DNA from: Gemmatimonadaceae bacterium | GTDB taxonomy: Bacteria; Gemmatimonadota; Gemmatimonadetes; Gemmatimonadales; Gemmatimonadaceae | Length of the DNA: 64,000 bases | Direction: 5' to 3' | Assembly: GCA_045803545.1 (NCBI GenBank) | Contig: JBJMOW010000005.1 | Span: 512,001-576,000 of the forward strand | Shown here: positions 1-64,000 of the stretch, piece after piece | How positions within the stretch are numbered: the stretch's first letter is position 1 | Layout of the letters: every line of letters starts with the position of its first letter | The notes under the pieces: model-generated | Database searches by the model: none | Seen by the model: the letters and a program-made list of their open reading frames with translations, nothing else | Told to the model about the DNA's origin: nothing | Position numbers and translations under genes: made by a program

Positions 1-308
1 CGAGCCGAGAAAGCGAAGTTCTTTCTTCAAGCCGGCCTTGTGCTGGTCGTTTGCCGCAACCTGCATTGTTGCCGACGTGCACCAAGGTGATGCGCATATG
101 CAACGGCGGAAACGTAACTGTCACGGGCAATCGGCGAAAGAACAAAGAAAGAGTTTCACCGTCGTCGTTGCTGAGGCGTTGCCCCCCCGGAACAGCCGTT
201 GCCTCGGAATGCAATCAAACTCGCGTTGACGCGGAGCTGGCTCCGGAGCAAACAAGCTTGCACTATTCTTGACTGGCTGTCGACTCAACCCGCTGTAGAG
301 AGACTATC

Positions 309-782
309 TTGGCATTCTGGACAAAGCCGCTGTTGCTCGTCGTCCCTGTCGTGACAGCTGCGTCTTCGCCGGCCGTCGAGGGCACTTATGTCGCTACGAC
401 ACTAAATGGGCGTGCGCTGCCAACGGACCTCCGAATCCCAGTACAGCAAGGAGACGTGCGCCTTTTTCGCCTGGAGCAAGGCATCCTGCGTCTCGACGGC
501 CACGGTAATTTTTTGCTGTATTTCCGATACTATCATCAGCTCGTGCGTCGAGGCGCCAAGCCGGTGGCGACTCCTGTAATGGCCGAGTCCGAGAAGGGCA
601 CGTATCGGAAGAACGGCAACAAGCTGATCCTGGTGCCGCAGCGAAAGAAAAACGGCAAGTCGCGACCGACGATTGCTGCGTCGGTGTCAGGAGAAGAAGT
701 TAGCGCTTTTTATGTGCTCGACGACGGGGTCACTCACCAACCGGTTGCCCTCGTACTTCGACGCGATCCTGCCTATTGGTAG
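309..782 (+). CDS. Hypothetical exported protein, possibly a beta-barrel/lipocalin-like fold
   Basis: 157-aa ORF (TTG start) with a hydrophobic N-terminal signal-like segment and the beta-rich motifs GTYVATTLNG and GTYRKNGNKLIL. Convergent with the giant gene. Confidence 0.6.
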   Translation: MAFWTKPLLLVVPVVTAASSPAVEGTYVATTLNGRALPTDLRIPVQQGDVRLFRLEQGILRLDGHGNFLLYFRYYHQLVRRGAKPVATPVMAESEKGTYRKNGNKLILVPQRKKNGKSRPTIAASVSGEEVSAFYVLDDGVTHQPVALVLRRDPAYW

Positions 783-847
783 GAATTATAAAAACTGGTC
801 ACGAGCTAGAGGACCTGTTACAAGCCCTGCATCTTTTCGCGCGTGGG

Positions 848-3800
848 CTAGTGCAGGAAGAGCACTGCCGGACCACTGAAGGGCGCGATCAGTTGTACGG
901 ATGGACCGCCCGCAATAGTTCCAGCCGGAGTCGCGACGCCCGTGGCGGGATTGAACCACTCCACGTTGAGCGTGCCGGTTAGTGCGGAAAGGTTGAGTGT
1001 CACCGCGCCTTCGCTATTGATATAGACGAGATACTGTTCGCCGGGCTTCGCCAACGCGTAGCCGGTCAACTCGGATAGAACCAGATCGCCGTGAGGTACC
1101 GCATTGGCCATGTCCATCCTCTGGGCGTAGCTCAATGTGTAGCCCATGTTCTTCCGAATGGCCTCCCAAACAGGATCGTTCACATCGTAGTCTTCCGCGC
1201 CGACGCCAATAGCTGCGCCGTCATAGCCGTCCATCAGGATCGGGTTGTGGCCCTTCACAAAACTCTTCCACACCCACTCGACATCTCCACAGACACCGCA
1301 GATGTGATCCGTATCCGTGACGAGCACTTTTGATCCATTCGCGGTTACGGGCGTGTGCAGGGTTCCGGCGATCGAGATCCAGTCGGCATCGCTGTTATAG
1401 AGATCCGTATCCGACCCGTTCGGCCACATCGCCGTCATGCCGACGGGGTGACGTTTTGCTTTTGTCGCTTCGTAGTCGCGGATCACCTGTATCATATGGT
1501 ATTGCCAGTCGCGGGATGACCCGTCGCTCTCGTTGCTGATCTCGTAGAGCACGTTGTCCAGATCACCGACTGCGTCGATGACTCTACGGACATAGGCTTC
1601 CTGCAGGGCGGTGACGGATGGAATAGTCAGCGTTTGACTTTCGAGTCCTGACCCGTCGCCATTCGTGTCACCGTCGATTCCGTTGATGTTGTTCGCTGAG
1701 TTGAATGGATGTCCATTCCATGGGTTGTTGGCGGTCGCCCCCGGCTTGGTCGTCACGCTCCAGCCGTTGAAGAGCATCACCGACACGTAGATTCCGCGCG
1801 ATCCTGCCTCGATGACGCGCTGACGCATCCTGTCGAAGTAGGCCTGATTGAACTGGCTAACGTCGAACTTAGGTTTGCCGTCGAGCGCTACCCCAGGACC
1901 GGTGCGCGCATACGCCGAAGGTGAGAACCAATAATCGTTGGCATACTCTGATGTCCACCTATCCTGTTCCCAAGCATAGAGCCGGAAGAAGTTGTGATTG
2001 CGCTGCGTCAGAAAATCGAGATAGGCTGTGTAGTTGAACGCGGCCGGCGGATCGACCGTGCCATTGTCGCGCAGCGTACTCCAGGTGTGCGAACCTGTCA
2101 GGTAAATGATCTGACCTGTTGCATTTTCGAAGTACCGAGGATTGCGCGTGCTTCGGTGAAGCAGAGTCGCCGTTGTCGTCGCAGCAGTGACTGTGACGAT
2201 AGACGTTCCTGTCTTTGTCTCACTCGTAGCAGTGATCGTCGCTGCTCCGGCTGCCACCGCCGTGACGAGCCCGGTCCCCGAAACGGTCGCTGCAGCGGTA
2301 TTATCGGAGCTCCACGTAACTACGCGGCCAGTGAGAACTCTGCCCTGAGCATCTTTGAGCGTGATTGTGAGTTGCTCTGTTGCACCGACGAGGATGCTCG
2401 GCGCCGAAGGACTGACTGTTACCGTTGCCACCGGCGCCTGGGTGACCGTGAGGGTTGCGCTTCCCGTTTGTCCTTCACTGGTCGCAGTGATGTGAGCCGT
2501 GCCTTCAGCGACCGCAGTCACGATACCGGTCGAGGAAACTGTAGCGATAGCGTGGTCGTCACTCGCCCATACAATCGTTCGGCCGGTAAGGACGCGGTTT
2601 CTGCTGTCTTTCAGCTCCGCAGTAGCCTGTGTCGAAGCGACGGCGGTGATCGAGCCTTGAGCTATCGTCACTGTCACCGAAGCTACGGGCGCCGCTGTCA
2701 CGGTGAGTATCGACGAGCCCGTCTGGCCCTCACTGGTTGCTGTGATGTGAGCCGTGCCTACGGCTTCAGCGGTAACGATTCCGGTGTTAGACACAGTGGC
2801 CACGCCTTCGTTGTCAGAAGACCAAACGACGGATCGACCCGTTAGCGTGCCACCCGTTGCATCCAGAGTCGTCGCGGTTGCTTGAGTTGTTCCAACGGCG
2901 CTGATCGACCCCTGCGCGAGTGAAACTGTGACTGAAGCAACCGGTACCTGAGTTACTGTAATCGATGAAGTCCCACTTACTCCCTCACTCGTTGCGGTAA
3001 TGGTCGCAGTGCCGGCTGTGTGCGCTGTAACGAGGCCGTTGGCATCCACCGTTGCCGAGGCATCGTTATTCGATGTCCAAACGACTGTTCTGCCAGTCAA
3101 TGGCCTGACCTGAGCGTCGGTGAGAGCGGTGGTGAGCTGCTGCGTTGCTCCTTCAACAAGATTGGCGCTCGCCGGGCTGACAACGACCGAAGCCACTGGA
3201 GCATCGGTGACAGTGAGCGTTGCGCTTCCAGTCTGTCCCTCGCTCGTCGCTGTGATGTGAGCTGTTCCCGTTGCAACGGCCGTGACTGCGCCCGCAGAGG
3301 AGACCGTCGCAGCTGCGGTATTGTCCGAGGTCCAAACGATCGAACGACCACTCAGCGTACGGCCCTTACTGTCTTGCAGGGTTGCAGTTGCCTGCGTTGT
3401 CCCGACTGCCGTAATCGAACTCGCCGCCAGTGAAACACTCACCGTTGCAACCGGCGCTTGAGTGACCGTGAGTGTTGCGCTGCCAGTCTTTCCTTCGCTC
3501 ATCGCGTTGATGTTTGCAGTTCCCACGGCGACCGCGGTCACGAGGCCGGTGTTAGCGTCGACAGTTGCAATGGCCAAGTTGTCAGAGCTCCACGTTACAG
3601 CGCGCCCAGTGAGATTGTTGCCATTAGCATCAAGCGTCGTTGCGTTTGCTTGCGAGGTACCCACGGCCGTAATGCTCATCGGGTTGAGCGCAACGTTCAC
3701 CGTCGCAACGGGGGCAAGGGTTACAGTGATCGCGGATGTTCCGCTCTGACCCTCGCTGGCGGCGGCGATAGTTGCCCCGCCTGCGGCTACGGCAGTCACC

Positions 3801-6800
3801 AATCCATCTGCGCCAACTGTCGCCACTGAGTTATTGCTGGAGCTCCAAGTGACTGTGCGACCGGTCAACACATTTCCGTTTGCATCTTTCGTGACGGCCG
3901 CGAGTTGTTGCGTCGGCGTAATACCGAGTACGAGACCCGCCGACGCAGGTGTCACGGTGACCGTTGCAACTGGAATCGGGTTGACGGTGATCGACGGCGT
4001 TGTCGCCGCTGGAGCTGTCTCACTCGTTGCAGTAATAGCGGCGGTACCAACACCGAGCGCCGTCACAGTAATTGTTGCGCCCGTTGAACTGCTTAGCGAG
4101 CTTGCCGCGCTCACGGTTAGAACTGCGCTATTGCTCGAGATCCAGTTAACGGTACGCCCGGGCAGAACATTGCCGTTCGCATCTTTGGGAGTCGCGATCA
4201 ACACCTGAGTGCTACCGACAGTCATCGGTGTACTTGCCGATGACAGCGTAACCGTCGTTACCGGTGCAACGGAGACGGTGATCGACGATGTGCCAGTTTT
4301 CGTCTCACTGGTCGCAGTGATAGTTGCAGTGCCAGCGGCCTGCGCTGCTACCAGTCCGTTGCCACCGACCGTCGCGACCGCGGTGTTGCTAGACGCCCAC
4401 GTCACGACCCGACCACTGAGCGTGTTTCCGTTGGTATCCTTAGTCACCGCCGTCAGTTGCTGAGTGGGTGTAATACCAAGCACCAAGCTCGCTGACGATG
4501 GCGTCACTGTTACTGTCGCCACTGGCGCGGGAGTGACAGTGATGGTCGCGCTGCCAGTTTGTCCCTCGCTGGTCCCTGTGATGCTCGCTGTACCGACTGC
4601 GCCAGCTGTTACAAAACCAGTGCTCGCATTAACGGTTACAACTGCAGTATTGCTCGAGCTCCAGGTGACAGCGCGCCCGGTCAGGACATTGCCGTTTGCA
4701 TCGCGGGTAGTAGCTGTGGCTTGAGAAGTTCCAACGGCAGTGATGCTCGCGGGATTCAACGCAACGGTTACGGTCGCAACCGGTGCGAGGTTAACAGTGA
4801 TCGAGCTTGTCCCGGTCTTACCCTCGCTAGTCGCTGTTACCGTCGCACTTCCAGCGCTGACAGCTGTAACCAAGCCATTCGCATCGACAGTAGCGACGGC
4901 AGTGTTGTTCGAGCTCCAGCTGACGACGCGACCAGTGAGAGTGTTCCCATTGGCATCTTGGGTAACTGCGGTCAGCTGCTGTGTCGGACTAATTCCGAGC
5001 ACCAAAGTGGCGCTGCTCGGCGTGGTTGTAACGGTGGCAACGGGAATCGGGTTGACCGTGATTGTTGGCGTCGTGGCTGCAGGTGCACTCTCACTGGTGG
5101 CAGTGATCGTGGCGGCGCCGACCCCGACAGATGTGACCGTAATAGTTGCTCCCGTTGCGCTACTTACGGAGCTCGCATTACTCACGGTGAGTACTGCAGG
5201 ATTGCTTGAGACCCAAGCCACTGTACGACCGGAAAGTGTATTGCCGTTTGCGTCCTTAGGCGTTGCCGTCAAAGTCTGAGTCGCGCTGACGATCATCGGC
5301 GTCGTCGGCGGGGAGAGCACGACAGTTGCTACTGGGGCTGGATTGACGGTGATCGAGCTCGTGCCCGTTTTCGTCTCACTGGTCGCCGTTATCGTGGTAG
5401 TTCCAGCGCTAACCGCGGTTACCAATCCATTCGCATCGACAGTAGCCACTGCGGTGTTACCGGAGCTCCACGTCACAAGGCGACCGGTGAGCACCGTACC
5501 GTTCACATCCTTGGGCACCGCCGTCAGTTGCTGCGTCGGAGTAACCACGAGCTGGAGCGTCGCTGACGCAGGCGTCACCGTCACGGTTGCAACAGGTGCA
5601 GGCGTAACCGTTAGAGTCGCACTGCCCGCCTGGCTTTCGCTCGTTCCCGTGATGCTCGCAGTGCCAACTGCGACGGCGGTCACGAGGCCGGTGTTGGAAT
5701 TCACTGTCGCAACAGCGGGGTTACTGGAGTTCCAGGTGACGACGCGCCCTGTGAGAATGATGCCATTCGCGTCCCGCGTTGTCGCTGTCGCCTGTGAGGT
5801 TCCAACAGCAGTGATGCTCGTCGGATTCAGTGTGACGGCGACAGTCGCAACGGGTGCGAGCGAAACCGTAATGGAAGCAGTGCCAGCCCTTCCTTCGCTC
5901 GTCGCGGTAATTGTGGCGCTACCGGCAGTCTGAGCCGTAACTAGGCCATTTGCGTCGACAGTTGCGACCGCGGTGTTGTTCGAGCTCCACGTGACGACGC
6001 GGCCGGTGAGAGTATTTCCATTGGCGTCTTTAGTCACAGCCGTCAGTTGCTGCGTGGGCGCGATTCCGAGTACGAGGCTGGCCGACGCCGGCGTGACCGC
6101 GACCGTTGCCACTGGAATCGGGTTGACACTGATACTCGGCGTTGTCGCCGCGGGAGCACTCTCGCTCGTCGCAGTAATAGTTGCAACGCCGACGCCGAGC
6201 GCGGTGATGGTGATGGTTGCGCCGCTCGCCGTGCTCAGGGACGTCGGCGCGCTGACAGTGAGCATTGCCGGATTGCTCGATACCCAAGTGACTGTCCGAC
6301 CCGACAGCGCGCTCCCGTTTGCGTCCCTCGGTGTAGCAGTCAGAACCTGAGTTCCCCCAACGATCATTGGCGTCGTCGGTGACGAGAGCGTTACGGCCGC
6401 CACGGGAGTCGGATTAACCGTGATCGAACTTGTTCCGGTCTTCGTTTCACTCGTAGCGGTTATTGTCGCCGTACCGGCGCCGACTGCGGTGGCCAGGCCG
6501 TTTGCATCAACTTGGGCCACTGCTGTGTTGCTCGAGCTCCAGGTAACCAAGCGCCCAGTAAGCGTGTTGCCGTTCGCATCCTTGGTGACTGCCGTCAGTT
6601 GGTGTGTCGGAGTGACGAGGAGCTGAAGCACCGCCGAGGAAGGCGAGACTACAACGGACGCGACCGGCGCCGGTGTCACGGTTAGCGTCGCACTGCCGCT
6701 CTTTCCTTCACTCGTAGCAGTGATGCTCGCAGTGCCCAGAGCAACCGCCGTGACCATGCCGGTGTTAACGTCGACTGTTGCAACAGCTGTATTGCTGGAG

Positions 6801-9800
6801 CTCCAGGTAATCGCGCGGCCAGTCAACACATTGCCGTTTGCGTCCCGCGTCACCGCTGTCGCTTGAGATGTTCCAACCGCCGTTATGCTCATTGGATTCA
6901 GTGACACGTCTACAGTCGTAACAGGTGCAACTGTGACGGTGATCGCAGATGTTCCGCTCTGACCCTCGCTTGAAGCGGTGATTGTTGCAGCGCCTGCGGC
7001 TACAGCCGTGACTAATCCATTCGCGCCAACTGTCGCTATTGAGTTATCGCTAGAGCTCCAGCTGACTGTGCGACCCGCCAGTACATTGCCGTTTGCGTCC
7101 TTGGCGACCGCTGCCAGCTGCTGCGTGGGTGTAATGCCGAGCACAAGGTTCGCTGATGACGGCGTTACTGTCACCGTCGCCACTGGCGCGAGGTTTACTG
7201 TGATCGTGCTCGTCCCAGTCTTGCCCTCGCTCGTGGCCGTTATGGTCGCACCGCCTGCACTCACCGCGGTCACGAGACCAGTATTTGGGTCGACTGTAGC
7301 GACAGCATTGTTGTTCGAGCTCCAAGTGACCACACGACCGGTCAAAGTGTTGCCGTTCGCATCCTTGGTGGCTGCTGTCAGTTGCTGTGTCGGAGTGATT
7401 CCGAGTACCAAAGTCGTGCTGCTCGGGGTAACTGTGACACCCGCAACCGAAGCCGCGGTGACGGTAAGAACCGCGCTGTCAGTCTCCCCTTCACTCGTCG
7501 CAGTGATGTTGGCTGTGCCTGGTGCAATGGCTGTCACGAGACCGGTGTTAGGGTCGACCGTTGCAATTGCTGTGTTGCTCGAGCTCCAGATTACGACGCG
7601 TCCAGTAAGTGGACGTCCCCTAGCGTCGAGCAGCATCGCCGTTGCCTGCGTCGTCTCAGTGGCGTTGATCGAGCTCGACGCCAGAGAAACTGTGACGGTT
7701 GCGACAGGAGCTTCCGTGACAGTGAGCGTCGCATTACCAGTCTTACCTTCGCTTGTTGCAGTCAGGGTGGTAGTACCAGGTGCGACTGCGGTCACCAGAC
7801 CACTATTGGGGTTAACCGTTGCGACGGCAGTATTGCTTGAAGTCCACGACACCACCCGTCCTGTCAGTGCGTTTCCGTTGCCATCGAATGTGCTCGCCGT
7901 TGCTTGCGACGTCTGTACTGCATTGATACTTGTCGGGTTCAGTGTAACTGTGACGGTTGCGACTGGCGCGAGAGCAACATTAATAGATGAGGTGCCTGAC
8001 TGACCTTCGCTGGTCGCCGTTATTGTTGCACTACCGGCGGCTACAGCACTGGCGAGCCCGCTGGCGTCGACATTGACGAAGTTCGTGTTGCTCGAACTCC
8101 AAGTGACCACGCGGCCGGTCAATACATTCCCCTGTGCGTCCTTGGTGACGGCGGTGAGTTGTTGCGTGGGCGTAATGCCCAACACGAGGTTCGCCGAAGG
8201 CGGCGTAAGGGTGACGCTGGCTACCGGCGCCGGTGTCACGGTCAGCGTCGCACTGTCGCTCTTTCCTTCACTCGTAGCAGTGATGCTCGCCGTGCCCGGA
8301 GCAACCGGTGCAATAAGACCCGTGATCGCGTCAACTGTCGCGACAGCGGTGTTAGTGGAACTCCACGTCACGACCCTGCCGGTCAAAACGTTGTTGTTAG
8401 CGTCAAGCGTTGTCGCCGTCGCCTGTGACGATCCGACTGCCGTAATGCTCGTCGGACTCAGCGCGACGGTCACTGTTGCGACGGGCGCAACCGACACAGT
8501 GATTGCAGATGTCCCGCTCTGCCCTTCACTCACGGCGGTGATTATGGCCGAGCCAGCAGCGACTCCCGTTACCAATCCATTCGCACTGACGCTCGCGGCA
8601 GCGGTATTGTTCGAGCTCCAGTTGACCGTTCGTCCGTTAAGGACGTTGCCGTTGGCATCTTTCGTTACAGCACTAAGCTGTTGAGTGGGTGTTATACCGA
8701 GGACCAGACTGGCCGATGGCGGCGTAACTGTGACTGTAGCAACGGGAACCGGGTTGACGGTGATCGAAGGTGTCGTTGCCGCCGGAGCAGCTTCGCTGTT
8801 GGCAGTGATCGTAGCTGTTCCGACCGCAGCTGCCGTCACGGTGATCGTCGCGCCACTTCCAGTGCTTACTGAGGCAGCAGCACTGACCGACAACACGGCT
8901 GGATTGCTTGAGACCCAGTTCACGGTCCGGCCAGACAAGATGTTGTTGTTCGCATCCTTCGGGACGGCTGTCAGCACTTGAGAACTTCCGACAATCATCG
9001 GAGTTGCCGGCGCAAAAAGCGTTAGCGTTGCGACCGGCGGAACGCTAACCGTGACCGATGATGTGCCGCTTTGAGCCTCGCTGGTGGCGGTAACCGTTGC
9101 AGAACCAGCGGCAACGCCGGTTACCAATCCACTAGTGTTGACCGTCGCAATCGCGGGGTTGCTCGAACTCCAAGTCACTGTGCGAGCGGGCAAGACGTTG
9201 CCGTTCGCGTCCTTCGTAACTGCCGAGAGTTGTTGTGTCGGAGTGATGCTCAATACCAGAGTCGTAGTCGCAGGCGTGACAGTGACCGTCGCAACTGGAA
9301 TCGGGTCGACGGCGATGCTCGGCGTTGTCGCCGCCGGTGCGGTCTCACTCGTGGCGGTGATCGTCGCCGTGCCGATACCAACTGCCGTAACAGTGATCGT
9401 CGCTCCGGTCGACGTACTAACCGAGGACGGTGCGCTCACGGAGAGCACCGCCGGATTACTTGAAATCCAGTTTACAGCGCGGCCAGAAAGGGCGTTCCCG
9501 TTTGCATCCTTGGGCGCGGCGGTCAGCACCTGAGTGTTGCCAAGGATCATTGGGGTCATTGGCGCCGACAGCGAAACAGTCGCGACCGGCGCCGCGTTGA
9601 CGGTTATCGAGCTCGTCCCGGTCTTTGTCTCACTCGTCGCAGTAATGGTCGCCGCGCCCACACCGACCGCGTTTACCAATCCGTTCGCATCGACAGTCGC
9701 GACGGCCGTATTGCTCGATCTCCAACTCGCTGCGCGACCAGCGAGAATGTTGCCATTGGCATCCTTTGTTACCGCGGTGAGCTGTTGTGTCGGTGTTGCG

Positions 9801-12800
9801 ACGAGCTGAAGTGTCGCCGAAGGCGGACTAACCGTAACGGTTGCCACGGGTGCCGGTGTAACTGTCAGCGTTGCACTGCCAATCGTTCCTTCGCTGGTAG
9901 CAGTGATGCTTGCAGTACCTGAAGCGACTGCGGTCACCCACCCTGTATTCGCGTCGACAGTGGCAACGACGGCATTGCTCGAACTCCAGGTTACCAGCCT
10001 ACCGCTCAGCGTGTGGCCGTTGGCATCAAGGGTTGTCGCGTTCGCTTGCGAGGTTCCAACTGCACTGATACTCGTCGGATTGAGAGACACCGTGACCGTT
10101 GCTACCGGCGCCAGGGAAACGGTTATCGACGAAGTGCCGCTCTTTCCTTCGCTTGTGGCACTAATTGTTGCAGAACCGGCGCCGAGAGGGGTGACAAGGC
10201 CATTGACGTCTACAGTTGCAACTCCAGTATTACTCGAGTTCCACGTAATAATTCGACCGCTTAGAGTGCCCCCGTTTGCATCGGCGGTAATAGCCGTCAA
10301 TTGTTCTTCAGCCGAGATCCCGAGAACGAGACTCGCAGATGGCGGCGTGACGGTCACGGTCGCGACAGGCGGAGGCGTCACAGTTAGCGTGGCGCTTCTG
10401 CTCACTACTTCGCTAGTCGCACTGATGGTCGCAGTGCCGGTTGCATGCGCGGTCACCAGACCATTTGCATCGGCGGTCGCGACCGTTGCGTCGCTAGTGC
10501 TCCACGTTACGACGCGTCCAGTCAGCGTACGTCCCCTCGCGTCGAGCAGCGTTGCGGTTGCTTGGGTGGTCTGCACGGCGTTGATCGAGCTCGAAGCAAG
10601 ACTGACAGAGACACTCGCGACTGGCGCCGCGGTGACGGTTAGGGTGGCCGAGCCGATTTTCCCTTCGCTCGTCGCCGTGACGTGAGCGGTGCCTTCACTT
10701 TCCGCGGTCACAACGCCAGTGCCAGACACTGTTGCAACGGAAGTATTGTCTGATGCCCAGCTCACCGATCTTCCGGTCAGCGTACCGCTGTTAGCATCGA
10801 ACGTGGTGGCACTGGCTTGAGTTGTCCCGACCGCCGTGATCGAGCTTTGAGCGAGCGAAACGGTAACTGACGCCACTGAAACCGGAACAACAGTAATCGT
10901 CGCGCCGGCACTCTTTCCTTCGCTTGTCCCAGTGATGGTCGCAGTACCGACTGCGTGACCACTCACTACCCCGTTCGCATCGACTGTCGCAACGGCGTCG
11001 TTATTGGAAGACCAAGTGACGTCTCTTCCTGACAGCTCGTTGTTATTCGCATCGCGCAGAACCGCGCTCGCAGTAGTCGTTTGACCCACTTCGATCGAGG
11101 AGGCCGTCAGCGAGATCGCGACAGATGCAACGGGGGCGAGCGTGACGGTGATCGAGGCAGTGCCGCTAATGCCTTCACTCGTAGCTGTAATTATCGCTGA
11201 ACCAGCAGCGTGAGCCGTGACGAGTCCGCTTGCATCGACTGTGGCCACCGTAGCGGTGTTCGAAGACCAGGTGACAGTACGCCCCGTGACTACTCTGTTC
11301 TGCCCATCTTTCAGCGTTGCTGTCAGTGTCTGCGTGCTACCCTGCACTACTGTCGGCGATGCAGGGGTAACCGCCACCGCCGCTACCGGCGCATCTGTAA
11401 CAGTGAGCGCCATTGAGCCCGTTTGACCCTCGCTCGATGCGACGATGTGGGCCGTGCCCGAAGCGACAGCCGTGACCGCGCCCGTCGACGAAACTGTGGC
11501 GGTCGCATGGTTGTCAGAATTCCAGATGACCGTTCGTCCACTTAGGGTTCGCCCCTTGGCGTCTTTCAACTCCGCGCTCGCTTGCGTCGAACCGACTGCG
11601 GTGATCGAGCTTGCGGCCAGCGACACACTGACAGAAGCAACCGGCGCCTGCATTACCGACAGCGTCGCAGAGCCTGTCTTTCCTTCACTTGTGGCTGTGA
11701 TGCGCGCCGTGCCTTCAGATTCAGCGGTGATCACTCCCGTACCCGACACAGTGGCAACCGCTGTGTTGTCGGACGCCCAGATAACGGCCCGGCCGTTGAG
11801 CGCAGCGCCATTCGCGTCGAGCGTTGCTACTGTTGCTTGAGTCGTCCCAATCGCATTGATAGAGGTCTCTGCGAGCGAGACCGTAACCGAAGCTACTGGC
11901 GCCAGGCTGACGGTAATTGACGCGGCGCTGCCAACTCCTTCAGCCGTCGCGGTGATCGTCGCGGTCCCAGCTCCATGAGCGGTGACCAATCCGTTCGCAT
12001 CAACCGTTGCAACAGACGTGTTGCTCGACGTCCAGACGACAGTTCTCCCAGTTAGTGCACGATCCTCGGCGTCTTTGATAGTCGCAGTAAGCGGCTGCGT
12101 CGCTCCCTCGACAACGCTCGCCGATCCAGGTGTTACTGTTACGCTCGCGACTGGCGCGTCGGTAACCGTGAGCGCCGCACTTCCGGTTTGCCCTTCACTC
12201 GTCGCCGTGATGTGAGCCGTGCCAATCGCGACTGCTGTTACTGCCCCGGTAGATGAAACCGTGGCGACAGCGGTGTTGTCCGAGCTCCAGGCAGCAGTGC
12301 GTCCCGTGAGCGCGCGCCCCTTGGAGTCTTGGAACGTTGCGGTCGCTTGAGTGGTTCCGACTGCGCTAATCGAGCTTGCCGCGAGCGACACGCTCACAGT
12401 CGCCACCGGCGCTGCGGTCACAGCGATATTCGCGGAGCCGGTCTTGCCTTCGCTCGTCGCAGTGATGTGAGCGGTGCCTTCGGCAACCGCGGTCACCAAA
12501 CCGCTACTCGAGACGGTGGCGACCGATTCGTTGTCGGAAGCGAATGTCACCGCGCGTCCGGTCAGCGTTCCACCGTTCGCATCGAATACAGTGGCGGTAG
12601 CTTGCGTCGTTCCGACTGCCGTAATCGAGCCCGCGCTCAGTGCGAGTGTGACGCTCGCGACGGGTACTGGTACAACTGTAATTGTTGCGGTCGAACGCTG
12701 GCCTTCACTCGTTGCGCTGATTGTCGCCGATCCGGGCGCGAGGGCGGTCACCACTCCCGTGGTGCCATCAACTGTGGCGACTCCACCGTTATCCGATTGC

Positions 12801-13915
12801 CACGCGATTGCGCGTCCAGTGACTACGGTGCCCGAGCGATCTTTCAAAATTGCCGAGGCTTGGCTTGTCCCTCCAACGGTAATGGTGGATGGAGTCAGAC
12901 TCACTTCCACCGACGCAACGGGAACGGGAGTGACAGTTATCGCCACGCTCGAACTCACGCCGCCTACGGTTGCCGTTATTGTCGCTGAACCGGGGCTGAC
13001 CGCCGAGAGCATCCCGTCAGGTGTTACTGTCGCTACCGTGTTTGCGGCTATCGCCCAGGTGACGGTGCGATTGATGAGAACAGCTCCACCTGCATCTGTC
13101 GCCACTGCCACCAGTTGTTCATGATCGCCGACGACAAGAGATGGAATTACGTCAGGATGATCCGGCGGTCCCCTGATCGCGACCTGGGCAACCGGCTCGG
13201 GAAGCAATACAGCGTATGTACTGAAATGAGAGATGTCGCCCGTTACTATGTGATTGGTGAGGTCGACACTTCCTGTAGTAATCGGCTGCCAACCCGCGGT
13301 TGCTCCAGAGTAACGCAGTTGCAGGGCTGCTTCTTCCGTTCCAGCAGGGAGCTTCTTCGGATCGTATTTGATTTTGAGCGTGACGGGTTTGGCGAAGGAT
13401 GTCCCCGTCGGCCCGAAGTCAAATGCAGTGCCCTGCACAACTTTCGAGTCGCTTCCGAAACCACTCGACGGAGTAACGGTGACGTCAGTGGTGGCGTCTA
13501 CGGCCTGGGCAGGAACCAGAAGTTGGATTACGCCCGACGCCGCGCTGAGCGTCGTCCCGGCGGTTGTAACGACGCCGCCATCGACTACAGTGACATTCGC
13601 AGACGCGCTCTTGCCGTCGGCAGATGCCGTGACGGTGGCTGCCCCCGGCGTGACTGCCGTCACCATGCCGGACGGTGATACTGTCGCAATCGCGATGTCC
13701 GATGTCGCCCACGAGATCGGGCGCGACAATGGCCGACCGTCCCGGTCTTTAGCCGTAGCAGTCAGCTGCAGGGTAGCCGCAGGCACGAGCGACATTCCGA
13801 CTTGCGACAAGTCTATGAGGTCGGTCGTTGGCGGCGGCGCTGTCGGACTTTCTCCGCAGGACCCGATCGTCCACCCAAGTGCGATAGATCCGATCGTGCG
13901 GTACAATCTTTTCAT
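848..13915 (-). CDS. Giant (4355 aa) predicted surface lipoprotein: Big_2, ZU5-like domain, 42 further Big_2 repeats, TIM-barrel glycoside-hydrolase-like domain (DUF6298/DUF4038-like) and a C-terminal beta domain (putative collagen-binding type)
   Basis: Uninterrupted ORF with lipobox-like signal MKRLYRTIGSIALGWTIGS|C. Repeats of about 85-97 aa with consensus PVATVTV...KDANGN.L.GR.V.WSS.N.AVATV..GLVTAV..GTATITATSEG (43 counted by hand). C-terminus has YLTGSHTW, NHNFFRL, YEISNES, DTDH and VEWFNP motifs. Confidence 0.9.
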   Translation of the reverse strand: MKRLYRTIGSIALGWTIGSCGESPTAPPPTTDLIDLSQVGMSLVPAATLQLTATAKDRDGRPLSRPISWATSDIAIATVSPSGMVTAVTPGAATVTASADGKSASANVTVVDGGVVTTAGTTLSAASGVIQLLVPAQAVDATTDVTVTPSSGFGSDSKVVQGTAFDFGPTGTSFAKPVTLKIKYDPKKLPAGTEEAALQLRYSGATAGWQPITTGSVDLTNHIVTGDISHFSTYAVLLPEPVAQVAIRGPPDHPDVIPSLVVGDHEQLVAVATDAGGAVLINRTVTWAIAANTVATVTPDGMLSAVSPGSATITATVGGVSSSVAITVTPVPVASVEVSLTPSTITVGGTSQASAILKDRSGTVVTGRAIAWQSDNGGVATVDGTTGVVTALAPGSATISATSEGQRSTATITVVPVPVASVTLALSAGSITAVGTTQATATVFDANGGTLTGRAVTFASDNESVATVSSSGLVTAVAEGTAHITATSEGKTGSANIAVTAAPVATVSVSLAASSISAVGTTQATATFQDSKGRALTGRTAAWSSDNTAVATVSSTGAVTAVAIGTAHITATSEGQTGSAALTVTDAPVASVTVTPGSASVVEGATQPLTATIKDAEDRALTGRTVVWTSSNTSVATVDANGLVTAHGAGTATITATAEGVGSAASITVSLAPVASVTVSLAETSINAIGTTQATVATLDANGAALNGRAVIWASDNTAVATVSGTGVITAESEGTARITATSEGKTGSATLSVMQAPVASVSVSLAASSITAVGSTQASAELKDAKGRTLSGRTVIWNSDNHATATVSSTGAVTAVASGTAHIVASSEGQTGSMALTVTDAPVAAVAVTPASPTVVQGSTQTLTATLKDGQNRVVTGRTVTWSSNTATVATVDASGLVTAHAAGSAIITATSEGISGTASITVTLAPVASVAISLTASSIEVGQTTTASAVLRDANNNELSGRDVTWSSNNDAVATVDANGVVSGHAVGTATITGTSEGKSAGATITVVPVSVASVTVSLAQSSITAVGTTQASATTFDANSGTLTGRSVSWASDNTSVATVSGTGVVTAESEGTAHVTATSEGKIGSATLTVTAAPVASVSVSLASSSINAVQTTQATATLLDARGRTLTGRVVTWSTSDATVATADANGLVTAHATGTATISATSEVVSRSATLTVTPPPVATVTVTPPSASLVLGISAEEQLTAITADANGGTLSGRIITWNSSNTGVATVDVNGLVTPLGAGSATISATSEGKSGTSSITVSLAPVATVTVSLNPTSISAVGTSQANATTLDANGHTLSGRLVTWSSSNAVVATVDANTGWVTAVASGTASITATSEGTIGSATLTVTPAPVATVTVSPPSATLQLVATPTQQLTAVTKDANGNILAGRAASWRSSNTAVATVDANGLVNAVGVGAATITATSETKTGTSSITVNAAPVATVSLSAPMTPMILGNTQVLTAAPKDANGNALSGRAVNWISSNPAVLSVSAPSSVSTSTGATITVTAVGIGTATITATSETAPAATTPSIAVDPIPVATVTVTPATTTLVLSITPTQQLSAVTKDANGNVLPARTVTWSSSNPAIATVNTSGLVTGVAAGSATVTATSEAQSGTSSVTVSVPPVATLTLFAPATPMIVGSSQVLTAVPKDANNNILSGRTVNWVSSNPAVLSVSAAASVSTGSGATITVTAAAVGTATITANSEAAPAATTPSITVNPVPVATVTVTPPSASLVLGITPTQQLSAVTKDANGNVLNGRTVNWSSNNTAAASVSANGLVTGVAAGSAIITAVSEGQSGTSAITVSVAPVATVTVALSPTSITAVGSSQATATTLDANNNVLTGRVVTWSSTNTAVATVDAITGLIAPVAPGTASITATSEGKSDSATLTVTPAPVASVTLTPPSANLVLGITPTQQLTAVTKDAQGNVLTGRVVTWSSSNTNFVNVDASGLASAVAAGSATITATSEGQSGTSSINVALAPVATVTVTLNPTSINAVQTSQATASTFDGNGNALTGRVVSWTSSNTAVATVNPNSGLVTAVAPGTTTLTATSEGKTGNATLTVTEAPVATVTVSLASSSINATETTQATAMLLDARGRPLTGRVVIWSSSNTAIATVDPNTGLVTAIAPGTANITATSEGETDSAVLTVTAASVAGVTVTPSSTTLVLGITPTQQLTAATKDANGNTLTGRVVTWSSNNNAVATVDPNTGLVTAVSAGGATITATSEGKTGTSTITVNLAPVATVTVTPSSANLVLGITPTQQLAAVAKDANGNVLAGRTVSWSSSDNSIATVGANGLVTAVAAGAATITASSEGQSGTSAITVTVAPVTTVDVSLNPMSITAVGTSQATAVTRDANGNVLTGRAITWSSSNTAVATVDVNTGMVTAVALGTASITATSEGKSGSATLTVTPAPVASVVVSPSSAVLQLLVTPTHQLTAVTKDANGNTLTGRLVTWSSSNTAVAQVDANGLATAVGAGTATITATSETKTGTSSITVNPTPVAAVTLSSPTTPMIVGGTQVLTATPRDANGSALSGRTVTWVSSNPAMLTVSAPTSLSTASGATITITALGVGVATITATSESAPAATTPSISVNPIPVATVAVTPASASLVLGIAPTQQLTAVTKDANGNTLTGRVVTWSSNNTAVATVDANGLVTAQTAGSATITATSEGRAGTASITVSLAPVATVAVTLNPTSITAVGTSQATATTRDANGIILTGRVVTWNSSNPAVATVNSNTGLVTAVAVGTASITGTSESQAGSATLTVTPAPVATVTVTPASATLQLVVTPTQQLTAVPKDVNGTVLTGRLVTWSSGNTAVATVDANGLVTAVSAGTTTITATSETKTGTSSITVNPAPVATVVLSPPTTPMIVSATQTLTATPKDANGNTLSGRTVAWVSSNPAVLTVSNASSVSSATGATITVTSVGVGAATITATSESAPAATTPTITVNPIPVATVTTTPSSATLVLGISPTQQLTAVTQDANGNTLTGRVVSWSSNNTAVATVDANGLVTAVSAGSATVTATSEGKTGTSSITVNLAPVATVTVALNPASITAVGTSQATATTRDANGNVLTGRAVTWSSSNTAVVTVNASTGFVTAGAVGTASITGTSEGQTGSATITVTPAPVATVTVTPSSASLVLGITPTQQLTAVTKDTNGNTLSGRVVTWASSNTAVATVGGNGLVAAQAAGTATITATSETKTGTSSITVSVAPVTTVTLSSASTPMTVGSTQVLIATPKDANGNVLPGRTVNWISSNSAVLTVSAASSLSSSTGATITVTALGVGTAAITATSETAPAATTPSITVNPIPVATVTVTPASAGLVLGITPTQQLAAVTKDANGNVLTGRTVTWSSSNNSVATVGADGLVTAVAAGGATIAAASEGQSGTSAITVTLAPVATVNVALNPMSITAVGTSQANATTLDANGNNLTGRAVTWSSDNLAIATVDANTGLVTAVAVGTANINAMSEGKTGSATLTVTQAPVATVSVSLAASSITAVGTTQATATLQDSKGRTLSGRSIVWTSDNTAAATVSSAGAVTAVATGTAHITATSEGQTGSATLTVTDAPVASVVVSPASANLVEGATQQLTTALTDAQVRPLTGRTVVWTSNNDASATVDANGLVTAHTAGTATITATSEGVSGTSSITVTQVPVASVTVSLAQGSISAVGTTQATATTLDATGGTLTGRSVVWSSDNEGVATVSNTGIVTAEAVGTAHITATSEGQTGSSILTVTAAPVASVTVTIAQGSITAVASTQATAELKDSRNRVLTGRTIVWASDDHAIATVSSTGIVTAVAEGTAHITATSEGQTGSATLTVTQAPVATVTVSPSAPSILVGATEQLTITLKDAQGRVLTGRVVTWSSDNTAAATVSGTGLVTAVAAGAATITATSETKTGTSIVTVTAATTTATLLHRSTRNPRYFENATGQIIYLTGSHTWSTLRDNGTVDPPAAFNYTAYLDFLTQRNHNFFRLYAWEQDRWTSEYANDYWFSPSAYARTGPGVALDGKPKFDVSQFNQAYFDRMRQRVIEAGSRGIYVSVMLFNGWSVTTKPGATANNPWNGHPFNSANNINGIDGDTNGDGSGLESQTLTIPSVTALQEAYVRRVIDAVGDLDNVLYEISNESDGSSRDWQYHMIQVIRDYEATKAKRHPVGMTAMWPNGSDTDLYNSDADWISIAGTLHTPVTANGSKVLVTDTDHICGVCGDVEWVWKSFVKGHNPILMDGYDGAAIGVGAEDYDVNDPVWEAIRKNMGYTLSYAQRMDMANAVPHGDLVLSELTGYALAKPGEQYLVYINSEGAVTLNLSALTGTLNVEWFNPATGVATPAGTIAGGPSVQLIAPFSGPAVLFLH
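2180..13195 (-). repeat. Intragenic tandem array of 42 diverged Big_2-coding repeats (about 255-290 bp units)
   Basis: Visible in the translation. Units are diverged at nucleotide level and fall into recurring subtypes. Confidence 0.9.
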
Positions 13916-14099
13916 GACTGAGCAAACTCTCGCGATGTACGCGCACCCGCCAACGCAAGTAGTTGCCCAAGACTAAAGCCTTATACGCCAAGAACTTACG
14001 GTCGAAAAACGGCGCAAACTGTTGCAGTAATGCAACGGGCCGACACGTTCGCACCACACGTGAATGCGCCCCTGAAACTGTGGTGTAATTCTCCGCGAG

Positions 14100-15749
14100 T
14101 CAGTGATGCAGATACACGGTCGCCAGGCCGGAGAATGGAGCGGTTAGAGTGACGTGGGTCCCGCCTGCGGCCTTGCCACCATCCACTGTCACAGCGGTGG
14201 ACGGATTGAACCATTCGACGACAAAACTGCCCGTCGTGCCGCTCAGATCCAGATCCAGATTCCCGCCGCCAGGAAGAACCGCGAGATATTCGCTGCCCGC
14301 ATCTGCAAGGCAATAACCGCTTGACGCGAGGTCACCGCGTGGGACCGCGCGCGCCAGGTTCATCCGCATCGCGTAACTCCTCACGTATCCCATGTTTTTG
14401 CGAATGTCCTCCCACTTTGGATCGGCAGGATTGTACGCCGCATCTGACACCCCGGGGCTATTGTCGTAGCCGTCCATCAACAGCGTATTGTGCCCTCGAA
14501 CGAACGCTTTCCAGACCCAGGCGGCGTCTCCACAAATTCCGCACAAATGGTCTGTATCAGAGAGGTCTACTTTCTTTCCATCAGCTATCGCTGGGTTGCT
14601 GACGTCGCCATTCATCGACACCCAATCCGCTGCGCTGTTGAGAACCTCGGCGTTAGTTCCGGGCCAGGGAATCGTCATGCCGATGGGATGCTGCTTCGGT
14701 TTCTGCGCCTCATACGACCGAAGGAAATCGATCAGGTGGTACTGCCAGGCATCGCCGGACGGATCGCTCTCGTTGCTGATTTCGTAAATGACGTTGTCCT
14801 GGTCATTGACAGCGTCGACGACTGCTTTCACATAGGCTTCCTGCAAAGCCGTGATCGCCGGCATCGTTAGGGTCTGCGTTTCGCGACCTGACGCATCGTT
14901 GTTCGGGTCACCGTTGATCCCGTTGATGTTGTTTGCGGTGTTAAACGGGTGGGCCAGCCACGGGTTCGCCCTCGCATTCCCTGGCTTAGTCTCGACACTC
15001 CAGCCATTGAACAGCATTACAGACACGTAGATTCCGCGCGTTCCGGCGTCGATTACGCGTTGGCGCAGTCGTGCGAAATACTGGGGGTTGAGTTTCGTCA
15101 GGTCGAACTTGAGACCGCCGTCCGCGGCCGCCCCGGGCCCCGTTCTCTCATAGAGAGTCGGCGAGAACCAATGACTGTAACTGACTTCGTCACTCCAACG
15201 CGCCTGCTCCTGAAGCCAGAGTCTAGTGAAGTTGTGATTGTGCTGTTGCAGAAAATTCAGGTACGCGATGTTGTCGAACGCTGGCGGAGGATTCGTCGTT
15301 CCATCATCCTGGACGTTCTTCCAATAGTGCGAACCGGTAAGGTAGACAATCCGACCCGCGGGATCTGCGAAATACCTCGGGTTGTCTGTGCTCACGTGCA
15401 AAGGGCCTGTGGCGGGAGCCGACGCCGCTGATACCGTCAGCGTCGTCGAATCGCTGAATCCGCTCGCTTGTACGCGGATTTTCACGAGGCCGGCACTTAC
15501 TCCAACTGCGGTCCCGAAGTCATTAATCGTGGCCACCGCGGCGTTGCTGCTTTGCCAGCTGACATCACTAATACTGTGACTGGTGCCGTTTTCAAATGAC
15601 CCGTTCGCGCGGAACACCACGGTTTCGCCAATTCGGATGGTGGCAGCGATGGGCGCAATCGTGACGGCGTTCAAGCGAATTTGATCGCTCGTGCTGCTGC
15701 AGGCGGCGAGCACCAGCAATGCGATGGTGCTTAGCCCAGGACTTCTCAA
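14100..15749 (-). CDS. Predicted lipoprotein with one Big_2 domain plus the same GH-like and C-terminal beta domains as the giant protein (short paralogue)
   Basis: Lipobox LLVLAA|C and one Big_2 unit. YLTGSHYW, NHNFTRLW, YEISNES, DTDHLCGICG and VEWFNP align with the C-terminus of the 4355-aa protein. Confidence 0.85.
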   Translation of the reverse strand: MRSPGLSTIALLVLAACSSTSDQIRLNAVTIAPIAATIRIGETVVFRANGSFENGTSHSISDVSWQSSNAAVATINDFGTAVGVSAGLVKIRVQASGFSDSTTLTVSAASAPATGPLHVSTDNPRYFADPAGRIVYLTGSHYWKNVQDDGTTNPPPAFDNIAYLNFLQQHNHNFTRLWLQEQARWSDEVSYSHWFSPTLYERTGPGAAADGGLKFDLTKLNPQYFARLRQRVIDAGTRGIYVSVMLFNGWSVETKPGNARANPWLAHPFNTANNINGINGDPNNDASGRETQTLTMPAITALQEAYVKAVVDAVNDQDNVIYEISNESDPSGDAWQYHLIDFLRSYEAQKPKQHPIGMTIPWPGTNAEVLNSAADWVSMNGDVSNPAIADGKKVDLSDTDHLCGICGDAAWVWKAFVRGHNTLLMDGYDNSPGVSDAAYNPADPKWEDIRKNMGYVRSYAMRMNLARAVPRGDLASSGYCLADAGSEYLAVLPGGGNLDLDLSGTTGSFVVEWFNPSTAVTVDGGKAAGGTHVTLTAPFSGLATVYLHH

Positions 15750-15759
15750 ATCGAAGCCC

Positions 15760-16992
15760 TCAGTTCGCGACGCGGCGCGCTAACTCTGGAGGAGCAATAA
15801 CGGCGTAACGCGATAAGACCGGAAACAAGTTCGCTGCCCCCCGGGTATCGCGGTCGCTGGTCACGACAAAGGATGTTGCCGGAAAAACGTGATCGTATTC
15901 GCGTTGTATATCGTAGCGATAGAGATACACGCCCAAATAATAAGTGCCCGGCCCAAGGTTCAGCTCGACGTCAAAGGCACACTCAGCGCGCTGCCCTGGA
16001 TCGAGCGAAACCGGTTCCTGCCCCAACCTCTCGCTGGAAGTGTTGAACACTTCATAAAAATCCGTGTTGAACACATCAAGAACGACGGCAACTTTCTCTG
16101 CCCGCGACAGCGCCTCGACGGATACTGAAATCCGCGCGGGTTGTCCGGCGATGAAGCGACCCGTCTGACCGTCAGCAGTGGAAATTGTTGTGCGCGTGAT
16201 GCGAGCCGGGCCCGCCACCTGGCGGTCTGAGTGTACAGCCGCTGTGTCGAGATACCGGCGAACGACCTGATCGGTCGGCCCATCCTCGATCACCTTCCCC
16301 CGCTCGAGCAGAATTCCTCGCTCACAGAATTCTGCGACGGCCTGGAGGTTGTGCGATACAAAAATTACGGTGGCCCCACTCCTGGCGACCGCTCGCATTT
16401 TGTCCATCCCCTTCCGTTGAAATGCGAAGTCTCCGACGCTCAACACTTCGTCAATAACCAGAATGTCGGGCTCGAGATGCGCCGCCACTGAAAAACCAAG
16501 TCGCGCAAACATACCCGACGAATAGCGCTTGACCGGTGTATCGATAAACTCTTCGAGCTCGGCGAAGTCGACGATCTCATCGAACTTGCGCTTTATCTCC
16601 TGACGGCTCATGCCCAATATCACGCCGTTCAAAAACACATTCTCACGCCCCGTAAGGTCGGGATGGAACCCCGCTCCGACCTCAATCAAAGCAGACAGGC
16701 GACCGCTCACCTCGATACTGCCGCGTGTCGGCTCCATAATCCCGCTTAGATGCTTCAGCATTGTGCTCTTGCCAGCGCCGTTGTGCCCGACGATGCCCAG
16801 TGTCTCTCCCTTTCGCAGGTCGAAGGAAATGTCGTTTAACACCCAGAATTCCTCCGGCGCCAATGCACGCTCCCGATCACCGCGCACGGCTCGTTTCACC
16901 AGCGATGGAATGAGATCGCGCAACGAGTCGTGTTTTTCACCACGGCGGAAGCGCTTGTATACATTCTGCACGCGCAGTGCGTATTCGCTCAT
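15760..16992 (-). CDS. wzt: Polysaccharide ABC exporter ATP-binding subunit with C-terminal Wzt_C-type domain
   Basis: Walker A GHNGAGKST, signature YSSGMFARLGF, Walker B ILVIDE, and a beta-rich C-terminal extension of about 150 aa. Confidence 0.9.
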   Translation of the reverse strand: MSEYALRVQNVYKRFRRGEKHDSLRDLIPSLVKRAVRGDRERALAPEEFWVLNDISFDLRKGETLGIVGHNGAGKSTMLKHLSGIMEPTRGSIEVSGRLSALIEVGAGFHPDLTGRENVFLNGVILGMSRQEIKRKFDEIVDFAELEEFIDTPVKRYSSGMFARLGFSVAAHLEPDILVIDEVLSVGDFAFQRKGMDKMRAVARSGATVIFVSHNLQAVAEFCERGILLERGKVIEDGPTDQVVRRYLDTAAVHSDRQVAGPARITRTTISTADGQTGRFIAGQPARISVSVEALSRAEKVAVVLDVFNTDFYEVFNTSSERLGQEPVSLDPGQRAECAFDVELNLGPGTYYLGVYLYRYDIQREYDHVFPATSFVVTSDRDTRGAANLFPVLSRYAVIAPPELARRVAN

Positions 16993-17778
16993 TCAAATGC
17001 TCTCAGCAAAACGAGGTTCAAGTCTGCGGAAGAACACTACGCCACCGCAGAGCAAGAGAGTCGCGGCAATCGCACTGTAGGCGAGCCATGCCACGTCTGG
17101 CGGACGCATGCGGACTATCGTCGCCTGCAATCCATCCAGCACAACAGCGACCGGATTCAGCATCAGAACCCAGCGCCACTTTCCCGCCAGCGATGCATCG
17201 TAGAGCACGGGCGTGAAGAAAATGGCGAAAGTAAGAATCACTTCCACGATGTATTTGATGTCCCGAAAAAAAAGATTTGCTGCGGCGAATAGTATCGAGA
17301 GTCCTGCGGTGAACAGCACCAGCGTCACCAACAGCGCGGGGATCCACACCATCGTGACCGCGAACCTGACGCCGCTCAGTGGTAAGAGGAGCACCAGCAC
17401 CGGAAAGGCAATTGCCATATCGAAGAGCGATGTCAGCACTGACGACAGCGGGAACACCAGGCGTGGGAATTTGATCTTCGTGACCAGGTTGCTGTTTCCC
17501 GTCAGACTGGTGGTGCCAAAGCGCAGTGCCGAGACGAAGAATGCCCACGGCAATGCTTTTATGCCGATTCCCCCAATATCTGCGGATGTGATGGGAACCC
17601 CGGAAACCTTCGCCGCAACAATCCTTACCATGATTCCCGCGCCAGTAATGATCAGAGGCATCAGTATGGCCCAAAGTAGGCCCATCACAGATTGCTTGTA
17701 CCGAATTCTGATCTCACGCCAGGTAATCATGTAGAGCAGCTCGCGGTTGCGCGCGATCTCCTTTATCGCTTCGATCAT
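16993..17778 (-). CDS. wzm: Polysaccharide ABC exporter permease
   Basis: REIRIRYKQSVMGLLWAIL, NLVTKIKFPR and FFTPVLY motifs, multiple TM segments, adjacent to wzt. Confidence 0.9.
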   Translation of the reverse strand: MIEAIKEIARNRELLYMITWREIRIRYKQSVMGLLWAILMPLIITGAGIMVRIVAAKVSGVPITSADIGGIGIKALPWAFFVSALRFGTTSLTGNSNLVTKIKFPRLVFPLSSVLTSLFDMAIAFPVLVLLLPLSGVRFAVTMVWIPALLVTLVLFTAGLSILFAAANLFFRDIKYIVEVILTFAIFFTPVLYDASLAGKWRWVLMLNPVAVVLDGLQATIVRMRPPDVAWLAYSAIAATLLLCGGVVFFRRLEPRFAESI

Positions 17779-18773
17779 GCGCTCACCGTGCGCTGCCGCA
17801 TTCGAGCGATTCTCGATCGCTCGTTAATAATCCATTTTGGCTTGACCATCGCTTTCACCGTAGCCCGTGCAATGTGCGGAGCCAGCTGCAGCCTCGACGG
17901 CAGGTCCTCTCCGATGGTGGCAAGGGCACGCCGATGATAATCCCAGAACTCGGGCTCGCGTTTGAGTAAGACTCCTTCAGCGAGAATTCTCAGAAAATCA
18001 GCGCGCGCCGGACGCAGTCGACGAGGCAGCTCTTCCTCGGTGAGAAAAGCCGCCCCGTACTTCCTGAGAATCGTGTAGATGAACGGCCGCCGCCAATGAA
18101 AGCTTTCAATCGCCGTCAACACGCCCTCGTTTCCGCGTCGGCTGAAAGTCAAAACCTGATGCACAAAACCAAGATCAGCCTCAGCCAATACCTCGTGACA
18201 AAGTTCGGTGTCCTCGTGCATGGACGATTCCGAGAAAAAAGGCCGGCGATTGGCGAGCAGATCGGCGCGGTATAGCAGGTTTGTCGGAGTCCCAAACAAA
18301 TACAGATTATCCAGCAAATGCAGTCGACCCGCGACCCGGCCCGGTATTACTTCCGTTGGCCACTCGACGCCGCTGCCACACACGAATCGGCCTTCGAGGT
18401 AATACGAGCTGACAATCGCTACTGACGGGTGGGCCTCGGCGACCGCCACCATCCGCTCCAGACATTCGGGAAAAATAAAATCGTCGGCGAGCACCATCTT
18501 CACATAACGCGCCTCGCGGTTTACGCGACGGAGAGCATTGTTGTAGTTCGGTACCTGATCGAGAAACCGCCGGTTGCGTACGAGCTTTATCCGGTTATCC
18601 TGACATGCAAAGAAAGCGGCGATCTCGGATGAGCCGTCTGTACTCTGGTTGTCGACCAGGATGTATTCGAAGTTCTCGTAGGTTTGGGACAGAACGCTCT
18701 GAATGCATTCGGCGAGATACTCGGCGGTATTGAAGAACGGGGTGACAACGCTGACGAATGGTTGTTCGCTCAC
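17775..18773 (-). CDS. Glycosyltransferase family 2
   Basis: VSVVTPFFN, LVDNQSTD, LADD (DxD-like) and HED motifs. Overlaps both neighbours by 4 nt. Confidence 0.88.
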   Translation of the reverse strand: MSEQPFVSVVTPFFNTAEYLAECIQSVLSQTYENFEYILVDNQSTDGSSEIAAFFACQDNRIKLVRNRRFLDQVPNYNNALRRVNREARYVKMVLADDFIFPECLERMVAVAEAHPSVAIVSSYYLEGRFVCGSGVEWPTEVIPGRVAGRLHLLDNLYLFGTPTNLLYRADLLANRRPFFSESSMHEDTELCHEVLAEADLGFVHQVLTFSRRGNEGVLTAIESFHWRRPFIYTILRKYGAAFLTEEELPRRLRPARADFLRILAEGVLLKREPEFWDYHRRALATIGEDLPSRLQLAPHIARATVKAMVKPKWIINERSRIARMRQRTVSA

Positions 18774-20119
18774 CGACGCCTCATTAGATGCGGCAGCATC
18801 TCATCCTGCTGGCGAATTGCTGCCCGCGCCCAGCTCACGTACTCCGCCAGCTTGCGCTCGCACGGCGCAAGGTTTTTCGTTAGCTCGCGCAACATAATGC
18901 AAACCTGTTCCGCGGTAACTGTCGGCAGATCAGTGCAGTACGCGGTCAATCCGACATCGCCCATTACTGCGCGTACCTTGCGCTCATGGGAGATCGCGAG
19001 TACCGGCCGCCCGGTATTTATCGCCAGCAGAACTCCGTGAAGACGACTGGAAACGACAATGTCCATTTGGCGGAAAAATGTTAGAAGCGCGTCCGGTGTG
19101 CGGTGCTCGTTGATGGAGCATTTGTCACGGGTCCTGGCGTCGAGCTTACCACGGACATCCACGACGGCTTTCATATCTGCCGGATCGGTGACAAACAGAT
19201 GCACGCGATCACCGCGAACTACGCGGTCAACGACAATCGCGGCCCACAAGTCTACGAACCGCTCATATGCACTGGCGTCGGCCGTTGGCCAGTTACCCGG
19301 CCGCAGATATACCATTGGGCTGATCGCGACATCGTAGCCCGGCCTTTTTCGTGGAAAGGGCGGCGCCGGCTTCAGCCCAAACGCCAGATCCGGAATTATC
19401 GGGAGATCCTTCGAGATCCCCAGCTGCGTCGTGAGGGAACGGGAACCGGCGTCGCGAACGGAGCAGTATTTCGATTGGCGGATCGCGTAGCGCAACAGCC
19501 ACCGACTCAGTTTGCCGCGCGCCGACCCGTAGCCAACGCTGAGAAAAGCGAAGGGCACCCCGGCGCGTCGCGCCAACCACGCCCATCGTGCCAAGGCATA
19601 CGGCTGACCCATCGCACCGCCCCACGCCGCATCGAGCTGCCCGCCGCCGGCCGCCAACAGAAGATCCGCGTCCTTGAGAAAGCTCCAAGCTGTGCGCATG
19701 GACATCGTTTCGAAAACCGTCGATGCGGTCAAATCCGCTACGGTCTTCATGATGCTGTTAGCAATAGGCACGCGTCGAACACGACGGGCTAACCCTCTCG
19801 CCGCTCGCACCGCAAACGGTCCATCGTCTCGAGCCGATAAAAACATCGGTCGACTAATGCCGGTGAGATAGTCCGCGGCGACGCCGTGGTTTGCGCGCGT
19901 TCGTTCCGGATTCAGCGTGAAAGCGTGCAGACGCGCATTCGGCCATTGAGCGCGGAGAGTTGCGAACGTCGCCTGAAGAATCGCTTCGTCACCGAGATTG
20001 CCCCAGCCCGATGGGTAAACGACGCCAATTGTTGGGGCTCGTCGCGAGGTTTCACTGATGCTTCTCGGGCCGCAGCTCGCAGCGTCGGCGGCGCGTAATT
20101 CAGTCAGTACGGCTGTCAC
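18770..20119 (-). CDS. Polysaccharide pyruvyl transferase family protein
   Basis: GNLGDEAI, GGGQL, SVRD, PDLAF and SRLHG motifs. Confidence 0.88.
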   Translation of the reverse strand: MTAVLTELRAADAASCGPRSISETSRRAPTIGVVYPSGWGNLGDEAILQATFATLRAQWPNARLHAFTLNPERTRANHGVAADYLTGISRPMFLSARDDGPFAVRAARGLARRVRRVPIANSIMKTVADLTASTVFETMSMRTAWSFLKDADLLLAAGGGQLDAAWGGAMGQPYALARWAWLARRAGVPFAFLSVGYGSARGKLSRWLLRYAIRQSKYCSVRDAGSRSLTTQLGISKDLPIIPDLAFGLKPAPPFPRKRPGYDVAISPMVYLRPGNWPTADASAYERFVDLWAAIVVDRVVRGDRVHLFVTDPADMKAVVDVRGKLDARTRDKCSINEHRTPDALLTFFRQMDIVVSSRLHGVLLAINTGRPVLAISHERKVRAVMGDVGLTAYCTDLPTVTAEQVCIMLRELTKNLAPCERKLAEYVSWARAAIRQQDEMLPHLMRRR

Positions 20120-20133
20120 GCTCGATGGTTCAC

Positions 20134-21495
20134 CTAGTTGAATGGGCGGAACACCGGCTTTACCTGGCGGCCGTTGAGGTAATGAAGCGGTCCCTCGTCC
20201 AACGCGCGTGCGTAGACGCTTGCTGCATAATCAACGACATCAATGGTACGGTCGATGTCGCGCTCGGTGTGCGAGTAGCTGACCACAAATGAAGGCGCCA
20301 GGATTCCGCCGGCGATCAGCTCCTGCATGAACAGAGTTCGATAGGTCTGCGATGGCTGAAGGTCGAGATCTTTGGTTGCGAAAATGAGGTTGCAGCTTTT
20401 TCCGCGAACCTGGAGATAATCGTGAATGCCATGACGTCGAGCTATCTCCTCGAAGCCGTTTCGTAATCTCTCGCCGCGCGAGTACAGAGTATCGATAACA
20501 GGTTCCCGCTGATAAACGCGCATGGTGGCGATCGCCGCGACCAGAGAATGCGTCTCGGCACCATGTGTCGTGGAAAGCAGAAACACTCGCTCTCCAGTAT
20601 GTCGCAGTCCCCCTCGTTCCATGATCTCGCGTTTGCCAGCCAGCGCCGCGACCGCAAATCCGTTCGCGAGCGCCTTGCCAAACGTCGATAAGTCTGGAAT
20701 CACTCCGTGTGTACGTTGCGCGCCCCCCAGGTGCCATCGAAAACCGGTGATCATCTCATCGAAAATGAGCAGAGCGCCAAACTTGTCGCACAGCGCGCGT
20801 ACTTCCTCGAGGAAGCCCGGACGTGGTGCGATTGAGGTTTCCGCTTCGAGGATCACGCAGGCGATGCGACCACGATGGGAGGAGAACAGACTCTCCAAGC
20901 TGGAGATGTCGTTGTAGTTGAACTTGAGCGTAAGTTCTCGTACCGCGCGCGGGATTCCTCCCGGGATTGCCGTCGACCCAATAAACCAGTCGTCGGTGGA
21001 AAGGAATGATTGGTCGCTGCAAATAGCGATATAGTCGCGACCGGTAAACGCGCGAGCGAGTTTAACGGCGGCGGTTGTCGCGTCCGAGCCGTTCTTTGCG
21101 AACTTTACCATTTCTGCGGTGGTCACGCAGTCAAGAAACACTTCAGCAGCTTCGACTTCACGCGCACTCGGTCGCGTAAAGTTCGTTCCGTTTGCCAACT
21201 CGCGTTTTACAGCTTCGATAACCGGGGGAAAGGCGTGCCCGAGACCAACTGAACGCAGACCCATGCCGTATTCGATATACTCGCTGCCATCAAGGTCCCA
21301 GACATGAGACCCACGTCCGTACGCGATGAACGGCGGGGCCAGCTCCGGATACTGATCGTCGCCCTTGGCGTAGGTGTGAGCACCACCCGGGATCAGATCG
21401 TGCGCGCGCTGTTGAAGCGAACGTGCCCACATCGAGACCGGAAGGGTCGGTTGCGAGACGGGTAGCGTTGGTTGCGGCGTGCTGAGAGTCGCCAT
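20134..21495 (-). CDS. Class III PLP aminotransferase (glutamate-1-semialdehyde aminomutase-like), probably sugar-tailoring
   Basis: IPGGAHTYAKG, FAKNGSDATTAA, IFDEMITGFR and TFGKALANG motifs. SD GAGG upstream. First gene of the minus-strand glycan operon. Confidence 0.85.
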   Translation of the reverse strand: MATLSTPQPTLPVSQPTLPVSMWARSLQQRAHDLIPGGAHTYAKGDDQYPELAPPFIAYGRGSHVWDLDGSEYIEYGMGLRSVGLGHAFPPVIEAVKRELANGTNFTRPSAREVEAAEVFLDCVTTAEMVKFAKNGSDATTAAVKLARAFTGRDYIAICSDQSFLSTDDWFIGSTAIPGGIPRAVRELTLKFNYNDISSLESLFSSHRGRIACVILEAETSIAPRPGFLEEVRALCDKFGALLIFDEMITGFRWHLGGAQRTHGVIPDLSTFGKALANGFAVAALAGKREIMERGGLRHTGERVFLLSTTHGAETHSLVAAIATMRVYQREPVIDTLYSRGERLRNGFEEIARRHGIHDYLQVRGKSCNLIFATKDLDLQPSQTYRTLFMQELIAGGILAPSFVVSYSHTERDIDRTIDVVDYAASVYARALDEGPLHYLNGRQVKPVFRPFN

Positions 21496-21567
21496 CGATA
21501 TCCTCTTGGACGGCCTTAGTGGGCGGTTGGTGCTTGCTGGGTTGAGCTGTGCTCGCCGCGACTGAAG

Positions 21568-21582
21568 GCAATCGTGAGACCA
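21568..21582 (-). promoter_or_regulatory. Candidate sigma54 (-24/-12) promoter for the aminotransferase-wzm/wzt operon
   Basis: Minus strand TGGTCTCACGATTGC fits GG-N10-GC, about 70 nt before the ATG. Confidence 0.3.
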
Positions 21583-21956
21583 CCGTAAACTGTCGCTTTA
21601 ACCGCATCGGCAGGTCGCTGCCAGGCAAATTGTTGCGCGCCGTCGTCCACATGATGCGCGTGTACACAAGGTGCGTCGCAATCGCAGGAGCGTACTGACT
21701 GAACCACGCACGTAAATCCAGAGCCAGTGCCGTATCCTGGTACTTGACCGCGTCTATAGTAGGCCAAGTCTGTCCAACAACGAGCGCAGGCACGTGCGAT
21801 CTACTTACCTCGCACTGTTGCGCGGAGCCGACAGGTCTGGGCTTGCAAGCTACACTGAGACGCTCGCGTTGCCGCGATCTCGCGCTCAAGCGCCGTTGAA
21901 AATGCCGCCGACGCCACCTGAGGCGAATCGGTGAGCGCAAAAACTATGTCTGACTC

Positions 21957-21971
21957 TGGCGAGCGATTTGC
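21957..21971 (+). promoter_or_regulatory. Candidate sigma54 promoter for the C-methyltransferase operon
   Basis: TGGCGAGCGATTTGC fits TGGC-N7-TTGC, about 70 nt before ATG 22043. Confidence 0.4.
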
Positions 21972-22042
21972 CAAAACCGGCCGCAAGGTTTGCTTCACCG
22001 CGCTCGGAAACGTTGTCGTTCACAAGGGAGGCTGTACCACGA

Positions 22043-23335
22043 ATGGCTGTCCTCGACCAAATCCCCCTCCGCTCTGAATTCTCGCCACGCACCGGCCGGC
22101 CGATCTCGGGGAGCTGCCGTTTTTGCGGGACACGCTTTGCCAATCGAGTCGTAGACCTCGGAATGTCTCCACTTTGCGAGAGTTTTATCGGTTATGACCA
22201 ATTGAACCAGATGGAGCGCTTTTACCCACTCCAAGTCTGGGTTTGCCACGAATGCTACCTCGTTCAAATCGAGGAGTATGTGTCAGGCGAAGAGATTTTC
22301 TCGGACTATGCGTACTTCTCTTCATTTTCCGATTCCTGGCTCAATCACGCGAAGAGCTACGTCGAGCAGATGATTGCACAGCTAGAGCTCACACGCCGCA
22401 ATCGCGTCGTCGAGATCGCAAGCAACGATGGCTACCTGTTGCAGTTCTTCGTTCAGCGAGGAATCCCTTCGCTGGGTATCGAACCCGCGGCCAACGTCGC
22501 GAAGGCTGCAGAGGAGAAGGGTGTCCCGACGCTCGTCAGGTTTTTTGGTACTGACCTCGCCAGAGAACTCGCCGCCGCTGGTCAGCAAGCGGACCTGATT
22601 CTGGGCAACAATGTCCTCGCGCAGGTTCCCGATCTCAATGATTTCGTAGCCGGAATAAAAATCCTCCTCGCCCCCTCGGGGGTAGCCACCATCGAGTTCC
22701 CACACCTGCTGCGAACGATCGAGGGCAATCAGTTTGACCAGATCTACCACGAACACTTTTCATACTTTTCGCTTTACGCGGCTGAGCGAATTTTTTCCGC
22801 TCATGGCCTTCCCGTTTTTGATGTCGAGGAGTTGCCGACGCACGGCGGATCCATCCGCATATATGCACGCCATGCGGATGACCACTCAAAGGAAACAACG
22901 CGCCGGCTGATCGAGCTGCGCCGAATCGAGGAAGAGGCGGGCGTTGCCTCAATCGAATATTACGCCGGATTCGAAAAGAAAGTCCACGCGGCGAAGCGGA
23001 AGCTTTTGGAGTTCCTGATCGAAGCAAAGGCATCAGGCAAAAAAGTCGTCGGCTATGGAGCGCCTGGAAAAGGCAACACGTTGCTGAACTTCTGTGGCAT
23101 CAGAACCGACTTCGTGGATTTCACCGTTGACCGCAATCCGCACAAACACGGCAAGTACCTCCCGGGAACACATATACCAATCCTGGCGCCCGAACGGTTG
23201 TGGGATGCGAGGCCGGATTACGTTCTAATTCTTCCGTGGAATCTCAGATCGGAAATCATGTCGCAGCTGGCAGGCATCAGGCAGTGGGGTGGAAAGTTTT
23301 TGGTTCCAATCCCCGAGGTAGCGGTCTTTCCGTGA
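22043..23335 (+). CDS. NDP-hexose C-methyltransferase (SAM-dependent, Zn-finger N-terminus)
   Basis: CRFC...CHEC Zn motif, EIASNDGYLL, FDQIYHEH, GYGAPGKGNTLL and LPWN. Start moved to ATG 22043, which follows GGGAGG. Confidence 0.88.
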   Translation: MAVLDQIPLRSEFSPRTGRPISGSCRFCGTRFANRVVDLGMSPLCESFIGYDQLNQMERFYPLQVWVCHECYLVQIEEYVSGEEIFSDYAYFSSFSDSWLNHAKSYVEQMIAQLELTRRNRVVEIASNDGYLLQFFVQRGIPSLGIEPAANVAKAAEEKGVPTLVRFFGTDLARELAAAGQQADLILGNNVLAQVPDLNDFVAGIKILLAPSGVATIEFPHLLRTIEGNQFDQIYHEHFSYFSLYAAERIFSAHGLPVFDVEELPTHGGSIRIYARHADDHSKETTRRLIELRRIEEEAGVASIEYYAGFEKKVHAAKRKLLEFLIEAKASGKKVVGYGAPGKGNTLLNFCGIRTDFVDFTVDRNPHKHGKYLPGTHIPILAPERLWDARPDYVLILPWNLRSEIMSQLAGIRQWGGKFLVPIPEVAVFP

Positions 23336-23874
23336 TATTCAGGGCAACTCCCCTTTCCGGCGCTTTCGTGGTTCATACAGAACGCCACGAAGACGACCGC
23401 GGGTTTTTTGCACGAACCTGGTGTCGGCGTGAATTCGAGAGAATGGGGCTCAACACCGAACTGAGTCAGTGCAACGTCTCTTATAACCGGCGGCGCGGAA
23501 CGCTGCGCGGGATGCACTGGCAGGCACATCCCTTCGCCGAAGCCAAACTGATTAGATGCACTCGCGGAACGATATGGGACGTCATAATCGATCTCCGTGA
23601 TGATTCTCCGACTTACACGGAGTATTTCGGCGTGCCACTTTCCGCCGAGAACGCCCGTGCGTTGTACGTACCCGAGGGCATGGCGCACGGATTTGTTACG
23701 CTCGAAGATGACTGCGAGGTCTTCTATCAGATGTCGCAGTTTTATGAACCCGCCTCCGCGCGCGGCGTGCGCTGGAATGACCCGGCGTTCTCGATAAAGT
23801 GGCCGATGTCTGACCCAATTCTCCACCCACGCGACGCAGCGTATCCCGATTTCGCCAAACCGAGCCTGGTGTGA
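23332..23874 (+). CDS. rfbC: dTDP-4-dehydrorhamnose 3,5-epimerase family
   Basis: DDRGFFAR, GTLRGMH, LYVPEGMAHGF and GVRWNDP motifs. GTG start overlaps the upstream stop (GTGA). Confidence 0.88.
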   Translation: MIFRATPLSGAFVVHTERHEDDRGFFARTWCRREFERMGLNTELSQCNVSYNRRRGTLRGMHWQAHPFAEAKLIRCTRGTIWDVIIDLRDDSPTYTEYFGVPLSAENARALYVPEGMAHGFVTLEDDCEVFYQMSQFYEPASARGVRWNDPAFSIKWPMSDPILHPRDAAYPDFAKPSLV

Positions 23875-25235
23875 ACACTTCCTACACCATCGACCCCGGT
23901 TGCGGCGAAGGAATGTTTGCGCTGATCGGAGATCTCTACCCGATCTGCCGCAGTATCACTGGTAACGGTGTTCGCGCGACACTACGCGAGCTGCAACGCA
24001 TTCTACCACTATCGATCTTTGAGGTCGACTCCGGCACCCGGGTCTTCGATTGGACTGTTCCGAATGAATGGAATATCGCAGACGCCTGGATAGCCGATGC
24101 GTCGGGCCAACGGGTAGTCGATTTTCGAAAATCGAATTTGCACGTAGTCAGTTACAGCGTCCCGGTGCACGCCCGGATGACGCTCTCGGAATTGCGCTCA
24201 CATTTGCACACTCTTCCGGAACAGCCGGACCTCATCCCCTACCGCACTTCCTACTACAAAGAGGATTGGGGATTCTGTTTGCCGCATCGTGTGTTGGAGC
24301 AGATGACTGACGGCGAATACGAGGTCTGCATCGATAGCACCCTTCGTCCCGGGACCCTGACTTACGGCGAATTGGTCCTGCCAGGATCGACGACTGACGA
24401 GATCCTCATCAGCACGCATGTCTGCCATCCTTCACTCGCAAACGACAACCTGTCTGGGATCGCCGTCTCTGCATTCCTCGCTCGCCACCTCGCCAGCCAG
24501 GAGCGGCATCACACATTCCGCTTCTTGTTCATTCCAGGAACGATCGGGTCGATAACCTGGCTCGCACTGCATCAAGACCACCTACAATCGATTAGACACG
24601 GCTTGGTATTGTCGTGCCTCGGGGATCGTGGACATGTCTCGTACAAGCGTAGCCGACGGAGGACAGCGCTTGTCGATCGCGCCGCGTCGCACGTTCTTGC
24701 TCAGCATGGCCCGCACACAATCAACGACTTTGTGCCCTACGGTTACGACGAGCGACAGTATTGTTCGCCCGGCATCGACCTTCCGGTGGGTTGCCTTACT
24801 CGCACGCCCAACGGTAAGTATCCCCAATACCATACCTCCGCCGACAATCTGGACTTTATCAGCGTCGAATTCTTGAACGACTCGCTCTCGACACTGTTGG
24901 AAATCATCGAAGTCGTCGAGCATAACCGCACTTACGTGACCATGAATCCAATGTGCGAACCCCAGCTCGGCAGGCGCGGCCTCTACAAAAACACGGGCGG
25001 CAGCTCACTGAAGGAGTTCGAGATGAGCCTGCTGTGGGTTCTGAACTTCTCGGACGGTACCCACTCGCTGCTCGACATCGCTGAGAGGGCATCTCTGCCA
25101 TTTGCAGTCGTGCGCAGCGCGGCGGAAGCTCTGGAGAGGGCCCAGTTGCTCCGGCCTCTCAGTCACAGCTTTGCTCATCGCGCGGCGATCGACCGGAGCA
25201 CCGTTCTTAGACCCGCTAAGGTCCGGCGACGGTGA
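23871..25235 (+). CDS. DUF4910 domain protein (M28-like metallo fold plus C-terminal wHTH)
   Basis: PICRSITGNG, DWTVPNEWNI, IPYRTSYY, HPSLANDNLSG, DERQYCSPG, YHTSAD and CEPQLGRRGLY motifs. Confidence 0.82.
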   Translation: MNTSYTIDPGCGEGMFALIGDLYPICRSITGNGVRATLRELQRILPLSIFEVDSGTRVFDWTVPNEWNIADAWIADASGQRVVDFRKSNLHVVSYSVPVHARMTLSELRSHLHTLPEQPDLIPYRTSYYKEDWGFCLPHRVLEQMTDGEYEVCIDSTLRPGTLTYGELVLPGSTTDEILISTHVCHPSLANDNLSGIAVSAFLARHLASQERHHTFRFLFIPGTIGSITWLALHQDHLQSIRHGLVLSCLGDRGHVSYKRSRRRTALVDRAASHVLAQHGPHTINDFVPYGYDERQYCSPGIDLPVGCLTRTPNGKYPQYHTSADNLDFISVEFLNDSLSTLLEIIEVVEHNRTYVTMNPMCEPQLGRRGLYKNTGGSSLKEFEMSLLWVLNFSDGTHSLLDIAERASLPFAVVRSAAEALERAQLLRPLSHSFAHRAAIDRSTVLRPAKVRRR

Positions 25236-25888
25236 AGCCAGTCTCCATACCGCAGTCAACGGAACCTCTGAAGATTCTGTGTCTTGGAGCGCACTCCGAC
25301 GACATCGAGATCGGATGCGGGGCAACCTTGATCGAGCTCGCTGAGAGAAACCCACGCCCGGAGTTTCGCTGGGTGGTTTGGAGCGCGTGTGGAGATCGCG
25401 CGCGCGAAGCGGCGCTCGGCGCGCGCGCCTTTCTCTGGCCATCCTCGGAGGCGGAAGCCGAGTTCCACGGTTTTCGCGATGGCTATTTCCCGAGTCAGTT
25501 CGGCGAAATCAAAGACGCCTTTGAGGTGCTGGCTAGAGACTTTCGACCTGACGTGGTGTTCACCCATTACCGGGACGACCGTCATCAGGACCACCGGGTC
25601 ATCTCCGACCTGACATGGAACACCTTCAGAAATCACGTCATCCTTGAATATGAGATCCCGAAATGGGACGGGGACGTCGGACAGCCGAACTACTACATCC
25701 CGATCTGTCGGGAAATCGCCGAGCGGAAGATCACGTCGCTGATGAAAGTATTCCAGACACAGAGAAGCAAAGATTGGTTCAGTCCGGAAACGTTCACGTC
25801 CATACTTCGCTTGCGCGGAATCGAATCACGCGCCCGAGAGGGCTTTGCTGAAGCCTTCCACGCCAGAAAGCTCGTATCAACGCTTTAG
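25232..25888 (+). CDS. PIG-L family N-acetylhexosamine deacetylase
   Basis: GAHSDDIEIGCG, HQDH and YEIPKWDGD motifs. Confidence 0.88.
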   Translation: MKPVSIPQSTEPLKILCLGAHSDDIEIGCGATLIELAERNPRPEFRWVVWSACGDRAREAALGARAFLWPSSEAEAEFHGFRDGYFPSQFGEIKDAFEVLARDFRPDVVFTHYRDDRHQDHRVISDLTWNTFRNHVILEYEIPKWDGDVGQPNYYIPICREIAERKITSLMKVFQTQRSKDWFSPETFTSILRLRGIESRAREGFAEAFHARKLVSTL

Positions 25889-25889
25889 C

Positions 25890-25935
25890 AAAAACGCTGC
25901 AGGCACCCAGGCGCATTGAGCGCCGGTGCCTGCAG
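25890..25935 (-). terminator. Intrinsic terminator hairpin between convergent genes
   Basis: Stem CTGCAGGCACC..GGCGC-attga-GCGCC-GGTGCCTGCAG with an A5 run on the left, giving a U-tract on the minus strand. Confidence 0.65.
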
Positions 25936-25943
25936 GGTATCGA

Positions 25944-27743
25944 TCAAGGAATTCGAGCGGTCGCTATTCGGATGTTGTCGACCCACATGGACTGATCGAC
26001 GGGCGACCCATCGCCAATGTAGGGGGCGATCAGGAACTGATTGAACTGAAGGCCTGGATGCGCGGCGGTCCGGAAAAGAATGTCGTGGCGGTCAATGATC
26101 AGGGTACCGTTGAACCAGTACTGCATAACGCCATCGGCCTGGCCGACACCGTTCACTATCGTGTTGAGCTGGAAGTACGCCTCGACAAAGTTCCAGTCGT
26201 TTTTGTAGCCTGGTCCTGGATTGGGCTGGAACACCACCGGCCCGCGAAGCTGTTTGTCGTTGTAGTAATTCGAGCCGTCGTCGAAGCATTCAGACGGCAT
26301 GTTGGTTTCTACCATACCATTGCATCCGCCGGTCGATCGATCCTCGGTGACTCCCACCAAGTTGTGCGGTAGCGCGCCGTAGCTGTAATTGATCGACTTG
26401 TTATCCTGCATCGCCAGGCGCGGGATGCCACCATTCTGATAGTTCTGCTCGACGTACAGGACCATCCACCCGAACGACGGACCATCGTAATCGCCGTCGA
26501 GGGTGCTCATGATCTGAAACTCGTGCGGATGGTAGAGATGGTTCGAACCGACCCAGTTTGCACTGTACTTGACGTAGTAGCTCAAATACACCGAGCTCGT
26601 CGCGGCAAATTTGTGGCGCTGTGAGCCGCCAGTTGTAGGCGTTGTCGCGCCAGGGAGGAAGTGATACTGCGCCGACGCAGTGCTACCGGTGATGTGCTCC
26701 GCCGTTGAGATGACCACGCTCGTGTTGTCGTACCAACCACGCGAAGCGAGGCTCGCGTCCTCGAAATTCTCCTGGAAGAGGAGTGTGCCACCCGGCGGGG
26801 GTGGCGGGGGTGGGGGTGGAGGTGCCGCGTTTACCGTGACAGTAGATGTGCCGGACTTGCCGCCGGTGCTCGCAGTGATCGTAGCTGACCCTGCGGCAAC
26901 ACCAGTCACAACGCCCGCTGATGTTACGGTCGCGACGCTTGGCTTGCCGCTCGACCAGGTAATAGTTTGGCCGCTCATGACGTTGCCCTGAGCGTCTTTG
27001 ACAGTCGCGCTGAGTGTCACAGTGGCGCCGATATCGACTTGTGCGCTGGCCGGCGAAACCGTGACCGTCGTGACTACCGGAGGTGGCGGAGGTGCCTGGG
27101 TTACAGTGAGTGATGCCGTTCCCGACTTGCCTGCACACGTTGCCGTTATGGTTGCTGTCCCTGCGGACACGCCACTCGCAACACCGTTTGCGTTCACGGT
27201 TGCAACAGAGAGAGCGCTGCTAGACCATGTGACGGTTTGGCCCGTCATAACAGAGCCCTGCGCATCCTTGACCGTGGCGCTTAACGCGACCGTCGCTCCT
27301 GTTTGCACCGTTGGTGTGGCCGGCGAAACACTTACTGTCGCTACTGTTTGTGGTGGAGGCGATGGCGCCATCACCTTGACGTGTGCAGTTCCACTTTTGC
27401 CTTTCGTGGACGCACTTATCGTCACGTCTCCAGCCGCCACACCTGCAACGATCCCGGTGGCACTCACTGCTGCAAGCGATTGGTCGCTGCTGGACCAAGA
27501 CAAGGTTTGATCGGTCATGACCGTGCCGCTTTGATCCTTGACTTCCGCGGAGAGCGCGGTAGTTGTGCCCACATCTATCGATGTGGTTGAAGGCGTCACG
27601 TTGATCGTTGTTACGACAGGAGTGGGGTCTGGCGTCGGTTCCGTAGTCGTGCCGCCCGCTTCGCCGCAAACCCACAAAATCGGAAGTGCGAACACCCACG
27701 AGCTTCGGACTACGCGACGAGCAATTGCTCTTGTATTTAACAT
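25944..27743 (-). CDS. Probable lipoprotein: 3 Big_2 repeats with poly-Pro linkers and a C-terminal beta-jelly-roll domain resembling polysaccharide-lyase/lectin folds
   Basis: SD GGGAG before ATG 27743. Signal ending ILWV|C (atypical lipobox). Three Big_2 units and a P10 linker. C-terminal LFQENFED...VYLSYYVKY...DGVMQYWFNG...MWVDNIRIA. Confidence 0.75.
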   Translation of the reverse strand: MLNTRAIARRVVRSSWVFALPILWVCGEAGGTTTEPTPDPTPVVTTINVTPSTTSIDVGTTTALSAEVKDQSGTVMTDQTLSWSSSDQSLAAVSATGIVAGVAAGDVTISASTKGKSGTAHVKVMAPSPPPQTVATVSVSPATPTVQTGATVALSATVKDAQGSVMTGQTVTWSSSALSVATVNANGVASGVSAGTATITATCAGKSGTASLTVTQAPPPPPVVTTVTVSPASAQVDIGATVTLSATVKDAQGNVMSGQTITWSSGKPSVATVTSAGVVTGVAAGSATITASTGGKSGTSTVTVNAAPPPPPPPPPPGGTLLFQENFEDASLASRGWYDNTSVVISTAEHITGSTASAQYHFLPGATTPTTGGSQRHKFAATSSVYLSYYVKYSANWVGSNHLYHPHEFQIMSTLDGDYDGPSFGWMVLYVEQNYQNGGIPRLAMQDNKSINYSYGALPHNLVGVTEDRSTGGCNGMVETNMPSECFDDGSNYYNDKQLRGPVVFQPNPGPGYKNDWNFVEAYFQLNTIVNGVGQADGVMQYWFNGTLIIDRHDILFRTAAHPGLQFNQFLIAPYIGDGSPVDQSMWVDNIRIATARIP

Positions 27744-27789
27744 GCGAACTCCCGCATTTCGTTCGTAGTGGTGGCGGAAGTGCCGTGAC

Positions 27790-27809
27790 AACAAAATGCC
27801 GCCGCGGCA
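27790..27809 (-). terminator. Riboswitch expression-platform terminator
   Basis: Minus strand TGCCG-CGG-CGGCA followed by TTTTGTT, between the aptamer and the start codon. Confidence 0.55.
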
Positions 27810-27826
27810 CCGATACCTGTCGGATT

Positions 27827-27910
27827 CGCTGGCGGCTCGGCTGGCGTAGCGTGAGCTTTAGCCCCGTGGCTCTGCGACACCGTCTTTCGACGGCTTTGCT
27901 CTGAGCAGCG
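27827..27910 (-). ncRNA. GEMM-I riboswitch (c-di-GMP-I class) with A at position 20, the c-AMP-GMP-type signature
   Basis: Minus strand CGCUG-CUCAG-A-GCAAA-GCCGUC-GAAA-GACGGU-GUC-GC-AGA-GCCACGG-GGCUAA-AGC-UCAC-GCU-AC-GCC-AG-CCG-AGCCG-C-CAGCG. It contains P1, P2 with GAAA tetraloop, and P3 with a tetraloop receptor and AG bulge. Confidence 0.85.
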
Positions 27911-28035
27911 TGCTTACCTATAGTCGGTCCTAACGAGCGACTACGGCTTTCTGTCTGCTGATTCTATATAAATGAGACGCTCAGTTCCTGCACTGGTAAC
28001 GTCATGGCGCTCGTAAACGCAAGTGTGTCCAGCGC

Positions 28036-29319
28036 TTAAGACTCAGAACCCGCTGTGCGGCCGCGAATTCGCACCCCATTAAAATCAGACCAATCATTCG
28101 TCGGCGTACCAAGCTGAAGAGAGGTAGCAACCGAATCGTCCAGCACTGCCCGGCTGTTGCTTTGGTGCGCACCAATTAGTTCAAGCGCCCCGAGTGCGCG
28201 CGCGCCATCGTGCGCGATGATCGCTAACGATCCCGGGATTGCACCCTGGCAGGCAAATCGCGCTGCGCGGGCAGGAATGCCCTCAGCGAGATGATGCTTC
28301 CATATCGGATGCTCACCGTCGAGCAGAGTGACTACATTCTTCCCCGCAAGAATGAGGTATGAGTACGCCAGTGCACCGAGACTTGTCGGAGCCCGCGTTG
28401 ACAGGAATTTCCTCAACTTTCCGGCTCTCCGGTAAAACGTCTGGACAAGGTTCTTTTCCCAGAGAAAACGATACGTGCTCTGGTCGTCCGGCTTAACGAC
28501 AAAGTCGTAATCGTTGTAGCTCGATACCAGGTCGAGAATTGTAACCTCGCGGTATCCAGCATCTTTGAATAGCTGGCGATACCCCGCAATGTCGTACAGG
28601 TATGTGCGATATGGTTTTCTTCGCAGAGCACGTGAAACCACGTTCGCCAGGGGTCGAGGAAGTGCTGGCACGAGTCGAATACCGGTGTGTGTATCGTCCA
28701 TACCGACCAGCGTCTCGAGCGCATAGCGATTCTCGATCGCGACAGCGATGGTTCCACCATCTGAAAGTGTGCGACCCACCTCCTTCAGCATGGAGACTTG
28801 TAGCTCCCGCGGCAGCCCTTCGGCATAGAGTGCCGCCCACTCGAGGACGCCGTTCATTGTCACCAGGTCGAACGCCGCACCTTTGAACGGAAGTGCAAAA
28901 CCGCCGGCCTCAACAAATCGGATGTCGTTGCGTTTGTCCTGCCGCGCGCGAAGACTGCCATACGAGACGCGAGTCCAGAGTGCGTCAACGCCGACGACGA
29001 AGCCGAAGTACTGGGAGAGGCCGAGTGCAAGCGCGCCGAATCCGCAACCCAGATCGAGCGCTTTGCTTTCGGCTGGAAGAGCGCGCAGCAGATGCCAGTT
29101 CCCAACGCGAAAGTTTCGCAACCGGTGCGCGAATTGTTTCCGTTTAATTGCGACTTCATCGAGGACCGGCTCCCAGCCCAGCTGCTTGCTGCGCTCGATG
29201 AATTCATTCAGCTGGGCAACCGGAAGGTCCCCGCCCCACCATTCGCCCTGCGCCTTCGCATCCGTGCGCGCGACGGTCGCGTTGTCGTCACTCACGGGTG
29301 GTGATGTGCGACAGCTCAA
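28036..29319 (-). CDS. Class I SAM-dependent methyltransferase
   Basis: LDLGCGFG, LPF...FDLVTMNGVLEW and AIENR motifs. Start (TTG 29319) is uncertain. Confidence 0.8.
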   Translation of the reverse strand: MSCRTSPPVSDDNATVARTDAKAQGEWWGGDLPVAQLNEFIERSKQLGWEPVLDEVAIKRKQFAHRLRNFRVGNWHLLRALPAESKALDLGCGFGALALGLSQYFGFVVGVDALWTRVSYGSLRARQDKRNDIRFVEAGGFALPFKGAAFDLVTMNGVLEWAALYAEGLPRELQVSMLKEVGRTLSDGGTIAVAIENRYALETLVGMDDTHTGIRLVPALPRPLANVVSRALRRKPYRTYLYDIAGYRQLFKDAGYREVTILDLVSSYNDYDFVVKPDDQSTYRFLWEKNLVQTFYRRAGKLRKFLSTRAPTSLGALAYSYLILAGKNVVTLLDGEHPIWKHHLAEGIPARAARFACQGAIPGSLAIIAHDGARALGALELIGAHQSNSRAVLDDSVATSLQLGTPTNDWSDFNGVRIRGRTAGSES

Positions 29320-29403
29320 TGCGCTCTGAGAGCGGAGTTAATTGGTTCGCAGTCATTTTTTTAAAGGAAACGGTGATCTAGGGCTTACAAAAACTGGCTT
29401 AGC

Positions 29404-30594
29404 TCACCCTTGAGCGCGAGCGGTGAAACGCCGAATGCGGCCACCGATGCGACCTGCGATTTCCGACATCGCTGGTACCGGATCAGACCACCGGAAGACG
29501 GGTTGATAGGCACCCGCCCATGAACGCGCCCACTCTGCCAACGTAATTCGACCTGCAGACAACTCAGCCCGGACTGCATCCAGATCGTAGTACGGAAATA
29601 CACAACGACGACCGACGCTGTAACCGGTGATTGTGGGAACCGGCTCGCCTAGAGCATCTCGCACCGCCATATCGCAAACATTCACCCCGCAACGCGCGGC
29701 GAATTCGACGTACCACCACGGCCGGGCGTTTACCTCGATCAGCTTCAGCACTCCATCGCGCGCATCGCGCTTGAACTCCGCGCTGAATATCCCACGATAA
29801 TGGAGGTCCGCGAACAATGTCCGCAGCGTTTGCGGGGCGCCATCGACCTCCGCAACCGGCACGCTCACCATAGCCGTGCTGTTACCGAAATCGGGCGGAT
29901 TCATGCGTAAACGACGGCGCGCGAACAGGGCTCTGGTATCACCGGCCCGATCAACGAATCCGTCGACGAAATAGTGATTCGTTGGTGGTCCCGGCACGTA
30001 CCGCTGCAGCAGCATCTCGAATCCCGCGGCAGTACAAGATGCGAACGTTGTTTCAGCGTTTTCTGCACCAGCGACCATAAAGGCCTTGACACCGAAATGG
30101 GCGAAAAACTGCTGGGAGTGCAACGGCTTGAGAAACGATTGGCTAAGGGTCTCAGCTGAGATTCCGCGCAGACCCTCACCGCGCGAAAGAAAATGTGTCT
30201 CGGGGTGCGGCAGTCCCAGTCGATCGAGCGTCGCGCCAAATCGTGCCTTGTCGACCAGCGTCTCAAGCGAATCCAGAGGTGCAACGCTCGATGGGTATTG
30301 CTCCTTGATATCGGCAGGTAGTGACGCGACCGCGCGTACCCATGAGTCGGAGCACGGCATTACTACCGTTCGCGCAGGCAGCGATTCAAGAAGCCGGGGC
30401 AGATTACCAGCGGTTGCGCCCGCAAATAGAGAAGGCGCCGATCGAAACCAGCGCGATCGCCGTGCCGGACCAATCGCGTCGGGCAAAGTCAGAGCGCGAA
30501 TACCGATGTCTGAGAGCGCCCGCAACACTCCCAACAAGGTGATGCCCGAACCAAGCGCCAGAACTTCTGGTCGCTTCAAAGCTCGCGATTTCAT
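29404..30594 (-). CDS. ATP-grasp carboxylate-amine ligase (D-aspartate ligase-like)
   Basis: LVDKARF, FLKP, LLQRYVPG and AEFKRDARDG.LKLIEVNARPW motifs. Confidence 0.82.
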   Translation of the reverse strand: MKSRALKRPEVLALGSGITLLGVLRALSDIGIRALTLPDAIGPARRSRWFRSAPSLFAGATAGNLPRLLESLPARTVVMPCSDSWVRAVASLPADIKEQYPSSVAPLDSLETLVDKARFGATLDRLGLPHPETHFLSRGEGLRGISAETLSQSFLKPLHSQQFFAHFGVKAFMVAGAENAETTFASCTAAGFEMLLQRYVPGPPTNHYFVDGFVDRAGDTRALFARRRLRMNPPDFGNSTAMVSVPVAEVDGAPQTLRTLFADLHYRGIFSAEFKRDARDGVLKLIEVNARPWWYVEFAARCGVNVCDMAVRDALGEPVPTITGYSVGRRCVFPYYDLDAVRAELSAGRITLAEWARSWAGAYQPVFRWSDPVPAMSEIAGRIGGRIRRFTARAQG

Positions 30595-30609
30595 TCGTCG
30601 GCTACCGCC

Positions 30610-31440
30610 TCACTCCTTGTCCAAGCGACGCGCCACGAGCTCGAATCCGAAGTGGTAGGGAGAAAGCAGCCAATTCGAGACCGTGATTCGGCGAAGTCGA
30701 TATGGGTCATCGCCCTTCCTTACTGTCCCACCGTAGGCGGACACACAGCAGCGCAACCCGAGCTCCTTCAGAATCGGCTGATTTTCTGCAGCCATGTTTT
30801 TCACACCACCGAACGGATAGGCGAACAGCCCTGAGTCTTCGCCCAGCTCGGCGAGGAGGCGCTTCATCCCGCCGCCGATTTCTCGTCGGGCGTCGTCGCC
30901 GACGGTCGAACCAAGGTTTACATGAGACACCGTGTGCGAGCCAATCTCATGACCGGCCGCGCGAAGTTGCCGGACTTGGTCCCACGTCATCCACTCGCTC
31001 TCGATGTTCTGATTGCGGTCCCACCACGGCACGTACGTGCTGCCAATAAACGAGGTGGTTACGAAGAAACAAGCCCGCAAGCCGTGCTCTTCAAGGATCG
31101 GCGCAGCGCGTGTCGCGTTGCCCTGATACCCATCATCGAATGTGATTACAAGAGTGCGGGTGAGATCGCCGCCAGACTCGAGGCGGTTGAGCAGCTCTGT
31201 TAACGACAGCACTTCGAAGTATCGGGCGAAGAAGCGAACGTAGGCTTCAAACACCGTGCTGCTACAAGTAATCGGGTCGTGCGGATACGCGTCGTTGACG
31301 CGGTGGAAAACAACGATGACCGCCTCGTTTTTCCACAGTCGTCGGTAGAAATGGCTGGCGAAAAGCGCCCAGCCCACCGCTCCTTTGACTTGACGAGATA
31401 CCCAGCTTAGAGGTTGTCGAATCTTTAAGCGCTTACGCAT
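30610..31440 (-). CDS. Polysaccharide deacetylase (CE4/NodB family)
   Basis: ITFDDGY, EIGSHTVSH and FAYPFG motifs. Confidence 0.9.
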   Translation of the reverse strand: MRKRLKIRQPLSWVSRQVKGAVGWALFASHFYRRLWKNEAVIVVFHRVNDAYPHDPITCSSTVFEAYVRFFARYFEVLSLTELLNRLESGGDLTRTLVITFDDGYQGNATRAAPILEEHGLRACFFVTTSFIGSTYVPWWDRNQNIESEWMTWDQVRQLRAAGHEIGSHTVSHVNLGSTVGDDARREIGGGMKRLLAELGEDSGLFAYPFGGVKNMAAENQPILKELGLRCCVSAYGGTVRKGDDPYRLRRITVSNWLLSPYHFGFELVARRLDKE

Positions 31441-31976
31441 TAAGCAATCGTACGTATCGGACGAGCAGCGACGGGCGTTGAGATATTTTTTCCCTTAAAA
31501 AAAAATTGCGACCGAGTGCGATAGTCGCGGTAACAGCGTTTTAGCTGCCCAAAAATATGCCCTATGTAGCCCTCCAACAGGGACAGTCTGGTGGCCGGGC
31601 TCGCAACCTGTCAGAATCCTGACATCTCGGCGGGCCTTCCCGGCGATCCTCAACTCACGACTCACGTTCTTTTTCGGGAACGTGTTTGGGAGAGCGTGGG
31701 AACCGTCCACACACCGGGGCAACTACTGACCTCTGTGGGTCAACTACCACAGACTTGGGGCAACACCGCGACAAACACCCGAATGCGAAACCGCAGACCC
31801 TTTGTTGAAAAGGCGCAAACCGCTATCCCCGTTCACCTTAGCAAACGCTGCCGGCCATGCGCAGGGGGAATGGAAGATGCTTCCCCGCGTGGTCAACTGC
31901 GCGGAGGCGGCACAAAGACGCCGACATGCACCCGCCGCATAACGGGCTAACCCGCCCGGAGGCCCACGAGACCGTG

Positions 31977-33092
31977 ATGTCGACAGCGTACGAACTTCTC
32001 CGCGAAGAGTTGCGGTCGCACCCTCGAGTATGGGTGGTTACGGGTGTCGCGGGGTTCATTGGATCTAACCTGCTGCAGGAGCTTTTGGCCCTGGGGCAAA
32101 CTGTCGTCGGATTGGACAACTTTTCAACGGGTCATCGGGCGAACCTCGACGATGCACTCGTTGGACCGCTCGAGGGTTCGGCCAATTTCAGGATGTTAGA
32201 AGGCGACATTCGCGACGTTCAGACTTGTCGGGACGCGTGCGAGTCGGCGGATTATGTGCTTCACCACGCGGCGCTTGGATCGGTACCGTGGTCCATGGAC
32301 GATCCGCTACGCACGAATGCAGTCAACGTCGATGGCTTTGTAAATATGCTGGTCGCGGCAAAGGACGCCGGGGTGAGACGGTTCGTTTATGCATCTTCGA
32401 GTGCCGTCTATGGAGACACCCCGGCGTATCCTCAAATTGAACAGACATTGGGCCGGCCGTTGTCACCCTACGCCGCGAGCAAGAGCGCGAATGAAACGTA
32501 TGCGCTCGCGTTTGAAATGAGCTACGGGCTGCAGACGATCGGTTTGCGCTACTTCAACGTTTTCGGACGCCGGCAGGATCCCACTGGCGCTTATGCTGCG
32601 GTTATCCCGCGTTGGATCGCCGCCCTGCTGCGTGGCGAGCGGTGCCGTATTTTCGGTGACGGAGAAACCACCCGGGATTTCTGCTACATCGCGAATGTGG
32701 TTCAAGCCAATCTCCTCGCAGCGACTGCAGAGAAGGACGAGGCGACGTGCGACACCTATAACATCGCATGTGCCGAATCCGTGACGCTCAATCAGTTGTT
32801 CGCAATGATGCGCGACGGACTGGCAGATCGAGACGCGCGGTTCACCGATGCTCGACCACTATACGACGGTTTTCGTCCGGGTGACATCCGATTTTCTTGT
32901 GCATCAATTGACAAAGCGCGCAGCAAGCTCCGCTACTCGCCCACGCATGACGTCTCGTCGGGACTCGCCGACGCGCTTGACTGGTATGTCGAGAAGGCGG
33001 AGGCTTGGAATGCGGACGCAGTCTCGAGACGGAACGGGCACCTTCCGATCTCGACCGTAGGACAAATGCCGGCCCCCCAGGTTGCAGTATGA
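31977..33092 (+). CDS. UDP-N-acetylglucosamine 4-epimerase (WbpP/TviC-like SDR)
   Basis: GVAGFIGSNL, HHAALGSVP, YASSSAVYG, PLSPYAASK and LRYFNVFG.RQDP.GAYAAVIP motifs. GGAGG upstream of GTG 31974/ATG 31977. Confidence 0.88.
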   Translation: MSTAYELLREELRSHPRVWVVTGVAGFIGSNLLQELLALGQTVVGLDNFSTGHRANLDDALVGPLEGSANFRMLEGDIRDVQTCRDACESADYVLHHAALGSVPWSMDDPLRTNAVNVDGFVNMLVAAKDAGVRRFVYASSSAVYGDTPAYPQIEQTLGRPLSPYAASKSANETYALAFEMSYGLQTIGLRYFNVFGRRQDPTGAYAAVIPRWIAALLRGERCRIFGDGETTRDFCYIANVVQANLLAATAEKDEATCDTYNIACAESVTLNQLFAMMRDGLADRDARFTDARPLYDGFRPGDIRFSCASIDKARSKLRYSPTHDVSSGLADALDWYVEKAEAWNADAVSRRNGHLPISTVGQMPAPQVAV

Positions 33093-34024
33093 GTGACGGG
33101 CATCCGAAGCAGAATGCGCTGGTTGGATTCAGCGATGAATGGATGCGCCGTTCAATGGAGACGGTCTTTCAGGAAAAGGGGTATCAGGTAACGCGAACCG
33201 CCTCCGGTAAGGAGGCACTCCAGCTCGCTCGTAGTGGGCGATTCGATGTGATCATCCTCGACGAACGAATCGAGCAATTGGTCGCTATAGATGTCTGCAT
33301 CGCGTTGCGCGACGATCCGTTGTTCGATCACGCCACGCCCATCGTCATCGTTTCGTCCGCGCACTCCACGTTACCAAGTCGCAGCGCTGCCTATGCCGCT
33401 GGCGCCTGGGAATACTGCCATCAGCCCGTCGATGTCGACGCACTGTTTCTGAAACTGGCCACCTTCCTGCGCGCACGGCGCGAGCTCGCCGAACACCAGG
33501 CGAAGTCGCTCATGGACCCTGCCAGCGGGTTATACACCGATTTTGGACTGCACCAACTCGCGGAGCAACTTGAAGCGCGCGCTGTGCGTAACCACGAGCC
33601 GTTCGCATGCCTGGCGTTTGCATCCGTCTCCGGCGAAGGCGATGCGCCGGCGAACCGCGACACCGCGCGAACAAGCTTCCGGGACCTTGCGCATGCCGTC
33701 CGGGAACAGGCGCGCCGGTCAGATGTCATTGCGAAACGAGGCGAGTCGCGCCTTGCGGTTCTCGCACCGGGCACGGACGCCGCAGGTGCGCGCCATCTGG
33801 TCGCACGCTTACAGCGTGAGCTCGGGGACTCCGCGAAAGGCAGTAAGGGATCCGCGGTCCGCCTGCGCGCGGGATATTGCGCCGTTTCCGACCTCGCGGC
33901 CGCAAAGCTCGAGGTCACCGAACTAGTCCACCGCGCTGAGAGCGCCCTGGCCCAGGTGGGGGGCACTAACCAAGACAGCGTGCTCAGTTTTGACGACCTA
34001 TCCCCGGGAGAATCTCGACCTTAA
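33089..34024 (+). CDS. Atypical receiver domain plus degenerate GGDEF domain (RxxD retained)
   Basis: ATG overlaps the epimerase stop (ATGA). REC motifs DVIILD and AGAWEY..QP, then DPASGLY, and RRSD followed by GESRL in place of GGDEF. Confidence 0.82.
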   Translation: MSDGHPKQNALVGFSDEWMRRSMETVFQEKGYQVTRTASGKEALQLARSGRFDVIILDERIEQLVAIDVCIALRDDPLFDHATPIVIVSSAHSTLPSRSAAYAAGAWEYCHQPVDVDALFLKLATFLRARRELAEHQAKSLMDPASGLYTDFGLHQLAEQLEARAVRNHEPFACLAFASVSGEGDAPANRDTARTSFRDLAHAVREQARRSDVIAKRGESRLAVLAPGTDAAGARHLVARLQRELGDSAKGSKGSAVRLRAGYCAVSDLAAAKLEVTELVHRAESALAQVGGTNQDSVLSFDDLSPGESRP

Positions 34025-34113
34025 CCGTTTCAGCCGTCGATCGGCCAATTATTTCGCGTTTCACGGTGTGAAACACGCCGTGGGCTCCTAGACTCACGCA
34101 GCACACTGCGCCC

Positions 34114-34142
34114 TTGACCTGTCGGGGGCTTTTCCCTAAGAT
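34114..34142 (+). promoter_or_regulatory. sigma70-type promoter of the histidine kinase gene
   Basis: TTGACC-17 nt-TAAGAT. The palindrome GTTTCAC-ggt-GTGAAAC lies just upstream at 34058-34074. Confidence 0.6.
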
Positions 34143-34179
34143 GGGCGTCCGCGAGCGGTCATCGTGTGACGGAGATCCA

Positions 34180-35349
34180 ATGGCGCAGATGGACCCCGCT
34201 GCAACAAAAACTGTCTCCGCAATGACTGATTATTCGGATTACGGACTTGGGTCCGGTCCGATCGAATCCGCCTCGCCAACACGTTCGGAAAGTGCCTCCC
34301 CTGCACCGGTGGGCGCCGCTTTCTCTCCTTCGGCGGCGAAACTCATCGGCGCGCTCAGGATCGCCGCCGATCGAACGGCAACGGCGATTGCACACGGTAC
34401 CAAGCAGACCCGACTCGAAGTACGTGAGCGGCTAACCGAAGTAATCTGCTGGCTTATCGGCAGCCTCCAAACACGCGAAGGCGCGAATAAAGTTCCGCCC
34501 GTTATCGCGCGCGAATATGTCTCGACGCTAAAGATCAATTTTCTTACCGAGTTGGCGACGACATCCGACCTCAACGCGAATGAGGTTGTGTCCACACTCA
34601 TCAAGCTCGACGAAGCGGAGGAAGCCTGGAAGCGCACTGACCGCGGCAAGTTCATCTCGCGTCTTACCGGCGCAGACTGCGCCGATGCGGTGGTGGCGAT
34701 TGCACATGACATTCGCTCACCTCTCGGCTCCATTCTGCTGCTCGTCGACTCGCTCCGACGCAGCGAACGAGTAGCGCCAAACCCTGTGCGCGAACGCCAG
34801 CTCGGCCTGATCTACGGGGCCGCTTTCGGTTTGAGCACGACGGTCTCGAATCTGATCGCGGCGGCGCGCGGAGACGGGCTGGTCCAGGGTAACCCGGCAC
34901 CTTTTTCCGTTAGCGAGATGATGCACTCTGTGAGTGACATTGTGCAGCCGATGTGCGAAGAAAAAGGCATTCCTCTCGGAATGGAATTCGTCGATCACGA
35001 CGCCCGCGTTGGATACGGGTCGGCGATTCAACAGGCACTGCTCAATCTGACCTCCAACGCGCTTCGTTATACCGACGCTGGAAGCGTAGCGATGGGTTGT
35101 TCCGAGGTCGCAGGAGATAGGGTTGAATTCTGGGTCGAAGACACTGGCCCGGGAATTCCCGACGACGTCCTCGAGCGCCTTTGCTACGGGTTCCCGCCCG
35201 AAGGCGTGAAGCTTCGGTTCTCGAGCGCAGGGCTCGGCTTGGCAATTGTTCGCACTTTGGTTGAGGCGATGGGTAGTTCGTTGCAGGTCGACAGCGGCGT
35301 GGAAGGCACCCGCTTCTCCTTTGTTCTGTCACTGCCCATCCTGCAGTAA
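34180..35349 (+). CDS. Soluble sensor histidine kinase (HisKA + HATPase_c) with an unrecognised N-terminal domain
   Basis: H-box AHDIRSPL, N-box NLTSNALRYT, G1 EDTGPGIP and G2 AGLGLAIV. No obvious TM helix. SD GGAG before ATG 34180. Confidence 0.85.
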   Translation: MAQMDPAATKTVSAMTDYSDYGLGSGPIESASPTRSESASPAPVGAAFSPSAAKLIGALRIAADRTATAIAHGTKQTRLEVRERLTEVICWLIGSLQTREGANKVPPVIAREYVSTLKINFLTELATTSDLNANEVVSTLIKLDEAEEAWKRTDRGKFISRLTGADCADAVVAIAHDIRSPLGSILLLVDSLRRSERVAPNPVRERQLGLIYGAAFGLSTTVSNLIAAARGDGLVQGNPAPFSVSEMMHSVSDIVQPMCEEKGIPLGMEFVDHDARVGYGSAIQQALLNLTSNALRYTDAGSVAMGCSEVAGDRVEFWVEDTGPGIPDDVLERLCYGFPPEGVKLRFSSAGLGLAIVRTLVEAMGSSLQVDSGVEGTRFSFVLSLPILQ

Positions 35350-35381
35350 CGCCTTTGTAGATCCATAACTTAGCTGTACCC

Positions 35382-35410
35382 ACCGGCGTGTTTCTGCGCC
35401 GGTTTTCTTG
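35382..35410 (+). terminator. Probable intrinsic terminator after the kinase gene
   Basis: ACCGGCG-tgtttctg-CGCCGGT followed by TTTCTT. Confidence 0.5.
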
Positions 35411-35484
35411 TATCCGGGCCCGTCTTACAGTCGTCATCCTATAGACCCCAGCGAGCCTGCCCAGCCTTGTGTTGGACGGGCTCG

Positions 35485-35583
35485 CTCCTCCGAAAACCGG
35501 CAAAACCACCGAAAGGTGGTGACCGCAAAGCCGCGACGCTAAAGCGCCCAAGGCGCCACGCGAGTCGGGCTACCGAAGAGGAG
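35485..35583 (+). ncRNA. c-di-GMP-I (GEMM-I) riboswitch, G20/A47/C92 type, with P1 extension covering the RBS
   Basis: CUCCUC-CG-AAAACC-G-GCAAA-ACCACC-GAAA-GGUGGU-GACC-GC-AAAGCCGCGAC-GCUAAA-GCGCC-CAA-GGCGC-CACGC-GA-GUCGGGCU-ACCG-AA-GAGGAG. The ATG follows 5 nt later. Confidence 0.85.
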
Positions 35584-35588
35584 GTTCA

Positions 35589-36530
35589 ATGCAGTTGCTC
35601 GGTGAACGTCCGCCGCTGGCATTGGTCGCCTGTAGCGATGACTGGATGAGCAGAGCGCTGGAGAATGTATTCCAGCTGCGCGGGTACGTGGTTGCGCATA
35701 CACGCTCCAGCATGCAAGCCCTCGAGCTCGCGCGACTGGCCAATCATGACCTGCTCGTACTCGACGAATCGCTATCCGACATTCCCGCGCTCGAATTGTG
35801 TCGCGCAATTAAGGACAGCGCGCAATACGATCATTCGATCCCGGTAGTGATCACCGCTTCTACGCCCGCTGATCCCAGATCACGCATGATGGCTTACAGC
35901 GCTGGAGCCTGGGAATACTGCAGTCATCCCGTTGATCTCGATCCCGTTTTCACGAAGGTCGCAACCTTCCTCCGCGCACGCGGCGAATTGGTTCTTTCGC
36001 GAAGCCAGGATTTCGTCGACTCCAGCACCGGGCTTTACACGAAGTTTGGATTGCGTCAACTCGCCGGAAAGCTCAGCGCACGCGCGCAGCGAAACCACGA
36101 AGCGTTCGCCTGCGTCGCATTCGCACCGCAAGTGCAGGATCGCGAGGTGGGCTCGAGTATGTTGTGGAAGGAAAGCTCCGCTGGCTTCGCCGATGTCGCA
36201 CACGTCTTCCGCGAGCAAAGTCGCCAGTCCGATATCGTTGGGCTGGTCGGAGACTCCCGACTCGCCATTCTGGCTCCCGATACAGACGCCGCCGGCGCGC
36301 GATTGCTCGTCGCCAGACTGCAGCGCGAGCTAGATCACGCTGCTCGCGCCAAGACTATCTCGGGTCAGGTTCGTCTGCGAGTAGGCTACTCGGCGGTTCA
36401 AGACCTTGCCGAATCCAAAGTCAATGTCGCCGAGCTGGTGCACCGCGCCGAGAGTGCGCTCGATCACGCGCCGCTCCAGGGCGAGAACTCGGCGGTCGTC
36501 AGCTTCGATGATTTGCCGATCTTTGAGTGA
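35589..36530 (+). CDS. Atypical receiver domain plus degenerate GGDEF domain (paralogue of 33089-34024)
   Basis: DLLVLD, AGAWEYCSHP, DSSTGLY, and RQSD followed by GDSRL. Clearly similar to the upstream paralogue. Confidence 0.85.
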   Translation: MQLLGERPPLALVACSDDWMSRALENVFQLRGYVVAHTRSSMQALELARLANHDLLVLDESLSDIPALELCRAIKDSAQYDHSIPVVITASTPADPRSRMMAYSAGAWEYCSHPVDLDPVFTKVATFLRARGELVLSRSQDFVDSSTGLYTKFGLRQLAGKLSARAQRNHEAFACVAFAPQVQDREVGSSMLWKESSAGFADVAHVFREQSRQSDIVGLVGDSRLAILAPDTDAAGARLLVARLQRELDHAARAKTISGQVRLRVGYSAVQDLAESKVNVAELVHRAESALDHAPLQGENSAVVSFDDLPIFE

Positions 36531-36545
36531 GGCATCGGCGTCGGC

Positions 36546-36581
36546 AAAAAAAGGCAACGGTTATAACCGTTGCCTTTTTTT
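36546..36581. terminator. Bidirectional intrinsic terminator
   Basis: Perfect 36-bp palindrome AAAAAAAGGCAACGGTTA|TAACCGTTGCCTTTTTTT between the convergent REC-GGDEF gene and the tRNA. Confidence 0.85.
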
Positions 36582-36609
36582 GTGTCCAGCGGCCACTGCA
36601 CTATGTGAG

Positions 36610-36682
36610 TGGAGCGTACAGGGATCGAACCTGCGACCTCCTGGTTGCAAACCAGGCGCTCTCCCAGCTGAGCTAACGCCCC
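36610..36682 (-). tRNA. tRNA-Ala (anticodon TGC), CCA not encoded
   Basis: GGGGCGTTAGCTCAGCTGGGAGAGCGCCTGGTT-TGC-AACCAGGAGGTCGCAGGTTCGATCCCTGTACGCTCCA folds as a cloverleaf with the G3:U70 alanine identity pair. Confidence 0.95.
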
Positions 36683-36732
36683 GCAGCAGGAAATATAAAA
36701 GGGCCAGCAGGTTCGGACTAAGAAAACCCGAA

Positions 36733-38055
36733 CTACTCGTGCGCCGGAAGCGGCTCCATCGTCCGAGGATTGACCGGCACCTGCACTTCATCGCGATACG
36801 GCGAGGTCATCAACAGCACGCGCATTCGGGGAAACGCGTTTGAGAACGCGAGATAGCAGAAGCCCCAAATGCCGAGCATGCCGAGGGTGATGCCGATCTC
36901 CCAAATTCCGAACGGAATATCGTGGAGCGCTCCATAGATCGAAGGATAAACCTCGAGATAGCGCGTCATCCACAACCCGCTTACCGTGCACAGCGCGAAG
37001 AACGCCATCGTTGGCAGGAAAACTTTCGCCGCGCGCGACAGCAAGCCGAAAAATGGCAGGACGAACATCAGGCTGACGGCGATCAACGTTGGAATTCTCC
37101 AGCCTTCGATCAAACGCAACCTCGCCCAGTGCGTCTCCTCGCCCATGTTGCCGTACCAGAGCACGAGGTACTGGCCGAAGGTGATGTAGCCCCAGAAGGC
37201 AGTGAACGCGAAGCAAAGTTTGCCGAGGTCGTGGAAATGCTTGTCTTGAATGAGATCGTAGCGCCCCAGATACCGACGCCATGCCATCACGATCAGCGTC
37301 CAGCTCGCCAGCGCCGCGACCCACGCGCCCATGAAGAACCACCAACCGTACATGGTGCTCTGGAAATGGGGATCGAGCGACATCGACAAATCCCACGACA
37401 GCACGATCCAGCCAAAGCCCCACACAAACGCAAGCGCCACGGCGAGGTATCCCTGACGTGAATGCGTAGTGTGCAGCTCGCGCCGCTCGTCGCCGAAGTT
37501 GCGTCGCATGCGATCACGAATGCCGCGCGCCCAGTTGGGTCCGCCCTCCGGCAGAATTCCAACGTCGAGTCGCAGACACATGTAGATGTAGCGGAGACTC
37601 ACGAGCGTGATCAACAGGAAGATGAGGATCACGCGCGGATAGTAGAAACCAGGCCCCAGGTAAATCGCCTTTTCGCGAATTTCGGGCGTGCGGGTCGTCC
37701 ACCACAAAACGTGGTGTCTGCCGAACAAGAGAATCAGCAGCAGCAGGACGAAGGCCACGGGCAAAAACGCGACGTATCCCTCGAGAAAGCGAATGATGGG
37801 GCGAGACCAGCGCGCGGTCGTAATGCGCTGAACCGCCACGAACATCACACCCGCAGAGGAAACGCTCGCGAAGTACAGCCAGTTCGTGAGCAATGCCTGC
37901 CACGCGCGATCTGGCTTTACGAATAGGCCAATGAGGAATATGAGAGTGCCTAGGGCCGCGAGCACCAGGCAGACGGTGGTGAGAATCGGCGGTGTCGGCC
38001 GGTCAATGCCGACCAGAACTTCGTCTCGCGATGGAGCGTGTGCGTCGTGCGTCAT
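36733..38055 (-). CDS. actF: Alternative complex III membrane subunit F
   Basis: Polytopic membrane protein with MSLDPHFQST, HFHDLGKL.FAF and QYLVLWYGN..EET motifs. Last gene of the act operon. Confidence 0.85.
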   Translation of the reverse strand: MTHDAHAPSRDEVLVGIDRPTPPILTTVCLVLAALGTLIFLIGLFVKPDRAWQALLTNWLYFASVSSAGVMFVAVQRITTARWSRPIIRFLEGYVAFLPVAFVLLLLILLFGRHHVLWWTTRTPEIREKAIYLGPGFYYPRVILIFLLITLVSLRYIYMCLRLDVGILPEGGPNWARGIRDRMRRNFGDERRELHTTHSRQGYLAVALAFVWGFGWIVLSWDLSMSLDPHFQSTMYGWWFFMGAWVAALASWTLIVMAWRRYLGRYDLIQDKHFHDLGKLCFAFTAFWGYITFGQYLVLWYGNMGEETHWARLRLIEGWRIPTLIAVSLMFVLPFFGLLSRAAKVFLPTMAFFALCTVSGLWMTRYLEVYPSIYGALHDIPFGIWEIGITLGMLGIWGFCYLAFSNAFPRMRVLLMTSPYRDEVQVPVNPRTMEPLPAHE

Positions 38056-38843
38056 CGCGTCGACCTCGCTCGTGCGGTGTCTCGCGCTTTCGTTGAATCC
38101 GTCCGAGTGCGCGCCGTATCGGTCGGCGTCGTCGGCTGGAGTCCCTGTTGCGCTGCCGCCGCTGGCGACGCCTCGTTCTGCGCACCAGGCAACAGCGTGC
38201 GTGGCGGAGAGAACGGCGCCGGACGCTGTGGACCGAGCACAGTCGGGCCTGGCACCTTGTCGCCAGTCACGCCGGGCGGGGCTAGCGCTCCGACTTGAAC
38301 GGTCTTGCCGTTCACGCCCTGCAGTGCGCGGACGTAGTTCACCACGTCCCAGCGATCCATTTCCTCGATGCGGTTGTAGGGAGGCATTAAACCGCGTCCG
38401 TTCCGGATCATTCCAAAGATGTAGCCATCGGTGCGCGCCTTGGTCATGTCCGTCGTAAGGTTGATCCCTGGCATTCCGTATCTGGTCGCGGGACCATCTC
38501 CTATCGCGCGGTCACCATGACACGGCACGCAATTAATCGTGAAGTATTTCCTGCCGTTGGCAAGCGACGAATCCGAAGCCGGCGTTGGATTGCGCAGATT
38601 CGACATCGAGTCGATCGTCGCCGGAAAAGCGCCGTACGAAACCTGGAATCCCGCCACCGCGGTTCCGGTGGTCGGCACCGAGAACTGCGGATTTCCACGG
38701 GAGGGAGTGAGCGAGTCCTTCACCGGTTCCCAGGTCCACAGCGACGGCTGGCGCTTGAAGTCGGTGAACCATTCGCACGCGGTCAAGAACAACGGCGCTA
38801 CCAGTAGCAGCACGCGCGCGCGCGATCGGGCGCGACGCAACAT
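38052..38843 (-). CDS. actE: Alternative complex III monoheme cytochrome c lipoprotein subunit E
   Basis: Lipobox FLTA|C, single CVPCH and GRGLMPPY motif. Start reassigned to ATG 38843. Confidence 0.82.
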   Translation of the reverse strand: MLRRARSRARVLLLVAPLFLTACEWFTDFKRQPSLWTWEPVKDSLTPSRGNPQFSVPTTGTAVAGFQVSYGAFPATIDSMSNLRNPTPASDSSLANGRKYFTINCVPCHGDRAIGDGPATRYGMPGINLTTDMTKARTDGYIFGMIRNGRGLMPPYNRIEEMDRWDVVNYVRALQGVNGKTVQVGALAPPGVTGDKVPGPTVLGPQRPAPFSPPRTLLPGAQNEASPAAAAQQGLQPTTPTDTARTRTDSTKARDTARARSTR

Positions 38844-38847
38844 GCGA

Positions 38848-39348
38848 TCAACGTTCACGTCGCACCTCGGTCGCGCCATGCTGCTTGAGCAAATCCTCTG
38901 CTGTTCGCGCCTGCTCTGGTGGACACTCCACCCAGATCCCGTAATCACCGTGACTGAAGCGCGGGTCATATCCAACCATCATCGTCAAGCGAGGAATCCG
39001 CGCAGCAATGAACAGACCGGCAACGGTCGACAGACCGCCGATCAACACCATCACTTCAAATCCGAAAATCGTATACGGAACCCACGACGCGATTGGCTTA
39101 CCGCCGACGACCAGTGGCCAGTAGTCAGAAACCCAGATCGCGATCCAATATCCGAAAGTACATCCGAGCAGTCCGCCGATCAGTGTGAACCGACGGACGG
39201 GACTCGGTGGCGCCGCGATCGCCTCTTCCAACTCGTGACGTGGGGTCGGCGTGAAGACCCGAATCTCCCCGAGGTTTTTCTGCTTCAACGCCTCTATCGC
39301 GTCGACTGTCGAGTCGAGATCGTGGAACGCCGCCAGTACTCCGCGCAT
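38848..39348 (-). CDS. actD: Alternative complex III subunit D (DUF3341)
   Basis: FTP.P, WPLVVGGKP, FE.MVL and YDPRFS motifs, two TM segments. Confidence 0.88.
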   Translation of the reverse strand: MRGVLAAFHDLDSTVDAIEALKQKNLGEIRVFTPTPRHELEEAIAAPPSPVRRFTLIGGLLGCTFGYWIAIWVSDYWPLVVGGKPIASWVPYTIFGFEVMVLIGGLSTVAGLFIAARIPRLTMMVGYDPRFSHGDYGIWVECPPEQARTAEDLLKQHGATEVRRER

Positions 39349-40808
39349 CAGGCGAACTCTCCCGGCGTGTCAGCCTCGAACTCGAAATGACGGCCCGCTG
39401 CGTCGACGCCGTGTTCGTGTTGTTTGCCTAGCTGAGGCGGAACGATTTCCTTCACTTCAGAGATGGCGATCACGGGTAGCTGCTTGATGAATAGCAGGAA
39501 CCACATCGAGAACCAGCCGAAGCTCCCGATCAGGATCGAGTAGTCGACAATCGTCGGCCGATAACTCGTCCATTGCCACGGCTCGAATTCGTGGGACAGT
39601 GATGGCACCACGATCACGAATCGCTCGAACCACATTCCGATGTTGATCGTGAACGAGATAATGAACAGCCACGCCGCACTGCGTCTGAGCTTCTGCACGA
39701 ACAGCGAAAGCGGCAGCACCATGTTGCAGGTGTAAAGAATCGCCGAGGCCCACCACCACTGACCCCAGATGCGGTTCGCGAAGAAGTTCTGCTCGAACTC
39801 GTTGCCGCTGTACCACGCTACAAACCACTCATTCATGTATGCGCAGCCCACCACGAGCGACGTGAACAGCGCGAGCTTGGCGGCGGCATCGAGATGGTTG
39901 ATCGTGACGTAGTGCCGAACGCCGAACCACTTCCTCAATGGGATGATGATGGTGAACACCATTCCCATACCGGAGAAGATTGCGCCGGCAACGAAGTAGG
40001 GCGGGAAAATCGTGGTGTGCCAGCCCGGCGTCAGCGCCATTGCGAAGTCGAAGGACACGACCGAGTGCACCGAGAGGACCAGAGGCGTCGACAACGCCGC
40101 CAGGAATAGATAGGCTCTAGCGAAGTGTCGCCACTCGTTGTCGGTGTTTCGCCAGCCGAGCGAGAGCATGGTGAAGAGGCGCTTTCTGATCGGGCTGATA
40201 TTCTCGCGATCTCTCAACACCGCGATGTCTGGAATCAGTCCGATGTAGAGGAACGTGCTGGAGATCGTGAAGTACGTTAGAATCGCGAACACGTCCCACA
40301 CCAGCGGACTCTTGAACTGCGGCCAGATGTAGCGCCAGTTCGGATACGCTATCAGCCAGAAGAATTTCCAGGGCCGGCCGAGGTGGAGAATTGGGAACAG
40401 CGCTGCCGTCATGACCGCGAACACTGTCATTGCTTCCGCGCAACGATAAATCGTGGTTCGGAATCCCGCCCTGAACAGATATAGGATCGCCGAGATAAGT
40501 GTTCCGGCGTGGCCGATACCGATCCAGAATACGAAAGTGATGATGTACACGCCCCACATTACCGGCGGGTTGTAACCGGCAACACCGAGACCGGTGTAGA
40601 TCTGGTACATCCACGCGGTGATACCGATCAGCAACGCCAGGACCGCGACGCCGAGTCCGATGAACCATGGAAGGCTCGGGCGGAGAGTGCGAATGATTTC
40701 GCGATCGACCTGCTCGTAACTGCGGACCGCCGGCAACTGCACCGACGCGCTCGCGATGTTAGGCCGACGCGGTTCGTCCGCGGGAACTGGTTTCGTTACA
40801 GTCGCCAT
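39348..40808 (-). CDS. actC: Alternative complex III quinol-oxidising subunit C (NrfD family)
   Basis: FVFWIGIGHAGTLISAIL, HLGRPW, SPLVWD, SVHSVVSFDF, GWHTTIFPPYFVAGAIFSG and GMWFERF motifs. Confidence 0.92.
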   Translation of the reverse strand: MATVTKPVPADEPRRPNIASASVQLPAVRSYEQVDREIIRTLRPSLPWFIGLGVAVLALLIGITAWMYQIYTGLGVAGYNPPVMWGVYIITFVFWIGIGHAGTLISAILYLFRAGFRTTIYRCAEAMTVFAVMTAALFPILHLGRPWKFFWLIAYPNWRYIWPQFKSPLVWDVFAILTYFTISSTFLYIGLIPDIAVLRDRENISPIRKRLFTMLSLGWRNTDNEWRHFARAYLFLAALSTPLVLSVHSVVSFDFAMALTPGWHTTIFPPYFVAGAIFSGMGMVFTIIIPLRKWFGVRHYVTINHLDAAAKLALFTSLVVGCAYMNEWFVAWYSGNEFEQNFFANRIWGQWWWASAILYTCNMVLPLSLFVQKLRRSAAWLFIISFTINIGMWFERFVIVVPSLSHEFEPWQWTSYRPTIVDYSILIGSFGWFSMWFLLFIKQLPVIAISEVKEIVPPQLGKQHEHGVDAAGRHFEFEADTPGEFA

Positions 40809-40810
40809 TT

Positions 40811-43936
<3,126 letters not shown>

Positions 43937-43940
43937 TCGA

Positions 43941-44486
43941 TTAGTAGTGACACACCGCGCAATCGTAACGAGCGCGGAAAGGTGGATTCGACTGACCGAT
44001 GTGACAGTTGACGCACCATCCCATGTTTAATGAGTTGGCCTGGTAGACCTGCTTCATCGCCTGGATTTGCCCGTGACATGTCTGGCACGTTACGCCGGCA
44101 TTGACGTGACGCATGTGCGGGAAGTGAACGTACTCGGGCACCTTGTGGATACGAATCCAGGGTACGGGCTCTTTCTTGGTCGCGAAGCCAACAAGCTTCT
44201 TGATTTCTGCTTTGTTGTCGTCCGTCGTGCCCTGCACCACGGTGTGACAACCCATGCAGGTGCTCATCGCGGGCAAACCCGGGTCGAACGATTTGTTGGC
44301 GGAGAAGTGACAGTACAGGCAGTTCATCTTGAGAGTGTCCACGTGCACGGTGTGTCGGAACTTCACCGGTTGCACGGGACTGTTTCCCTCTGACGAAGAC
44401 GCGCCGCTGTACGCAGAAAGCATGGTGGCCAGCGCCGCTATGCACACGAAGCCCGGCACTGCAAACCATCTGCTTCGCAAATTCAT
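43941..44486 (-). CDS. actA: Alternative complex III pentaheme cytochrome c subunit A
   Basis: N-terminal TM helix and five CxxCH motifs (CLYCH, CMGCH, CQTCH, CVNCH, CAVCH). VHFPH..H and LNMGWC motifs. Confidence 0.92.
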   Translation of the reverse strand: MNLRSRWFAVPGFVCIAALATMLSAYSGASSSEGNSPVQPVKFRHTVHVDTLKMNCLYCHFSANKSFDPGLPAMSTCMGCHTVVQGTTDDNKAEIKKLVGFATKKEPVPWIRIHKVPEYVHFPHMRHVNAGVTCQTCHGQIQAMKQVYQANSLNMGWCVNCHIGQSNPPFRARYDCAVCHY

Positions 44487-44525
44487 CCGCGAGAGTTGGT
44501 GTAAAGGCGAGTTAATAGGTCGGGT

Positions 44526-44543
44526 TTGTGAAGAATTTCACAA
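44526..44543. promoter_or_regulatory. Rex operator (NADH/NAD+-sensing repressor site) upstream of actA
   Basis: TTGTGAA-gaat-TTCACAA matches the TTGTGAA-N4-TTCACAA consensus, about 40 bp upstream of the actA start. Confidence 0.75.
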
Positions 44544-44597
44544 GCAACCGAACGGCGGAAAAATGCCCGGACAGGTAGGGCAGCGCAAGGTGCGCGA

Positions 44598-45380
44598 TCA
44601 CTGCTGCAAACCCTTTGCCTTTGCATTCATGATGCGCTCGATTGTCCGCACTATCTCGATGAAAATGGCGCGCAGCAGCGCGAGCTCACGCGAGTCCGGC
44701 GCCGCTCGATAAAAGAGTGTTCGCACCGTCCGCATGATGTGCTCGTGGTAGCGCGTCTTGAAAAAATCGATTGCGTGGAGGCCGCGCTCCGTGTCCGCAA
44801 ACAGCTGCTCGTACTCTTCGGCTGAGGCGGGAGGCGCATCCTTGCGCGGCGGCGCCAGCGTTCGCGTCGCATCAGCAGCACGCAGATGCAATTCATAGAG
44901 CGCGACCATGACCGCCTGAGCCAGATTGAGCGATGCGTGCTCCGTCGTCGGGATCGTAACGAGCAGGTGCGCGCGATCGAGAATTTCGTTCGGCAACCCC
45001 TTGTCTTCGCGTCCGAAGAGCAGCGCGACCGGACCAGACGGGGCGAAGTCGAGGAGCTCCGCGCTAGCTTCTCTGGGCGTGACCACATCACGCTTCGCGG
45101 TACGACGGCGGGCCGTGAATCCCGCGACGCGAACTACACCCTCCAACGCTTCTTCGATGGTGTCGCAGCTTCTTATCCGCTCAATCAAGTCGTTTGTATC
45201 GTGGGCGATCCCTTCCAGTCGCCAGGGATCGTATGGTACCGACCTGACGAGATAGAGATCGCGGCAGCCCATGTTCTTCATCGCGCGAATTGTCGCAGCG
45301 ATGTTCACCGGGTCCTGGGGCTCATAGAGTACTACCCGTACAGAGCTGAGAATTGAGTTGTGAGCTGCTTCTACTGCCAT
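44598..45380 (-). CDS. SPOUT-family RNA methyltransferase (TrmJ/TrmH-like)
   Basis: VVLYEPQDPVNI...RAMKNMG, LFGREDKGL and SLNLAQAV motifs. Confidence 0.88.
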   Translation of the reverse strand: MAVEAAHNSILSSVRVVLYEPQDPVNIAATIRAMKNMGCRDLYLVRSVPYDPWRLEGIAHDTNDLIERIRSCDTIEEALEGVVRVAGFTARRRTAKRDVVTPREASAELLDFAPSGPVALLFGREDKGLPNEILDRAHLLVTIPTTEHASLNLAQAVMVALYELHLRAADATRTLAPPRKDAPPASAEEYEQLFADTERGLHAIDFFKTRYHEHIMRTVRTLFYRAAPDSRELALLRAIFIEIVRTIERIMNAKAKGLQQ

Positions 45381-45400
45381 GCGGGATTAGACGCGGTGAG

Positions 45401-45451
45401 AAAGCAAAAAGTGCTGCACCCACTTCTCTCAAAGAAGTAAGTGCAGCACTT
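45401..45451 (-). terminator. Intrinsic terminator downstream of the small membrane-protein gene
   Basis: Stem AAGTGCTGCAC...GTGCAGCACTT with inner ACTTCT/AGAAGT pairing. Followed by TTTTTGCTTT on the minus strand. Confidence 0.65.
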
Positions 45452-45470
45452 CGCGTTCAAGCTGGCTCGC

Positions 45471-45620
45471 CTAGACGACCGGTCTGCCGGTGATCAGGCG
45501 GTAAATGACCACGATGACTGCGATCACGAGCAGCAGGTGAATCAGGCCGCCACCTACGTGCACCACGAAGAATCCAAGAATCCAAAGGATGAATAGAATT
45601 ACCGCGATCGTCCAAAGCAT
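45471..45620 (-). CDS. Small membrane protein, lmo0937/DUF5670 family (49 aa, absent from the ORF track)
   Basis: Manual translation MLWTIAVILFILWILGFFVVHVGGGLIHLLLVIAVIVVIYRLITGRPVV*. SD GAGGA upstream. Confidence 0.85.
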   Translation of the reverse strand: MLWTIAVILFILWILGFFVVHVGGGLIHLLLVIAVIVVIYRLITGRPVV

Positions 45621-45728
45621 GATGGCATCCTCGCAAGAAGTGAGTTACACCGGCGCGACAGACTGTGTCCACCGCTTGGCGCGCGGCCACTCGGCCCGGC
45701 GTTATGGTACCGCACGCTCTGGATGATG

Positions 45729-45743
45729 GCAACCTGCATGCCT
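45729..45743 (-). promoter_or_regulatory. Candidate sigma54 promoter of the lmo0937-like gene
   Basis: Minus strand AGGCATG-CAGG-TTGC, close to the TGGCACG-N4-TTGC consensus. Confidence 0.5.
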
Positions 45744-45773
45744 GTAATGTGCGAGAGGCCGGAGGAGGAACCA

Positions 45774-46319
45774 TCAAACAAACAGATCGCTCTGTGGCGC
45801 AACGTCATAGTGGACACGGCCGGTTTCATCGACTCGCGCGAACGATGTCAGTCGATGCGGCTCTGCTCCGGCGTCGAGAATGTGGAAAACCTGGGCGCCT
45901 CGTCCGACTGCCGCGTCAGAGATTAATGACCGATGACAGCGCCACGGCACCGCTTCGGCGCACATGATTGCAGTCGGCTCCCGCGAAGTCAGCGCCAACA
46001 ACTCGTCCAGCGCCTGGCCGAACTCCCGTGTTTCCATGTAATCAGCGTAGCCGCGAAATCCTGCGTTGCGCCAAAGCGTATTGTGTGAATCGCGGCGAAC
46101 CTTTCGACGTCCGCCGAGCGCGGGGAAATGTGTGTAGCGAAATCCCTCGCTGCCCAGGCTCTCGCGAAGACTCTCTCGATTGAAGTGCGGATAGCGCGGT
46201 GATGTAGGAAAGGCGCGCACATCGACCAGATGGGCAACGCCTTCCCGTTTCAACAACTTGATAAACTCGTCGAGCGTTCTCGTCGAATGCCCGATGGTAT
46301 ACAGCCTAGCGGGGTCCAC
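45774..46319 (-). CDS. DUF488 family protein
   Basis: YTIGHSTR, LVDVR.FP.S, LGGRR, FRGYADYM and MCAEAVPWRCHRSLI motifs. Start reassigned to GTG 46319. Confidence 0.85.
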   Translation of the reverse strand: MDPARLYTIGHSTRTLDEFIKLLKREGVAHLVDVRAFPTSPRYPHFNRESLRESLGSEGFRYTHFPALGGRRKVRRDSHNTLWRNAGFRGYADYMETREFGQALDELLALTSREPTAIMCAEAVPWRCHRSLISDAAVGRGAQVFHILDAGAEPHRLTSFARVDETGRVHYDVAPQSDLFV

Positions 46320-46752
46320 GCTCCACGAAGCTGCCACCTTCGACCCGGGGCGAACCAGAGGGCGGCGTGATTCCGGTCGAACCTGTTTGGTGCAGCGCCT
46401 GTCTGCCAAGCAGAATGCGCGTCGCCCGGACGTCGTGACCCATGTCGATCAGCAACAGGGCAAGATCGCCACTGCCCCAAAGCAAACCAGCCAGCACCAC
46501 CAGCCGGCTCATTTCGCCGAGCAACGTGGGGATCGAGGTTGTTCCCTGGGTTACCAGGCCGGTGATGATCTCCGACACGAGCAACAGAAGGAGAATGATC
46601 GCCATCAGTTTGAAGAGCTTGGACAGGTAGCCAAGTCCGACGTACGGCTCGAGATCGGCCAGCCGCACCGGCATCGCCGGATCCCGCTTCGGGTTCGCCG
46701 GTGTGTGCCTGTGCTCCTCGACTGATGCCGCGCTACTTGTTTTGTCCGCCAT
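46306..46752 (-). CDS. Hypothetical membrane protein (2 TM segments)
   Basis: MADKTSS start overlaps the upstream stop (TAATG). Hydrophobic segments, with EPY.GL.YLSKLF and LLIDMGHDVRA.RILLGR motifs. Confidence 0.7.
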   Translation of the reverse strand: MADKTSSAASVEEHRHTPANPKRDPAMPVRLADLEPYVGLGYLSKLFKLMAIILLLLLVSEIITGLVTQGTTSIPTLLGEMSRLVVLAGLLWGSGDLALLLIDMGHDVRATRILLGRQALHQTGSTGITPPSGSPRVEGGSFVERGPR

Positions 46753-47921
46753 TAGCCATCTCCTGTTCCAATCCAGCGAGCGGGGTAGCCTCGCGTGTCG
46801 ATATGGGTGAACGGCCCGTGCGCTGACGTGCCGGAATATATGCCGCACCCCCCTATCAGCGAAGGGTGTGCCCGCTCGACGCGATCGACCGCGTCCTGAA
46901 TGACTTTGGCATCTGCAATATTCACGCGCCCGTCGTGATTGAGGTCGTCCATCTGGCCGTTACCGTCGTTGTCGATGAAGATGTCGTTGGCATCTCCATA
47001 CATATGTCGGCTAAGGGCGGCCCGTCCCCGCGAATCACCTCCACCGGAGTTGTACTGTGGGGTGCGGAACCCGCTCATGACGTGGACGCCCTTCGGGTTG
47101 ATTCCGTGCTGTCTCAAGTCCTCGAGCACAAGCTCGTCTTTGTCGACCAGTTTCATGTCGAGGACGATGTACTTCGGCCAGACGTTCGTCTGATCGTGCG
47201 GCAGAAAATCCTTGAGCTTGAAGTGCTCGGAGAGCTGGGTGTTCTGATTTTCCGGTGTGACTTCGATGAAGCCGTTCGGCGGATCATAGCGTACCCCCGG
47301 CTGTCCCTTCCTCGCCGCCGGCCAGTTACCGATGTAGTAAAGCCCCAGCCGCGATCCCGTCTTCTCGGATGCGGGACGAAGAGTGATTACGCTGAAGTCG
47401 GCGAGCGGTTTGATGGCGTTGCCGACCTTAAGGGCGATGTTCCAGATCCCTGGTCGCTTCGGAGCAGCAAGGGTAGCCGTTGATTCAGCGGCGGCTCCAG
47501 ACGAGAACGTCGCCGTCGCTCCCGGCGGCAATGTGTCGGCGAGGAGAGGGTTGATCGACGAACCTTCCGGCTGGATGCGCACGCGAAGCTTTCCGCTCTC
47601 GCCCCGCGCAGGCGGAGCGAGCGCCGACAGCGCGGCGTCAGTCAGATACGCGACCGACGGCGCGGATCCATTTGTCAGCGCAGCGGCGATTGTCGCCGTA
47701 GCGGGAGTTACGTTTCCGCTTTCGCCGCTGGCCCGCGCCCTCGCAATTGACCAGGACCAGCCAACGGTGAATAGCACGAGCACCACAACGGCGACCGCGC
47801 TGAAAATCCGTTCAGCTCTGCCGATGCGACGAAATCGCACCCGACGCTCCGGAAACGCGAGTAGAAACTCTCTAGTTGCTTTGCGTCGTGGTGGCGGTGA
47901 ACTTGAACGTCTCTCTTCCAT
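46752..47921 (-). CDS. Membrane-anchored peptidase M15A-like (D-Ala-D-Ala carboxypeptidase fold) protein
   Basis: N-terminal TM helix. QLSEHFKL.DF, MSGFRTP.YN, SRHMYGDAND and FTHIDTRG give the H/D/H Zn ligands. An EF-hand-like insert reads DNDGNG..DDLNHDG. Confidence 0.78.
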   Translation of the reverse strand: MEERRSSSPPPRRKATREFLLAFPERRVRFRRIGRAERIFSAVAVVVLVLFTVGWSWSIARARASGESGNVTPATATIAAALTNGSAPSVAYLTDAALSALAPPARGESGKLRVRIQPEGSSINPLLADTLPPGATATFSSGAAAESTATLAAPKRPGIWNIALKVGNAIKPLADFSVITLRPASEKTGSRLGLYYIGNWPAARKGQPGVRYDPPNGFIEVTPENQNTQLSEHFKLKDFLPHDQTNVWPKYIVLDMKLVDKDELVLEDLRQHGINPKGVHVMSGFRTPQYNSGGGDSRGRAALSRHMYGDANDIFIDNDGNGQMDDLNHDGRVNIADAKVIQDAVDRVERAHPSLIGGCGIYSGTSAHGPFTHIDTRGYPARWIGTGDG

Positions 47922-47944
47922 TCGAACTCTCTAAGTACGACCGG

Positions 47945-48595
47945 ATGCAACCGCTCGTCGATTTTTTCCACCGACTTTCGAACCTTCCAGACCTGGTCCA
48001 GTGGGCCGGACTGTTCGGTCTCACCGCAATCATCTTCTCCGAAACGGGTCTGCTCGTCGGTGTGTTTCTACCCGGCGATTCACTGCTTGTTACCGCGGGA
48101 CTATTTGCCGCCAAAGGCTATCTGGATATCTACGCGCTCGCGCCCACACTCACACTCGGCGCGATTTGCGGCAACAGCCTCGGTTTTTTCATCGGCCGTG
48201 CAAGCGGACCACGGGTTTTCAGGCGTGAGAACAGCTTGCTCTTCAACAAGAAGCATGCTATCCGCGCTCAGGAGTTCTACCAGAAGTACGGGCGGAAAAC
48301 TATTGTGCTAGCCCAATTCATGCCGGTCGTCCGCACCTTCGCCCCGGTTACCGCAGGCGTTGCCTGCATGCCCTTTCGAACATTCATCGTCACCAATGTC
48401 CTTGGCGCCTTTGCCTGGATCTGGAGCATGCTCGGCGTTGGGTATTTCCTCGGTAACTACATTCCGGGCATCGATCAACACATCGAGATCGTCGTGGTGG
48501 TCGTGGTGTTCATTTCGATCCTGCCCGGCATCATCGGGGGTATCCGGGCTCGCCGGGCGAAACGGTATCGCGCAGCTACACCCGTTGAAACTTGA
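47945..48595 (+). CDS. DedA/VTT family membrane protein
   Basis: IIFSETGLL.G.FLPGDSLLVTAG and F.PVVRTFAP..AG motifs. Confidence 0.9.
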   Translation: MQPLVDFFHRLSNLPDLVQWAGLFGLTAIIFSETGLLVGVFLPGDSLLVTAGLFAAKGYLDIYALAPTLTLGAICGNSLGFFIGRASGPRVFRRENSLLFNKKHAIRAQEFYQKYGRKTIVLAQFMPVVRTFAPVTAGVACMPFRTFIVTNVLGAFAWIWSMLGVGYFLGNYIPGIDQHIEIVVVVVVFISILPGIIGGIRARRAKRYRAATPVET

Positions 48596-48628
48596 AGACT
48601 GTGAACCAGAACGTTCAGGAGACCGATA

Positions 48629-49234
48629 ATGGCTTTTACTCTTCCGCCCCTTCCCTACGACTTCGCCGCCCTCGAGCCCCACATAGATGCCAAGACCATG
48701 GAGATTCACCATGGCAAGCATCATCAGGCCTACGTCAACAATCTCAACGCGGCAATTGAAAAAGCGCCGGATTTGGCGAGCAAATCACTCGACGATCTGA
48801 TGCGGAATGTGAGCACTGTACCCGAGTCCGTGCGCACCGCAGTGCGCAACAACGGCGGTGGACATTGGAACCATTCGATGTTCTGGCAGATCATGGCGCC
48901 CAAGGCGGGCGGTGAGCCGAGCGGAAATCTTGGCAACGCGATTCGCACCGCCTTCGGGGATTTCGCAAAGTTCCGTGAGCAGTTCAGTGCTGCCGGCGTC
49001 GGACGATTCGGATCAGGCTGGGCCTGGTTGATCAACAATGGCGGCAAGCTCTCGATCACCAGCACGCCGAACCAGGACAACCCATTGATGGATGGCCAGC
49101 GCGCGATCGTGGGGATCGACGTCTGGGAGCATGCGTACTACCTCAAATACCAGAATCGCCGGCCCGACTACATCACCGCATGGTGGAACGTGGTGAACTG
49201 GAAGGAAGTCGAGAAGCGGTTTTCGCAGAGCTGA
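48629..49234 (+). CDS. sodA: Superoxide dismutase, likely Mn-type
   Basis: [29 protein letters not shown] and DVWEHAYY motifs. SD AGGAG. Confidence 0.93.
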
Positions 49235-49241
49235 TGGCGAG

Positions 49242-51227
49242 TTATTTCGCCGCTTCGCCCTCGAGGTAGGTGTAGCCTTCGAGTCCGGCGACGTAGTCCG
49301 CGATGAAGGTGTTCGCTTCCTGCCGCGTGATGCTCCTGGCGTTGCCGACCTTGCGCCGGAACGTCGCGAGTAAATCGGACGCGCGGAACTGAACGTAGTC
49401 AAGAACCTCGGTAACCGTATCACCGTGCACGAGGTCGGTGACCTCGTAGCCCTTCGACTCCGACAGGCGAATGTGGACGGCGTTGGTATCGCCGAAAAGA
49501 TTGTGCAGGTCGCCCAGGATTTCCTGGTACGCGCCGGTCAGAAAGATTCCGATGATATACGGATCGCCGTCGTTGAATGGATGCAGCTCCAGGCTCTTCC
49601 GCGCCGTGCGGTCACCAATGAAGCACTCGATCTTGCCATCCGAATCGCAAGTCACGTCCTGAATCGTCCCGCGTCTCGTCGGCTCTTCGTCGAGACGGTG
49701 AATCGGCATGATTGGGAAAATCTGATCGATCGCCCAGCTGTCTGGCAGTGACTGGAACAGCGAGAAATTGCAGAAATATCGATCTACCATCGTTGCTTCG
49801 AGATCGTCGATGATGTCGGAGTATCCGTCCCGATCGCGCTGAGCGATCTTCACCACCGTAGCGATCGTCGACAGATAAATCTGCTCCGCCATTGCGCGGT
49901 CGCGCAGCGAGAACACTCCGCTGTTGAACAGCTCCTGCGCGCGCTCCTTATCGAACGTCGCGTCATGGTAGACCTCTCGCACGCGTTTCCGCGACAGGCG
50001 CGGTTTCGCAAGGGAGCCGTAGTCCGCGAACATCTCGTGAAGAAGTGTGTGCTCGTCTTCCGTGAGCTCCGGCACCGAGACTTCGGACTGCGATTCCACG
50101 TCGATCACGCTCAACAACAGCAGCGCGTGGTGCGCCGTCAACGCCCGACCGGACTCGCTGATGATGTGCGGCATGGGCAGCTCGTGCTGCCGGCACGCCT
50201 CCGCGATGGTGTACATCACGTCGTCCGCGTACTCCTGAAGTGTGTAGTTCACACTCGCCTGGGAGGTCGAGCTGCTACCGTCATAGTCGACACCGAGTCC
50301 ACCGCCGACGTCGACGTGGGTGATGTCCACACCGAGACCACGCAACTCCGCGTAGTAGCGCGAGACTTCCTGCAGCCCCGCCTTGATGTAACGGATGTCG
50401 GTGATCTGGGATCCGAGATGGAAGTGAATCAGCTTCAGGATATCCAGCCGATTCATCGCCTTGAGCTTGTCCACCAGCCTTACCAGTTGTGCAGTGCTCA
50501 ACCCGAATTTCGATTTCTCACCGCCGCTCTTCGCCCACCGGCCGGAGCCTTCTGAATAGAGCTTGATGCGCACGCCCGCCGTGGGCGTCACACCGAGCTC
50601 GTCGGCGACCTGCAGCAGCACGTCCACTTCGCTCAGCTGTTCGAGGACGATGAAGACCTGGTGGCCCAGCTTCTGTCCCATCATCGCCAGGCGCATGAAC
50701 TCCTCGTCCTTGTAACCGTTGCACACGATCAGATGATCGGTGTGCTCGGCGAGACCGAGTATCGCCTGTAGCTCGGGCTTGCTCCCGCACTCGAGGCCGA
50801 CGCCGGCAGCTTTGCCGAATTCCACGATCTCCTCGACGACGTGACGCTGCTGATTGACTTTGATCGGATAGACCGTGGTGTACCCGCCTTCGTATCCGTA
50901 CTCATCCCGCGCCTTGACGAATTTTTCGTGAAGCGACTCGATTCGCGACCGCAGGATGTCGGAGAATCGAAGTAGCAGCGGCAACCCGACCCCCTGCTCC
51001 TCGAGATCGTTTGCCAGCTCGAACAAATCGAGCTCCCGCTCCGGCCTTTCGCGATCCGGCTTTACGACGACGTGTCCTGCGCTGTTGACATCGAAGAAGC
51101 CGATTCCCCAGCCCTCGATGTTGTAGAGTGCTTTCGCCCTGGCGATCGTCCACGGTTCTACCGGCGCCGGAGTCGGCGGCGCTGCGTGACCGTTCTTCTG
51201 CGCCGGGGGAATTCGGGTACTGGTCAT
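49242..51227 (-). CDS. speA: Biosynthetic arginine decarboxylase
   Basis: YPIKVNQ, GSKPEL, CNGYKD, HFHLGSQI, ESGRA, NFSLFQSLPD.W and TCDSDG motifs. Confidence 0.95.
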   Translation of the reverse strand: MTSTRIPPAQKNGHAAPPTPAPVEPWTIARAKALYNIEGWGIGFFDVNSAGHVVVKPDRERPERELDLFELANDLEEQGVGLPLLLRFSDILRSRIESLHEKFVKARDEYGYEGGYTTVYPIKVNQQRHVVEEIVEFGKAAGVGLECGSKPELQAILGLAEHTDHLIVCNGYKDEEFMRLAMMGQKLGHQVFIVLEQLSEVDVLLQVADELGVTPTAGVRIKLYSEGSGRWAKSGGEKSKFGLSTAQLVRLVDKLKAMNRLDILKLIHFHLGSQITDIRYIKAGLQEVSRYYAELRGLGVDITHVDVGGGLGVDYDGSSSTSQASVNYTLQEYADDVMYTIAEACRQHELPMPHIISESGRALTAHHALLLLSVIDVESQSEVSVPELTEDEHTLLHEMFADYGSLAKPRLSRKRVREVYHDATFDKERAQELFNSGVFSLRDRAMAEQIYLSTIATVVKIAQRDRDGYSDIIDDLEATMVDRYFCNFSLFQSLPDSWAIDQIFPIMPIHRLDEEPTRRGTIQDVTCDSDGKIECFIGDRTARKSLELHPFNDGDPYIIGIFLTGAYQEILGDLHNLFGDTNAVHIRLSESKGYEVTDLVHGDTVTEVLDYVQFRASDLLATFRRKVGNARSITRQEANTFIADYVAGLEGYTYLEGEAAK

Positions 51228-51270
51228 CTCACCATTTTAGGGCAATGCGGCTGTCAGTTGTAGCATCGAT

Positions 51271-51861
51271 TCAGGGATAGAGCGTTTCGATCTTCCAAGC
51301 ATCCTTGGTTCTCGTGTAGAGATGTCGTTCATGTAGACGATTGGGCTTGCCCTTCCAGAACTCGATTCTTTCCGGTGCAACGCGAAAACCCGACCAGAAG
51401 CTCGGACGAGGAACGGGTTTGCCCTCGAATTTCTTCTCGTACTCGGCAACGCGTTGGTCGAGCACACTTTCCGACTCCAGTGTGCGACTCTGCTTCGACG
51501 CCCAGGCACCAATCTGGCTGAGGCGCGCCCGGGTTGCGAAGTAAGCGTCAGCCTCCTCGTCCGAGACTTTCGATACCGCACCTTCGACACGGACCTGCGT
51601 GTCCAGGGGCGGCCAGAAAAAACAGAGCGCGGCACGTGGCTGAGCGAGAAGCTGTTTGCCTTTTCGCCCCTCGAAATTCGTGTAGAAGACGAAGCCCCGC
51701 TCGTCGAATGCCTTGAGCAGAACGATGCGGACCGACGGCTGATCGCCGTTCTCAATGGTGCCGAGCGACATTGCGTTTGGCTCGGGCATGATCGATCGGT
51801 CGATTTTCTCCGCGCGCTCGTAGACCTCGCGAAATCGCTCGATCGGATCGGGTGGAATCAA
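51271..51861 (-). CDS. pdxH: Pyridoxamine 5'-phosphate oxidase
   Basis: RIVLLK, FYTN...RKG, QVRVEG, SQIGAWASKQS and IEFW....RLHER motifs. Confidence 0.95.
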   Translation of the reverse strand: MIPPDPIERFREVYERAEKIDRSIMPEPNAMSLGTIENGDQPSVRIVLLKAFDERGFVFYTNFEGRKGKQLLAQPRAALCFFWPPLDTQVRVEGAVSKVSDEEADAYFATRARLSQIGAWASKQSRTLESESVLDQRVAEYEKKFEGKPVPRPSFWSGFRVAPERIEFWKGKPNRLHERHLYTRTKDAWKIETLYP

Positions 51862-53028
51862 CTAATACCTCGTCATGGTCGGATCGACTTCATCGATCCA
51901 GCGCAGAATTCCACCGGTGAGATTCCTCACCTCAGACAGACCGGCATCGGCGAGCTGCTCGGCGGCAAACCGACTCCTTAACCCGACCTTGCAGTAAAGA
52001 ATGGTTTCTCTTCGCTTATCGAGACGTGGAATTTCATCGGCGATGCGGCTGAGTGGAACGAGCCGCGCGCCGGGAATGTGGCCAAGCTCCCACTCAAACG
52101 GCTCGCGCACATCGATGATCTCCAGATCATCTCCCGTCGCTAGACGTTCGGCCAGCTGCGCGGGCAGAATTTCGCTCACTTCTCCACGGCTCCCGTCAGC
52201 TAAGCTCACGCCGTTGCAGAATTCGTCGTAATCGATCAGCTGCCTGATCTCTCGCGTTCCGCACGCCGGGCACTCGGGGTCACGCTGAATTTCGATCGTG
52301 CGGAACGTCATTGTGAGTGCGTCGATCGTTAGTAATCGTCCGACGAGCGAGTCACCGAGACCGAGTAGAACTTTGATCGCTTCGGTCGCCTGGATCGTTC
52401 CGATCAGGCCTGGAACCACCCCCAGCACGCCCGCTTCGGCGCAGTTGGGAATCAGTTGAGGCGGCGGTGGTTCTCTAAATAGACAGCGGTAGCATGGGCC
52501 GTTGGGCGTACCGAAGACGGACACCTGACCCTCGAAGCGATGCACTGCGCCGTAGACATTCGGAATGCCGAGCAACACCGAGCTGTCGTTGATCAGATAC
52601 CTCGTCGCGAAGTTATCGGTGCCGTCGACGATGAGATCGTAATCCCGCGCAATCTCGAGCGCGTTGGCGGAAGTGATTCGCGTTGCGTACGACTCGACGA
52701 GAACGTGCGGGTTGATGTCGCCCAGCCGCTCGCGCGCGGAATCGAGCTTTGATTTGCCGACTGCCGCGGATCCGTGAAGTATCTGACGCTGGAGGTTTGT
52801 TAGATCGACGTCGTCGTAGTCGACGAGTCCGATCGTGCCGACACCGGCGGCCGCCAGATACATTGCGATTGGCGATCCCAGGCCGCCAGCGCCGACGAGC
52901 AGAACACGCGAGGATTTGAGGCGTCGCTGGCCAGCCTCACCAACCTGCGGCAGCAGGATGTGGCGGCTGTAGCGCACCTGTTCTTCGCGGCTTAGCTCGC
53001 TCGTTGGGTCGACGCGTCTGTTATTCAC
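51862..53028 (-). CDS. moeB: MoeB/ThiF adenylyltransferase with C-terminal rhodanese domain (MoeZ-type)
   Basis: RYSRHI, GAGGLGSP, NLQRQ, DGTDNF, CYRC, CAEAGV and CPAC motifs. Rhodanese motif CKVGLRS. Confidence 0.92.
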   Translation of the reverse strand: MNNRRVDPTSELSREEQVRYSRHILLPQVGEAGQRRLKSSRVLLVGAGGLGSPIAMYLAAAGVGTIGLVDYDDVDLTNLQRQILHGSAAVGKSKLDSARERLGDINPHVLVESYATRITSANALEIARDYDLIVDGTDNFATRYLINDSSVLLGIPNVYGAVHRFEGQVSVFGTPNGPCYRCLFREPPPPQLIPNCAEAGVLGVVPGLIGTIQATEAIKVLLGLGDSLVGRLLTIDALTMTFRTIEIQRDPECPACGTREIRQLIDYDEFCNGVSLADGSRGEVSEILPAQLAERLATGDDLEIIDVREPFEWELGHIPGARLVPLSRIADEIPRLDKRRETILYCKVGLRSRFAAEQLADAGLSEVRNLTGGILRWIDEVDPTMTRY

Positions 53029-53121
53029 GGCGTGGTATATTGCGCGGAGATGCTGGGAGCTACAACTAGGACGCTAACCACCGGCGCTCCTTCCAGCAAC
53101 GCTTTCGGAGCCGACTCGCGA

Positions 53122-54567
53122 ATGATCTTCAAGCGCTTTTACGACGACAATCTTGCTCAGGCGAGCTATCTGATTGCGTGCGAGCGGACACGCGAGGCGA
53201 TCGTTGTCGATCCGAACGCGGACATAGGTGTCTACACGCGTGCGGCTGGCGCCGATCGTCTGCGCATTACCGGCGTCACAGAAACCCACATCCATGCGGA
53301 CTTTCTTTCCGGAACGCGCGAGCTCGCCGAAGCCGCCGGCGCCAGGATGCACCTGTCGGGGGAAGGCGGCGAGTTCGGTTATGCTCCGGGCGCGCTTAAG
53401 CGAGCTAATGCGCTGCGCGACGGCGCTCGAATCGACGTTGGCGACGTGCGTGTAACAGTTTCTCATACTCCCGGCCACACTCCTGAGCATCTGACTTTCC
53501 TCGTCAGCGATCTGGCGCGCGGCGAAGAATCCATCGGTGCGCTCACCGGCGATTTCATTTTTGTCGGCGATGTCGGGCGACCAGACCTGCTGGAGAAGAC
53601 GGTCGGTGTGAGTGGCACTATGCAGGACTCGGCGCGGCAGCTTTTCAGGTCGATCGCGCGCTTCGCGAAGATGCCTGATCATCTGCAGCTCTGGCCGGGG
53701 CACGGAGCCGGTTCGGCTTGCGGCAAGTCACTGGGCGCAATGCCGCAATCGACGCTTGGATATGAGAAGCTGTTCAACTGGGCATTTGCCGAAATGCCGG
53801 AGGACAAGTTTGTCGACAAGGTCCTCGAGAACCAGCCGGTCCCGCCGCGGTATTTCGCAAGAATGAAGCGATTGAACCGCACGATGGACAGACACGGAAA
53901 GAATCCCGAGTGCACCCGGTTGTCGTTTGTCGAACTCGAGACCGCCATTACACAGGGGGACCCGATTGTCGACACGCGTTCCGCGGAGAAGTTTGCTGCA
54001 GGACACATCCCGGGAACGCTAAACATCCCTCTGGGCAAGTCGTTTCTTAACTGGCTGGGCGCATTAGTCGACGCTGACCGCCAACTATATCTCATCGCTG
54101 AATCGGAGAGCGATGAATCGATCGAGGCAGTCCTTGACGATTTGTGCAAGATCGGAATGATAAATGTCGCCGGATACTTCGGCAGCGATGTCGTGCAGGA
54201 TTGGAGATCCCGGCGCGGCGCGATTGAAAAGGTGAAGCGAGTCGACGTGGCCGGGCTGCAGGCATCGAATGGTAAGAATGCGCAGATCATCGACGTCCGC
54301 AGTCCGGATGAATGGAGTCACGGCCACATTCCCGACGCACGACACATTCCTCTCGCCTCCCTTCCCGACCGGATTGCTGAAATCGACGCATCGCGTCCGG
54401 TGATTCTCCAGTGTCGTGGTGGCGGCCGCTCGGCGATTGCGACGAGTCTGCTGCTGTCACGCGGCATATCTAACGTTTCGAATCTGATCGGCGGGTACGA
54501 CGCGTGGGCCGCACAACGACTTCCGACTGAAACTCCGTCGCAACCGAACGAGTCGAAGCGCCGCTAG
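53122..54567 (+). CDS. MBL-fold persulfide dioxygenase with two rhodanese domains (CstB/Blh-like)
   Basis: ETHIHADF, TPGHTPEH, GDVGRPDL, PGHGAGSACGK and C-terminal CRGGGRS motifs. Confidence 0.85.
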   Translation: MIFKRFYDDNLAQASYLIACERTREAIVVDPNADIGVYTRAAGADRLRITGVTETHIHADFLSGTRELAEAAGARMHLSGEGGEFGYAPGALKRANALRDGARIDVGDVRVTVSHTPGHTPEHLTFLVSDLARGEESIGALTGDFIFVGDVGRPDLLEKTVGVSGTMQDSARQLFRSIARFAKMPDHLQLWPGHGAGSACGKSLGAMPQSTLGYEKLFNWAFAEMPEDKFVDKVLENQPVPPRYFARMKRLNRTMDRHGKNPECTRLSFVELETAITQGDPIVDTRSAEKFAAGHIPGTLNIPLGKSFLNWLGALVDADRQLYLIAESESDESIEAVLDDLCKIGMINVAGYFGSDVVQDWRSRRGAIEKVKRVDVAGLQASNGKNAQIIDVRSPDEWSHGHIPDARHIPLASLPDRIAEIDASRPVILQCRGGGRSAIATSLLLSRGISNVSNLIGGYDAWAAQRLPTETPSQPNESKRR

Positions 54568-54581
54568 CGAGTGTTGTAACA

Positions 54582-56468
54582 ATGAGTCACCCGGTCTTCA
54601 TACCTGCGCCGCTCGGCAGACGGCGCGGATCAGCGGGGCCAGCAGCGCCAGCCAGCTGGAAAGAGCGCCTCGAGGCGCTTCGCTACGTTCCAGCGCTATT
54701 CCGACTGATCTGGCGCACACACCGCGGTTACACGCTGGCAATGATGGTGCTGCGCGTCATCCGCTCGGTGGTGCCCGTAGCAACCTTCTGGGTCGGCAAG
54801 CTCATTCTCGATTCGGTGATTGCGACCAAAGCGGGGACAGGGCCAATCACCAATGTCTGGCGCTATCTGGCGTTGGAGCTGGCGATCGTGCTCGGAGCCG
54901 AGATTCTCGCGCGCGCCTCGTCGCTGACCGAAAGCCTGCTCGGCGACCTCTTCTCGAATGAGATGAGTATCGAGCTGATGGACCACGCAGCCAAGCTCGA
55001 TCTGGCGCAATTCGAGGATCCCGAGTTTTATGACCATCTCGAGCGCGCGCGTCGACAGACCGTGGGTCGAATTGCGCTGCTTACCCTCCTGCTGTCGATG
55101 TCGCAGGACGCGCTCACGTTGCTGACGCTGGCCGGCGCACTCATCGCCTACAACCCGTGGCTGCTCCTGCTACTCGCGTTAGCCGTGATACCGAGCTTTC
55201 TCGGCGAGACTCATTTTGCCTCGCTCGGTTATTCGCTGTTGTTCCGCTGGACTCCGGAGCGACGTCAGCTCGACTACCTGCGTTATGTCGGAGCCAGCGA
55301 CAAGACTGCCAAGGAAGTCCAGATGTTCGGGCTCGCGCCGTGGCTGACCGATCGGTATCGGGTGTTGTCGACGAGGTTCTACGAGGAGAATCGCAATCTC
55401 TCCGTTCGGCGCGGTATCGTCAGCGCACTGCTCTCGATTATCGGAACGGTCGGATACTACTCGGCGTACGTCGTAATTCTGATTCGCGCCGTGCGTGGCG
55501 ATATCACCATCGGTACGCTCACCTTCCTCGCCGCGTCGTTTGGCAGAGGGCGAGATGTGATCCAGAACATTCTGCTCTCGGCGAGCAACGTGTTCGAGCA
55601 AGCTCTCTACCTGCGCGATCTGTTCGTCTTTCTCGACATGCGTCCGACGATCGAGTCACCACCAAACGCGCGCCTGGTGCCGGATACAGTTCGCGACGGA
55701 TTCGTTTTTGACGACGTCGGGTTCCAGTATCCTGGTAGCGAGCGATGGGCAATACGCAATGTCAACTTCACCTTGAAACCAGGGGAGCGGGTGGCGCTGG
55801 TTGGCGAGAACGGCGCCGGCAAAACAACTATTACCAAGCTACTCGCTCGACTCTACGATCCGACGGAGGGGCGTATCACCCTCGACGGCGTCGATCTGCG
55901 TGAGTATGACCTCGCCAGCCTGCGTCGCGCAATTGGCGTGATTTTCCAGGATTTCGTTCGCTATGACATGCGATTCGACGAGAACATCGGAGTTGGTGAG
56001 ATCGATTCCGTGCGTGATGATCTCGACAAGCAGAACGGCACTCCGGCCTCGATTACGTCAGCGGCGGAGAACTCGCTGGCGGCGTCGTTGCTACCGCGGT
56101 TTCCCAAGCGCTACCAACAGATGTTGGGACGACGTTTCGAAGATGGCGTCGATCTGTCAGGCGGTGAATGGCAGAAGATTGCGCTCGCCCGCGCGTACAT
56201 CCGGGATGCGCAGGTACTCATTCTGGACGAGCCCACCGCCGCGCTCGATGCGCGCGCGGAATACGAGGTGTTCGTGCGCTTCTCTGAGCTCGTTGCAGGA
56301 AGAATGGCAGTGCTGATCTCGCACCGCTTCTCGACTGTCCGGATGGCAGACCGCATCATCGTGCTTCGCCACGGCCGTGTCGAGGAAGAAGGCTCACATG
56401 AAGAGCTCCTCGAGAAAAAGGGACTCTATGAGGAGCTGTTCACCATGCAGGCCGCCGGATACAGATAA
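54582..56468 (+). CDS. ABC transporter, fused permease/ATP-binding protein
   Basis: TM domain, GENGAGKTT, LSGGEWQ and ILDEPTAALD motifs. Confidence 0.92.
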   Translation: MSHPVFIPAPLGRRRGSAGPAAPASWKERLEALRYVPALFRLIWRTHRGYTLAMMVLRVIRSVVPVATFWVGKLILDSVIATKAGTGPITNVWRYLALELAIVLGAEILARASSLTESLLGDLFSNEMSIELMDHAAKLDLAQFEDPEFYDHLERARRQTVGRIALLTLLLSMSQDALTLLTLAGALIAYNPWLLLLLALAVIPSFLGETHFASLGYSLLFRWTPERRQLDYLRYVGASDKTAKEVQMFGLAPWLTDRYRVLSTRFYEENRNLSVRRGIVSALLSIIGTVGYYSAYVVILIRAVRGDITIGTLTFLAASFGRGRDVIQNILLSASNVFEQALYLRDLFVFLDMRPTIESPPNARLVPDTVRDGFVFDDVGFQYPGSERWAIRNVNFTLKPGERVALVGENGAGKTTITKLLARLYDPTEGRITLDGVDLREYDLASLRRAIGVIFQDFVRYDMRFDENIGVGEIDSVRDDLDKQNGTPASITSAAENSLAASLLPRFPKRYQQMLGRRFEDGVDLSGGEWQKIALARAYIRDAQVLILDEPTAALDARAEYEVFVRFSELVAGRMAVLISHRFSTVRMADRIIVLRHGRVEEEGSHEELLEKKGLYEELFTMQAAGYR

Positions 56469-56561
56469 GACTTATCCGCACTGCTCTCGGCGTTGACGGT
56501 GGTCGCGGCCGAGCCGGCCGCGATCATAAGACCACGGGTTTGATGTGAATGCACGCCCATA

Positions 56562-57392
56562 TCAGCCCTTGGGAATTGGAATGTCGTTCCAGCGCGCCTG
56601 ATCGAAGGTGCCGGCTGGAAATTCTTCGTTGATTCGCACGTCGGCGTACTCTTCGCGCCACACTGGCTTCCCGTTGCGAATCACCAGGAACTCGGTCGGG
56701 ATGTCGAACCCTTCGATTTCCTTGTAGCTCTGGACGCGCATATCGCTGACAACGGTGCGGTCGCCGTTCTTTGCACGCTGTATAAAGCGGACCAGACGGA
56801 GATTGTCCTTGTCGACCCAGAATTGGTTCGATGTAGTATCGCCGGCTTTCGCGCCAACCACGTACACAGGCTGGCCCTGCCAGTCGTCGCTGCGAATGAT
56901 CTCCGTATCGACGTGAAGCGAGTCGAGGCCCTTCGTGATACTCGCCATTGGCGAGACGTAGACGTCCGCCGTAAGGAGCAGCAGCGGATTTATCGACGGG
57001 CGAAAATCGACGCGAATTCCGTTGTCGAACGACGCGACGCGATCGTCGACCTGCACAAGTCCGCTCTTCTGCGTCGCAGGCAGAAACGCGATTCGCAGTT
57101 TGCCGGGCACCTCGAGATGCTCGTACCACTGCGATTTGCGCTCCTGGCCGGTCGGCGTGTACGACGTGTTGTTCTGCAGAAAACTGATCGTCCTCACATA
57201 CTTGCCGTCGTACCGGTCGTGCATCGCCTTCAGAAGTTCACTCGAGCTGGTAACACGAGCCTTCGATGCCGAACGCGAGCTGGTGGTGGTCGTCTTCTTG
57301 GCGGGCTCGGGGGCCGTCTCGGTCGACGCCTTCGACTGAAAGTATGAGCAACCGGAGATGACGAGAGTCGCGAGTAGTATTCGTGCGCGCAT
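56562..57392 (-). CDS. Hypothetical lipoprotein (LolA-like/lipoprotein-sorting-like fold possible)
   Basis: Lipobox ISG|C, beta-rich body, QFWVDKD.LRLVR motif. Confidence 0.65.
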   Translation of the reverse strand: MRARILLATLVISGCSYFQSKASTETAPEPAKKTTTTSSRSASKARVTSSSELLKAMHDRYDGKYVRTISFLQNNTSYTPTGQERKSQWYEHLEVPGKLRIAFLPATQKSGLVQVDDRVASFDNGIRVDFRPSINPLLLLTADVYVSPMASITKGLDSLHVDTEIIRSDDWQGQPVYVVGAKAGDTTSNQFWVDKDNLRLVRFIQRAKNGDRTVVSDMRVQSYKEIEGFDIPTEFLVIRNGKPVWREEYADVRINEEFPAGTFDQARWNDIPIPKG

Positions 57393-57395
57393 TGG

Positions 57396-60143
57396 CTAAT
57401 CCCCGAGAGTGTTTCGATACAAGAGTGCGTTGAACAACAACTTGAAAGTACCGTGCGGCTGCGACCGGAAATAAGGGTCCGCGCCATAAAGCACCAGCAT
57501 GCCCCGACCTACCGGCGCCTGCAGCACTTCTGTTACACCGTTCAGGTACCTTTGGCCCCACGCCCAACCACTCCGTAACGGCGCCGGGTTATCGATCCAC
57601 ACTACCCTCTTAACACCGCGCGCCTCAGCTGCGGGAAGCAGCCTGAATGCTTCGGCGTTGTCGTAGTAGAAGTCGGTGATAGGCCGCACTCCTTGCGCGA
57701 GCGACGCGGTCGTGTCGACCCGCATGCTCAGAATCGAGCCCGGGACGTAGAATCTGGTGCGCGGCAAGGCGCGTCCGGAACTGTCGACGAGGGCGTTGGC
57801 GATTGGCAGCTGCAGCTGAATTCCGAGATCGGTCGCCGAGCCGATGGCGAGAATGGTCCCGCCCGCGTTCAGGAATTCGAGCAGCTTCGGAATGGTCGCC
57901 GCAACGGTGAGGCCACCGAGTCGATCGCGATATTCTTCCGGAACGTCTTCGGGATTTATCCGCTGCGCCTGCCGCGCACCTGGCCGCAGGAAATTGACTC
58001 CATCCGGCAGGATCAGGACATCGTATTTCGAAATCAGATTACCGGCGTCCAGCTGAGACGGGTACACGACCTCGTACGGGAACTCGAACTGCTCCAGTAC
58101 GAATCGCGCCCACCCCGATGTTATAAGCCCGCCGTACTGGTCATACAGACCAATGCGCGGCGCCTTGATCGGCTTCAGTATGTTCGGCGACAGATCGGTA
58201 TCGATCGGATCAAACTCCAATCCCTTCTCGGTCGCGACACGCGACACCACCGGTCGGGTTCCCGGTTTGGCGCGAACGAAGAAAGTGCCCACGTCGTAAA
58301 TCTTGCCGTTGATGTTGAGCGGAGATCTCAGCGAGTAAACCTCTTCTCCGTGAGCGAGCAGGCGGTTCACTGCAGTGAACGCGTCGTTCTGGGAATGGCT
58401 TAGCACGTAGCCGTCGGCGGCTGGCCCAACACGCTCCGCCTGTGGCCGGGCGAACCCGATTACGGGACTGAACGGTCCGCCAAACGGCTCGAGAATTCGA
58501 TCGAACTGTACACCCATTTGATAGGCGAGCGTCCAGCCGGCGTTGTCGTACGGCGGAATCGGAGGTCCACCAGGATAGCTGAAGTCGTTCGGGTGATCCT
58601 GTGGCTCGAACATGTCGAGGATGTGCGGGCGAAATGCCTGCGCAGTCTTTATTACAAAAGACCCCGCCGGATAGGACTTGTCGCCGACGGTGAACGAGGC
58701 GGTTGCCCGTAAAACGCTGATGCCAGTCTTGATCAGCGTATTTACGAACTTTGTCGCAGTAGGAAAATCCGGTTGGTCGCCCGAGATTATGTACCCACGC
58801 GGATCACGGTCACTCGGATTGCGCATGATGCTGTTGTAGGCCGCCATCTCCGCCGGCGTCGTGGTCATCGGGCCGCCACCGGTCGGCCGGACGGTATCCT
58901 GAGGCAGCGCGGTCTGCAACGCCGCTACTTTTTTCGGCGTGGTCGTCCAGCTGTCGGTGTTGCCGCGCTGAATCGAGTTCCGACCCATCTGATAGATGTT
59001 GTAGAGCAGCGTTTCGCGGTACCGCGAGGCGACATCCAGCACCGCGCGGTTGGCGGTGAGCTCATAGGCGATTGACTGCGCGAAATGCCACTTCTGCGGT
59101 GCGATCGGCATCGGATAATCGCCTTTCGGCAGTAGCTTTTCAGGAACGAGCGGGATCTCGATCGGTGTCGGATTCCCGATTGCTTCCGTCAACAGTCCGA
59201 TCATGTTGTGGAAATACACCGTCGTCCTTAATCCGCCGTTCCACCACGTCGAATAGTTCGATCCACTTCGCATCGTCGCGCCTGGCTTCCCCTCGGCGAC
59301 AAAACGCGAATGCATTGCTGCGCCGACGAGGTCGAGCTCCATCGGCACCAGCGGATCGAAGTTGTAATTGAACGGATCCCGGAACGGGGGTGCGAAGATC
59401 ACCGTACCGGGGGGACCGGTCTGGTGGTGATTGTACATGATCTGCGGATACCAGGCGCGAAACAGAATACTGTCCATTGCCTGTGTTTCCGGTTGTGATG
59501 CCATGTATGCGTCGCGGTTGTTGTCGTGACCGACGTACTTGTGATAAAGTCGTGGCAGGCGAGCTGTAGTGCGTTTCAGTGTGTCGGCATCACGCATGTA
59601 CCAGTCGGACACGAGCTCCTGGCCGTCCGGATTGGCTGGAACGAGCAGGATGATGTCGTCGCGCAGGAATCGAAGAGTCTCTGGATCCGTTCGGCTGACC
59701 AGCTCGTAAGTCGTCTCGATGAGCTGCTGCGCCCCGAGTACTTCACTCGCGTGCAAGCCACCATCGATCCAGACCACCGCCTTGCCTTCCGACGCGAGCT
59801 TGTGTGCCTGCGCATCAGTCAGTCCTTCCGCGAGCGCCAGCCGGCGCGAGATGTTTTGATAATGGGCGAGCTTCTTCTGGTTCTCCGGCGACGTAACGAT
59901 CGCCATGATGATCGGTCGCCCTTCCGCCGTGCTGCCGATTCGCACGAGACGCATGCGATCGGACTCGCGATCGAGCTTGCGCCAGTACTCGAGCATCTGG
60001 GTGTAGTCGGCGAGGAAATAATCGTCGCCAATGTTGTGACCGAACTGTGCCAACGGCGAAGTGATACCGCGTTGCGCCATCATGGGTGGCGCAGCCACGA
60101 GCAGCAGAGCGATGGAGAGCGCTTTGAATCTGAGGCTTCTCAT
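57396..60143 (-). CDS. M14 family zinc carboxypeptidase-domain protein
   Basis: Signal peptide, GLHASE, NPDG, HDNNRD and YNHHQ motifs, and a C-terminal GATase-like domain. Confidence 0.85.
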   Translation of the reverse strand: MRSLRFKALSIALLLVAAPPMMAQRGITSPLAQFGHNIGDDYFLADYTQMLEYWRKLDRESDRMRLVRIGSTAEGRPIIMAIVTSPENQKKLAHYQNISRRLALAEGLTDAQAHKLASEGKAVVWIDGGLHASEVLGAQQLIETTYELVSRTDPETLRFLRDDIILLVPANPDGQELVSDWYMRDADTLKRTTARLPRLYHKYVGHDNNRDAYMASQPETQAMDSILFRAWYPQIMYNHHQTGPPGTVIFAPPFRDPFNYNFDPLVPMELDLVGAAMHSRFVAEGKPGATMRSGSNYSTWWNGGLRTTVYFHNMIGLLTEAIGNPTPIEIPLVPEKLLPKGDYPMPIAPQKWHFAQSIAYELTANRAVLDVASRYRETLLYNIYQMGRNSIQRGNTDSWTTTPKKVAALQTALPQDTVRPTGGGPMTTTPAEMAAYNSIMRNPSDRDPRGYIISGDQPDFPTATKFVNTLIKTGISVLRATASFTVGDKSYPAGSFVIKTAQAFRPHILDMFEPQDHPNDFSYPGGPPIPPYDNAGWTLAYQMGVQFDRILEPFGGPFSPVIGFARPQAERVGPAADGYVLSHSQNDAFTAVNRLLAHGEEVYSLRSPLNINGKIYDVGTFFVRAKPGTRPVVSRVATEKGLEFDPIDTDLSPNILKPIKAPRIGLYDQYGGLITSGWARFVLEQFEFPYEVVYPSQLDAGNLISKYDVLILPDGVNFLRPGARQAQRINPEDVPEEYRDRLGGLTVAATIPKLLEFLNAGGTILAIGSATDLGIQLQLPIANALVDSSGRALPRTRFYVPGSILSMRVDTTASLAQGVRPITDFYYDNAEAFRLLPAAEARGVKRVVWIDNPAPLRSGWAWGQRYLNGVTEVLQAPVGRGMLVLYGADPYFRSQPHGTFKLLFNALLYRNTLGD

Positions 60144-60193
60144 GCTACGAATCGGAGTGGGAGTCGCAGGGAAATCGCGAGTGCAGCGGAAAT

Positions 60194-61090
60194 CTAAGCC
60201 GCCGGGTCCGCCTTGCGGGACATCCGTGCGGTGATGATCACCCCGCCCAGCACGATCGCTCCACCTATTAGGGTGGAAATGCTGGGAATCTGGTGGATCG
60301 CGGGGATCACAGCTCCGAGCAGCGTCGCTCCCACAGGCTCACCCAGCACCGTCAGATTCACTACGTAGGCGGGGAGAAACTTGAGCGCCCAGTTCATTCC
60401 GGTGTGGCCGAGCAACATCGGACCGATGGCGAGAGCAGCAAAGATCGTGATTTCTTTCGGTGGCTGAGGAGCGAGCGCGACGCCGCGCGCAACCGCGACT
60501 GCAGTGAGCGTTACGAGAGCAGCGCCGTAAACGATGGTCACATACGCCCAAATCCCAAGCACTCGTCGGAGCCTGCGACCGATCGTGTAGTAGATCGCAG
60601 CAGTGATTGCCGCCGAGATCGCAAGCAGATTTCCAATGAGCGGTGCGCTGCCGCCAGCACCGGCACGCAGATCGGGTGAAGCGATCACGAACGCCCCGAT
60701 GATTGCGCACAAGATGCCCAGGTATTGCCGCGACGACGGCGGCTCTTTCACAGCGAAGGCCGATATCAGCGCCACTATAGCCGGCTGCAGATTAACGAGG
60801 GAAACGGAAGCAGCGATGGTGGTGAGATGGATCGACGCATTCCAGGCCCAGAAGTGGAGCGCCAGTGACACGCCTGCCGCAACTGCTAGCAGCAGCTCCT
60901 GGAGCGTCAGTCGTCGCCAATCCCGCCACTCGCGAGTCGCCAGGAGAAAAGCAATGACGGCTACGAGGGAAAAACCGAGACGCCAGACGGCAATGGTGAG
61001 AGCGCCAGCGTTCGACAGGCGCACGAGCGGTCCCGCGAACGAGATGCCCAGCACTGCCAGGGCGAGCACCCAATACGGTTTGGCGCGCAT
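60194..61090 (-). CDS. DMT/EamA family transporter
   Basis: About ten TM segments, LALHF..W..S and GEPVGA.LL motifs. Confidence 0.88.
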   Translation of the reverse strand: MRAKPYWVLALAVLGISFAGPLVRLSNAGALTIAVWRLGFSLVAVIAFLLATREWRDWRRLTLQELLLAVAAGVSLALHFWAWNASIHLTTIAASVSLVNLQPAIVALISAFAVKEPPSSRQYLGILCAIIGAFVIASPDLRAGAGGSAPLIGNLLAISAAITAAIYYTIGRRLRRVLGIWAYVTIVYGAALVTLTAVAVARGVALAPQPPKEITIFAALAIGPMLLGHTGMNWALKFLPAYVVNLTVLGEPVGATLLGAVIPAIHQIPSISTLIGGAIVLGGVIITARMSRKADPAA

Positions 61091-61092
61091 AC

Positions 61093-61127
61093 AAAAAAAG
61101 AGCCGGTGCGTTAAGCACCGGCTCTTT
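61093..61127 (-). terminator. Intrinsic terminator after the first SLT gene
   Basis: AAAGAGCCGGTGC-gttaa-GCACCGGCTCTTT with an A7 run on the left. Confidence 0.75.
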
Positions 61128-61139
61128 GAACGAACAACC

Positions 61140-61817
61140 TTAGTCTGCCTTCTGAGTTTTCACCAGTCGCATCTCGGCAGCCGCACGGCCAGCGTGCTTC
61201 AAAACCTTGTCGTCATAAAGGTGGCAGTTTGGCGTGTTGCGACCACGGACGCAGCCGTTGTATCGGAGCAACGCCACGCGCGTGTTAGGCGCGCTGCGCA
61301 TCGCTTCCTTCAGGATCTGCACACCGTGACAGATGTTGCTTTCGATGTCGAACAGGTCAGACGAGCCGCAACCCCACTTACCACTGTGGAGCGGCATGAC
61401 CTGCATTAGGCCGCGCGCACCAACGGAGCTGCGGGCGTGCGGGTCAAGAGTGTTGTCTTCGGTCAGAAGAACACCAACCAGCAGCGCCGGATCGATATGC
61501 TCCTTGTCCGCCTGCTCGACGATTGCGTCGGCAATACGGAAAGCGAGACCACGATCGTTGGTGTACTGGTTCAGTACTTCCCCGATGCGGAACGCCTCTT
61601 CCGTCGGCTGCGAAGCGTCAACGACAGCCGCGGGCAGTCTCAGCAAGCGACCCGGATTGGCGTACAGCGGGTGCTGCTGGGAAATCGTCCAAACCGCGCC
61701 GCCAGCGAGCAGGCCGACCAGCGCGATCGCGTGCGTGGCCGTACGCATCGCCGACTTCATCGGCGACTCGAGCTTGCTTGGTGGTGCAGTCAAAGGCTTC
61801 AGTGACTTCTTCTTCAC
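61140..61817 (-). CDS. Membrane-anchored SLT-domain lytic transglycosylase
   Basis: IDPALLVGVLLTED, SSVGARGLMQVMP, NICHG and ALLRYNG motifs. SD GAGGAG before GTG 61817. Confidence 0.85.
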   Translation of the reverse strand: MKKKSLKPLTAPPSKLESPMKSAMRTATHAIALVGLLAGGAVWTISQQHPLYANPGRLLRLPAAVVDASQPTEEAFRIGEVLNQYTNDRGLAFRIADAIVEQADKEHIDPALLVGVLLTEDNTLDPHARSSVGARGLMQVMPLHSGKWGCGSSDLFDIESNICHGVQILKEAMRSAPNTRVALLRYNGCVRGRNTPNCHLYDDKVLKHAGRAAAEMRLVKTQKAD

Positions 61818-61849
61818 AGATTCTCCTCGAATTAGCGTGTCGAGCAAAC

Positions 61850-62449
61850 CTAGATGAGTGGGACCAAAACTCTCCCTTTATCATCCCGGTACGCCCGGCC
61901 CAACCGATCCGCAAAACCATGCAACACTTCCATATCCCGCTCACGTACGCGGTACTGCGCTGCGGTCGTCGGGAGCCGATACGTCGCAATGCTCTCGCTC
62001 GCCGGCAGCTTCTTCACCTGCATCCTTCCCTTCACCAGCTCCGCTCCCCTGGGCTTGGCGAAGTCCCACATCCTTCTACCAATCTGCGAGTTCGTCAGTG
62101 GGCAATCCGGATAACGTCCCCGGATGTACCGGATGAAGTACTCGTTGTCGATCAACTTCTCATGGTCACCGTTCGTGGAAGCGTCAGCGATGTTGATCGC
62201 TGCCCGCGGCCCCGGCGGTGTGTGCCAGCGCTTCAAATCCTCGGCTTCGAGAGAAACCTGGATCTTGGCGCCCAGCACTTCTGCTATTTGCCGCAAAAGC
62301 TCGAGCGAGACGTTGTACTCTTCGTCATGCTCGATATTGCGGATGGTTGACGGCGAGACTGGCTTAGGCAGTCTGGCTGCAACGTCTTCACGACGGAGAC
62401 CTCTGAGCTTTCTTATTCGCTCGAGTTCCCGTCCAATCCACTCAGACAT
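61850..62449 (-). CDS. XRE-family HTH regulator with an unrecognised C-terminal domain
   Basis: IGRELERIRKLRGLRREDVAARL...STIRNIE...NVSLELLRQIAEVLG. Confidence 0.8.
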   Translation of the reverse strand: MSEWIGRELERIRKLRGLRREDVAARLPKPVSPSTIRNIEHDEEYNVSLELLRQIAEVLGAKIQVSLEAEDLKRWHTPPGPRAAINIADASTNGDHEKLIDNEYFIRYIRGRYPDCPLTNSQIGRRMWDFAKPRGAELVKGRMQVKKLPASESIATYRLPTTAAQYRVRERDMEVLHGFADRLGRAYRDDKGRVLVPLI

Positions 62450-62493
62450 ACACTCAATTCTATTTTGGTAATGCCACTACTGAGATACGTATA

Positions 62494-62522
62494 ACGCTAC
62501 CTGTACTGACGGGTTGGGTCAA
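62494..62522 (-). promoter_or_regulatory. sigma70-type promoter of the XRE gene
   Basis: Minus strand TTGACC-17 nt-TAGCGT with an AT-rich tract upstream. Confidence 0.5.
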
Positions 62523-62640
62523 GAAAAAGTTTTAAGAAATCAAGGGACGAGTGGGGTCAGAATGTCACGATTGTGACGTCTAGAACCGAAGCAATACCGA
62601 AGCAGGGGCTTGCCGCTGCAACGAGTCGGTGGAGAGGCGC

Positions 62641-63396
62641 CTAGTCCGACAGGTTGAAGGTGAGCATCGCCGTGGCTGCCTGCTCGGCGAACCTAAGCAC
62701 CTTTCCCGAGTAGGTATAGCAGTTCGGCGTGTTCGTCCCACGGACACAGCCATTATAACGTTGCAGCGCTGTCGCGACGCTCGGTGAGCGTTTGATCAGA
62801 TCCGCCAGAATGCTGACTCCGTGACAAATGTTGGAGTCGATGGCGAACAAGTCAGCGTTCGGGCACCCCGCCCACTTCCCGGCGTGGAAGGGCATCACCT
62901 GCATCAGGCCGCGCGCTCCCACAAAGCTCTTTGCTCTCGGATCCAGCTTCGCGTCCTCTGTGAGGACCACGCCGACGAGTAGTGCGGGGTCTATCTTCTT
63001 CTTCCCGCCTTCGACGACGATTGCCTGGGCGATGCGACGAGCGAGCACTGTGTCGCTCGTGTACTTATGGAGCGAAAACGCGACTTTCTGGACCTCGGCC
63101 TGTGCCGCGGCGTCATTGGCAGGCGGCGGCACCGTGTCCGTGCCCGGTGTGACCGCGGTTACGACGGCCACTGGCAGATGTAGCAGCTCGCCCGGCTTAA
63201 CGAACTTTGGGTGCTGCTGGCGAATGGTCCAGACAGTGCCGGCCGCGAGCAACACCGTAGCAGCAATGCCTTGAAGCGCAGCCTTGAGATTTCGTTTCCA
63301 GCGGGCTTCGTTGGGTCGGGGAGGCCGGCGAACCGGCACGTTCGTGAACACATCTCCCGTCCCCGACTGACGCTGGTCAAACTCGAGGTCGGCCAT
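62641..63396 (-). CDS. Second membrane-anchored SLT-domain lytic transglycosylase (paralogue)
   Basis: IDPALLVGVVLTED, SFVGARGLMQVMP, NICHG and ALQRYNGCVRGTNTPNC motifs. Start uncertain (ATG 63396 chosen). Confidence 0.85.
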   Translation of the reverse strand: MADLEFDQRQSGTGDVFTNVPVRRPPRPNEARWKRNLKAALQGIAATVLLAAGTVWTIRQQHPKFVKPGELLHLPVAVVTAVTPGTDTVPPPANDAAAQAEVQKVAFSLHKYTSDTVLARRIAQAIVVEGGKKKIDPALLVGVVLTEDAKLDPRAKSFVGARGLMQVMPFHAGKWAGCPNADLFAIDSNICHGVSILADLIKRSPSVATALQRYNGCVRGTNTPNCYTYSGKVLRFAEQAATAMLTFNLSD

Positions 63397-63408
63397 GCCC
63401 GTTTCGGT

Positions 63409-63424
63409 TGCACCCCACGTGCCA
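63409..63424 (-). promoter_or_regulatory. Candidate sigma54 promoter of the second SLT gene
   Basis: Minus strand TGGCACG-TGGG-GTGCA, with a perfect -24 box. Confidence 0.55.
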
Positions 63425-63494
63425 TACCCGGTATGGAGATTGCCCCCTCCTTCCCACTCCCCGCCTCGCCTGCCAGCCGCTACACTGCTATCGA

Positions 63495-64000
63495 ATGAAA
63501 GAATCCGAACCACTCTACCGGTTCACGCGCTTCCTGAAGCGCGCAGTAATCGGCCTCGGAGTCGTACTGCTCGCCTTGCTGGCCTTCGGATACTTCTTCT
63601 TCATGCGCCATGTCGACGCTCCCAAAGCGTGGGCCGCAGCGGACCGCGAGCTTCAGGGTGGGATGCTTGACTTTGGTGAGAAAGTCGAGCGGCGCGCGCG
63701 AGTTTTCATGCGCCGGCCGAGTGATTACTATCGCGGCGCAAATGGGATGCTGTTTGCCACGAATGAGCGGCTCATTTACATCGGCGTGGCTCCGGGCAGC
63801 AAGATGGAAAATGAAGACGCGCCACCCGTGATCGTCTCGCAGGAATTTCCCAACGACACGCTTCTACAGATGAAGCCCGCTCGACTCTACCTCCTTACCG
63901 CACATGGAGTGCGGGTGTCCCGACCGGGCGTGCAGTCCGCCCAGTTCGCGGCACTCAGCGGACAGGAACCGGCGCTCGACTCGCTGGTCAACTACGTCAA
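63495..64000 (+). CDS. Hypothetical membrane-anchored protein, truncated by the window end
   Basis: Open frame MKESEPLYRFTRFLKRAVIGLGVVLLALLAFGYFFFMRH...GMLFATNERLIYIG... runs off the end. One N-terminal TM helix. Confidence 0.65.
   Translation, partial: MKESEPLYRFTRFLKRAVIGLGVVLLALLAFGYFFFMRHVDAPKAWAAADRELQGGMLDFGEKVERRARVFMRRPSDYYRGANGMLFATNERLIYIGVAPGSKMENEDAPPVIVSQEFPNDTLLQMKPARLYLLTAHGVRVSRPGVQSAQFAALSGQEPALDSLVNYV

Follow-up and report, generated by a model that had tools for sequence, protein, structure and literature searches.

Why does a locus that builds a bacterial surface polysaccharide also encode stalked proteins resembling polysaccharide-cleaving enzymes, and which messenger do the two kinds of riboswitch in front of some of them read? 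The question arises from the right half of a surface-polysaccharide gene cluster of ~72 kb, carried by the window (the whole 64,000-nucleotide stretch analyzed here) of a genome, G000, that is 93% complete. The initial annotation described a single block of ~36 kb; all of its listed parts are present (Table 1), but they form only half of a locus that runs a further ~36 kb to the left of the window, to position 476851 of contig C4, where a third GEMM-I switch and two further Big_2 proteins are found. The whole locus comprises Wzc, Wza-like, WbaP-like and O-antigen-ligase/Wzy-like proteins, Wzm/Wzt, five Ig-stalk lipoproteins and three GEMM-I switches. It is a linked gene set with two fixed switch types that have differing expression platforms. 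Our working model, in which the stalked proteins likely trim or release the glycan and the dinucleotide switches oppose each other, has in our judgment an even chance of being correct. No description of this system was found in literature naming the phylum or the switch pairing.

Table 1. Features of the locus and its borders in the window.
Feature	Position	Strand	Basis or remark
157-aa hypothetical protein	309..782	+	No family match; retained in the locus of relative G089 (54% identity)
4355-aa lipoprotein, 43 Big_2 repeats	848..13915	-	Pfam; repeat HMM
549-aa lipoprotein, 1 Big_2 repeat and GH140-like TIM-barrel tip	14100..15749	-	Pfam; structure model, pLDDT 96.1
Wzt ABC ATPase with Wzt_C domain	15760..16992	-	PF00005, PF14524 above cut-off
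Wzm ABC permease	16993..17778	-	PF01061
GT2, polysaccharide pyruvyl transferase, class III aminotransferase	17775..21495	-	
NDP-sugar C-methyltransferase, RfbC epimerase, DUF4910, PIG-L deacetylase	21968..25888	+	
599-aa exported protein, 3 Big_2 repeats and PL14-like jelly-roll tip	25944..27743	-	Pfam; A20-switch-led gene
Terminator-like hairpin of the A20 switch	27789..27836	-	MFE fold
GEMM-I aptamer, A20/G48	27828..27910	-	57.1 bits; A at 27900, G at 27872
SAM methyltransferase, ATP-grasp protein, polysaccharide deacetylase	28036..31440	-	Pfam
NDP-sugar epimerase, TviC-like	31857..33092	+	Below equivalog cut-off
Pseudo-receiver and dead GGDEF no. 1	33089..34024	+	RRSD, GESRL; receiver Lys replaced by Gln
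HisKA-HATPase kinase	34180..35349	+	Pfam; adjoins sigma-54 response regulator in relatives
G20 leader: aptamer and anti-SD 5' arm	35484..35588	+	Fold; SD GAGGAGG at 35578-35584
GEMM-I aptamer, G20/A48	35489-35577	+	72.3 bits; Vc2 G20 equivalent is G at 35499
Pseudo-receiver and dead GGDEF no. 2	35589..36530	+	RQSD, GDSRL; receiver Lys replaced by His
tRNA-Ala(TGC)	36609..36682	-	Right boundary of the locus in the window genome

Family matches in the window bear out the proposed Wzm/Wzt export and sugar-tailoring enzymes, and RfbF and an epimerase, the partners of the tailoring genes at 21968..25888, are located left of the window. The initiating transferase, Wzc, Wza and Wzy-like polymerase of a Wzy-dependent pathway are also represented, by matches above cut-off (PF02397, Wzz/CbiA, SLBB and PF04932), with the identity of Wza resting on a TIGR03027 match below cut-off. 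No Wzx flippase was detected among the membrane-rich locus genes or the locus family matches, a point against the working model below, in which Wzm/Wzt and Wzc/Wza would share the export. The comparison with Pel systems made at the outset stands for the idea of a degenerate-GGDEF receptor, but not for export, which involves Wzc/Wza plus an ABC transporter; a Pel system was rejected, since comparison of all 51 proteins with NCBIfam did not recover the gene set of a Pel synthase (the sole match was a PelF-like GT4, 39 bits where the cut-off is 100) and Wzc, Wza-like and WbaP-like proteins were found instead. The closest related EPS loci are those of the XrtA/PEP-CTERM type (TIGR03006, TIGR03019, TIGR03087/8, PrsR-like regulator), with which the locus shares a deacetylase (TIGR03006, 308; cut-off 276) and a FemAB protein (TIGR03019, 286; cut-off 260), while its Wzc, Wza-like, sugar transferase, ligase-like and sigma-54 regulator proteins are XrtA-locus relatives below cut-off. 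Unlike these loci, it features lipoprotein Ig stalks and lacks an exosortase (no matches to PF09721) or a convincing PEP-CTERM tail, a crude tail scan having returned two unconvincing matches.

Our results support the view that the locus is a coherent system recurrent across this phylum of soil bacteria, with the Big_2 proteins, switches and REC-GGDEF genes linked to glycan genes in several families of relatives, as the initial annotation would require. Outside the genus, both the REC-dGGDEF gene and wzc occur in 28 genomes; the two are no more than 500 bp apart in 21 of these and within 50 kb of each other in 25, and they are on different contigs in the other 3. Similarly, among 19 contiguous genomes, 15 of 21 A20 and 8 of 15 G20 copies are no more than 60 kb away from wzc or the receptor gene, compared with rough chance expectations of 1.1 and 0.7, respectively. 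In G089, the locus is repeated nearly gene for gene, split over two contigs.

For the stalks, Pfam and a repeat HMM built from the locus returned the same counts of 43, 1 and 3 Big_2 repeats that had been reported before. Since no two units of the longest array exceed 78% DNA identity (median 52%), its over-expansion during assembly can be ruled out. The 4355-aa protein combines a lipobox-like Cys20 and a ZU5-like N-terminal domain with a DUF6298 GH-like tip plus beta-sandwich; the 599-aa protein is probably a lipoprotein as well, with a weak lipobox (LWVC) as judged by eye. The notion of stalks of graded length is not supported. The 1/3/43 set does not form one series, because the stalks bear two unrelated tip types, GH140-like on stalks with 1, 5 and 43 repeats and PL14-like on those with 3 and 4; moreover, stalk number varies freely among orthologs, and the GH140-like tip is present in 5 of 80 genomes. 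Stalk length thus appears to be a variable spacer rather than a conserved ladder.

The suggestion that the tips are carbohydrate-active is borne out by their modelled glycosidase-like and lyase-like folds, but not by the family profiles, whose scores stay below cut-off (PF13204 of GH140, 17.2 bits versus 26.5; PF21294 of PL14, 24.3 versus 27 for a 626-aa protein and no match for the 3-repeat protein of the window). The predicted model of the 549-aa protein tip superimposes on GH140 8T9W with a Z of 28.4 and an rmsd of 2.9 over 364 residues. The GH-like tips share the TIM barrel plus beta-sandwich of the GH140 apiosidases (BT1012, 8T9W; Z 27-28), from which they differ in sequence (12-13% identity). 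N217/E218 and D289/D291/H292 are invariant in 80 of 80 rows, and the 43-repeat protein retains N-E and D-T-D-H. The tip of the 3-repeat protein reaches an Atlas TM of 0.69 to a PF21294 cluster, both being predicted models, and the PL14-like tips would share with PL14 lyases such as vAL-1 (E 0.16) the jelly-roll fold of PF21294 clusters; weak lyase Pfam matches were obtained for 6 of 11 Ig-type proteins from the loci of relatives. Unlike GH140 and PL14 enzymes, the tips sit on Big_2 stalks in a biosynthesis locus instead of a catabolic one.

PelD of Pseudomonas aeruginosa and PopA of Caulobacter crescentus are degenerate-GGDEF receptors for c-di-GMP that have kept RxxD, with PelD tied to polysaccharide control and PopA showing a receiver-GGDEF build. 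The two REC proteins of the window, correctly described as having dead GGDEF sites and an intact RxxD, resemble them in these motifs, but they are soluble, have a single pseudo-receiver and are linked to the wzc gene in a locus of the Wzc/Wza kind. All 32 homologs have RxxD (one with undetermined letters behind it) and none the catalytic motif, a pattern that predicts degenerate-GGDEF receptors; RxxD alone is a weak marker, since it also occurs in 28 of 30 canonical GGDEFs of carrier genomes. Their receiver domains have the phospho-acceptor Asp in 28 of 32 cases and the conserved Lys, positioned by the GA.DYL.KP pattern, in none, so that a canonical response regulator was rejected. The kinase is indeed soluble: its Kyte-Doolittle value does not exceed 1.6 in any 19-residue window. 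H, N and G boxes are present.

Rfam RF01051 (gathering score 35) confirms the A20 and G20 riboswitches of the window, the third locus copy scoring 74.7 bits. The two types are fixed: with both positions free, G48 accompanies A20 in 52 of 52 copies and A48 accompanies G20 in 71 of 71. A terminator overlapping the aptamer end is found in 79 of 109 A20/G48 copies (4.0 expected from shuffles) versus 3 of 38 G20/A48 copies, whereas an SD lies within 22 nt of the aptamer in 35 of 38 G20/A48 versus 6 of 109 A20/G48 copies. In the window, the 5' arm of the A20 terminator is the 3' strand of the aptamer (GCCGCC, including the C92/C93 equivalents), and a U-rich tract follows. A20/G48 is therefore predicted to be a transcriptional ON switch and G20/A48 a translational OFF switch. 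Forcing the bound fold on 42 G20 leaders reduced SD access in 18 and raised it in 1; for the leader in the window, which occupies the same position in genus relatives, the model pairs the SD whether the aptamer is free (0.02) or bound (0.00), with no modelled switching. The G20 copies keep the G20, A47 and C92 equivalents of Vibrio cholerae Vc2 (c-di-GMP-I/GEMM-I, RF01051); unlike Vc2-type switches, one locus copy is A20/G48, and control would be exerted at the ribosome site by G20 and at the terminator by A20 copies. Riboswitches precede the PL14-like-tip genes, both with 3 and with 4 repeats.

In our working model, WbaP-like, GT and ligase/polymerase-like enzymes would build a glycan exported via Wzm/Wzt with Wzc/Wza, the soluble kinase would signal to the sigma-54 regulator, and the dead REC-GGDEF proteins would bind c-di-GMP at RxxD and pass the signal to the locus machinery. 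c-di-GMP-bound G20/A48 would close the ribosome site, turning off the 4-repeat PL14-like protein as well as receptor no. 2, and ligand-bound A20/G48 would block the terminator, turning on the 3-repeat PL14-like protein. In this genus, for which no cGAMP synthase turned up, A20/G48 most likely answers higher c-di-GMP through bispecific binding. If this is true, rising c-di-GMP would replace one lyase-like surface protein by another in stages. The stalked proteins would likely trim or release polysaccharide, and linkage suggests that their tips act on the cell's own glycan.

The initial annotation proposed that two second messengers may be read. GEMM-Ib cGAMP riboswitches are defined by an A at the G20-equivalent position, as in the window copy, and A20 RNAs can be bispecific, with 53 nM for c-di-GMP and 120 nM for cGAMP in Vc2 G20A versus a picomolar KD for c-di-GMP in the wild type (PMC6140456). 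The window genome itself offers no support, with no recognizable cGAMP synthase or phosphodiesterase: all of its intact GGDEFs have Asp at the specificity site, there are no pattern matches to the Hypr signature (Ser/Thr at the 348-equivalent and GGDE[F/Y]; PMC6456294), SMODS and DAC were not found, and its seven HD-GYP motif candidates (six RxxR, one RxxS, by eye) include no Rxx(Q/N), the signature of the Hypr-cGAMP pathway phosphodiesterase (bioRxiv 10.1101/600031). A cGAMP synthase may lie in the sequence missing from this assembly. Asp is likewise present in 24 of 24 GGDEF domains read in five genus relatives (30 loci of 48 matches fetched), and the Asn type in none of 14 genus genomes, that of the window included. 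Two-threshold reading of c-di-GMP is thus the likelier explanation here. We consider it possible but rather doubtful that A20/G48 is cGAMP-selective in this genome, too, yielding a gate 'cGAMP on, c-di-GMP off' fed by an unassembled or unrecognized synthase or by imported cGAMP. A20 is a known cGAMP determinant according to PMC6140456, PMC6456294 and PMC9481103, the last describing an A-variant of a Desulfobacca c-di-GMP-I aptamer that gained cGAMP affinity. Moreover, ten A20-then-G20 tandem leaders would be self-cancelling if both aptamers read c-di-GMP, since opening falls to the aptamer of lower affinity and closing to that of higher affinity; the five genomes containing them each have a Ser-type GGDEF, but represent only two genera. 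In family f2, Ser-type GGDEFs (of predicted activity) occur in 25 of 37 switch-positive versus 9 of 50 switch-negative genomes, yet the association falls to 8 of 15 versus 6 of 23 by genus (p 0.17), and the Asn type is found in 39 of 44 f2 genomes, with or without the switch. By pattern, the Ser type also occurs in 9 of 15 Nitrospirota carriers. Where relatives combine Ser-type GGDEFs with mixed tandem leaders, the ligand of A20/G48 is likely 3',3'-cGAMP, a rare signal. As in the Geobacter Hypr system, GGDEFs of these relatives have Ser at the specificity site together with a GGDEF motif, although their candidate synthase is a MASE1-GGDEF, unlike GacA. Geobacter GEMM-Ib (PMC6456294; PMC8835794) likewise has A20, terminator-based ON control, tandem copies and targets including surface and polysaccharide genes; the switches described here differ in phylum, in their fixed G48 and CUCAG junction, in the opposite-sign G20 partner on paralogous lyase-like genes or within one leader, and in the lack of a synthase in the window genome. 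When an ON and an OFF switch act independently within a shared leader, they make up an 'A AND NOT B' gate, and Table 2 of the same source, as far as available, contains no c-AMP-GMP plus c-di-GMP-I pair (PMC9481103).

The A20 switch is still under selection in this genus, a point in favor of the cGAMP-selective reading. It is highly improbable that the window copy is a decayed relic that regulates nothing after loss of a synthase. Besides the missing synthase, its GUC, in place of the GAC or GGC of 123 of 125 copies, and the sole GAGA loop, in G089, could point to decay. However, A20, G48, P1 and the overlapping terminator are retained in seven copies from the genus, three of which show a compensatory change from C-G to U-A; compensatory pairs are present in P1. 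If the switch were dead, the terminator would form permanently and silence the gene, yet the orthologs of the 3-repeat protein, likewise preceded by an A20 switch, have tips that are 76-79% identical. It also seems unlikely that, with regulation as modelled, the Ig-stalk proteins target foreign polysaccharide or act as adhesins in a hotspot of surface genes under one lifestyle signal. With 4540 representatives at E<=0.001, the family of GH-like tips is large and spans many phyla and domain contexts, the tips here score below family cut-offs, G089 has a third tip copy away from the locus, and the neighbors of the locus vary, with the tRNA here and different ones in G089, G014 and G021. Against this, all three GH-like tips of the window genome lie within the locus, the 1-repeat form adjoins wzm/wzt in G000, G089 and G039, and PL14-like Ig genes recur within the locus in several families. 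Two of the five GEMM-I switches of the window genome lie outside the locus, before a GH6 lipoprotein and an M15 peptidase, a point in favor of foreign targets or adhesion, and the 4-repeat tip has a close paralog (85%) without a switch on another contig; the regulon may therefore cover secreted enzymes generally.

The locus is a real, recurrent, cyclic-dinucleotide-linked polysaccharide system. All parts listed in the initial annotation are present in the window, and the block of ~36 kb that it had outlined exists but is incomplete, as the adjoining sequence of contig C4 holds ~36 kb more to the left of the window. The window itself spans C4:512001-576000. The whole unit covers ~72 kb of a 3.70-Mb genome (six contigs, 93% complete) and includes three of its five GEMM-I (c-di-GMP-I, RF01051) riboswitches. 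Since its closest named homologs come from Gemmatimonadaceae, the genome is provisionally assigned to Gemmatimonadota. Since a family search did not detect any exosortase, the locus is not classed as a PEP-CTERM system. A sigma-54 motif scan across the locus returned no site. By its gene content, the RfbF-to-PIG-L cassette suggests a branched-chain sugar. The unit is flanked on the left by two gene sets that we take to be prepilin-like from their GFTLIELL-type N-termini, one of which also adjoins the locus in the congener G014, and on the right by an Alternative complex III operon, which is its neighbour in G030 as well, though in none of G089, G014 and G021.

Features of the locus and related elements (bare coordinates, window numbering; C2 to C5, contigs of the genome under study; L, numbered loci in the genomes scanned)
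Feature	Location	Content or remark
Whole locus	C4:476851-548530	
Regulation, initiation and export genes	left half	sigma-54 response regulator, Wzc, Wza-like, WbaP-like
Glycan and further genes	left half	several GT2 and GT4 enzymes, O-antigen-ligase/Wzy-like protein, VanZ, RfbF, epimerase
FemAB and XrtA-type deacetylase	left half	both over family cut-off
Third switch, G20 type	C4:491874	precedes 626-aa protein with 4 Big_2 repeats and PL14-like tip
1114-aa protein	left half	5 repeats and DUF6298 tip
RfbF-to-PIG-L cassette	21968-25888 and C4:505550-508466	RfbF, epimerase, C-methyltransferase, RfbC, DUF4910, PIG-L
Receptors	33089..34024 and 35589..36530	pseudo-receiver and dead GGDEF with RxxD
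Prepilin-like gene sets	C4:464090-466978 and 472018-474892	directly left of locus
Alternative complex III operon	36733-43936	ActD, NrfD, molybdopterin/Fe-S, cytochrome c; right of tRNA
Unlinked Ig lipoprotein	C5:98639-100141	tip 85% identical to 626-aa PL14-like protein
Stand-alone HD-GYP	C2:1143605-1144396	RxxS specificity motif
Other two switches, both G20 (L007, L006)	C2:1160275-1160365 and C3:111116-111208	
Three A20/G48 switches in series (G039)	L286:1985-2400	spacing 157 nt; ahead of Ig gene
Nitrospirota A20/G48 switches	L042, L047, L050, L051, L067, L075, L081, L085-L087, L092, L095, L097, L105, L107	ahead of exported proteins
Ser-type membrane GGDEF family in f2	L197-L214, L216-L220, L222	MASE1 confirmed for two
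Asn-type GGDEF	L343-L362	
~493-aa lipoproteins behind G20 switches	L009-L014, L016, L017, L022	in nine relatives

Synteny was assessed in 80 chosen genomes, of which 42 encode a dead REC-GGDEF protein and 44 Wzc. Outside this genus, both were found in 28 genomes, separated by at most 500 bp in 21, at most 3 kb in 23 and at most 50 kb in 25, with the remaining three having them on separate contigs. Within the genus (n=39), where many assemblies are fragmented, eight genomes have both, four the receptor alone, two Wzc alone and 25 neither. G089 contains a near gene-for-gene copy of the locus, split by a contig break within the large Ig gene. In other families, the kinase, sigma-54 regulator, Wzc, receptor, Wza-like and WbaP-like genes are clustered, with switch-led Ig genes close by. 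Among 19 contiguous genomes, 15 of 21 A20 switches (rough chance expectation 1.1) and eight of 15 G20 switches (0.7) are at most 60 kb away from wzc or a receptor gene; these counts include kin and are hence non-independent, but the linkage nonetheless spans several families. Thus, as the initial annotation required of a genuine system, receptor, switches and Ig genes travel with the polysaccharide core.

The two riboswitches in the window both exceed the Rfam threshold and differ, as proposed, at the position equivalent to G20 of Vc2 (numbering from PMC6140456). GEMM-I matches were obtained in 48 of 61 genomes, and a GTDB scan that required G at position 48 returned at least 124 loci; among the matches listed (80 named loci), A20 is invariant in the copies of Gemmatimonadota (45) and of Nitrospirota (19). 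With both positions left free, 80 genomes yielded 123 matches, which, as read off the printed matches, comprise 52 A20/G48, 71 G20/A48 and no mixed copies; beyond that set, there are a few G20/G48 copies and one A20/A48. The A20/G48 subclass further shows a fixed CUCAG junction and P1 exchanges of C-G/U-A and G-C/U-A. Its strict pattern occurs in 44 of 401 genomes of the phylum, 37 of them in the family f2, but overlooks GAGA-loop or U-A-pair copies, so that the switch-negative sets contain false negatives. In this genus, the switch precedes an orthologous Ig-PL14-like gene in G000 (the genome under study), G089, G014 and G021, while the copies of G002, G011 and G009 have a compensatory U-A pair, with that of G002 preceding the same gene and the other two lying at contig ends. 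This conservation in seven genus members, together with the compensatory pairs, indicates that the A20 switch is under selection, and it rules out a one-off mutation or a recent lone import.

The expression platforms were surveyed in 153 distinct cores among the matches listed, mostly from the G48 scan. A terminator-like hairpin using the 3' strand of the aptamer is present in 79 of 109 A20/G48 cores (4.0 in shuffles) as opposed to 3 of 38 G20/A48 cores, whereas a Shine-Dalgarno (SD) sequence within 22 nt is found in 35 of 38 G20/A48 and only 6 of 109 A20/G48 cores. In A20 leaders with a U-tract, the ligand-side strand pairs downstream in the free fold in 68 of 71 cases, and A20/G48 is predicted from these models to be an ON switch. 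A generic terminator scan picked up no more of the A20 platform than a small internal hairpin. When the bound fold was forced on G20 leaders, SD access decreased in 18 of 42 and increased in one of 42, so that G20/A48 is predicted to be an OFF switch; this prediction applies to the class only, because the SD of the window copy is paired in both the free and the bound modelled states. In ten leaders from five genomes and two genera, an Ig gene is preceded by both types, A20/G48 first and G20/A48 180-196 nt after it; the reverse order was seen in one genome. Three soil metatranscriptomes matched 0.06-0.10 of words, with short, shallow contigs, mostly 90-95% alike; contigs of two studies have their starts shortly before the G20 switch (35466 and 35470), which is a weak hint at best.

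What is known of cGAMP signalling by Hypr GGDEF proteins and GEMM-Ib RNAs comes mainly from Geobacter and further Deltaproteobacteria. A20 is the mark of cGAMP switches, yet these RNAs are often bispecific (PMC6140456, PMC9481103), and Hypr synthases are recognised by GGDE[F/Y] together with Ser or Thr as residue 348 (PMC6456294). After removal of chance rows, this pattern was found in 26 of 44 switch-positive versus 10 of 80 switch-negative genomes. The rows removed were those of G264 and G439 (plus G468 among the unranked genomes), which are out-of-frame or non-Ser, from the switch-positive set and those of G166, G169, G161, G127 and G150 from the switch-negative set; G166, G169 and G264 were verified by script, whereas the remaining rows were assessed by reading the matched letters. 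Within f2, Ser-type proteins occur in 25 of 37 switch-positive versus 9 of 50 switch-negative genomes (p 5e-6), or in 8 of 15 versus 6 of 23 genera when counted by genus (p 0.17). They are also present in all five genomes with A20-then-G20 tandem leaders, and 9 of 15 Nitrospirota carriers match the pattern. The candidate cGAMP synthases of the Ser-type family are unlinked to the locus in G099. Asn-type GGDEF proteins are encoded in 39 of 44 f2 genomes, with or without a switch found, and in none of 15 tested from the family f1.

The initial annotation had raised the possibility that the locus reads two second messengers. However, this genome encodes no recognisable cGAMP synthase or phosphodiesterase: all its intact GGDEF domains have Asp at the specificity site, as do 24 of 24 domains read from five congeners, and searches for Asn-type GGDEF, SMODS, DAC and Rxx(Q/N) HD-GYP proteins (the latter signature from bioRxiv 10.1101/600031) found none. 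Its GGDDF protein is ruled out as a GSU1937-like synthase, since it has Asp rather than Ser (PMC8835794). Based on the distribution of Ser-type proteins and the absence of these synthase types here, the ligand of A20/G48 is likely cGAMP in f2 and likely higher c-di-GMP in G000.

The Big_2 proteins were confirmed to have 43, 1 and 3 repeats. The 43 units share at most 78% DNA identity with each other, so that the array is real and not an assembly artefact. A Big_2 repeat is about 4 nm long, and the 43-mer could thus reach ~170 nm. By contrast, the proposed grading of stalk lengths is not conserved as a series: orthologs of the 3-repeat protein have 707-813 aa, and homologs of the GH-like tip with Big_2 stalks range from ~500 to 2715 aa (search extended to 2745 aa). 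The alignment-based fold of the DUF6298 tip reached a pLDDT of 96.1 (single-sequence fold, 33.7), and its best structural match is GH140 (Z 28.4, rmsd 2.9, 364 residues, 12% identity). Across 80 alignment rows, N217, E218, D289, D291 and H292 do not vary, and the three G000 copies all have them, suggesting that these tips are active enzymes. The tip of the 43-repeat protein had no phmmer match among PDB sequences. The second tip type resembles PL14, with scores under the family cut-offs. GH-like tips were found in 5 of 80 genomes, with no switch ahead of any GH-type gene; in G089 and G015, the tip, whose nearest fold is an apiosidase, adjoins the RfbF-to-PIG-L cassette. More speculatively, it may cut at the branched-chain sugar of this cassette. 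The unlinked Ig lipoprotein gene on C5 has no Rfam switch ahead of it.

The combination of a dead GGDEF site with an intact RxxD motif is borne out by the receptor homologs: all 32, down to 27% identity, retain RxxD, and none has the catalytic motif. As 28 of 30 canonical GGDEF domains also carry RxxD, this motif alone is a weakened receptor marker. The receiver Asp is present in 28 of the 32 homologs and the receiver Lys in none. In eight relatives whose loci were mapped, the soluble kinase lies next to the sigma-54 regulator. Together with the lack of Lys, this rules out that it activates the two REC proteins; the sigma-54 regulator is its likelier partner.

The best explanation, to which we give about an even chance, is that the stalked proteins trim or release the locus's own polysaccharide under cyclic-dinucleotide switches of opposite sign. 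Degenerate-GGDEF receptors and lyases encoded in polysaccharide loci both have precedents. Alternatively, the Ig-stalk proteins might act on foreign glycan or as adhesins; the linkage of the Ig genes to the polysaccharide core speaks for an endogenous target, and we regard this reading as improbable. A bolder reading, less probable than not, is an undescribed cGAMP circuit in Gemmatimonadota (and Nitrospirota), in which A20/G48, fed by MASE1- and other non-Asp GGDEF proteins, would turn on stalked polysaccharide-cutting lipoproteins, while c-di-GMP would turn off their paralogs and a Wzc-linked receptor. The locus would then compute 'cGAMP AND NOT c-di-GMP' in order to shed the matrix that it makes. 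Lineages like G000 would have kept the switch along with some synthase of unrecognised type. That two messengers operate in G000 as well is rather doubtful: the A20 mark favours it, and the exclusively Asp-type GGDEF domains argue against it. The absence of a recognisable synthase could also make its A20 switch a relic, which is very hard to reconcile with the selection acting on it.

Control of surface genes by GEMM-Ib is already known, tandem riboswitch gates have a precedent in PMC9481103, and the accessible part of PMC12452182, which deals with tandem gates, leaves Gemmatimonadota unmentioned. Literature searches, whose coverage did not extend to the founding papers and their supplements, found no description of Hypr GGDEF proteins or cGAMP in Gemmatimonadota; searches for degenerate GGDEF proteins with Wzc and for Vc2 A48 with cGAMP likewise found none. 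Two aspects are new: a pair of paralogous lyase-like genes is predicted to be under control of opposite sign, and the A20 switch has persisted in a clade without a recognisable synthase. The sharp conservation of A20/G48 in two further phyla provides more than 100 natural aptamers for studying what sets the selectivity between cGAMP and c-di-GMP. Tandems that mix ON and OFF switches would constitute a natural two-dinucleotide logic gate. The dead REC-GGDEF protein fixed next to wzc offers a possible route from c-di-GMP to Wzc/Wza-type export. Both tip types, DUF6298 and PL14-like, are candidates for new families of glycan-cutting enzymes, and it is obvious which substrate to try first.

Outside the locus, the other two G20 switches of G000 head genes for a GH6 lipoprotein and an M15 peptidase, and similar genes lie behind G20 switches in several relatives from the genus. 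The ~493-aa lipoproteins behind G20 switches are, by their look, presumably subtilases with a propeptide.

Follow-up and report, generated by a model that had tools for sequence, protein, structure and literature searches.

The closest described relatives of the riboswitch analysed here are the GEMM-Ib switches of Geobacter, which carry A at position 20 of the aptamer. In one of them, Gs1761, J1/2 ends at A14 and P2 begins at C15 (available text of PMC6274999), and A14 corresponds to G20 of Vc2 (available text of PMC6140456). In the pilM switch the terminator overlaps the aptamer strand as in the leader described below and the outcome is an ON switch, and OFF-type GEMM-I switches such as Cd1 exist as well, as far as the accessible part of PMC9262584 describes them. 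For Vc2 G20A, binding at 53 nM for c-di-GMP and 120 nM for cGAMP has been given, and for Cbe 1-2 30 nM and 463 nM, respectively, in the parts of the literature available to us. The A20 pocket can take c-di-GMP through a protonated adenine (PMC6140456), and changes in the lower P2 are said to affect selectivity (PMC9262584), both again according to the available text. On the enzyme side, the Hypr signature consists of Ser/Thr at GacA position 348 together with a GGDEF motif, aided by a non-Arg cross-dimer residue, and the change S348D makes GacA a diguanylate cyclase (accessible part of PMC6456294). The signature of a cGAMP phosphodiesterase is an RxxQ/N HD-GYP domain (accessible part of 10.1101/600031; for further literature, likewise available in part, see PMC5888326, PMC5473149 and 10.64898/2026.01.30.702909).

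Here we describe an A20 leader on the minus strand of a 64,000-nt stretch of a Gemmatimonadaceae genome (the window; contig JBJMOW010000005.1, positions 512,001 to 576,000; genome completeness 93%). The reading that we favour, with slightly better than even confidence, is a transcriptional ON GEMM-I riboswitch with an A20 pocket, with c-di-GMP as the likely signal in this organism, and apparently an orphan of a candidate cGAMP system of the sister family.

Results

Aptamer and ligand pocket

A complete minus-strand aptamer had been proposed in a first-pass annotation of the window, and a full-length match to the Rfam c-di-GMP-I family RF01051 bears this out (27910-27828, minus strand; 57.1 bits, gathering score 35; E 1.6e-8; covering positions 1-87 of the model). 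The aptamer spans 27827..27910, and the pairs of P1 and P2 were checked. P1 is built of CGCUG (27910-27906) and CAGCG (27831-27827), for which five Watson-Crick pairs are possible, and P2 carries a GAAA loop of the GNRA type (27888-27885). P3 is also present, and is shorter than in seven aligned orthologues. The A at 27900 lies directly 5' of the first P2 pair, and the Rfam alignment and the Gs1761 layout make it the equivalent of position 20, which reads the alpha purine of the ligand; in column 11 of RF01051 the model has G and this RNA has A. Thus A20 was found together with A47 (27873) and C92 (27832), as had been claimed. C92 pairs with the ligand guanine. G45, C46, A47 and G48 occupy 27872..27875, the pairs G21-C46 and C22-G45 close the pocket, and G48 is able to pair with C90 (27834). 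The features of RF01051 membership (A47, C92, P1 with G14-C93, GNRA loop) are all present. The assignments of A47 and of positions 14, 21, 46 and 93 follow what we take to be the Vc2 numbering.

Five aptamers in the genome score above the gathering score, and the other four are G20 aptamers that run into the ribosome-binding region. The leader belongs to an A20 subtype with J1/2 GCUCAG and G48-C90, and at J1/2 and position 48 it differs from the G20 switches of the same genome. Position 48 is G in 76/80 A20 aptamers and A in 22/22 G20 aptamers. A20 itself is kept in all 15 distinct orthologous leaders while the neighbouring bases vary (C22-G45 is U-A in 4 of them), which suggests selection against G. 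Where orthologues were aligned, identity per column is about 83% and the structural positions do not vary. Folding z-scores for the whole region were -0.8 to -1.3. The aptamer is part of a 5' leader, and the 84 bases from its end to the ATG at 27743 hold an expression platform made up of a terminator and a U tract. We conclude that it is a genuine GEMM-I RNA switch, an added member of a known riboswitch class, with a probable ON logic of a known kind.

Upstream of the leader no sigma-70-like promoter was found. Just 5' of the aptamer (27944-27921, minus strand) there is a short inverted repeat, GTAGTCG ... CGACTAT, which may serve as an operator or belong, as a terminator-like hairpin, to the methyltransferase gene upstream.

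Expression platform

Between the aptamer and the gene, the first-pass annotation had pointed to a small hairpin, a U tract and the complementarity of GGCGGC (27803-27798) to GCCGCC (27836-27831). All of these are where it had placed them. It had further proposed that ligand binding frees the small hairpin as a terminator and turns the gene OFF, and here folding and conservation do not support the roles given to the two hairpins. When the leader was folded up to the U-rich tract UUUUGUU (27790..27796; its four U are invariant in eight aligned orthologues), a large stem (27798..27836) was predicted, in which 27836-27827 pairs with 27798-27806 (A27830 bulged) around an inner hairpin at 27823-27810. 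This stem had a probability of 0.97-0.98 and the small hairpin 0.0; C92 was paired with G27802 at a probability of 0.98 and is thus predicted to be buried in the terminator without ligand. The large stem, the supposed antiterminator, stops one base before the U tract and includes C92 and the 3' strand of P1, so that, as a terminator, it cannot coexist with the aptamer. At -21.6 kcal/mol it is more stable than the best hairpin that can form at the U tract without the aptamer strand (-7.2 kcal/mol), and it is conserved in homologues. As the aptamer strand is part of the terminator, the ligand should turn the gene ON, and we consider this direction very probable. Neither an aptamer-independent terminator nor an antiterminator away from the U tract, as in an OFF switch of the Cd1 type, emerged from folding or from the homologues.

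The homologues consisted of 80 distinct A20 aptamers from the collected loci, of which 78 were analysed, two lacking a recognisable 3' strand. A U tract within 65 bases was present in 65/78 leaders and absent by this rule from 13/78, and C92 was inside the preceding stem in 63 of the 65. For these 65 leaders the median stem energy was -28.1 kcal/mol, and -5.2 kcal/mol without the aptamer strand, with a hairpin of -8 kcal/mol or lower still formed without that strand in 20/65. In the G20 aptamers used as a control, a U tract was found in 8/22, with a median of -6.6 kcal/mol. Positions 86 and 87, which are outside the anchor used for alignment, covaried with their downstream partners among the leaders for which anchoring succeeded, 70 of 80 (50 vs 35.9 and 38 vs 28.6 Watson-Crick pairs per 70), a result reached in 0/5000 permutations and inflated by the kinship of the homologues. 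In a control based on pair counts, real and shuffled leaders could not be told apart (median fraction 0.26).

The small hairpin (UGCCG-CGG-CGGCA, 27797..27809) can form only when the aptamer is folded, and it is weak and poorly conserved: -5.3 to -7.4 kcal/mol here and 0 to -7.4 kcal/mol (median -4.9) across the 15 orthologous leaders, in which its 5' arm varies with no compensatory change. A terminator scan flagged it, with two terminator-like sites per 800 bases vs 0.8 +/- 0.9 in shuffled sequences, a difference not clearly above chance. As it forms right before the U tract in the aptamer-enforced fold, and as this copy is the strongest among the 15, read-through may be incomplete. Enforcing the aptamer costs 12 kcal/mol in stability relative to the terminated fold. 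In nine soil metatranscriptomes 5-17% of words were shared, and four of these yielded only short contigs, in part of other organisms, which held no signal of termination or expression.

The probable ribosome-binding site is GGGAG (27749..27753), five bases 5' of the ATG. After read-through, a longer hairpin over the U tract is possible (27810-27777, minus strand), with the ribosome site in a weak hairpin. The same is seen in locus L045, and it is not general.

Controlled gene and its surroundings

The controlled gene (25944..27743, minus strand) encodes a 599-aa protein with three Big_2 Ig-like domains (PF02368, E 1.5e-32). The N-termini of orthologues indicate a signal peptide with a conserved Cys, and the protein is thus a probable lipoprotein. 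In its predicted structure (pLDDT 73, pTM 0.80), the C-terminal part is a beta-jelly-roll like that of PL14/PL36 polysaccharide lyases. Foldseek gave alginate and glucuronan lyases as the best matches of this domain (Aly36B, E 1.1e-8, TM about 0.5, 16% identity), and searches for a lyase family in Pfam and for a sequence match in the PDB were negative. In the Atlas cluster of the protein PF21294 occurs in 11% of the members, which is a lead only. The earlier proposal of a surface protein with a polysaccharide-lyase-like fold thus agrees with the Big_2 domains and the jelly-roll model, the lyase role being putative. The neighbouring genes, for an ABC polysaccharide exporter, a glycosyltransferase, a deacetylase and an epimerase, are similar around the orthologues. 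The relatives of the protein come from 25 loci, 23 of which are labelled Gemmatimonadaceae, Gemmatimonadales or Gemmatimonadota, and across the phylum the protein encoded after an A20 leader has in most cases, as judged by eye, a signal peptide, a Cys and Ig-like repeats.

A G20 switch lies in the same locus, as do two genes for degenerate Rec-GGDEF proteins that have RxxD sites. The G20 aptamer (35489-35577, plus strand, 72.3 bits) ends at GAGGAG, and its 5' CCUCC can pair with this ribosome site when P1 is extended, suggesting a translational OFF switch on the degenerate Rec-GGDEF gene at 35589-36530. This gene and its paralogue at 33005-34024 flank a histidine kinase gene, and similar pairs are found near the A20 leader in two other genomes (G014 and G021). 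In both proteins RxxD stands five residues before the broken motif, which is presumably the layout of a c-di-GMP-binding site, and they are possible c-di-GMP receptors.

Elsewhere in the window, 848-13915 (minus strand) encodes a 4355-aa protein with 38 stretches of Big_2 and, at the C-terminus, a DUF6298-like region, probably a giant surface adhesin or glycan-active protein, and its 549-aa neighbour (14100-15749) has both domain types. A tRNA lies at 36610-36682, followed at 36733-43936 (minus strand) by a cluster that by eye resembles alternative complex III (molybdopterin-type/4Fe-4S subunit, NrfD-like membrane subunits, cytochrome c). Outside the window, two G20 aptamers of this genome, C2:1160275-1160365 (minus strand) and C4:491874-491960 (plus strand), precede a GH6-family gene region and another Big_2-repeat gene.

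Enzymes of cyclic dinucleotide metabolism

The presence of A20 had led to the suggestion that the organism may use cGAMP, which the enzymes do not bear out. Ser/Thr at the position of GacA 348 was found in 0/9 GGDEF matches in the genome: five intact domains carry Asp there and have Arg or His as the cross-dimer residue, and the remaining domains are either degenerate or of the GGDDF kind with Asp. When all six frames were searched for further GGDEFs by HMM and with no filter, one degenerate candidate was gained and no Ser/Thr type. As positive controls for the DNA pattern, Ser-type GGDEFs were found with it in both other genomes tried; one of these, the bin holding locus L039, carries the label of another phylum and is possibly a mixture, and it was therefore used as a pattern control only. 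There were no SMODS matches (DncV-like CD-NTase) at E 0.1, with two weak NTP_transf_2 matches of 235-270 aa, and no DAC domain was found in the genome. The HD-GYP domains had RxxR in 8/9 and RxxS in 1/9, and none had RxxQ/N. Two other candidates were rejected. No DAC was found and C92 is retained, which speaks against c-di-AMP as the ligand, and the GGDDF protein of the genome has Asp at the key position, unlike a GGDDF-type Hypr enzyme of the GSU1937 kind (accessible part of PMC8835794).

The same holds for the leader-bearing relatives. In the genus, the A20 pattern occurs in 10/109 genomes, and three more have the U22-A45 variant; the Ser-GGDEF pattern occurs in 2/109, neither with the leader, and in 0/13 of the leader-bearing genomes (the A20 and Ser tallies each include one genome flagged unpublished, G287 and G290). 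In five leader-bearing genomes of the organism's own family, 30 of the 43 GGDEF matches were translated, and these had Asp wherever the site was intact, with one degenerate Asn; in the three close relatives the set is of the Asp type as here, on the same 30/43 translated matches. A draw of 251 genomes from the phylum included 53 of the own family and 114 of its sister family. Among the 53, A20 was found in 2 (8 reversed-pattern hits in the 251 genomes give the background of this DNA pattern), Ser-GGDEF and non-Asp GGDEF in none, and RxxQ HD-GYP in 2. As this genome showed no Ser/Thr GGDEF, SMODS CD-NTase or RxxQ/N phosphodiesterase among its matches, the signal is most likely c-di-GMP, acting on an A20 pocket of the bispecific kind. 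Judged from sequence, we hold c-di-GMP to be the probable working ligand in this organism, though with considerable doubt, and the chief point against it is that A20 is kept in all 15 orthologous leaders. A cGAMP signal is not supported by the genes of this organism and is plausible for the A20 subtype. The caution of the first-pass annotation that A20 by itself does not fix selectivity is well placed, as natural A20 aptamers range from selective to c-di-GMP-preferring.

Candidate cGAMP system in the sister family

The cGAMP suggestion, unsupported in this genome and genus, does find support one family away, where Ser-GGDEF and RxxQ HD-GYP proteins are found. In the sister family the A20 pattern was present in 33/114 genomes (G049 and G194 have A20 matches without the stem, and G194 was kept in the count), the Ser-type GGDEF pattern in 29/114 and the RxxQ HD-GYP pattern in 91/114. 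The 20 translated Ser loci all had Ser and GGDEF, with Tyr (11), His (8) or a broken site (1) at the cross-dimer position, and these enzymes carry Leu-Lys, unlike the Phe-Lys of a stricter Hypr pattern. All three of the proteins scanned for domains were MASE1-GGDEF, and MASE1-GGDEF proteins with the full Hypr signature occur at loci L221-L240. Non-Asp GGDEF patterns were found in 83/114 genomes, with Asn in all 30 translated. Those at L065-L092 have Asn at GacA-348, Phe/Tyr at the cross-dimer position and, by eye, a Cys-rich Fe-S-like N-terminal region, and they are family-wide like the RxxQ phosphodiesterase; these Asn-GGDEF proteins are a candidate non-canonical cyclase.

Within the sister family, genomes with A20 more often had Ser-GGDEF (20/33 vs 9/81, p 1.6e-7). 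Counted per genus the difference was 6/14 vs 7/25 (p 0.48), and we therefore do not claim co-evolution of the two. All nine genomes with three or more A20 copies, which belong to three genera only, have the Ser enzyme. At 11 loci (L058, L094, L096, L112, L123, L125, L135, L139, L144, L147 and L149) the leader is a tandem, in which an A20 aptamer and terminator come first and a G20 aptamer with an anti-ribosome-site hairpin follows at the ribosome site. The ten tandem loci that could be assigned belong to five genomes, each of which has both Ser and RxxQ matches. The order is reversed in L118 (G20, then A20), and in L022, L031 and L098 the A20 unit is repeated to give two or three in succession. 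Folding suggests, less strongly than for the terminators, that the bound G20 unit of a tandem may free the ribosome site, in which case the tandem would be an AND gate. No cGAMP/c-di-GMP-I pair is listed in the available part of the gate table of PMC9481103, where such tandems may count among the c-di-GMP-I doublets. Taken by itself, a cGAMP system in the sister family is on balance somewhat favoured by these signatures. In the literature searched we found no publication on such a system in Gemmatimonadales; the supplements of the founding papers of 2015-2016 may list Gemmatimonadetes.

Discussion

According to the mechanism that we propose, without ligand the aptamer 3' strand (27836-27827), with C92 and the 3' strand of P1, would pair with CGCGGCGGC, and the resulting stem, conserved across homologues, is predicted to end at the U tract and to stop transcription. 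A ligand bound during transcription would keep P1 and C92 in the aptamer and block the terminator, and the gene with Ig repeats and a lyase fold would then be transcribed, a step proposed from the parallel with pilM of Geobacter. The RNA seems to be a member of a phylum-wide A20 subtype which, beside Hypr-type and RxxQ enzymes in the sister family, probably reads cGAMP there. In the present organism the leader most likely responds to c-di-GMP, which it would bind with A20 protonated, like other A20 aptamers of the bispecific type, and its threshold may be higher than that of the four G20 switches of the genome; this copy of the leader looks like an orphan of the cGAMP system of the sister family.

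An ON switch that reads 3',3'-cGAMP also here, made by a synthase without the known signatures (an Asp-type GGDEF or an unrecognised nucleotidyltransferase), is unlikely. The constancy of A20 in the orthologues, the distinctness of the subtype from the genome's G20 switches and the Ser-type GGDEFs of the A20-rich sister-family genomes speak for it. Against it stand the missing enzymes, the single A20 copy in the genome and the effect of S348D on GacA (PMC6456294, available text), and the best match here of the RxxQ Rec-HD-GYP proteins of the sister family, at about 51% identity, has RxxR at its site. In a fuller form, which we find rather unlikely, selection for cGAMP maintains A20 and the ligand comes from an unrecognised synthesis route, the locus being an outlier of a Gemmatimonadales system with MASE1 Ser-GGDEFs, possibly Fe-S Asn-GGDEFs and tandem AND gates; its part concerning an unknown synthase is about as improbable. 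In case this were true, the riboswitch would point to an unrecognised cGAMP route, and the tandem leaders with an A20 terminator and a G20 ribosome site would be cGAMP AND c-di-GMP gates.

The switch could also be weakened or vestigial, inherited or acquired with its gene from a cGAMP-using lineage, and terminate most transcripts regardless or only trim expression. The patchy occurrence in the genus, the shorter P3 and the weaker aptamer-enforced fold, which still allows the small hairpin, are in line with this, but all pocket bases and P1 are intact, relatives have a compensatory change at 22-45, and the conservation of the leader with its invariant structural positions argues further against decay, which leaves this reading quite unlikely. 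That a Hypr enzyme sits in the unassembled 7% of the genome is very unlikely: the Ser pattern does occur in 2/108 other genomes of the genus, but in none of its 13 leader-bearing genomes nor in the 53 of the family, and the close relatives have an equal Asp-type set. An OFF switch, in which the ligand frees the small hairpin as terminator, has the position of that hairpin, the terminator scan and the Cd1 precedent (available text of PMC9262584) on its side and is equally hard to believe, as the supposed antiterminator is itself the much stronger stem and ends at the same U tract, and the small hairpin, with its uncompensated 5' arm, falls to 0 to -3 kcal/mol in 5/15 orthologues and is absent in many other homologues.

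Under the preferred reading of an ON switch that most likely answers to c-di-GMP, the window warns against taking A20 as proof of cGAMP signalling. The sister family carries three cGAMP signatures and the own family only scattered A20 leaders, and these near-identical aptamers with and without the enzymes are a natural pair for studying what sets selectivity for cGAMP versus c-di-GMP. The sister family in addition yields candidate synthases (MASE1 Ser-GGDEF and Asn-GGDEF) and candidate two-ligand tandem switches.

Relation to known systems

As a member of the c-di-GMP-I family (RF01051, clan CL00126), the aptamer matches over the full length above the gathering score and differs in having A instead of G at column 11. 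With bispecific A20 aptamers such as Vc2 G20A it shares a pocket able to take c-di-GMP, as far as the available literature describes it. Unlike Vc2, which is a translational switch, it belongs to a natural, lineage-wide subtype with its own J1/2 and G48-C90. The pair under A20 is G21-C46, presumably as in Vc2. The weight of the lower P2 for selectivity reportedly goes back to Ren 2015. Of the features of GEMM-Ib, A at position 20 is present and the Gs1761-like lower P2, with C-G under A20 (C15-G40 in the available text of PMC6274999), is not.

The pathway of Hypr GGDEF (GacA) and PmxA-type RxxQ HD-GYP enzymes shares Ser348, GGDEF, Tyr/His at the cross-dimer site and the RxxQ HD-GYP with the sister-family genomes, in which the sensor domain is MASE1, unlike in the known pathway; there the signatures are read from sequence, and in the present genome they were not found. 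Unlike the Geobacter GEMM-Ib systems, this genome has a single A20 copy and was found to have neither a Ser-type GGDEF nor an RxxQ/N phosphodiesterase. In the RNA itself, however, the leader resembles the Geobacter switches (Gs1761/pgcA, pilM and Gm0970) in A20, the six-base J1/2 and C92 and, as far as the accessible accounts of them go, in a terminator made from the aptamer 3' strand, in ON logic and in the surface and polysaccharide genes downstream.

Follow-up and report, generated by a model that had tools for sequence, protein, structure and literature searches.

The window, a stretch of 64,000 nucleotides from a Gemmatimonadaceae bacterium (contig JBJMOW010000005.1, positions 512,001 to 576,000), carries on its forward strand two paralogous genes, A and B, with a histidine kinase gene between them. 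Gene A is preceded by a leader in which a candidate c-di-GMP-I riboswitch aptamer runs directly into the Shine-Dalgarno sequence (SD), and the features of the region are as follows:

33089..34024, plus strand: paralogue B, 52% identical to A, without an aptamer
34180..35349, plus strand: histidine kinase gene (HisKA and HATPase_c) between the paralogues; longest open reading frame from 34114, start codon uncertain
35382..35403, plus strand: terminator-like hairpin after the upstream histidine kinase gene, from a terminator scan
35410..35435, plus strand: ECF-sigma-like promoter, a conserved motif (GTATCC at 35410-35415, 16 nt, CGTC at 35432-35435)
35450..35486, plus strand: P0, a strong 5' hairpin abutting P1 (-25.8 kcal/mol; median -19.4 in 73 leaders)
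35487..35492, plus strand: P1 5' strand with the anti-SD core (C9 C10 U11 C12 C13 G14), from the alignment
35574..35585, plus strand: P1 3' strand, made up of C93 and G94, a bulge of two A, and G97-G100; shares bases with the SD at 35577-35585
35589..36530, plus strand: gene A, 313 aa, an atypical receiver followed by a degenerate GGDEF domain (Pfam Response_reg and GGDEF)
36546..36581, either strand: inverted repeat without mismatches, flanked by A/T tails, in the interval separating gene A from a convergent tRNA gene; found by eye

The kinase has an unassigned N-terminal region. Its gene is conserved between the two paralogues, with an end no more than 600 nt before gene A in 66 of the 82 orthologue records, and the receivers on both sides of it lack the conserved Lys, that of B lacking the conserved Thr as well. 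The ATG of B overlaps the stop codon of an upstream TviC-like sugar epimerase gene (ATGA), the epimerase C-terminus precedes B in 24 of the 32 B-type records, and the SD of B forms a duplex of -3.7 kcal/mol with the 16S end. As the epimerase/B region adjoins a polysaccharide and Ig-like surface-protein region, a matrix-related output is suggested. The window also encodes, at 848-13915 on the minus strand, a 4355-aa protein made largely of Ig-like repeats, whose C-terminal domain resembles by eye the neighbour at 14100-15749 (DUF6298 and Big_2) and which, lying beside a polysaccharide locus of the ABC-transporter type, is likely a giant surface adhesin. Beyond gene A, the inverted repeat, unlisted by the terminator scan, is likely a bidirectional terminator; the convergent tRNA gene lies at 36610-36682 on the minus strand, and a cluster at 36733-44486 (minus strand) looks by eye like alternative complex III, with multiheme cytochrome, molybdopterin/Fe-S and NrfD-like subunits.

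Canonical receiver domains combine an acidic pocket, an Asp, a Thr or Ser and an invariant Lys. The receiver of gene A keeps D17/D18, D59 and T89, and H113 replaces the Lys, a position that is His in 75 of 79 A proteins and sets the domain apart from a canonical phospho-receiver. The GGDEF domain likewise departs from that of an active cyclase, its A-site reading GDSRL and varying across orthologues, with the metal-binding motif gone. At the I-site, R212-x-x-D215 and R243 never vary among the 135 homologues compared (79 A proteins, 28 B proteins and 28 distant homologues), RxxD standing five residues before the degenerate A-site and the Arg at +31, as in receptors of the PopA/ActA/SgmT type; these are the sequence marks of a degenerate-GGDEF receptor, where an earlier, sequence-only reading had proposed a putative c-di-GMP receptor. 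A dead A-site, an intact RxxD and a +31 Arg are described for ActA and SgmT of Myxococcus xanthus and PopA of Caulobacter, ActA having the same receiver-GGDEF layout as gene A (a likeness, with no orthology claimed), and SgmT R763/D766/R794 match R212/D215/R243, R763 being needed for c-di-GMP binding (PMC3509222, partial text); gene A differs from these receptors in that its receiver is without the conserved Lys. The closest solved structure was DgcR of Leptospira (PDB 6ZXM, NCBIfam NF047654), also a single receiver plus GGDEF and matched near full length with an E of 8e-9; DgcR, however, is a named cyclase, whereas gene A lacks GG(D/E)EF and the metal-binding motif and scored 37 bits against a cut-off of 500. 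The genome holds five GGDEF domains with an intact GG(D/E)EF motif. A dead cyclase serving as an I-site receptor in an ActA-like layout is well supported by sequence, and the I-site of this presumably inactive receiver-GGDEF protein probably binds c-di-GMP. Riboswitch control of a degenerate-GGDEF receptor was not found in our literature search.

The leader matched the Rfam c-di-GMP-I model RF01051 at 35489-35577 (plus strand) with 72.3 bits against a gathering score of 35 and an E of 3e-12, so that the covariance model agrees with the aptamer call made from the letters. In Vc2 numbering, the canonical ligand positions also fall where they had been read, at G20 (35499), A47 (35527) and C92 (35573), with G83 at 35564 and a GAAA tetraloop present. 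The comparative set consisted of 80 metagenome loci together with genus and family loci, whose records do not equal independent genomes; it held 98 A-type records, 87 of which were parsed (11 being too short or variant), yielding 73 distinct leaders, with leaders L329 and L345 and the distant homologue L022, all from genomes marked unpublished, included in the counts and left out of alignment A1, so placed that none of the conclusions rests on them. G20, A47 and C92 were intact in 73 of 73 leaders, and the aptamer plus SD pattern recurred in 89 of the 92 orthologue records that reach 135 nt or more upstream of the gene, so its presence is not due to chance. In the 71-row alignment both P2 and P3 covaried, three of the six P2 pairs and three of the nine P3 pairs showing compensatory changes; the P3 receptor-like region was judged solely from the Rfam alignment. 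Position 20 was G throughout (73/73), not the A by which we take the c-AMP-GMP (GEMM-Ib) variant to be recognised. This position is described as a ligand selectivity factor (PMC9262584, in part).

Both small deviations reported earlier, GACC in place of GAC (an extra C, 35523-35524) and a 6-nt linker between G14 and G20, were found. The linker is the norm of the lineage (AAAACC in 62 of 73 leaders), and the extra C beside C44 occurs only in 8 of 73 (GACC in seven, GACT in one), the bases C44 and G83 themselves both being present at the locus. Judged by these sequence and structure features, the leader is confirmed as a real c-di-GMP-I aptamer, conforming to RF01051 in every testable feature except C44-G83. 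Aptamer sequence and fold, G20/A47/C92, the GAAA tetraloop and G83 are thus those of GEMM-I, from which the leader differs in having no terminator and in its SD inside P1, its P0, the 6-nt linker and the extra C at C44. GGDEF and HD-GYP genes were listed among GEMM-associated genes in 2007 (Table 2 of PMC1950547), and the available part of PMC6366702 calls GEMM elements before GGDEF genes rare.

Upstream of the aptamer, the motif GT(A/G)(A/T)CN-15/16-CGT(C/T) occurs in 79 of the 80 distinct leaders of orthologues and turned up in 32 of 4000 shuffled sequences, its TCGTC being invariant in alignment A1. We take it to be putatively of the ECF type, from the ECF consensus; a literature search found no match for it in print, and a genome-wide scan gave 13 sites, most without a clear gene, and hence shows no regulon. 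A sigma-70 promoter was also considered, and none was found near the leader. The ECF-like motif would place the transcription start near 35443, upstream of P0 and the aptamer, which would speak against the objection that the start might lie inside the aptamer. RNA-library contigs from three studies start at 35455, 35466 and 35470 and bridge the aptamer into the coding sequence, and another covers 35255-35435; since these are Logan contigs of relatives (word share 0.16-0.28) from which no start, strand or level can be read, they hint only weakly at a transcript start. The hairpin at 35382-35403 may separate the riboswitch transcript from upstream transcription, the scan having found 4 terminator-like sites against 3.1 expected in shuffles (weak alone), and the same scan gave no terminator-like site between aptamer and ATG. 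In 61 of 73 leaders P0 has its 3' end at position 7 or 8; it thus abuts P1 and at the locus takes C7/U8 (35485-35486), the first two bases of the anti-SD CUCCUC, and competes with the outer P1 pairs; compensatory change was seen in 5 of 10 P0 pairs, with 68% of cells paired (alignment by sequence only). P0 and the promoter motif are parts that the earlier note had overlooked.

The complementarity at the centre of that note is there: CUCCUC at 35485-35490 can pair with GAGGAG at 35578-35583, which is followed by 5 nt and the ATG at 35589. It had been taken for a six-pair anti-SD helix extending P1, and of this the CCUC/GAGG core stood, with pairs 12:97, 11:98 and 10:99 found in 73 of 73 leaders and 9:100 in 71, while the outer pairs proved lineage-specific. 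Position 8:101 is U-A in just 8 of 73 leaders and A-A in 61, and the bound-model probability of this pair is 0.62 at the locus with a median of 0 across leaders; the 6-bp helix was thus rejected as a conserved unit, the conserved helix consisting of C13-G94, G14-C93, a two-A bulge and CCUC/GAGG. Nor is this pairing a special extension. It is the ordinary canonical P1, which the Rfam model leaves unpaired, and the same P1 occurs at loci of Bacillota, Chloroflexota and Desulfuromonadales far from start codons; NMR of Vc2 assigns G14, G94 and U96 to P1 (PMC11705072, partial text).

What is peculiar to the leader is where the SD lies. The SD, at 35577-35585, pairs with the 3' end of the genome's own 16S rRNA over 9 bp (-13.1 kcal/mol), it stands 5 nt from the ATG in 69 of 73 leaders, and it starts 4-5 nt after C92, unlike the distant RBS of a Vc2-type platform; the P1 pairs cover just positions 97-100 of an SD spanning 96-104. 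P1 cells were paired in 99.5% of the alignment and five of six pairs never varied (71 rows), and P1 covariation among orthologues was therefore discarded as a line of evidence, an invariant P1 providing none. Across unrelated genes there is weak covariation: in 17 non-redundant switches, the strands of a switch's own P1 paired with -7.5 kcal/mol against -6.4 when strands were swapped (28 of 5000 permutations, without control for kinship; 17 of 28 rows, after 2 unparsed and 9 near-duplicate rows were dropped), and pair 9:100 was C-G in nine of them, U-A in three and unpaired in five.

A GTDB scan for aptamers ending in the same P1 gave at least 119 loci, 80 titled loci of which were counted. 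Among the matches listed, an ATG opening a long frame, as the count required, lay 7-14 nt after position 97 at 17 of 17 Gemmatimonadota-titled loci versus 2 of 63 others; 10 of those 17 loci are non-orthologues of gene A, and seven GTDB loci titled Gemmatimonad- carry orthologues with the same leader. P1 as such is generic: among the matches listed, 3-4 of its four pairs are present at 43 of 62 loci from outside Gemmatimonadota, and since the same P1 is common in other phyla far from starts, P1 complementarity alone does not show SD control. Two more of the five switches in the genome itself have their SD in P1, before GH6 glycosidase and M15-like peptidase genes. P0 together with this layout was seen at L003 (G000:C2:1160275-1160365, minus strand), L004 (G000:C3:111116-111208, minus strand), L048, L057 and L060, the genes behind which are GH6 glycosidase and M15-like peptidase genes, and c-di-GMP may therefore switch off secreted hydrolases.

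Of 150 genomes in this family, 123 gave an RF01051 match. Most of the switches examined, about 85 of 94 RF01051 top matches (L036-L124, and L001), share an architecture with the SD some 12-21 nt after C92 and a 5' hairpin bearing an anti-SD, often joined by a GCA-N-GATCGC element (37/85) able to base-pair with the 5' strand of P1; in 78 of 85, two or more P1 core bases are taken up by the nascent 5' fold, and the downstream genes mostly resemble, by eye, those of secreted lipoproteins. This may be a kinetic strand-displacement platform, or the GCA-N-GATCGC element may be a promoter, and the architecture is possibly more novel than the leader of gene A. The window holds a second c-di-GMP-I match at 27828-27910 (minus strand; 57.1 bits, with several departures from the consensus), upstream of a gene for a Big_2 Ig-like protein (25944-27794).

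For the leader of gene A, we consider a compact translational OFF switch without a separate expression platform the likely reading. Its RNA would start near 35443 from the ECF-like promoter, with P0 folding first and holding C7/U8, which would keep P1 from growing longer. As long as no ligand is bound, P2 and P3 would pre-organise and the short P1 (2 + 4 pairs round a 2-nt bulge) would be labile, leaving the strong SD often free and gene A translated. Binding of c-di-GMP at G20/A47/C92 would close P1, pairing the SD bases G97-G100, and would put the three-way junction 16 nt upstream of the AUG, within the footprint of the 30S subunit, with which a locked junction should clash, so that initiation would drop. 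In Vc2, too, P2/P3 are in place before the ligand arrives, and it is the labile P1 that binding closes (10.1101/617340; PMC9262584, both in part). High c-di-GMP would mean less gene A effector, while paralogue B, coupled to the epimerase gene, would escape; the second messenger would thus probably turn down the synthesis of one of its own receptors. That the paralogue has no such leader was borne out, an aptamer occurring in 0 of 32 B-type records, and if the switch works, the A:B ratio would depend on c-di-GMP, with B under its own control.

Folding models favour the OFF direction that the sequence-only reading had chosen, and we regard it as the most likely one. The RBS (SD to AUG) is harder to open in the bound fold for 62 of 73 leaders (median +1.9 kcal/mol, ligand energy excluded), the cost at the locus being 8.0 against 4.3 kcal/mol in the apo fold (+3.7, ligand energy excluded), and it is from this higher cost and the locked junction near the AUG that the OFF reading follows. 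The remaining 11 leaders show no extra cost in the bound fold, and modelled SD accessibility differs little, with medians of 0.35 apo and 0.29 bound. In nearest-neighbour models the native P1 has a median probability near 0 when left unconstrained, and fixing C13-G94 and G14-C93 makes the four SD pairs form (0.83).

We think it unlikely that the leader is instead a register-slip switch of small range, or one of ON logic, whose output would change little or rise. Here the apo fold would pair C19-G94, G20-C93 and G21-C92 together with 9/10-13 to 99-102/103, a binding-incompetent state that hides GGAG(G), and the ligand would shift P1 by 2 nt to 9-12/97-100, freeing 101-104. This slipped fold is the RNAalifold consensus, present in 69-71 of 71 rows, supplies part of the MFE of the window leader and has a median probability of 0.30 in the apo model; C19, moreover, is found in 69 of 71 orthologues and, among the matches listed, in 14 of 17 Gemmatimonadota loci versus 7 of 63 others, an enrichment in the layout with the SD in P1 by which the slip may be selected, perhaps setting a threshold. 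Yet its pairs never covary, it breaks G21-C46 and it takes no account of the tertiary docking that Vc2 shows in its ligand-free state (PMC11705072, partial text). The bound fold, furthermore, is still the dearer one for RBS opening in 62 of 73 leaders, and in any register the 30S subunit should be kept out by a junction that the ligand locks 16 nt before the AUG.

It is quite improbable, in our estimate, that the aptamer acts mainly on the fate of the RNA, a ligand-closed P1 shielding or exposing the transcript through leader accumulation, decay or Rho-dependent termination after ribosome loss, although binding stabilises upstream sRNAs ending at P1 in Vc2 (10.1101/617340, in part) and P0 could serve as a 5' stabilising hairpin. 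The fixed geometry of an SD in P1 with 5-nt spacing (69/73) and the start-codon contrast (17/17 versus 2/63 among the matches listed) point rather to initiation, and the interval between aptamer and ATG holds no terminator-like site; an effect on RNA fate is compatible with an OFF switch as a secondary effect. The extra C raises the further prospect that the aptamer of the sub-lineage is weakened or dead and its leader a strong constitutive RBS, which we hold to be very improbable. The inserted C, confined to 8 of 73 leaders, sits at a tertiary pair essential in Vc2, where C44-G83 is needed and G83C abolishes binding (PMC11705072, partial text), and it may for that reason weaken binding in the sub-lineage; the remaining ligand and docking bases are nevertheless all kept, as is a paired P3, with proteins down to 84% identity, and the covariance score is still 72.3 bits. 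We therefore retain the translational OFF switch as the preferred reading.

SD sequestration by an aptamer's own P1 is familiar in other riboswitch classes, and Inuzuka in 2018 reportedly had the RBS of Vc2 masked by an anti-RBS. In Vc2, the Vibrio cholerae tfoY switch, P1 closure on ligand represses translation as it would here (PMC9262584; 10.1101/617340, both in part), but its P1 ends about 100 nt from the start, with a separate downstream anti-RBS (10.1101/617340, in part), whereas the 3' strand of P1 in our leader is the SD itself. Bc1, before mcpE of Bacillus thuringiensis, likewise belongs to class I, and in its bound form both RBS and AUG are trapped, but it has a long platform, two terminators and an RBS outside P1 (PMC11218506, partial text). 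Vc2 and Bc1 are precedents for translational OFF control, their platforms being distant or long; the sensor belongs to a well-known type, the compact layout is modestly new, and no new ligand, fold or class is involved. A search of the main texts of mostly openly available papers found no report of a class I switch with its SD in P1, and it likewise found no paper on c-di-GMP-I riboswitches in Gemmatimonadota.

In a tree of 74 rows (a random subset, with SH-aLRT support only), A and B are sister groups with a support of 96 inside a single-copy family. The aptamers are confined to the A side of the tree; within it, L350 and L351 are without one, and L291 has a variant that the pattern missed. 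The simple reading of this tree would be that the aptamer was gained on the A branch after duplication. Rfam gave no aptamer at any of 19 distant single-copy homologue loci scanned with 1.5-kb flanks, the scan having taken in 20 of 30 loci. The intermediate homologues L349, L350 and L351 are 54-57% identical to A; the riboswitch of L349 lies about 60 nt further from the matching frame, and L350 and L351 have an SD and no aptamer. Single-copy homologues (L008-L035) have GCAYG-N5-TGCA within 300 nt upstream in 19 of 28 cases versus 9 of 2800 shuffles, a spacing that resembles a sigma-54 promoter, mostly with one G at -24; the motif is absent before A and B in the window.

To summarize, Gemmatimonadota may, in a tentative wider view that we put forward as possible and still doubtful, possess a distinct compact c-di-GMP-I subclass (P0, C19, P1 as SD, possibly a 2-nt slip by which the threshold is set) that acts on genes unrelated to one another, namely those of GH6 glycosidases and an M15-like peptidase and gene A, and that in one genus was added to one copy of a duplicated receptor, giving an incoherent loop that shifts the A:B ratio. 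If this is true, the messenger would both activate an effector and repress the synthesis of that effector. A 150-nt leader in which aptamer and SD form one helix would allow an easy test of direct translational control and would be a ready biosensor part, and it opens up c-di-GMP control in an abundant and little-cultured soil phylum.
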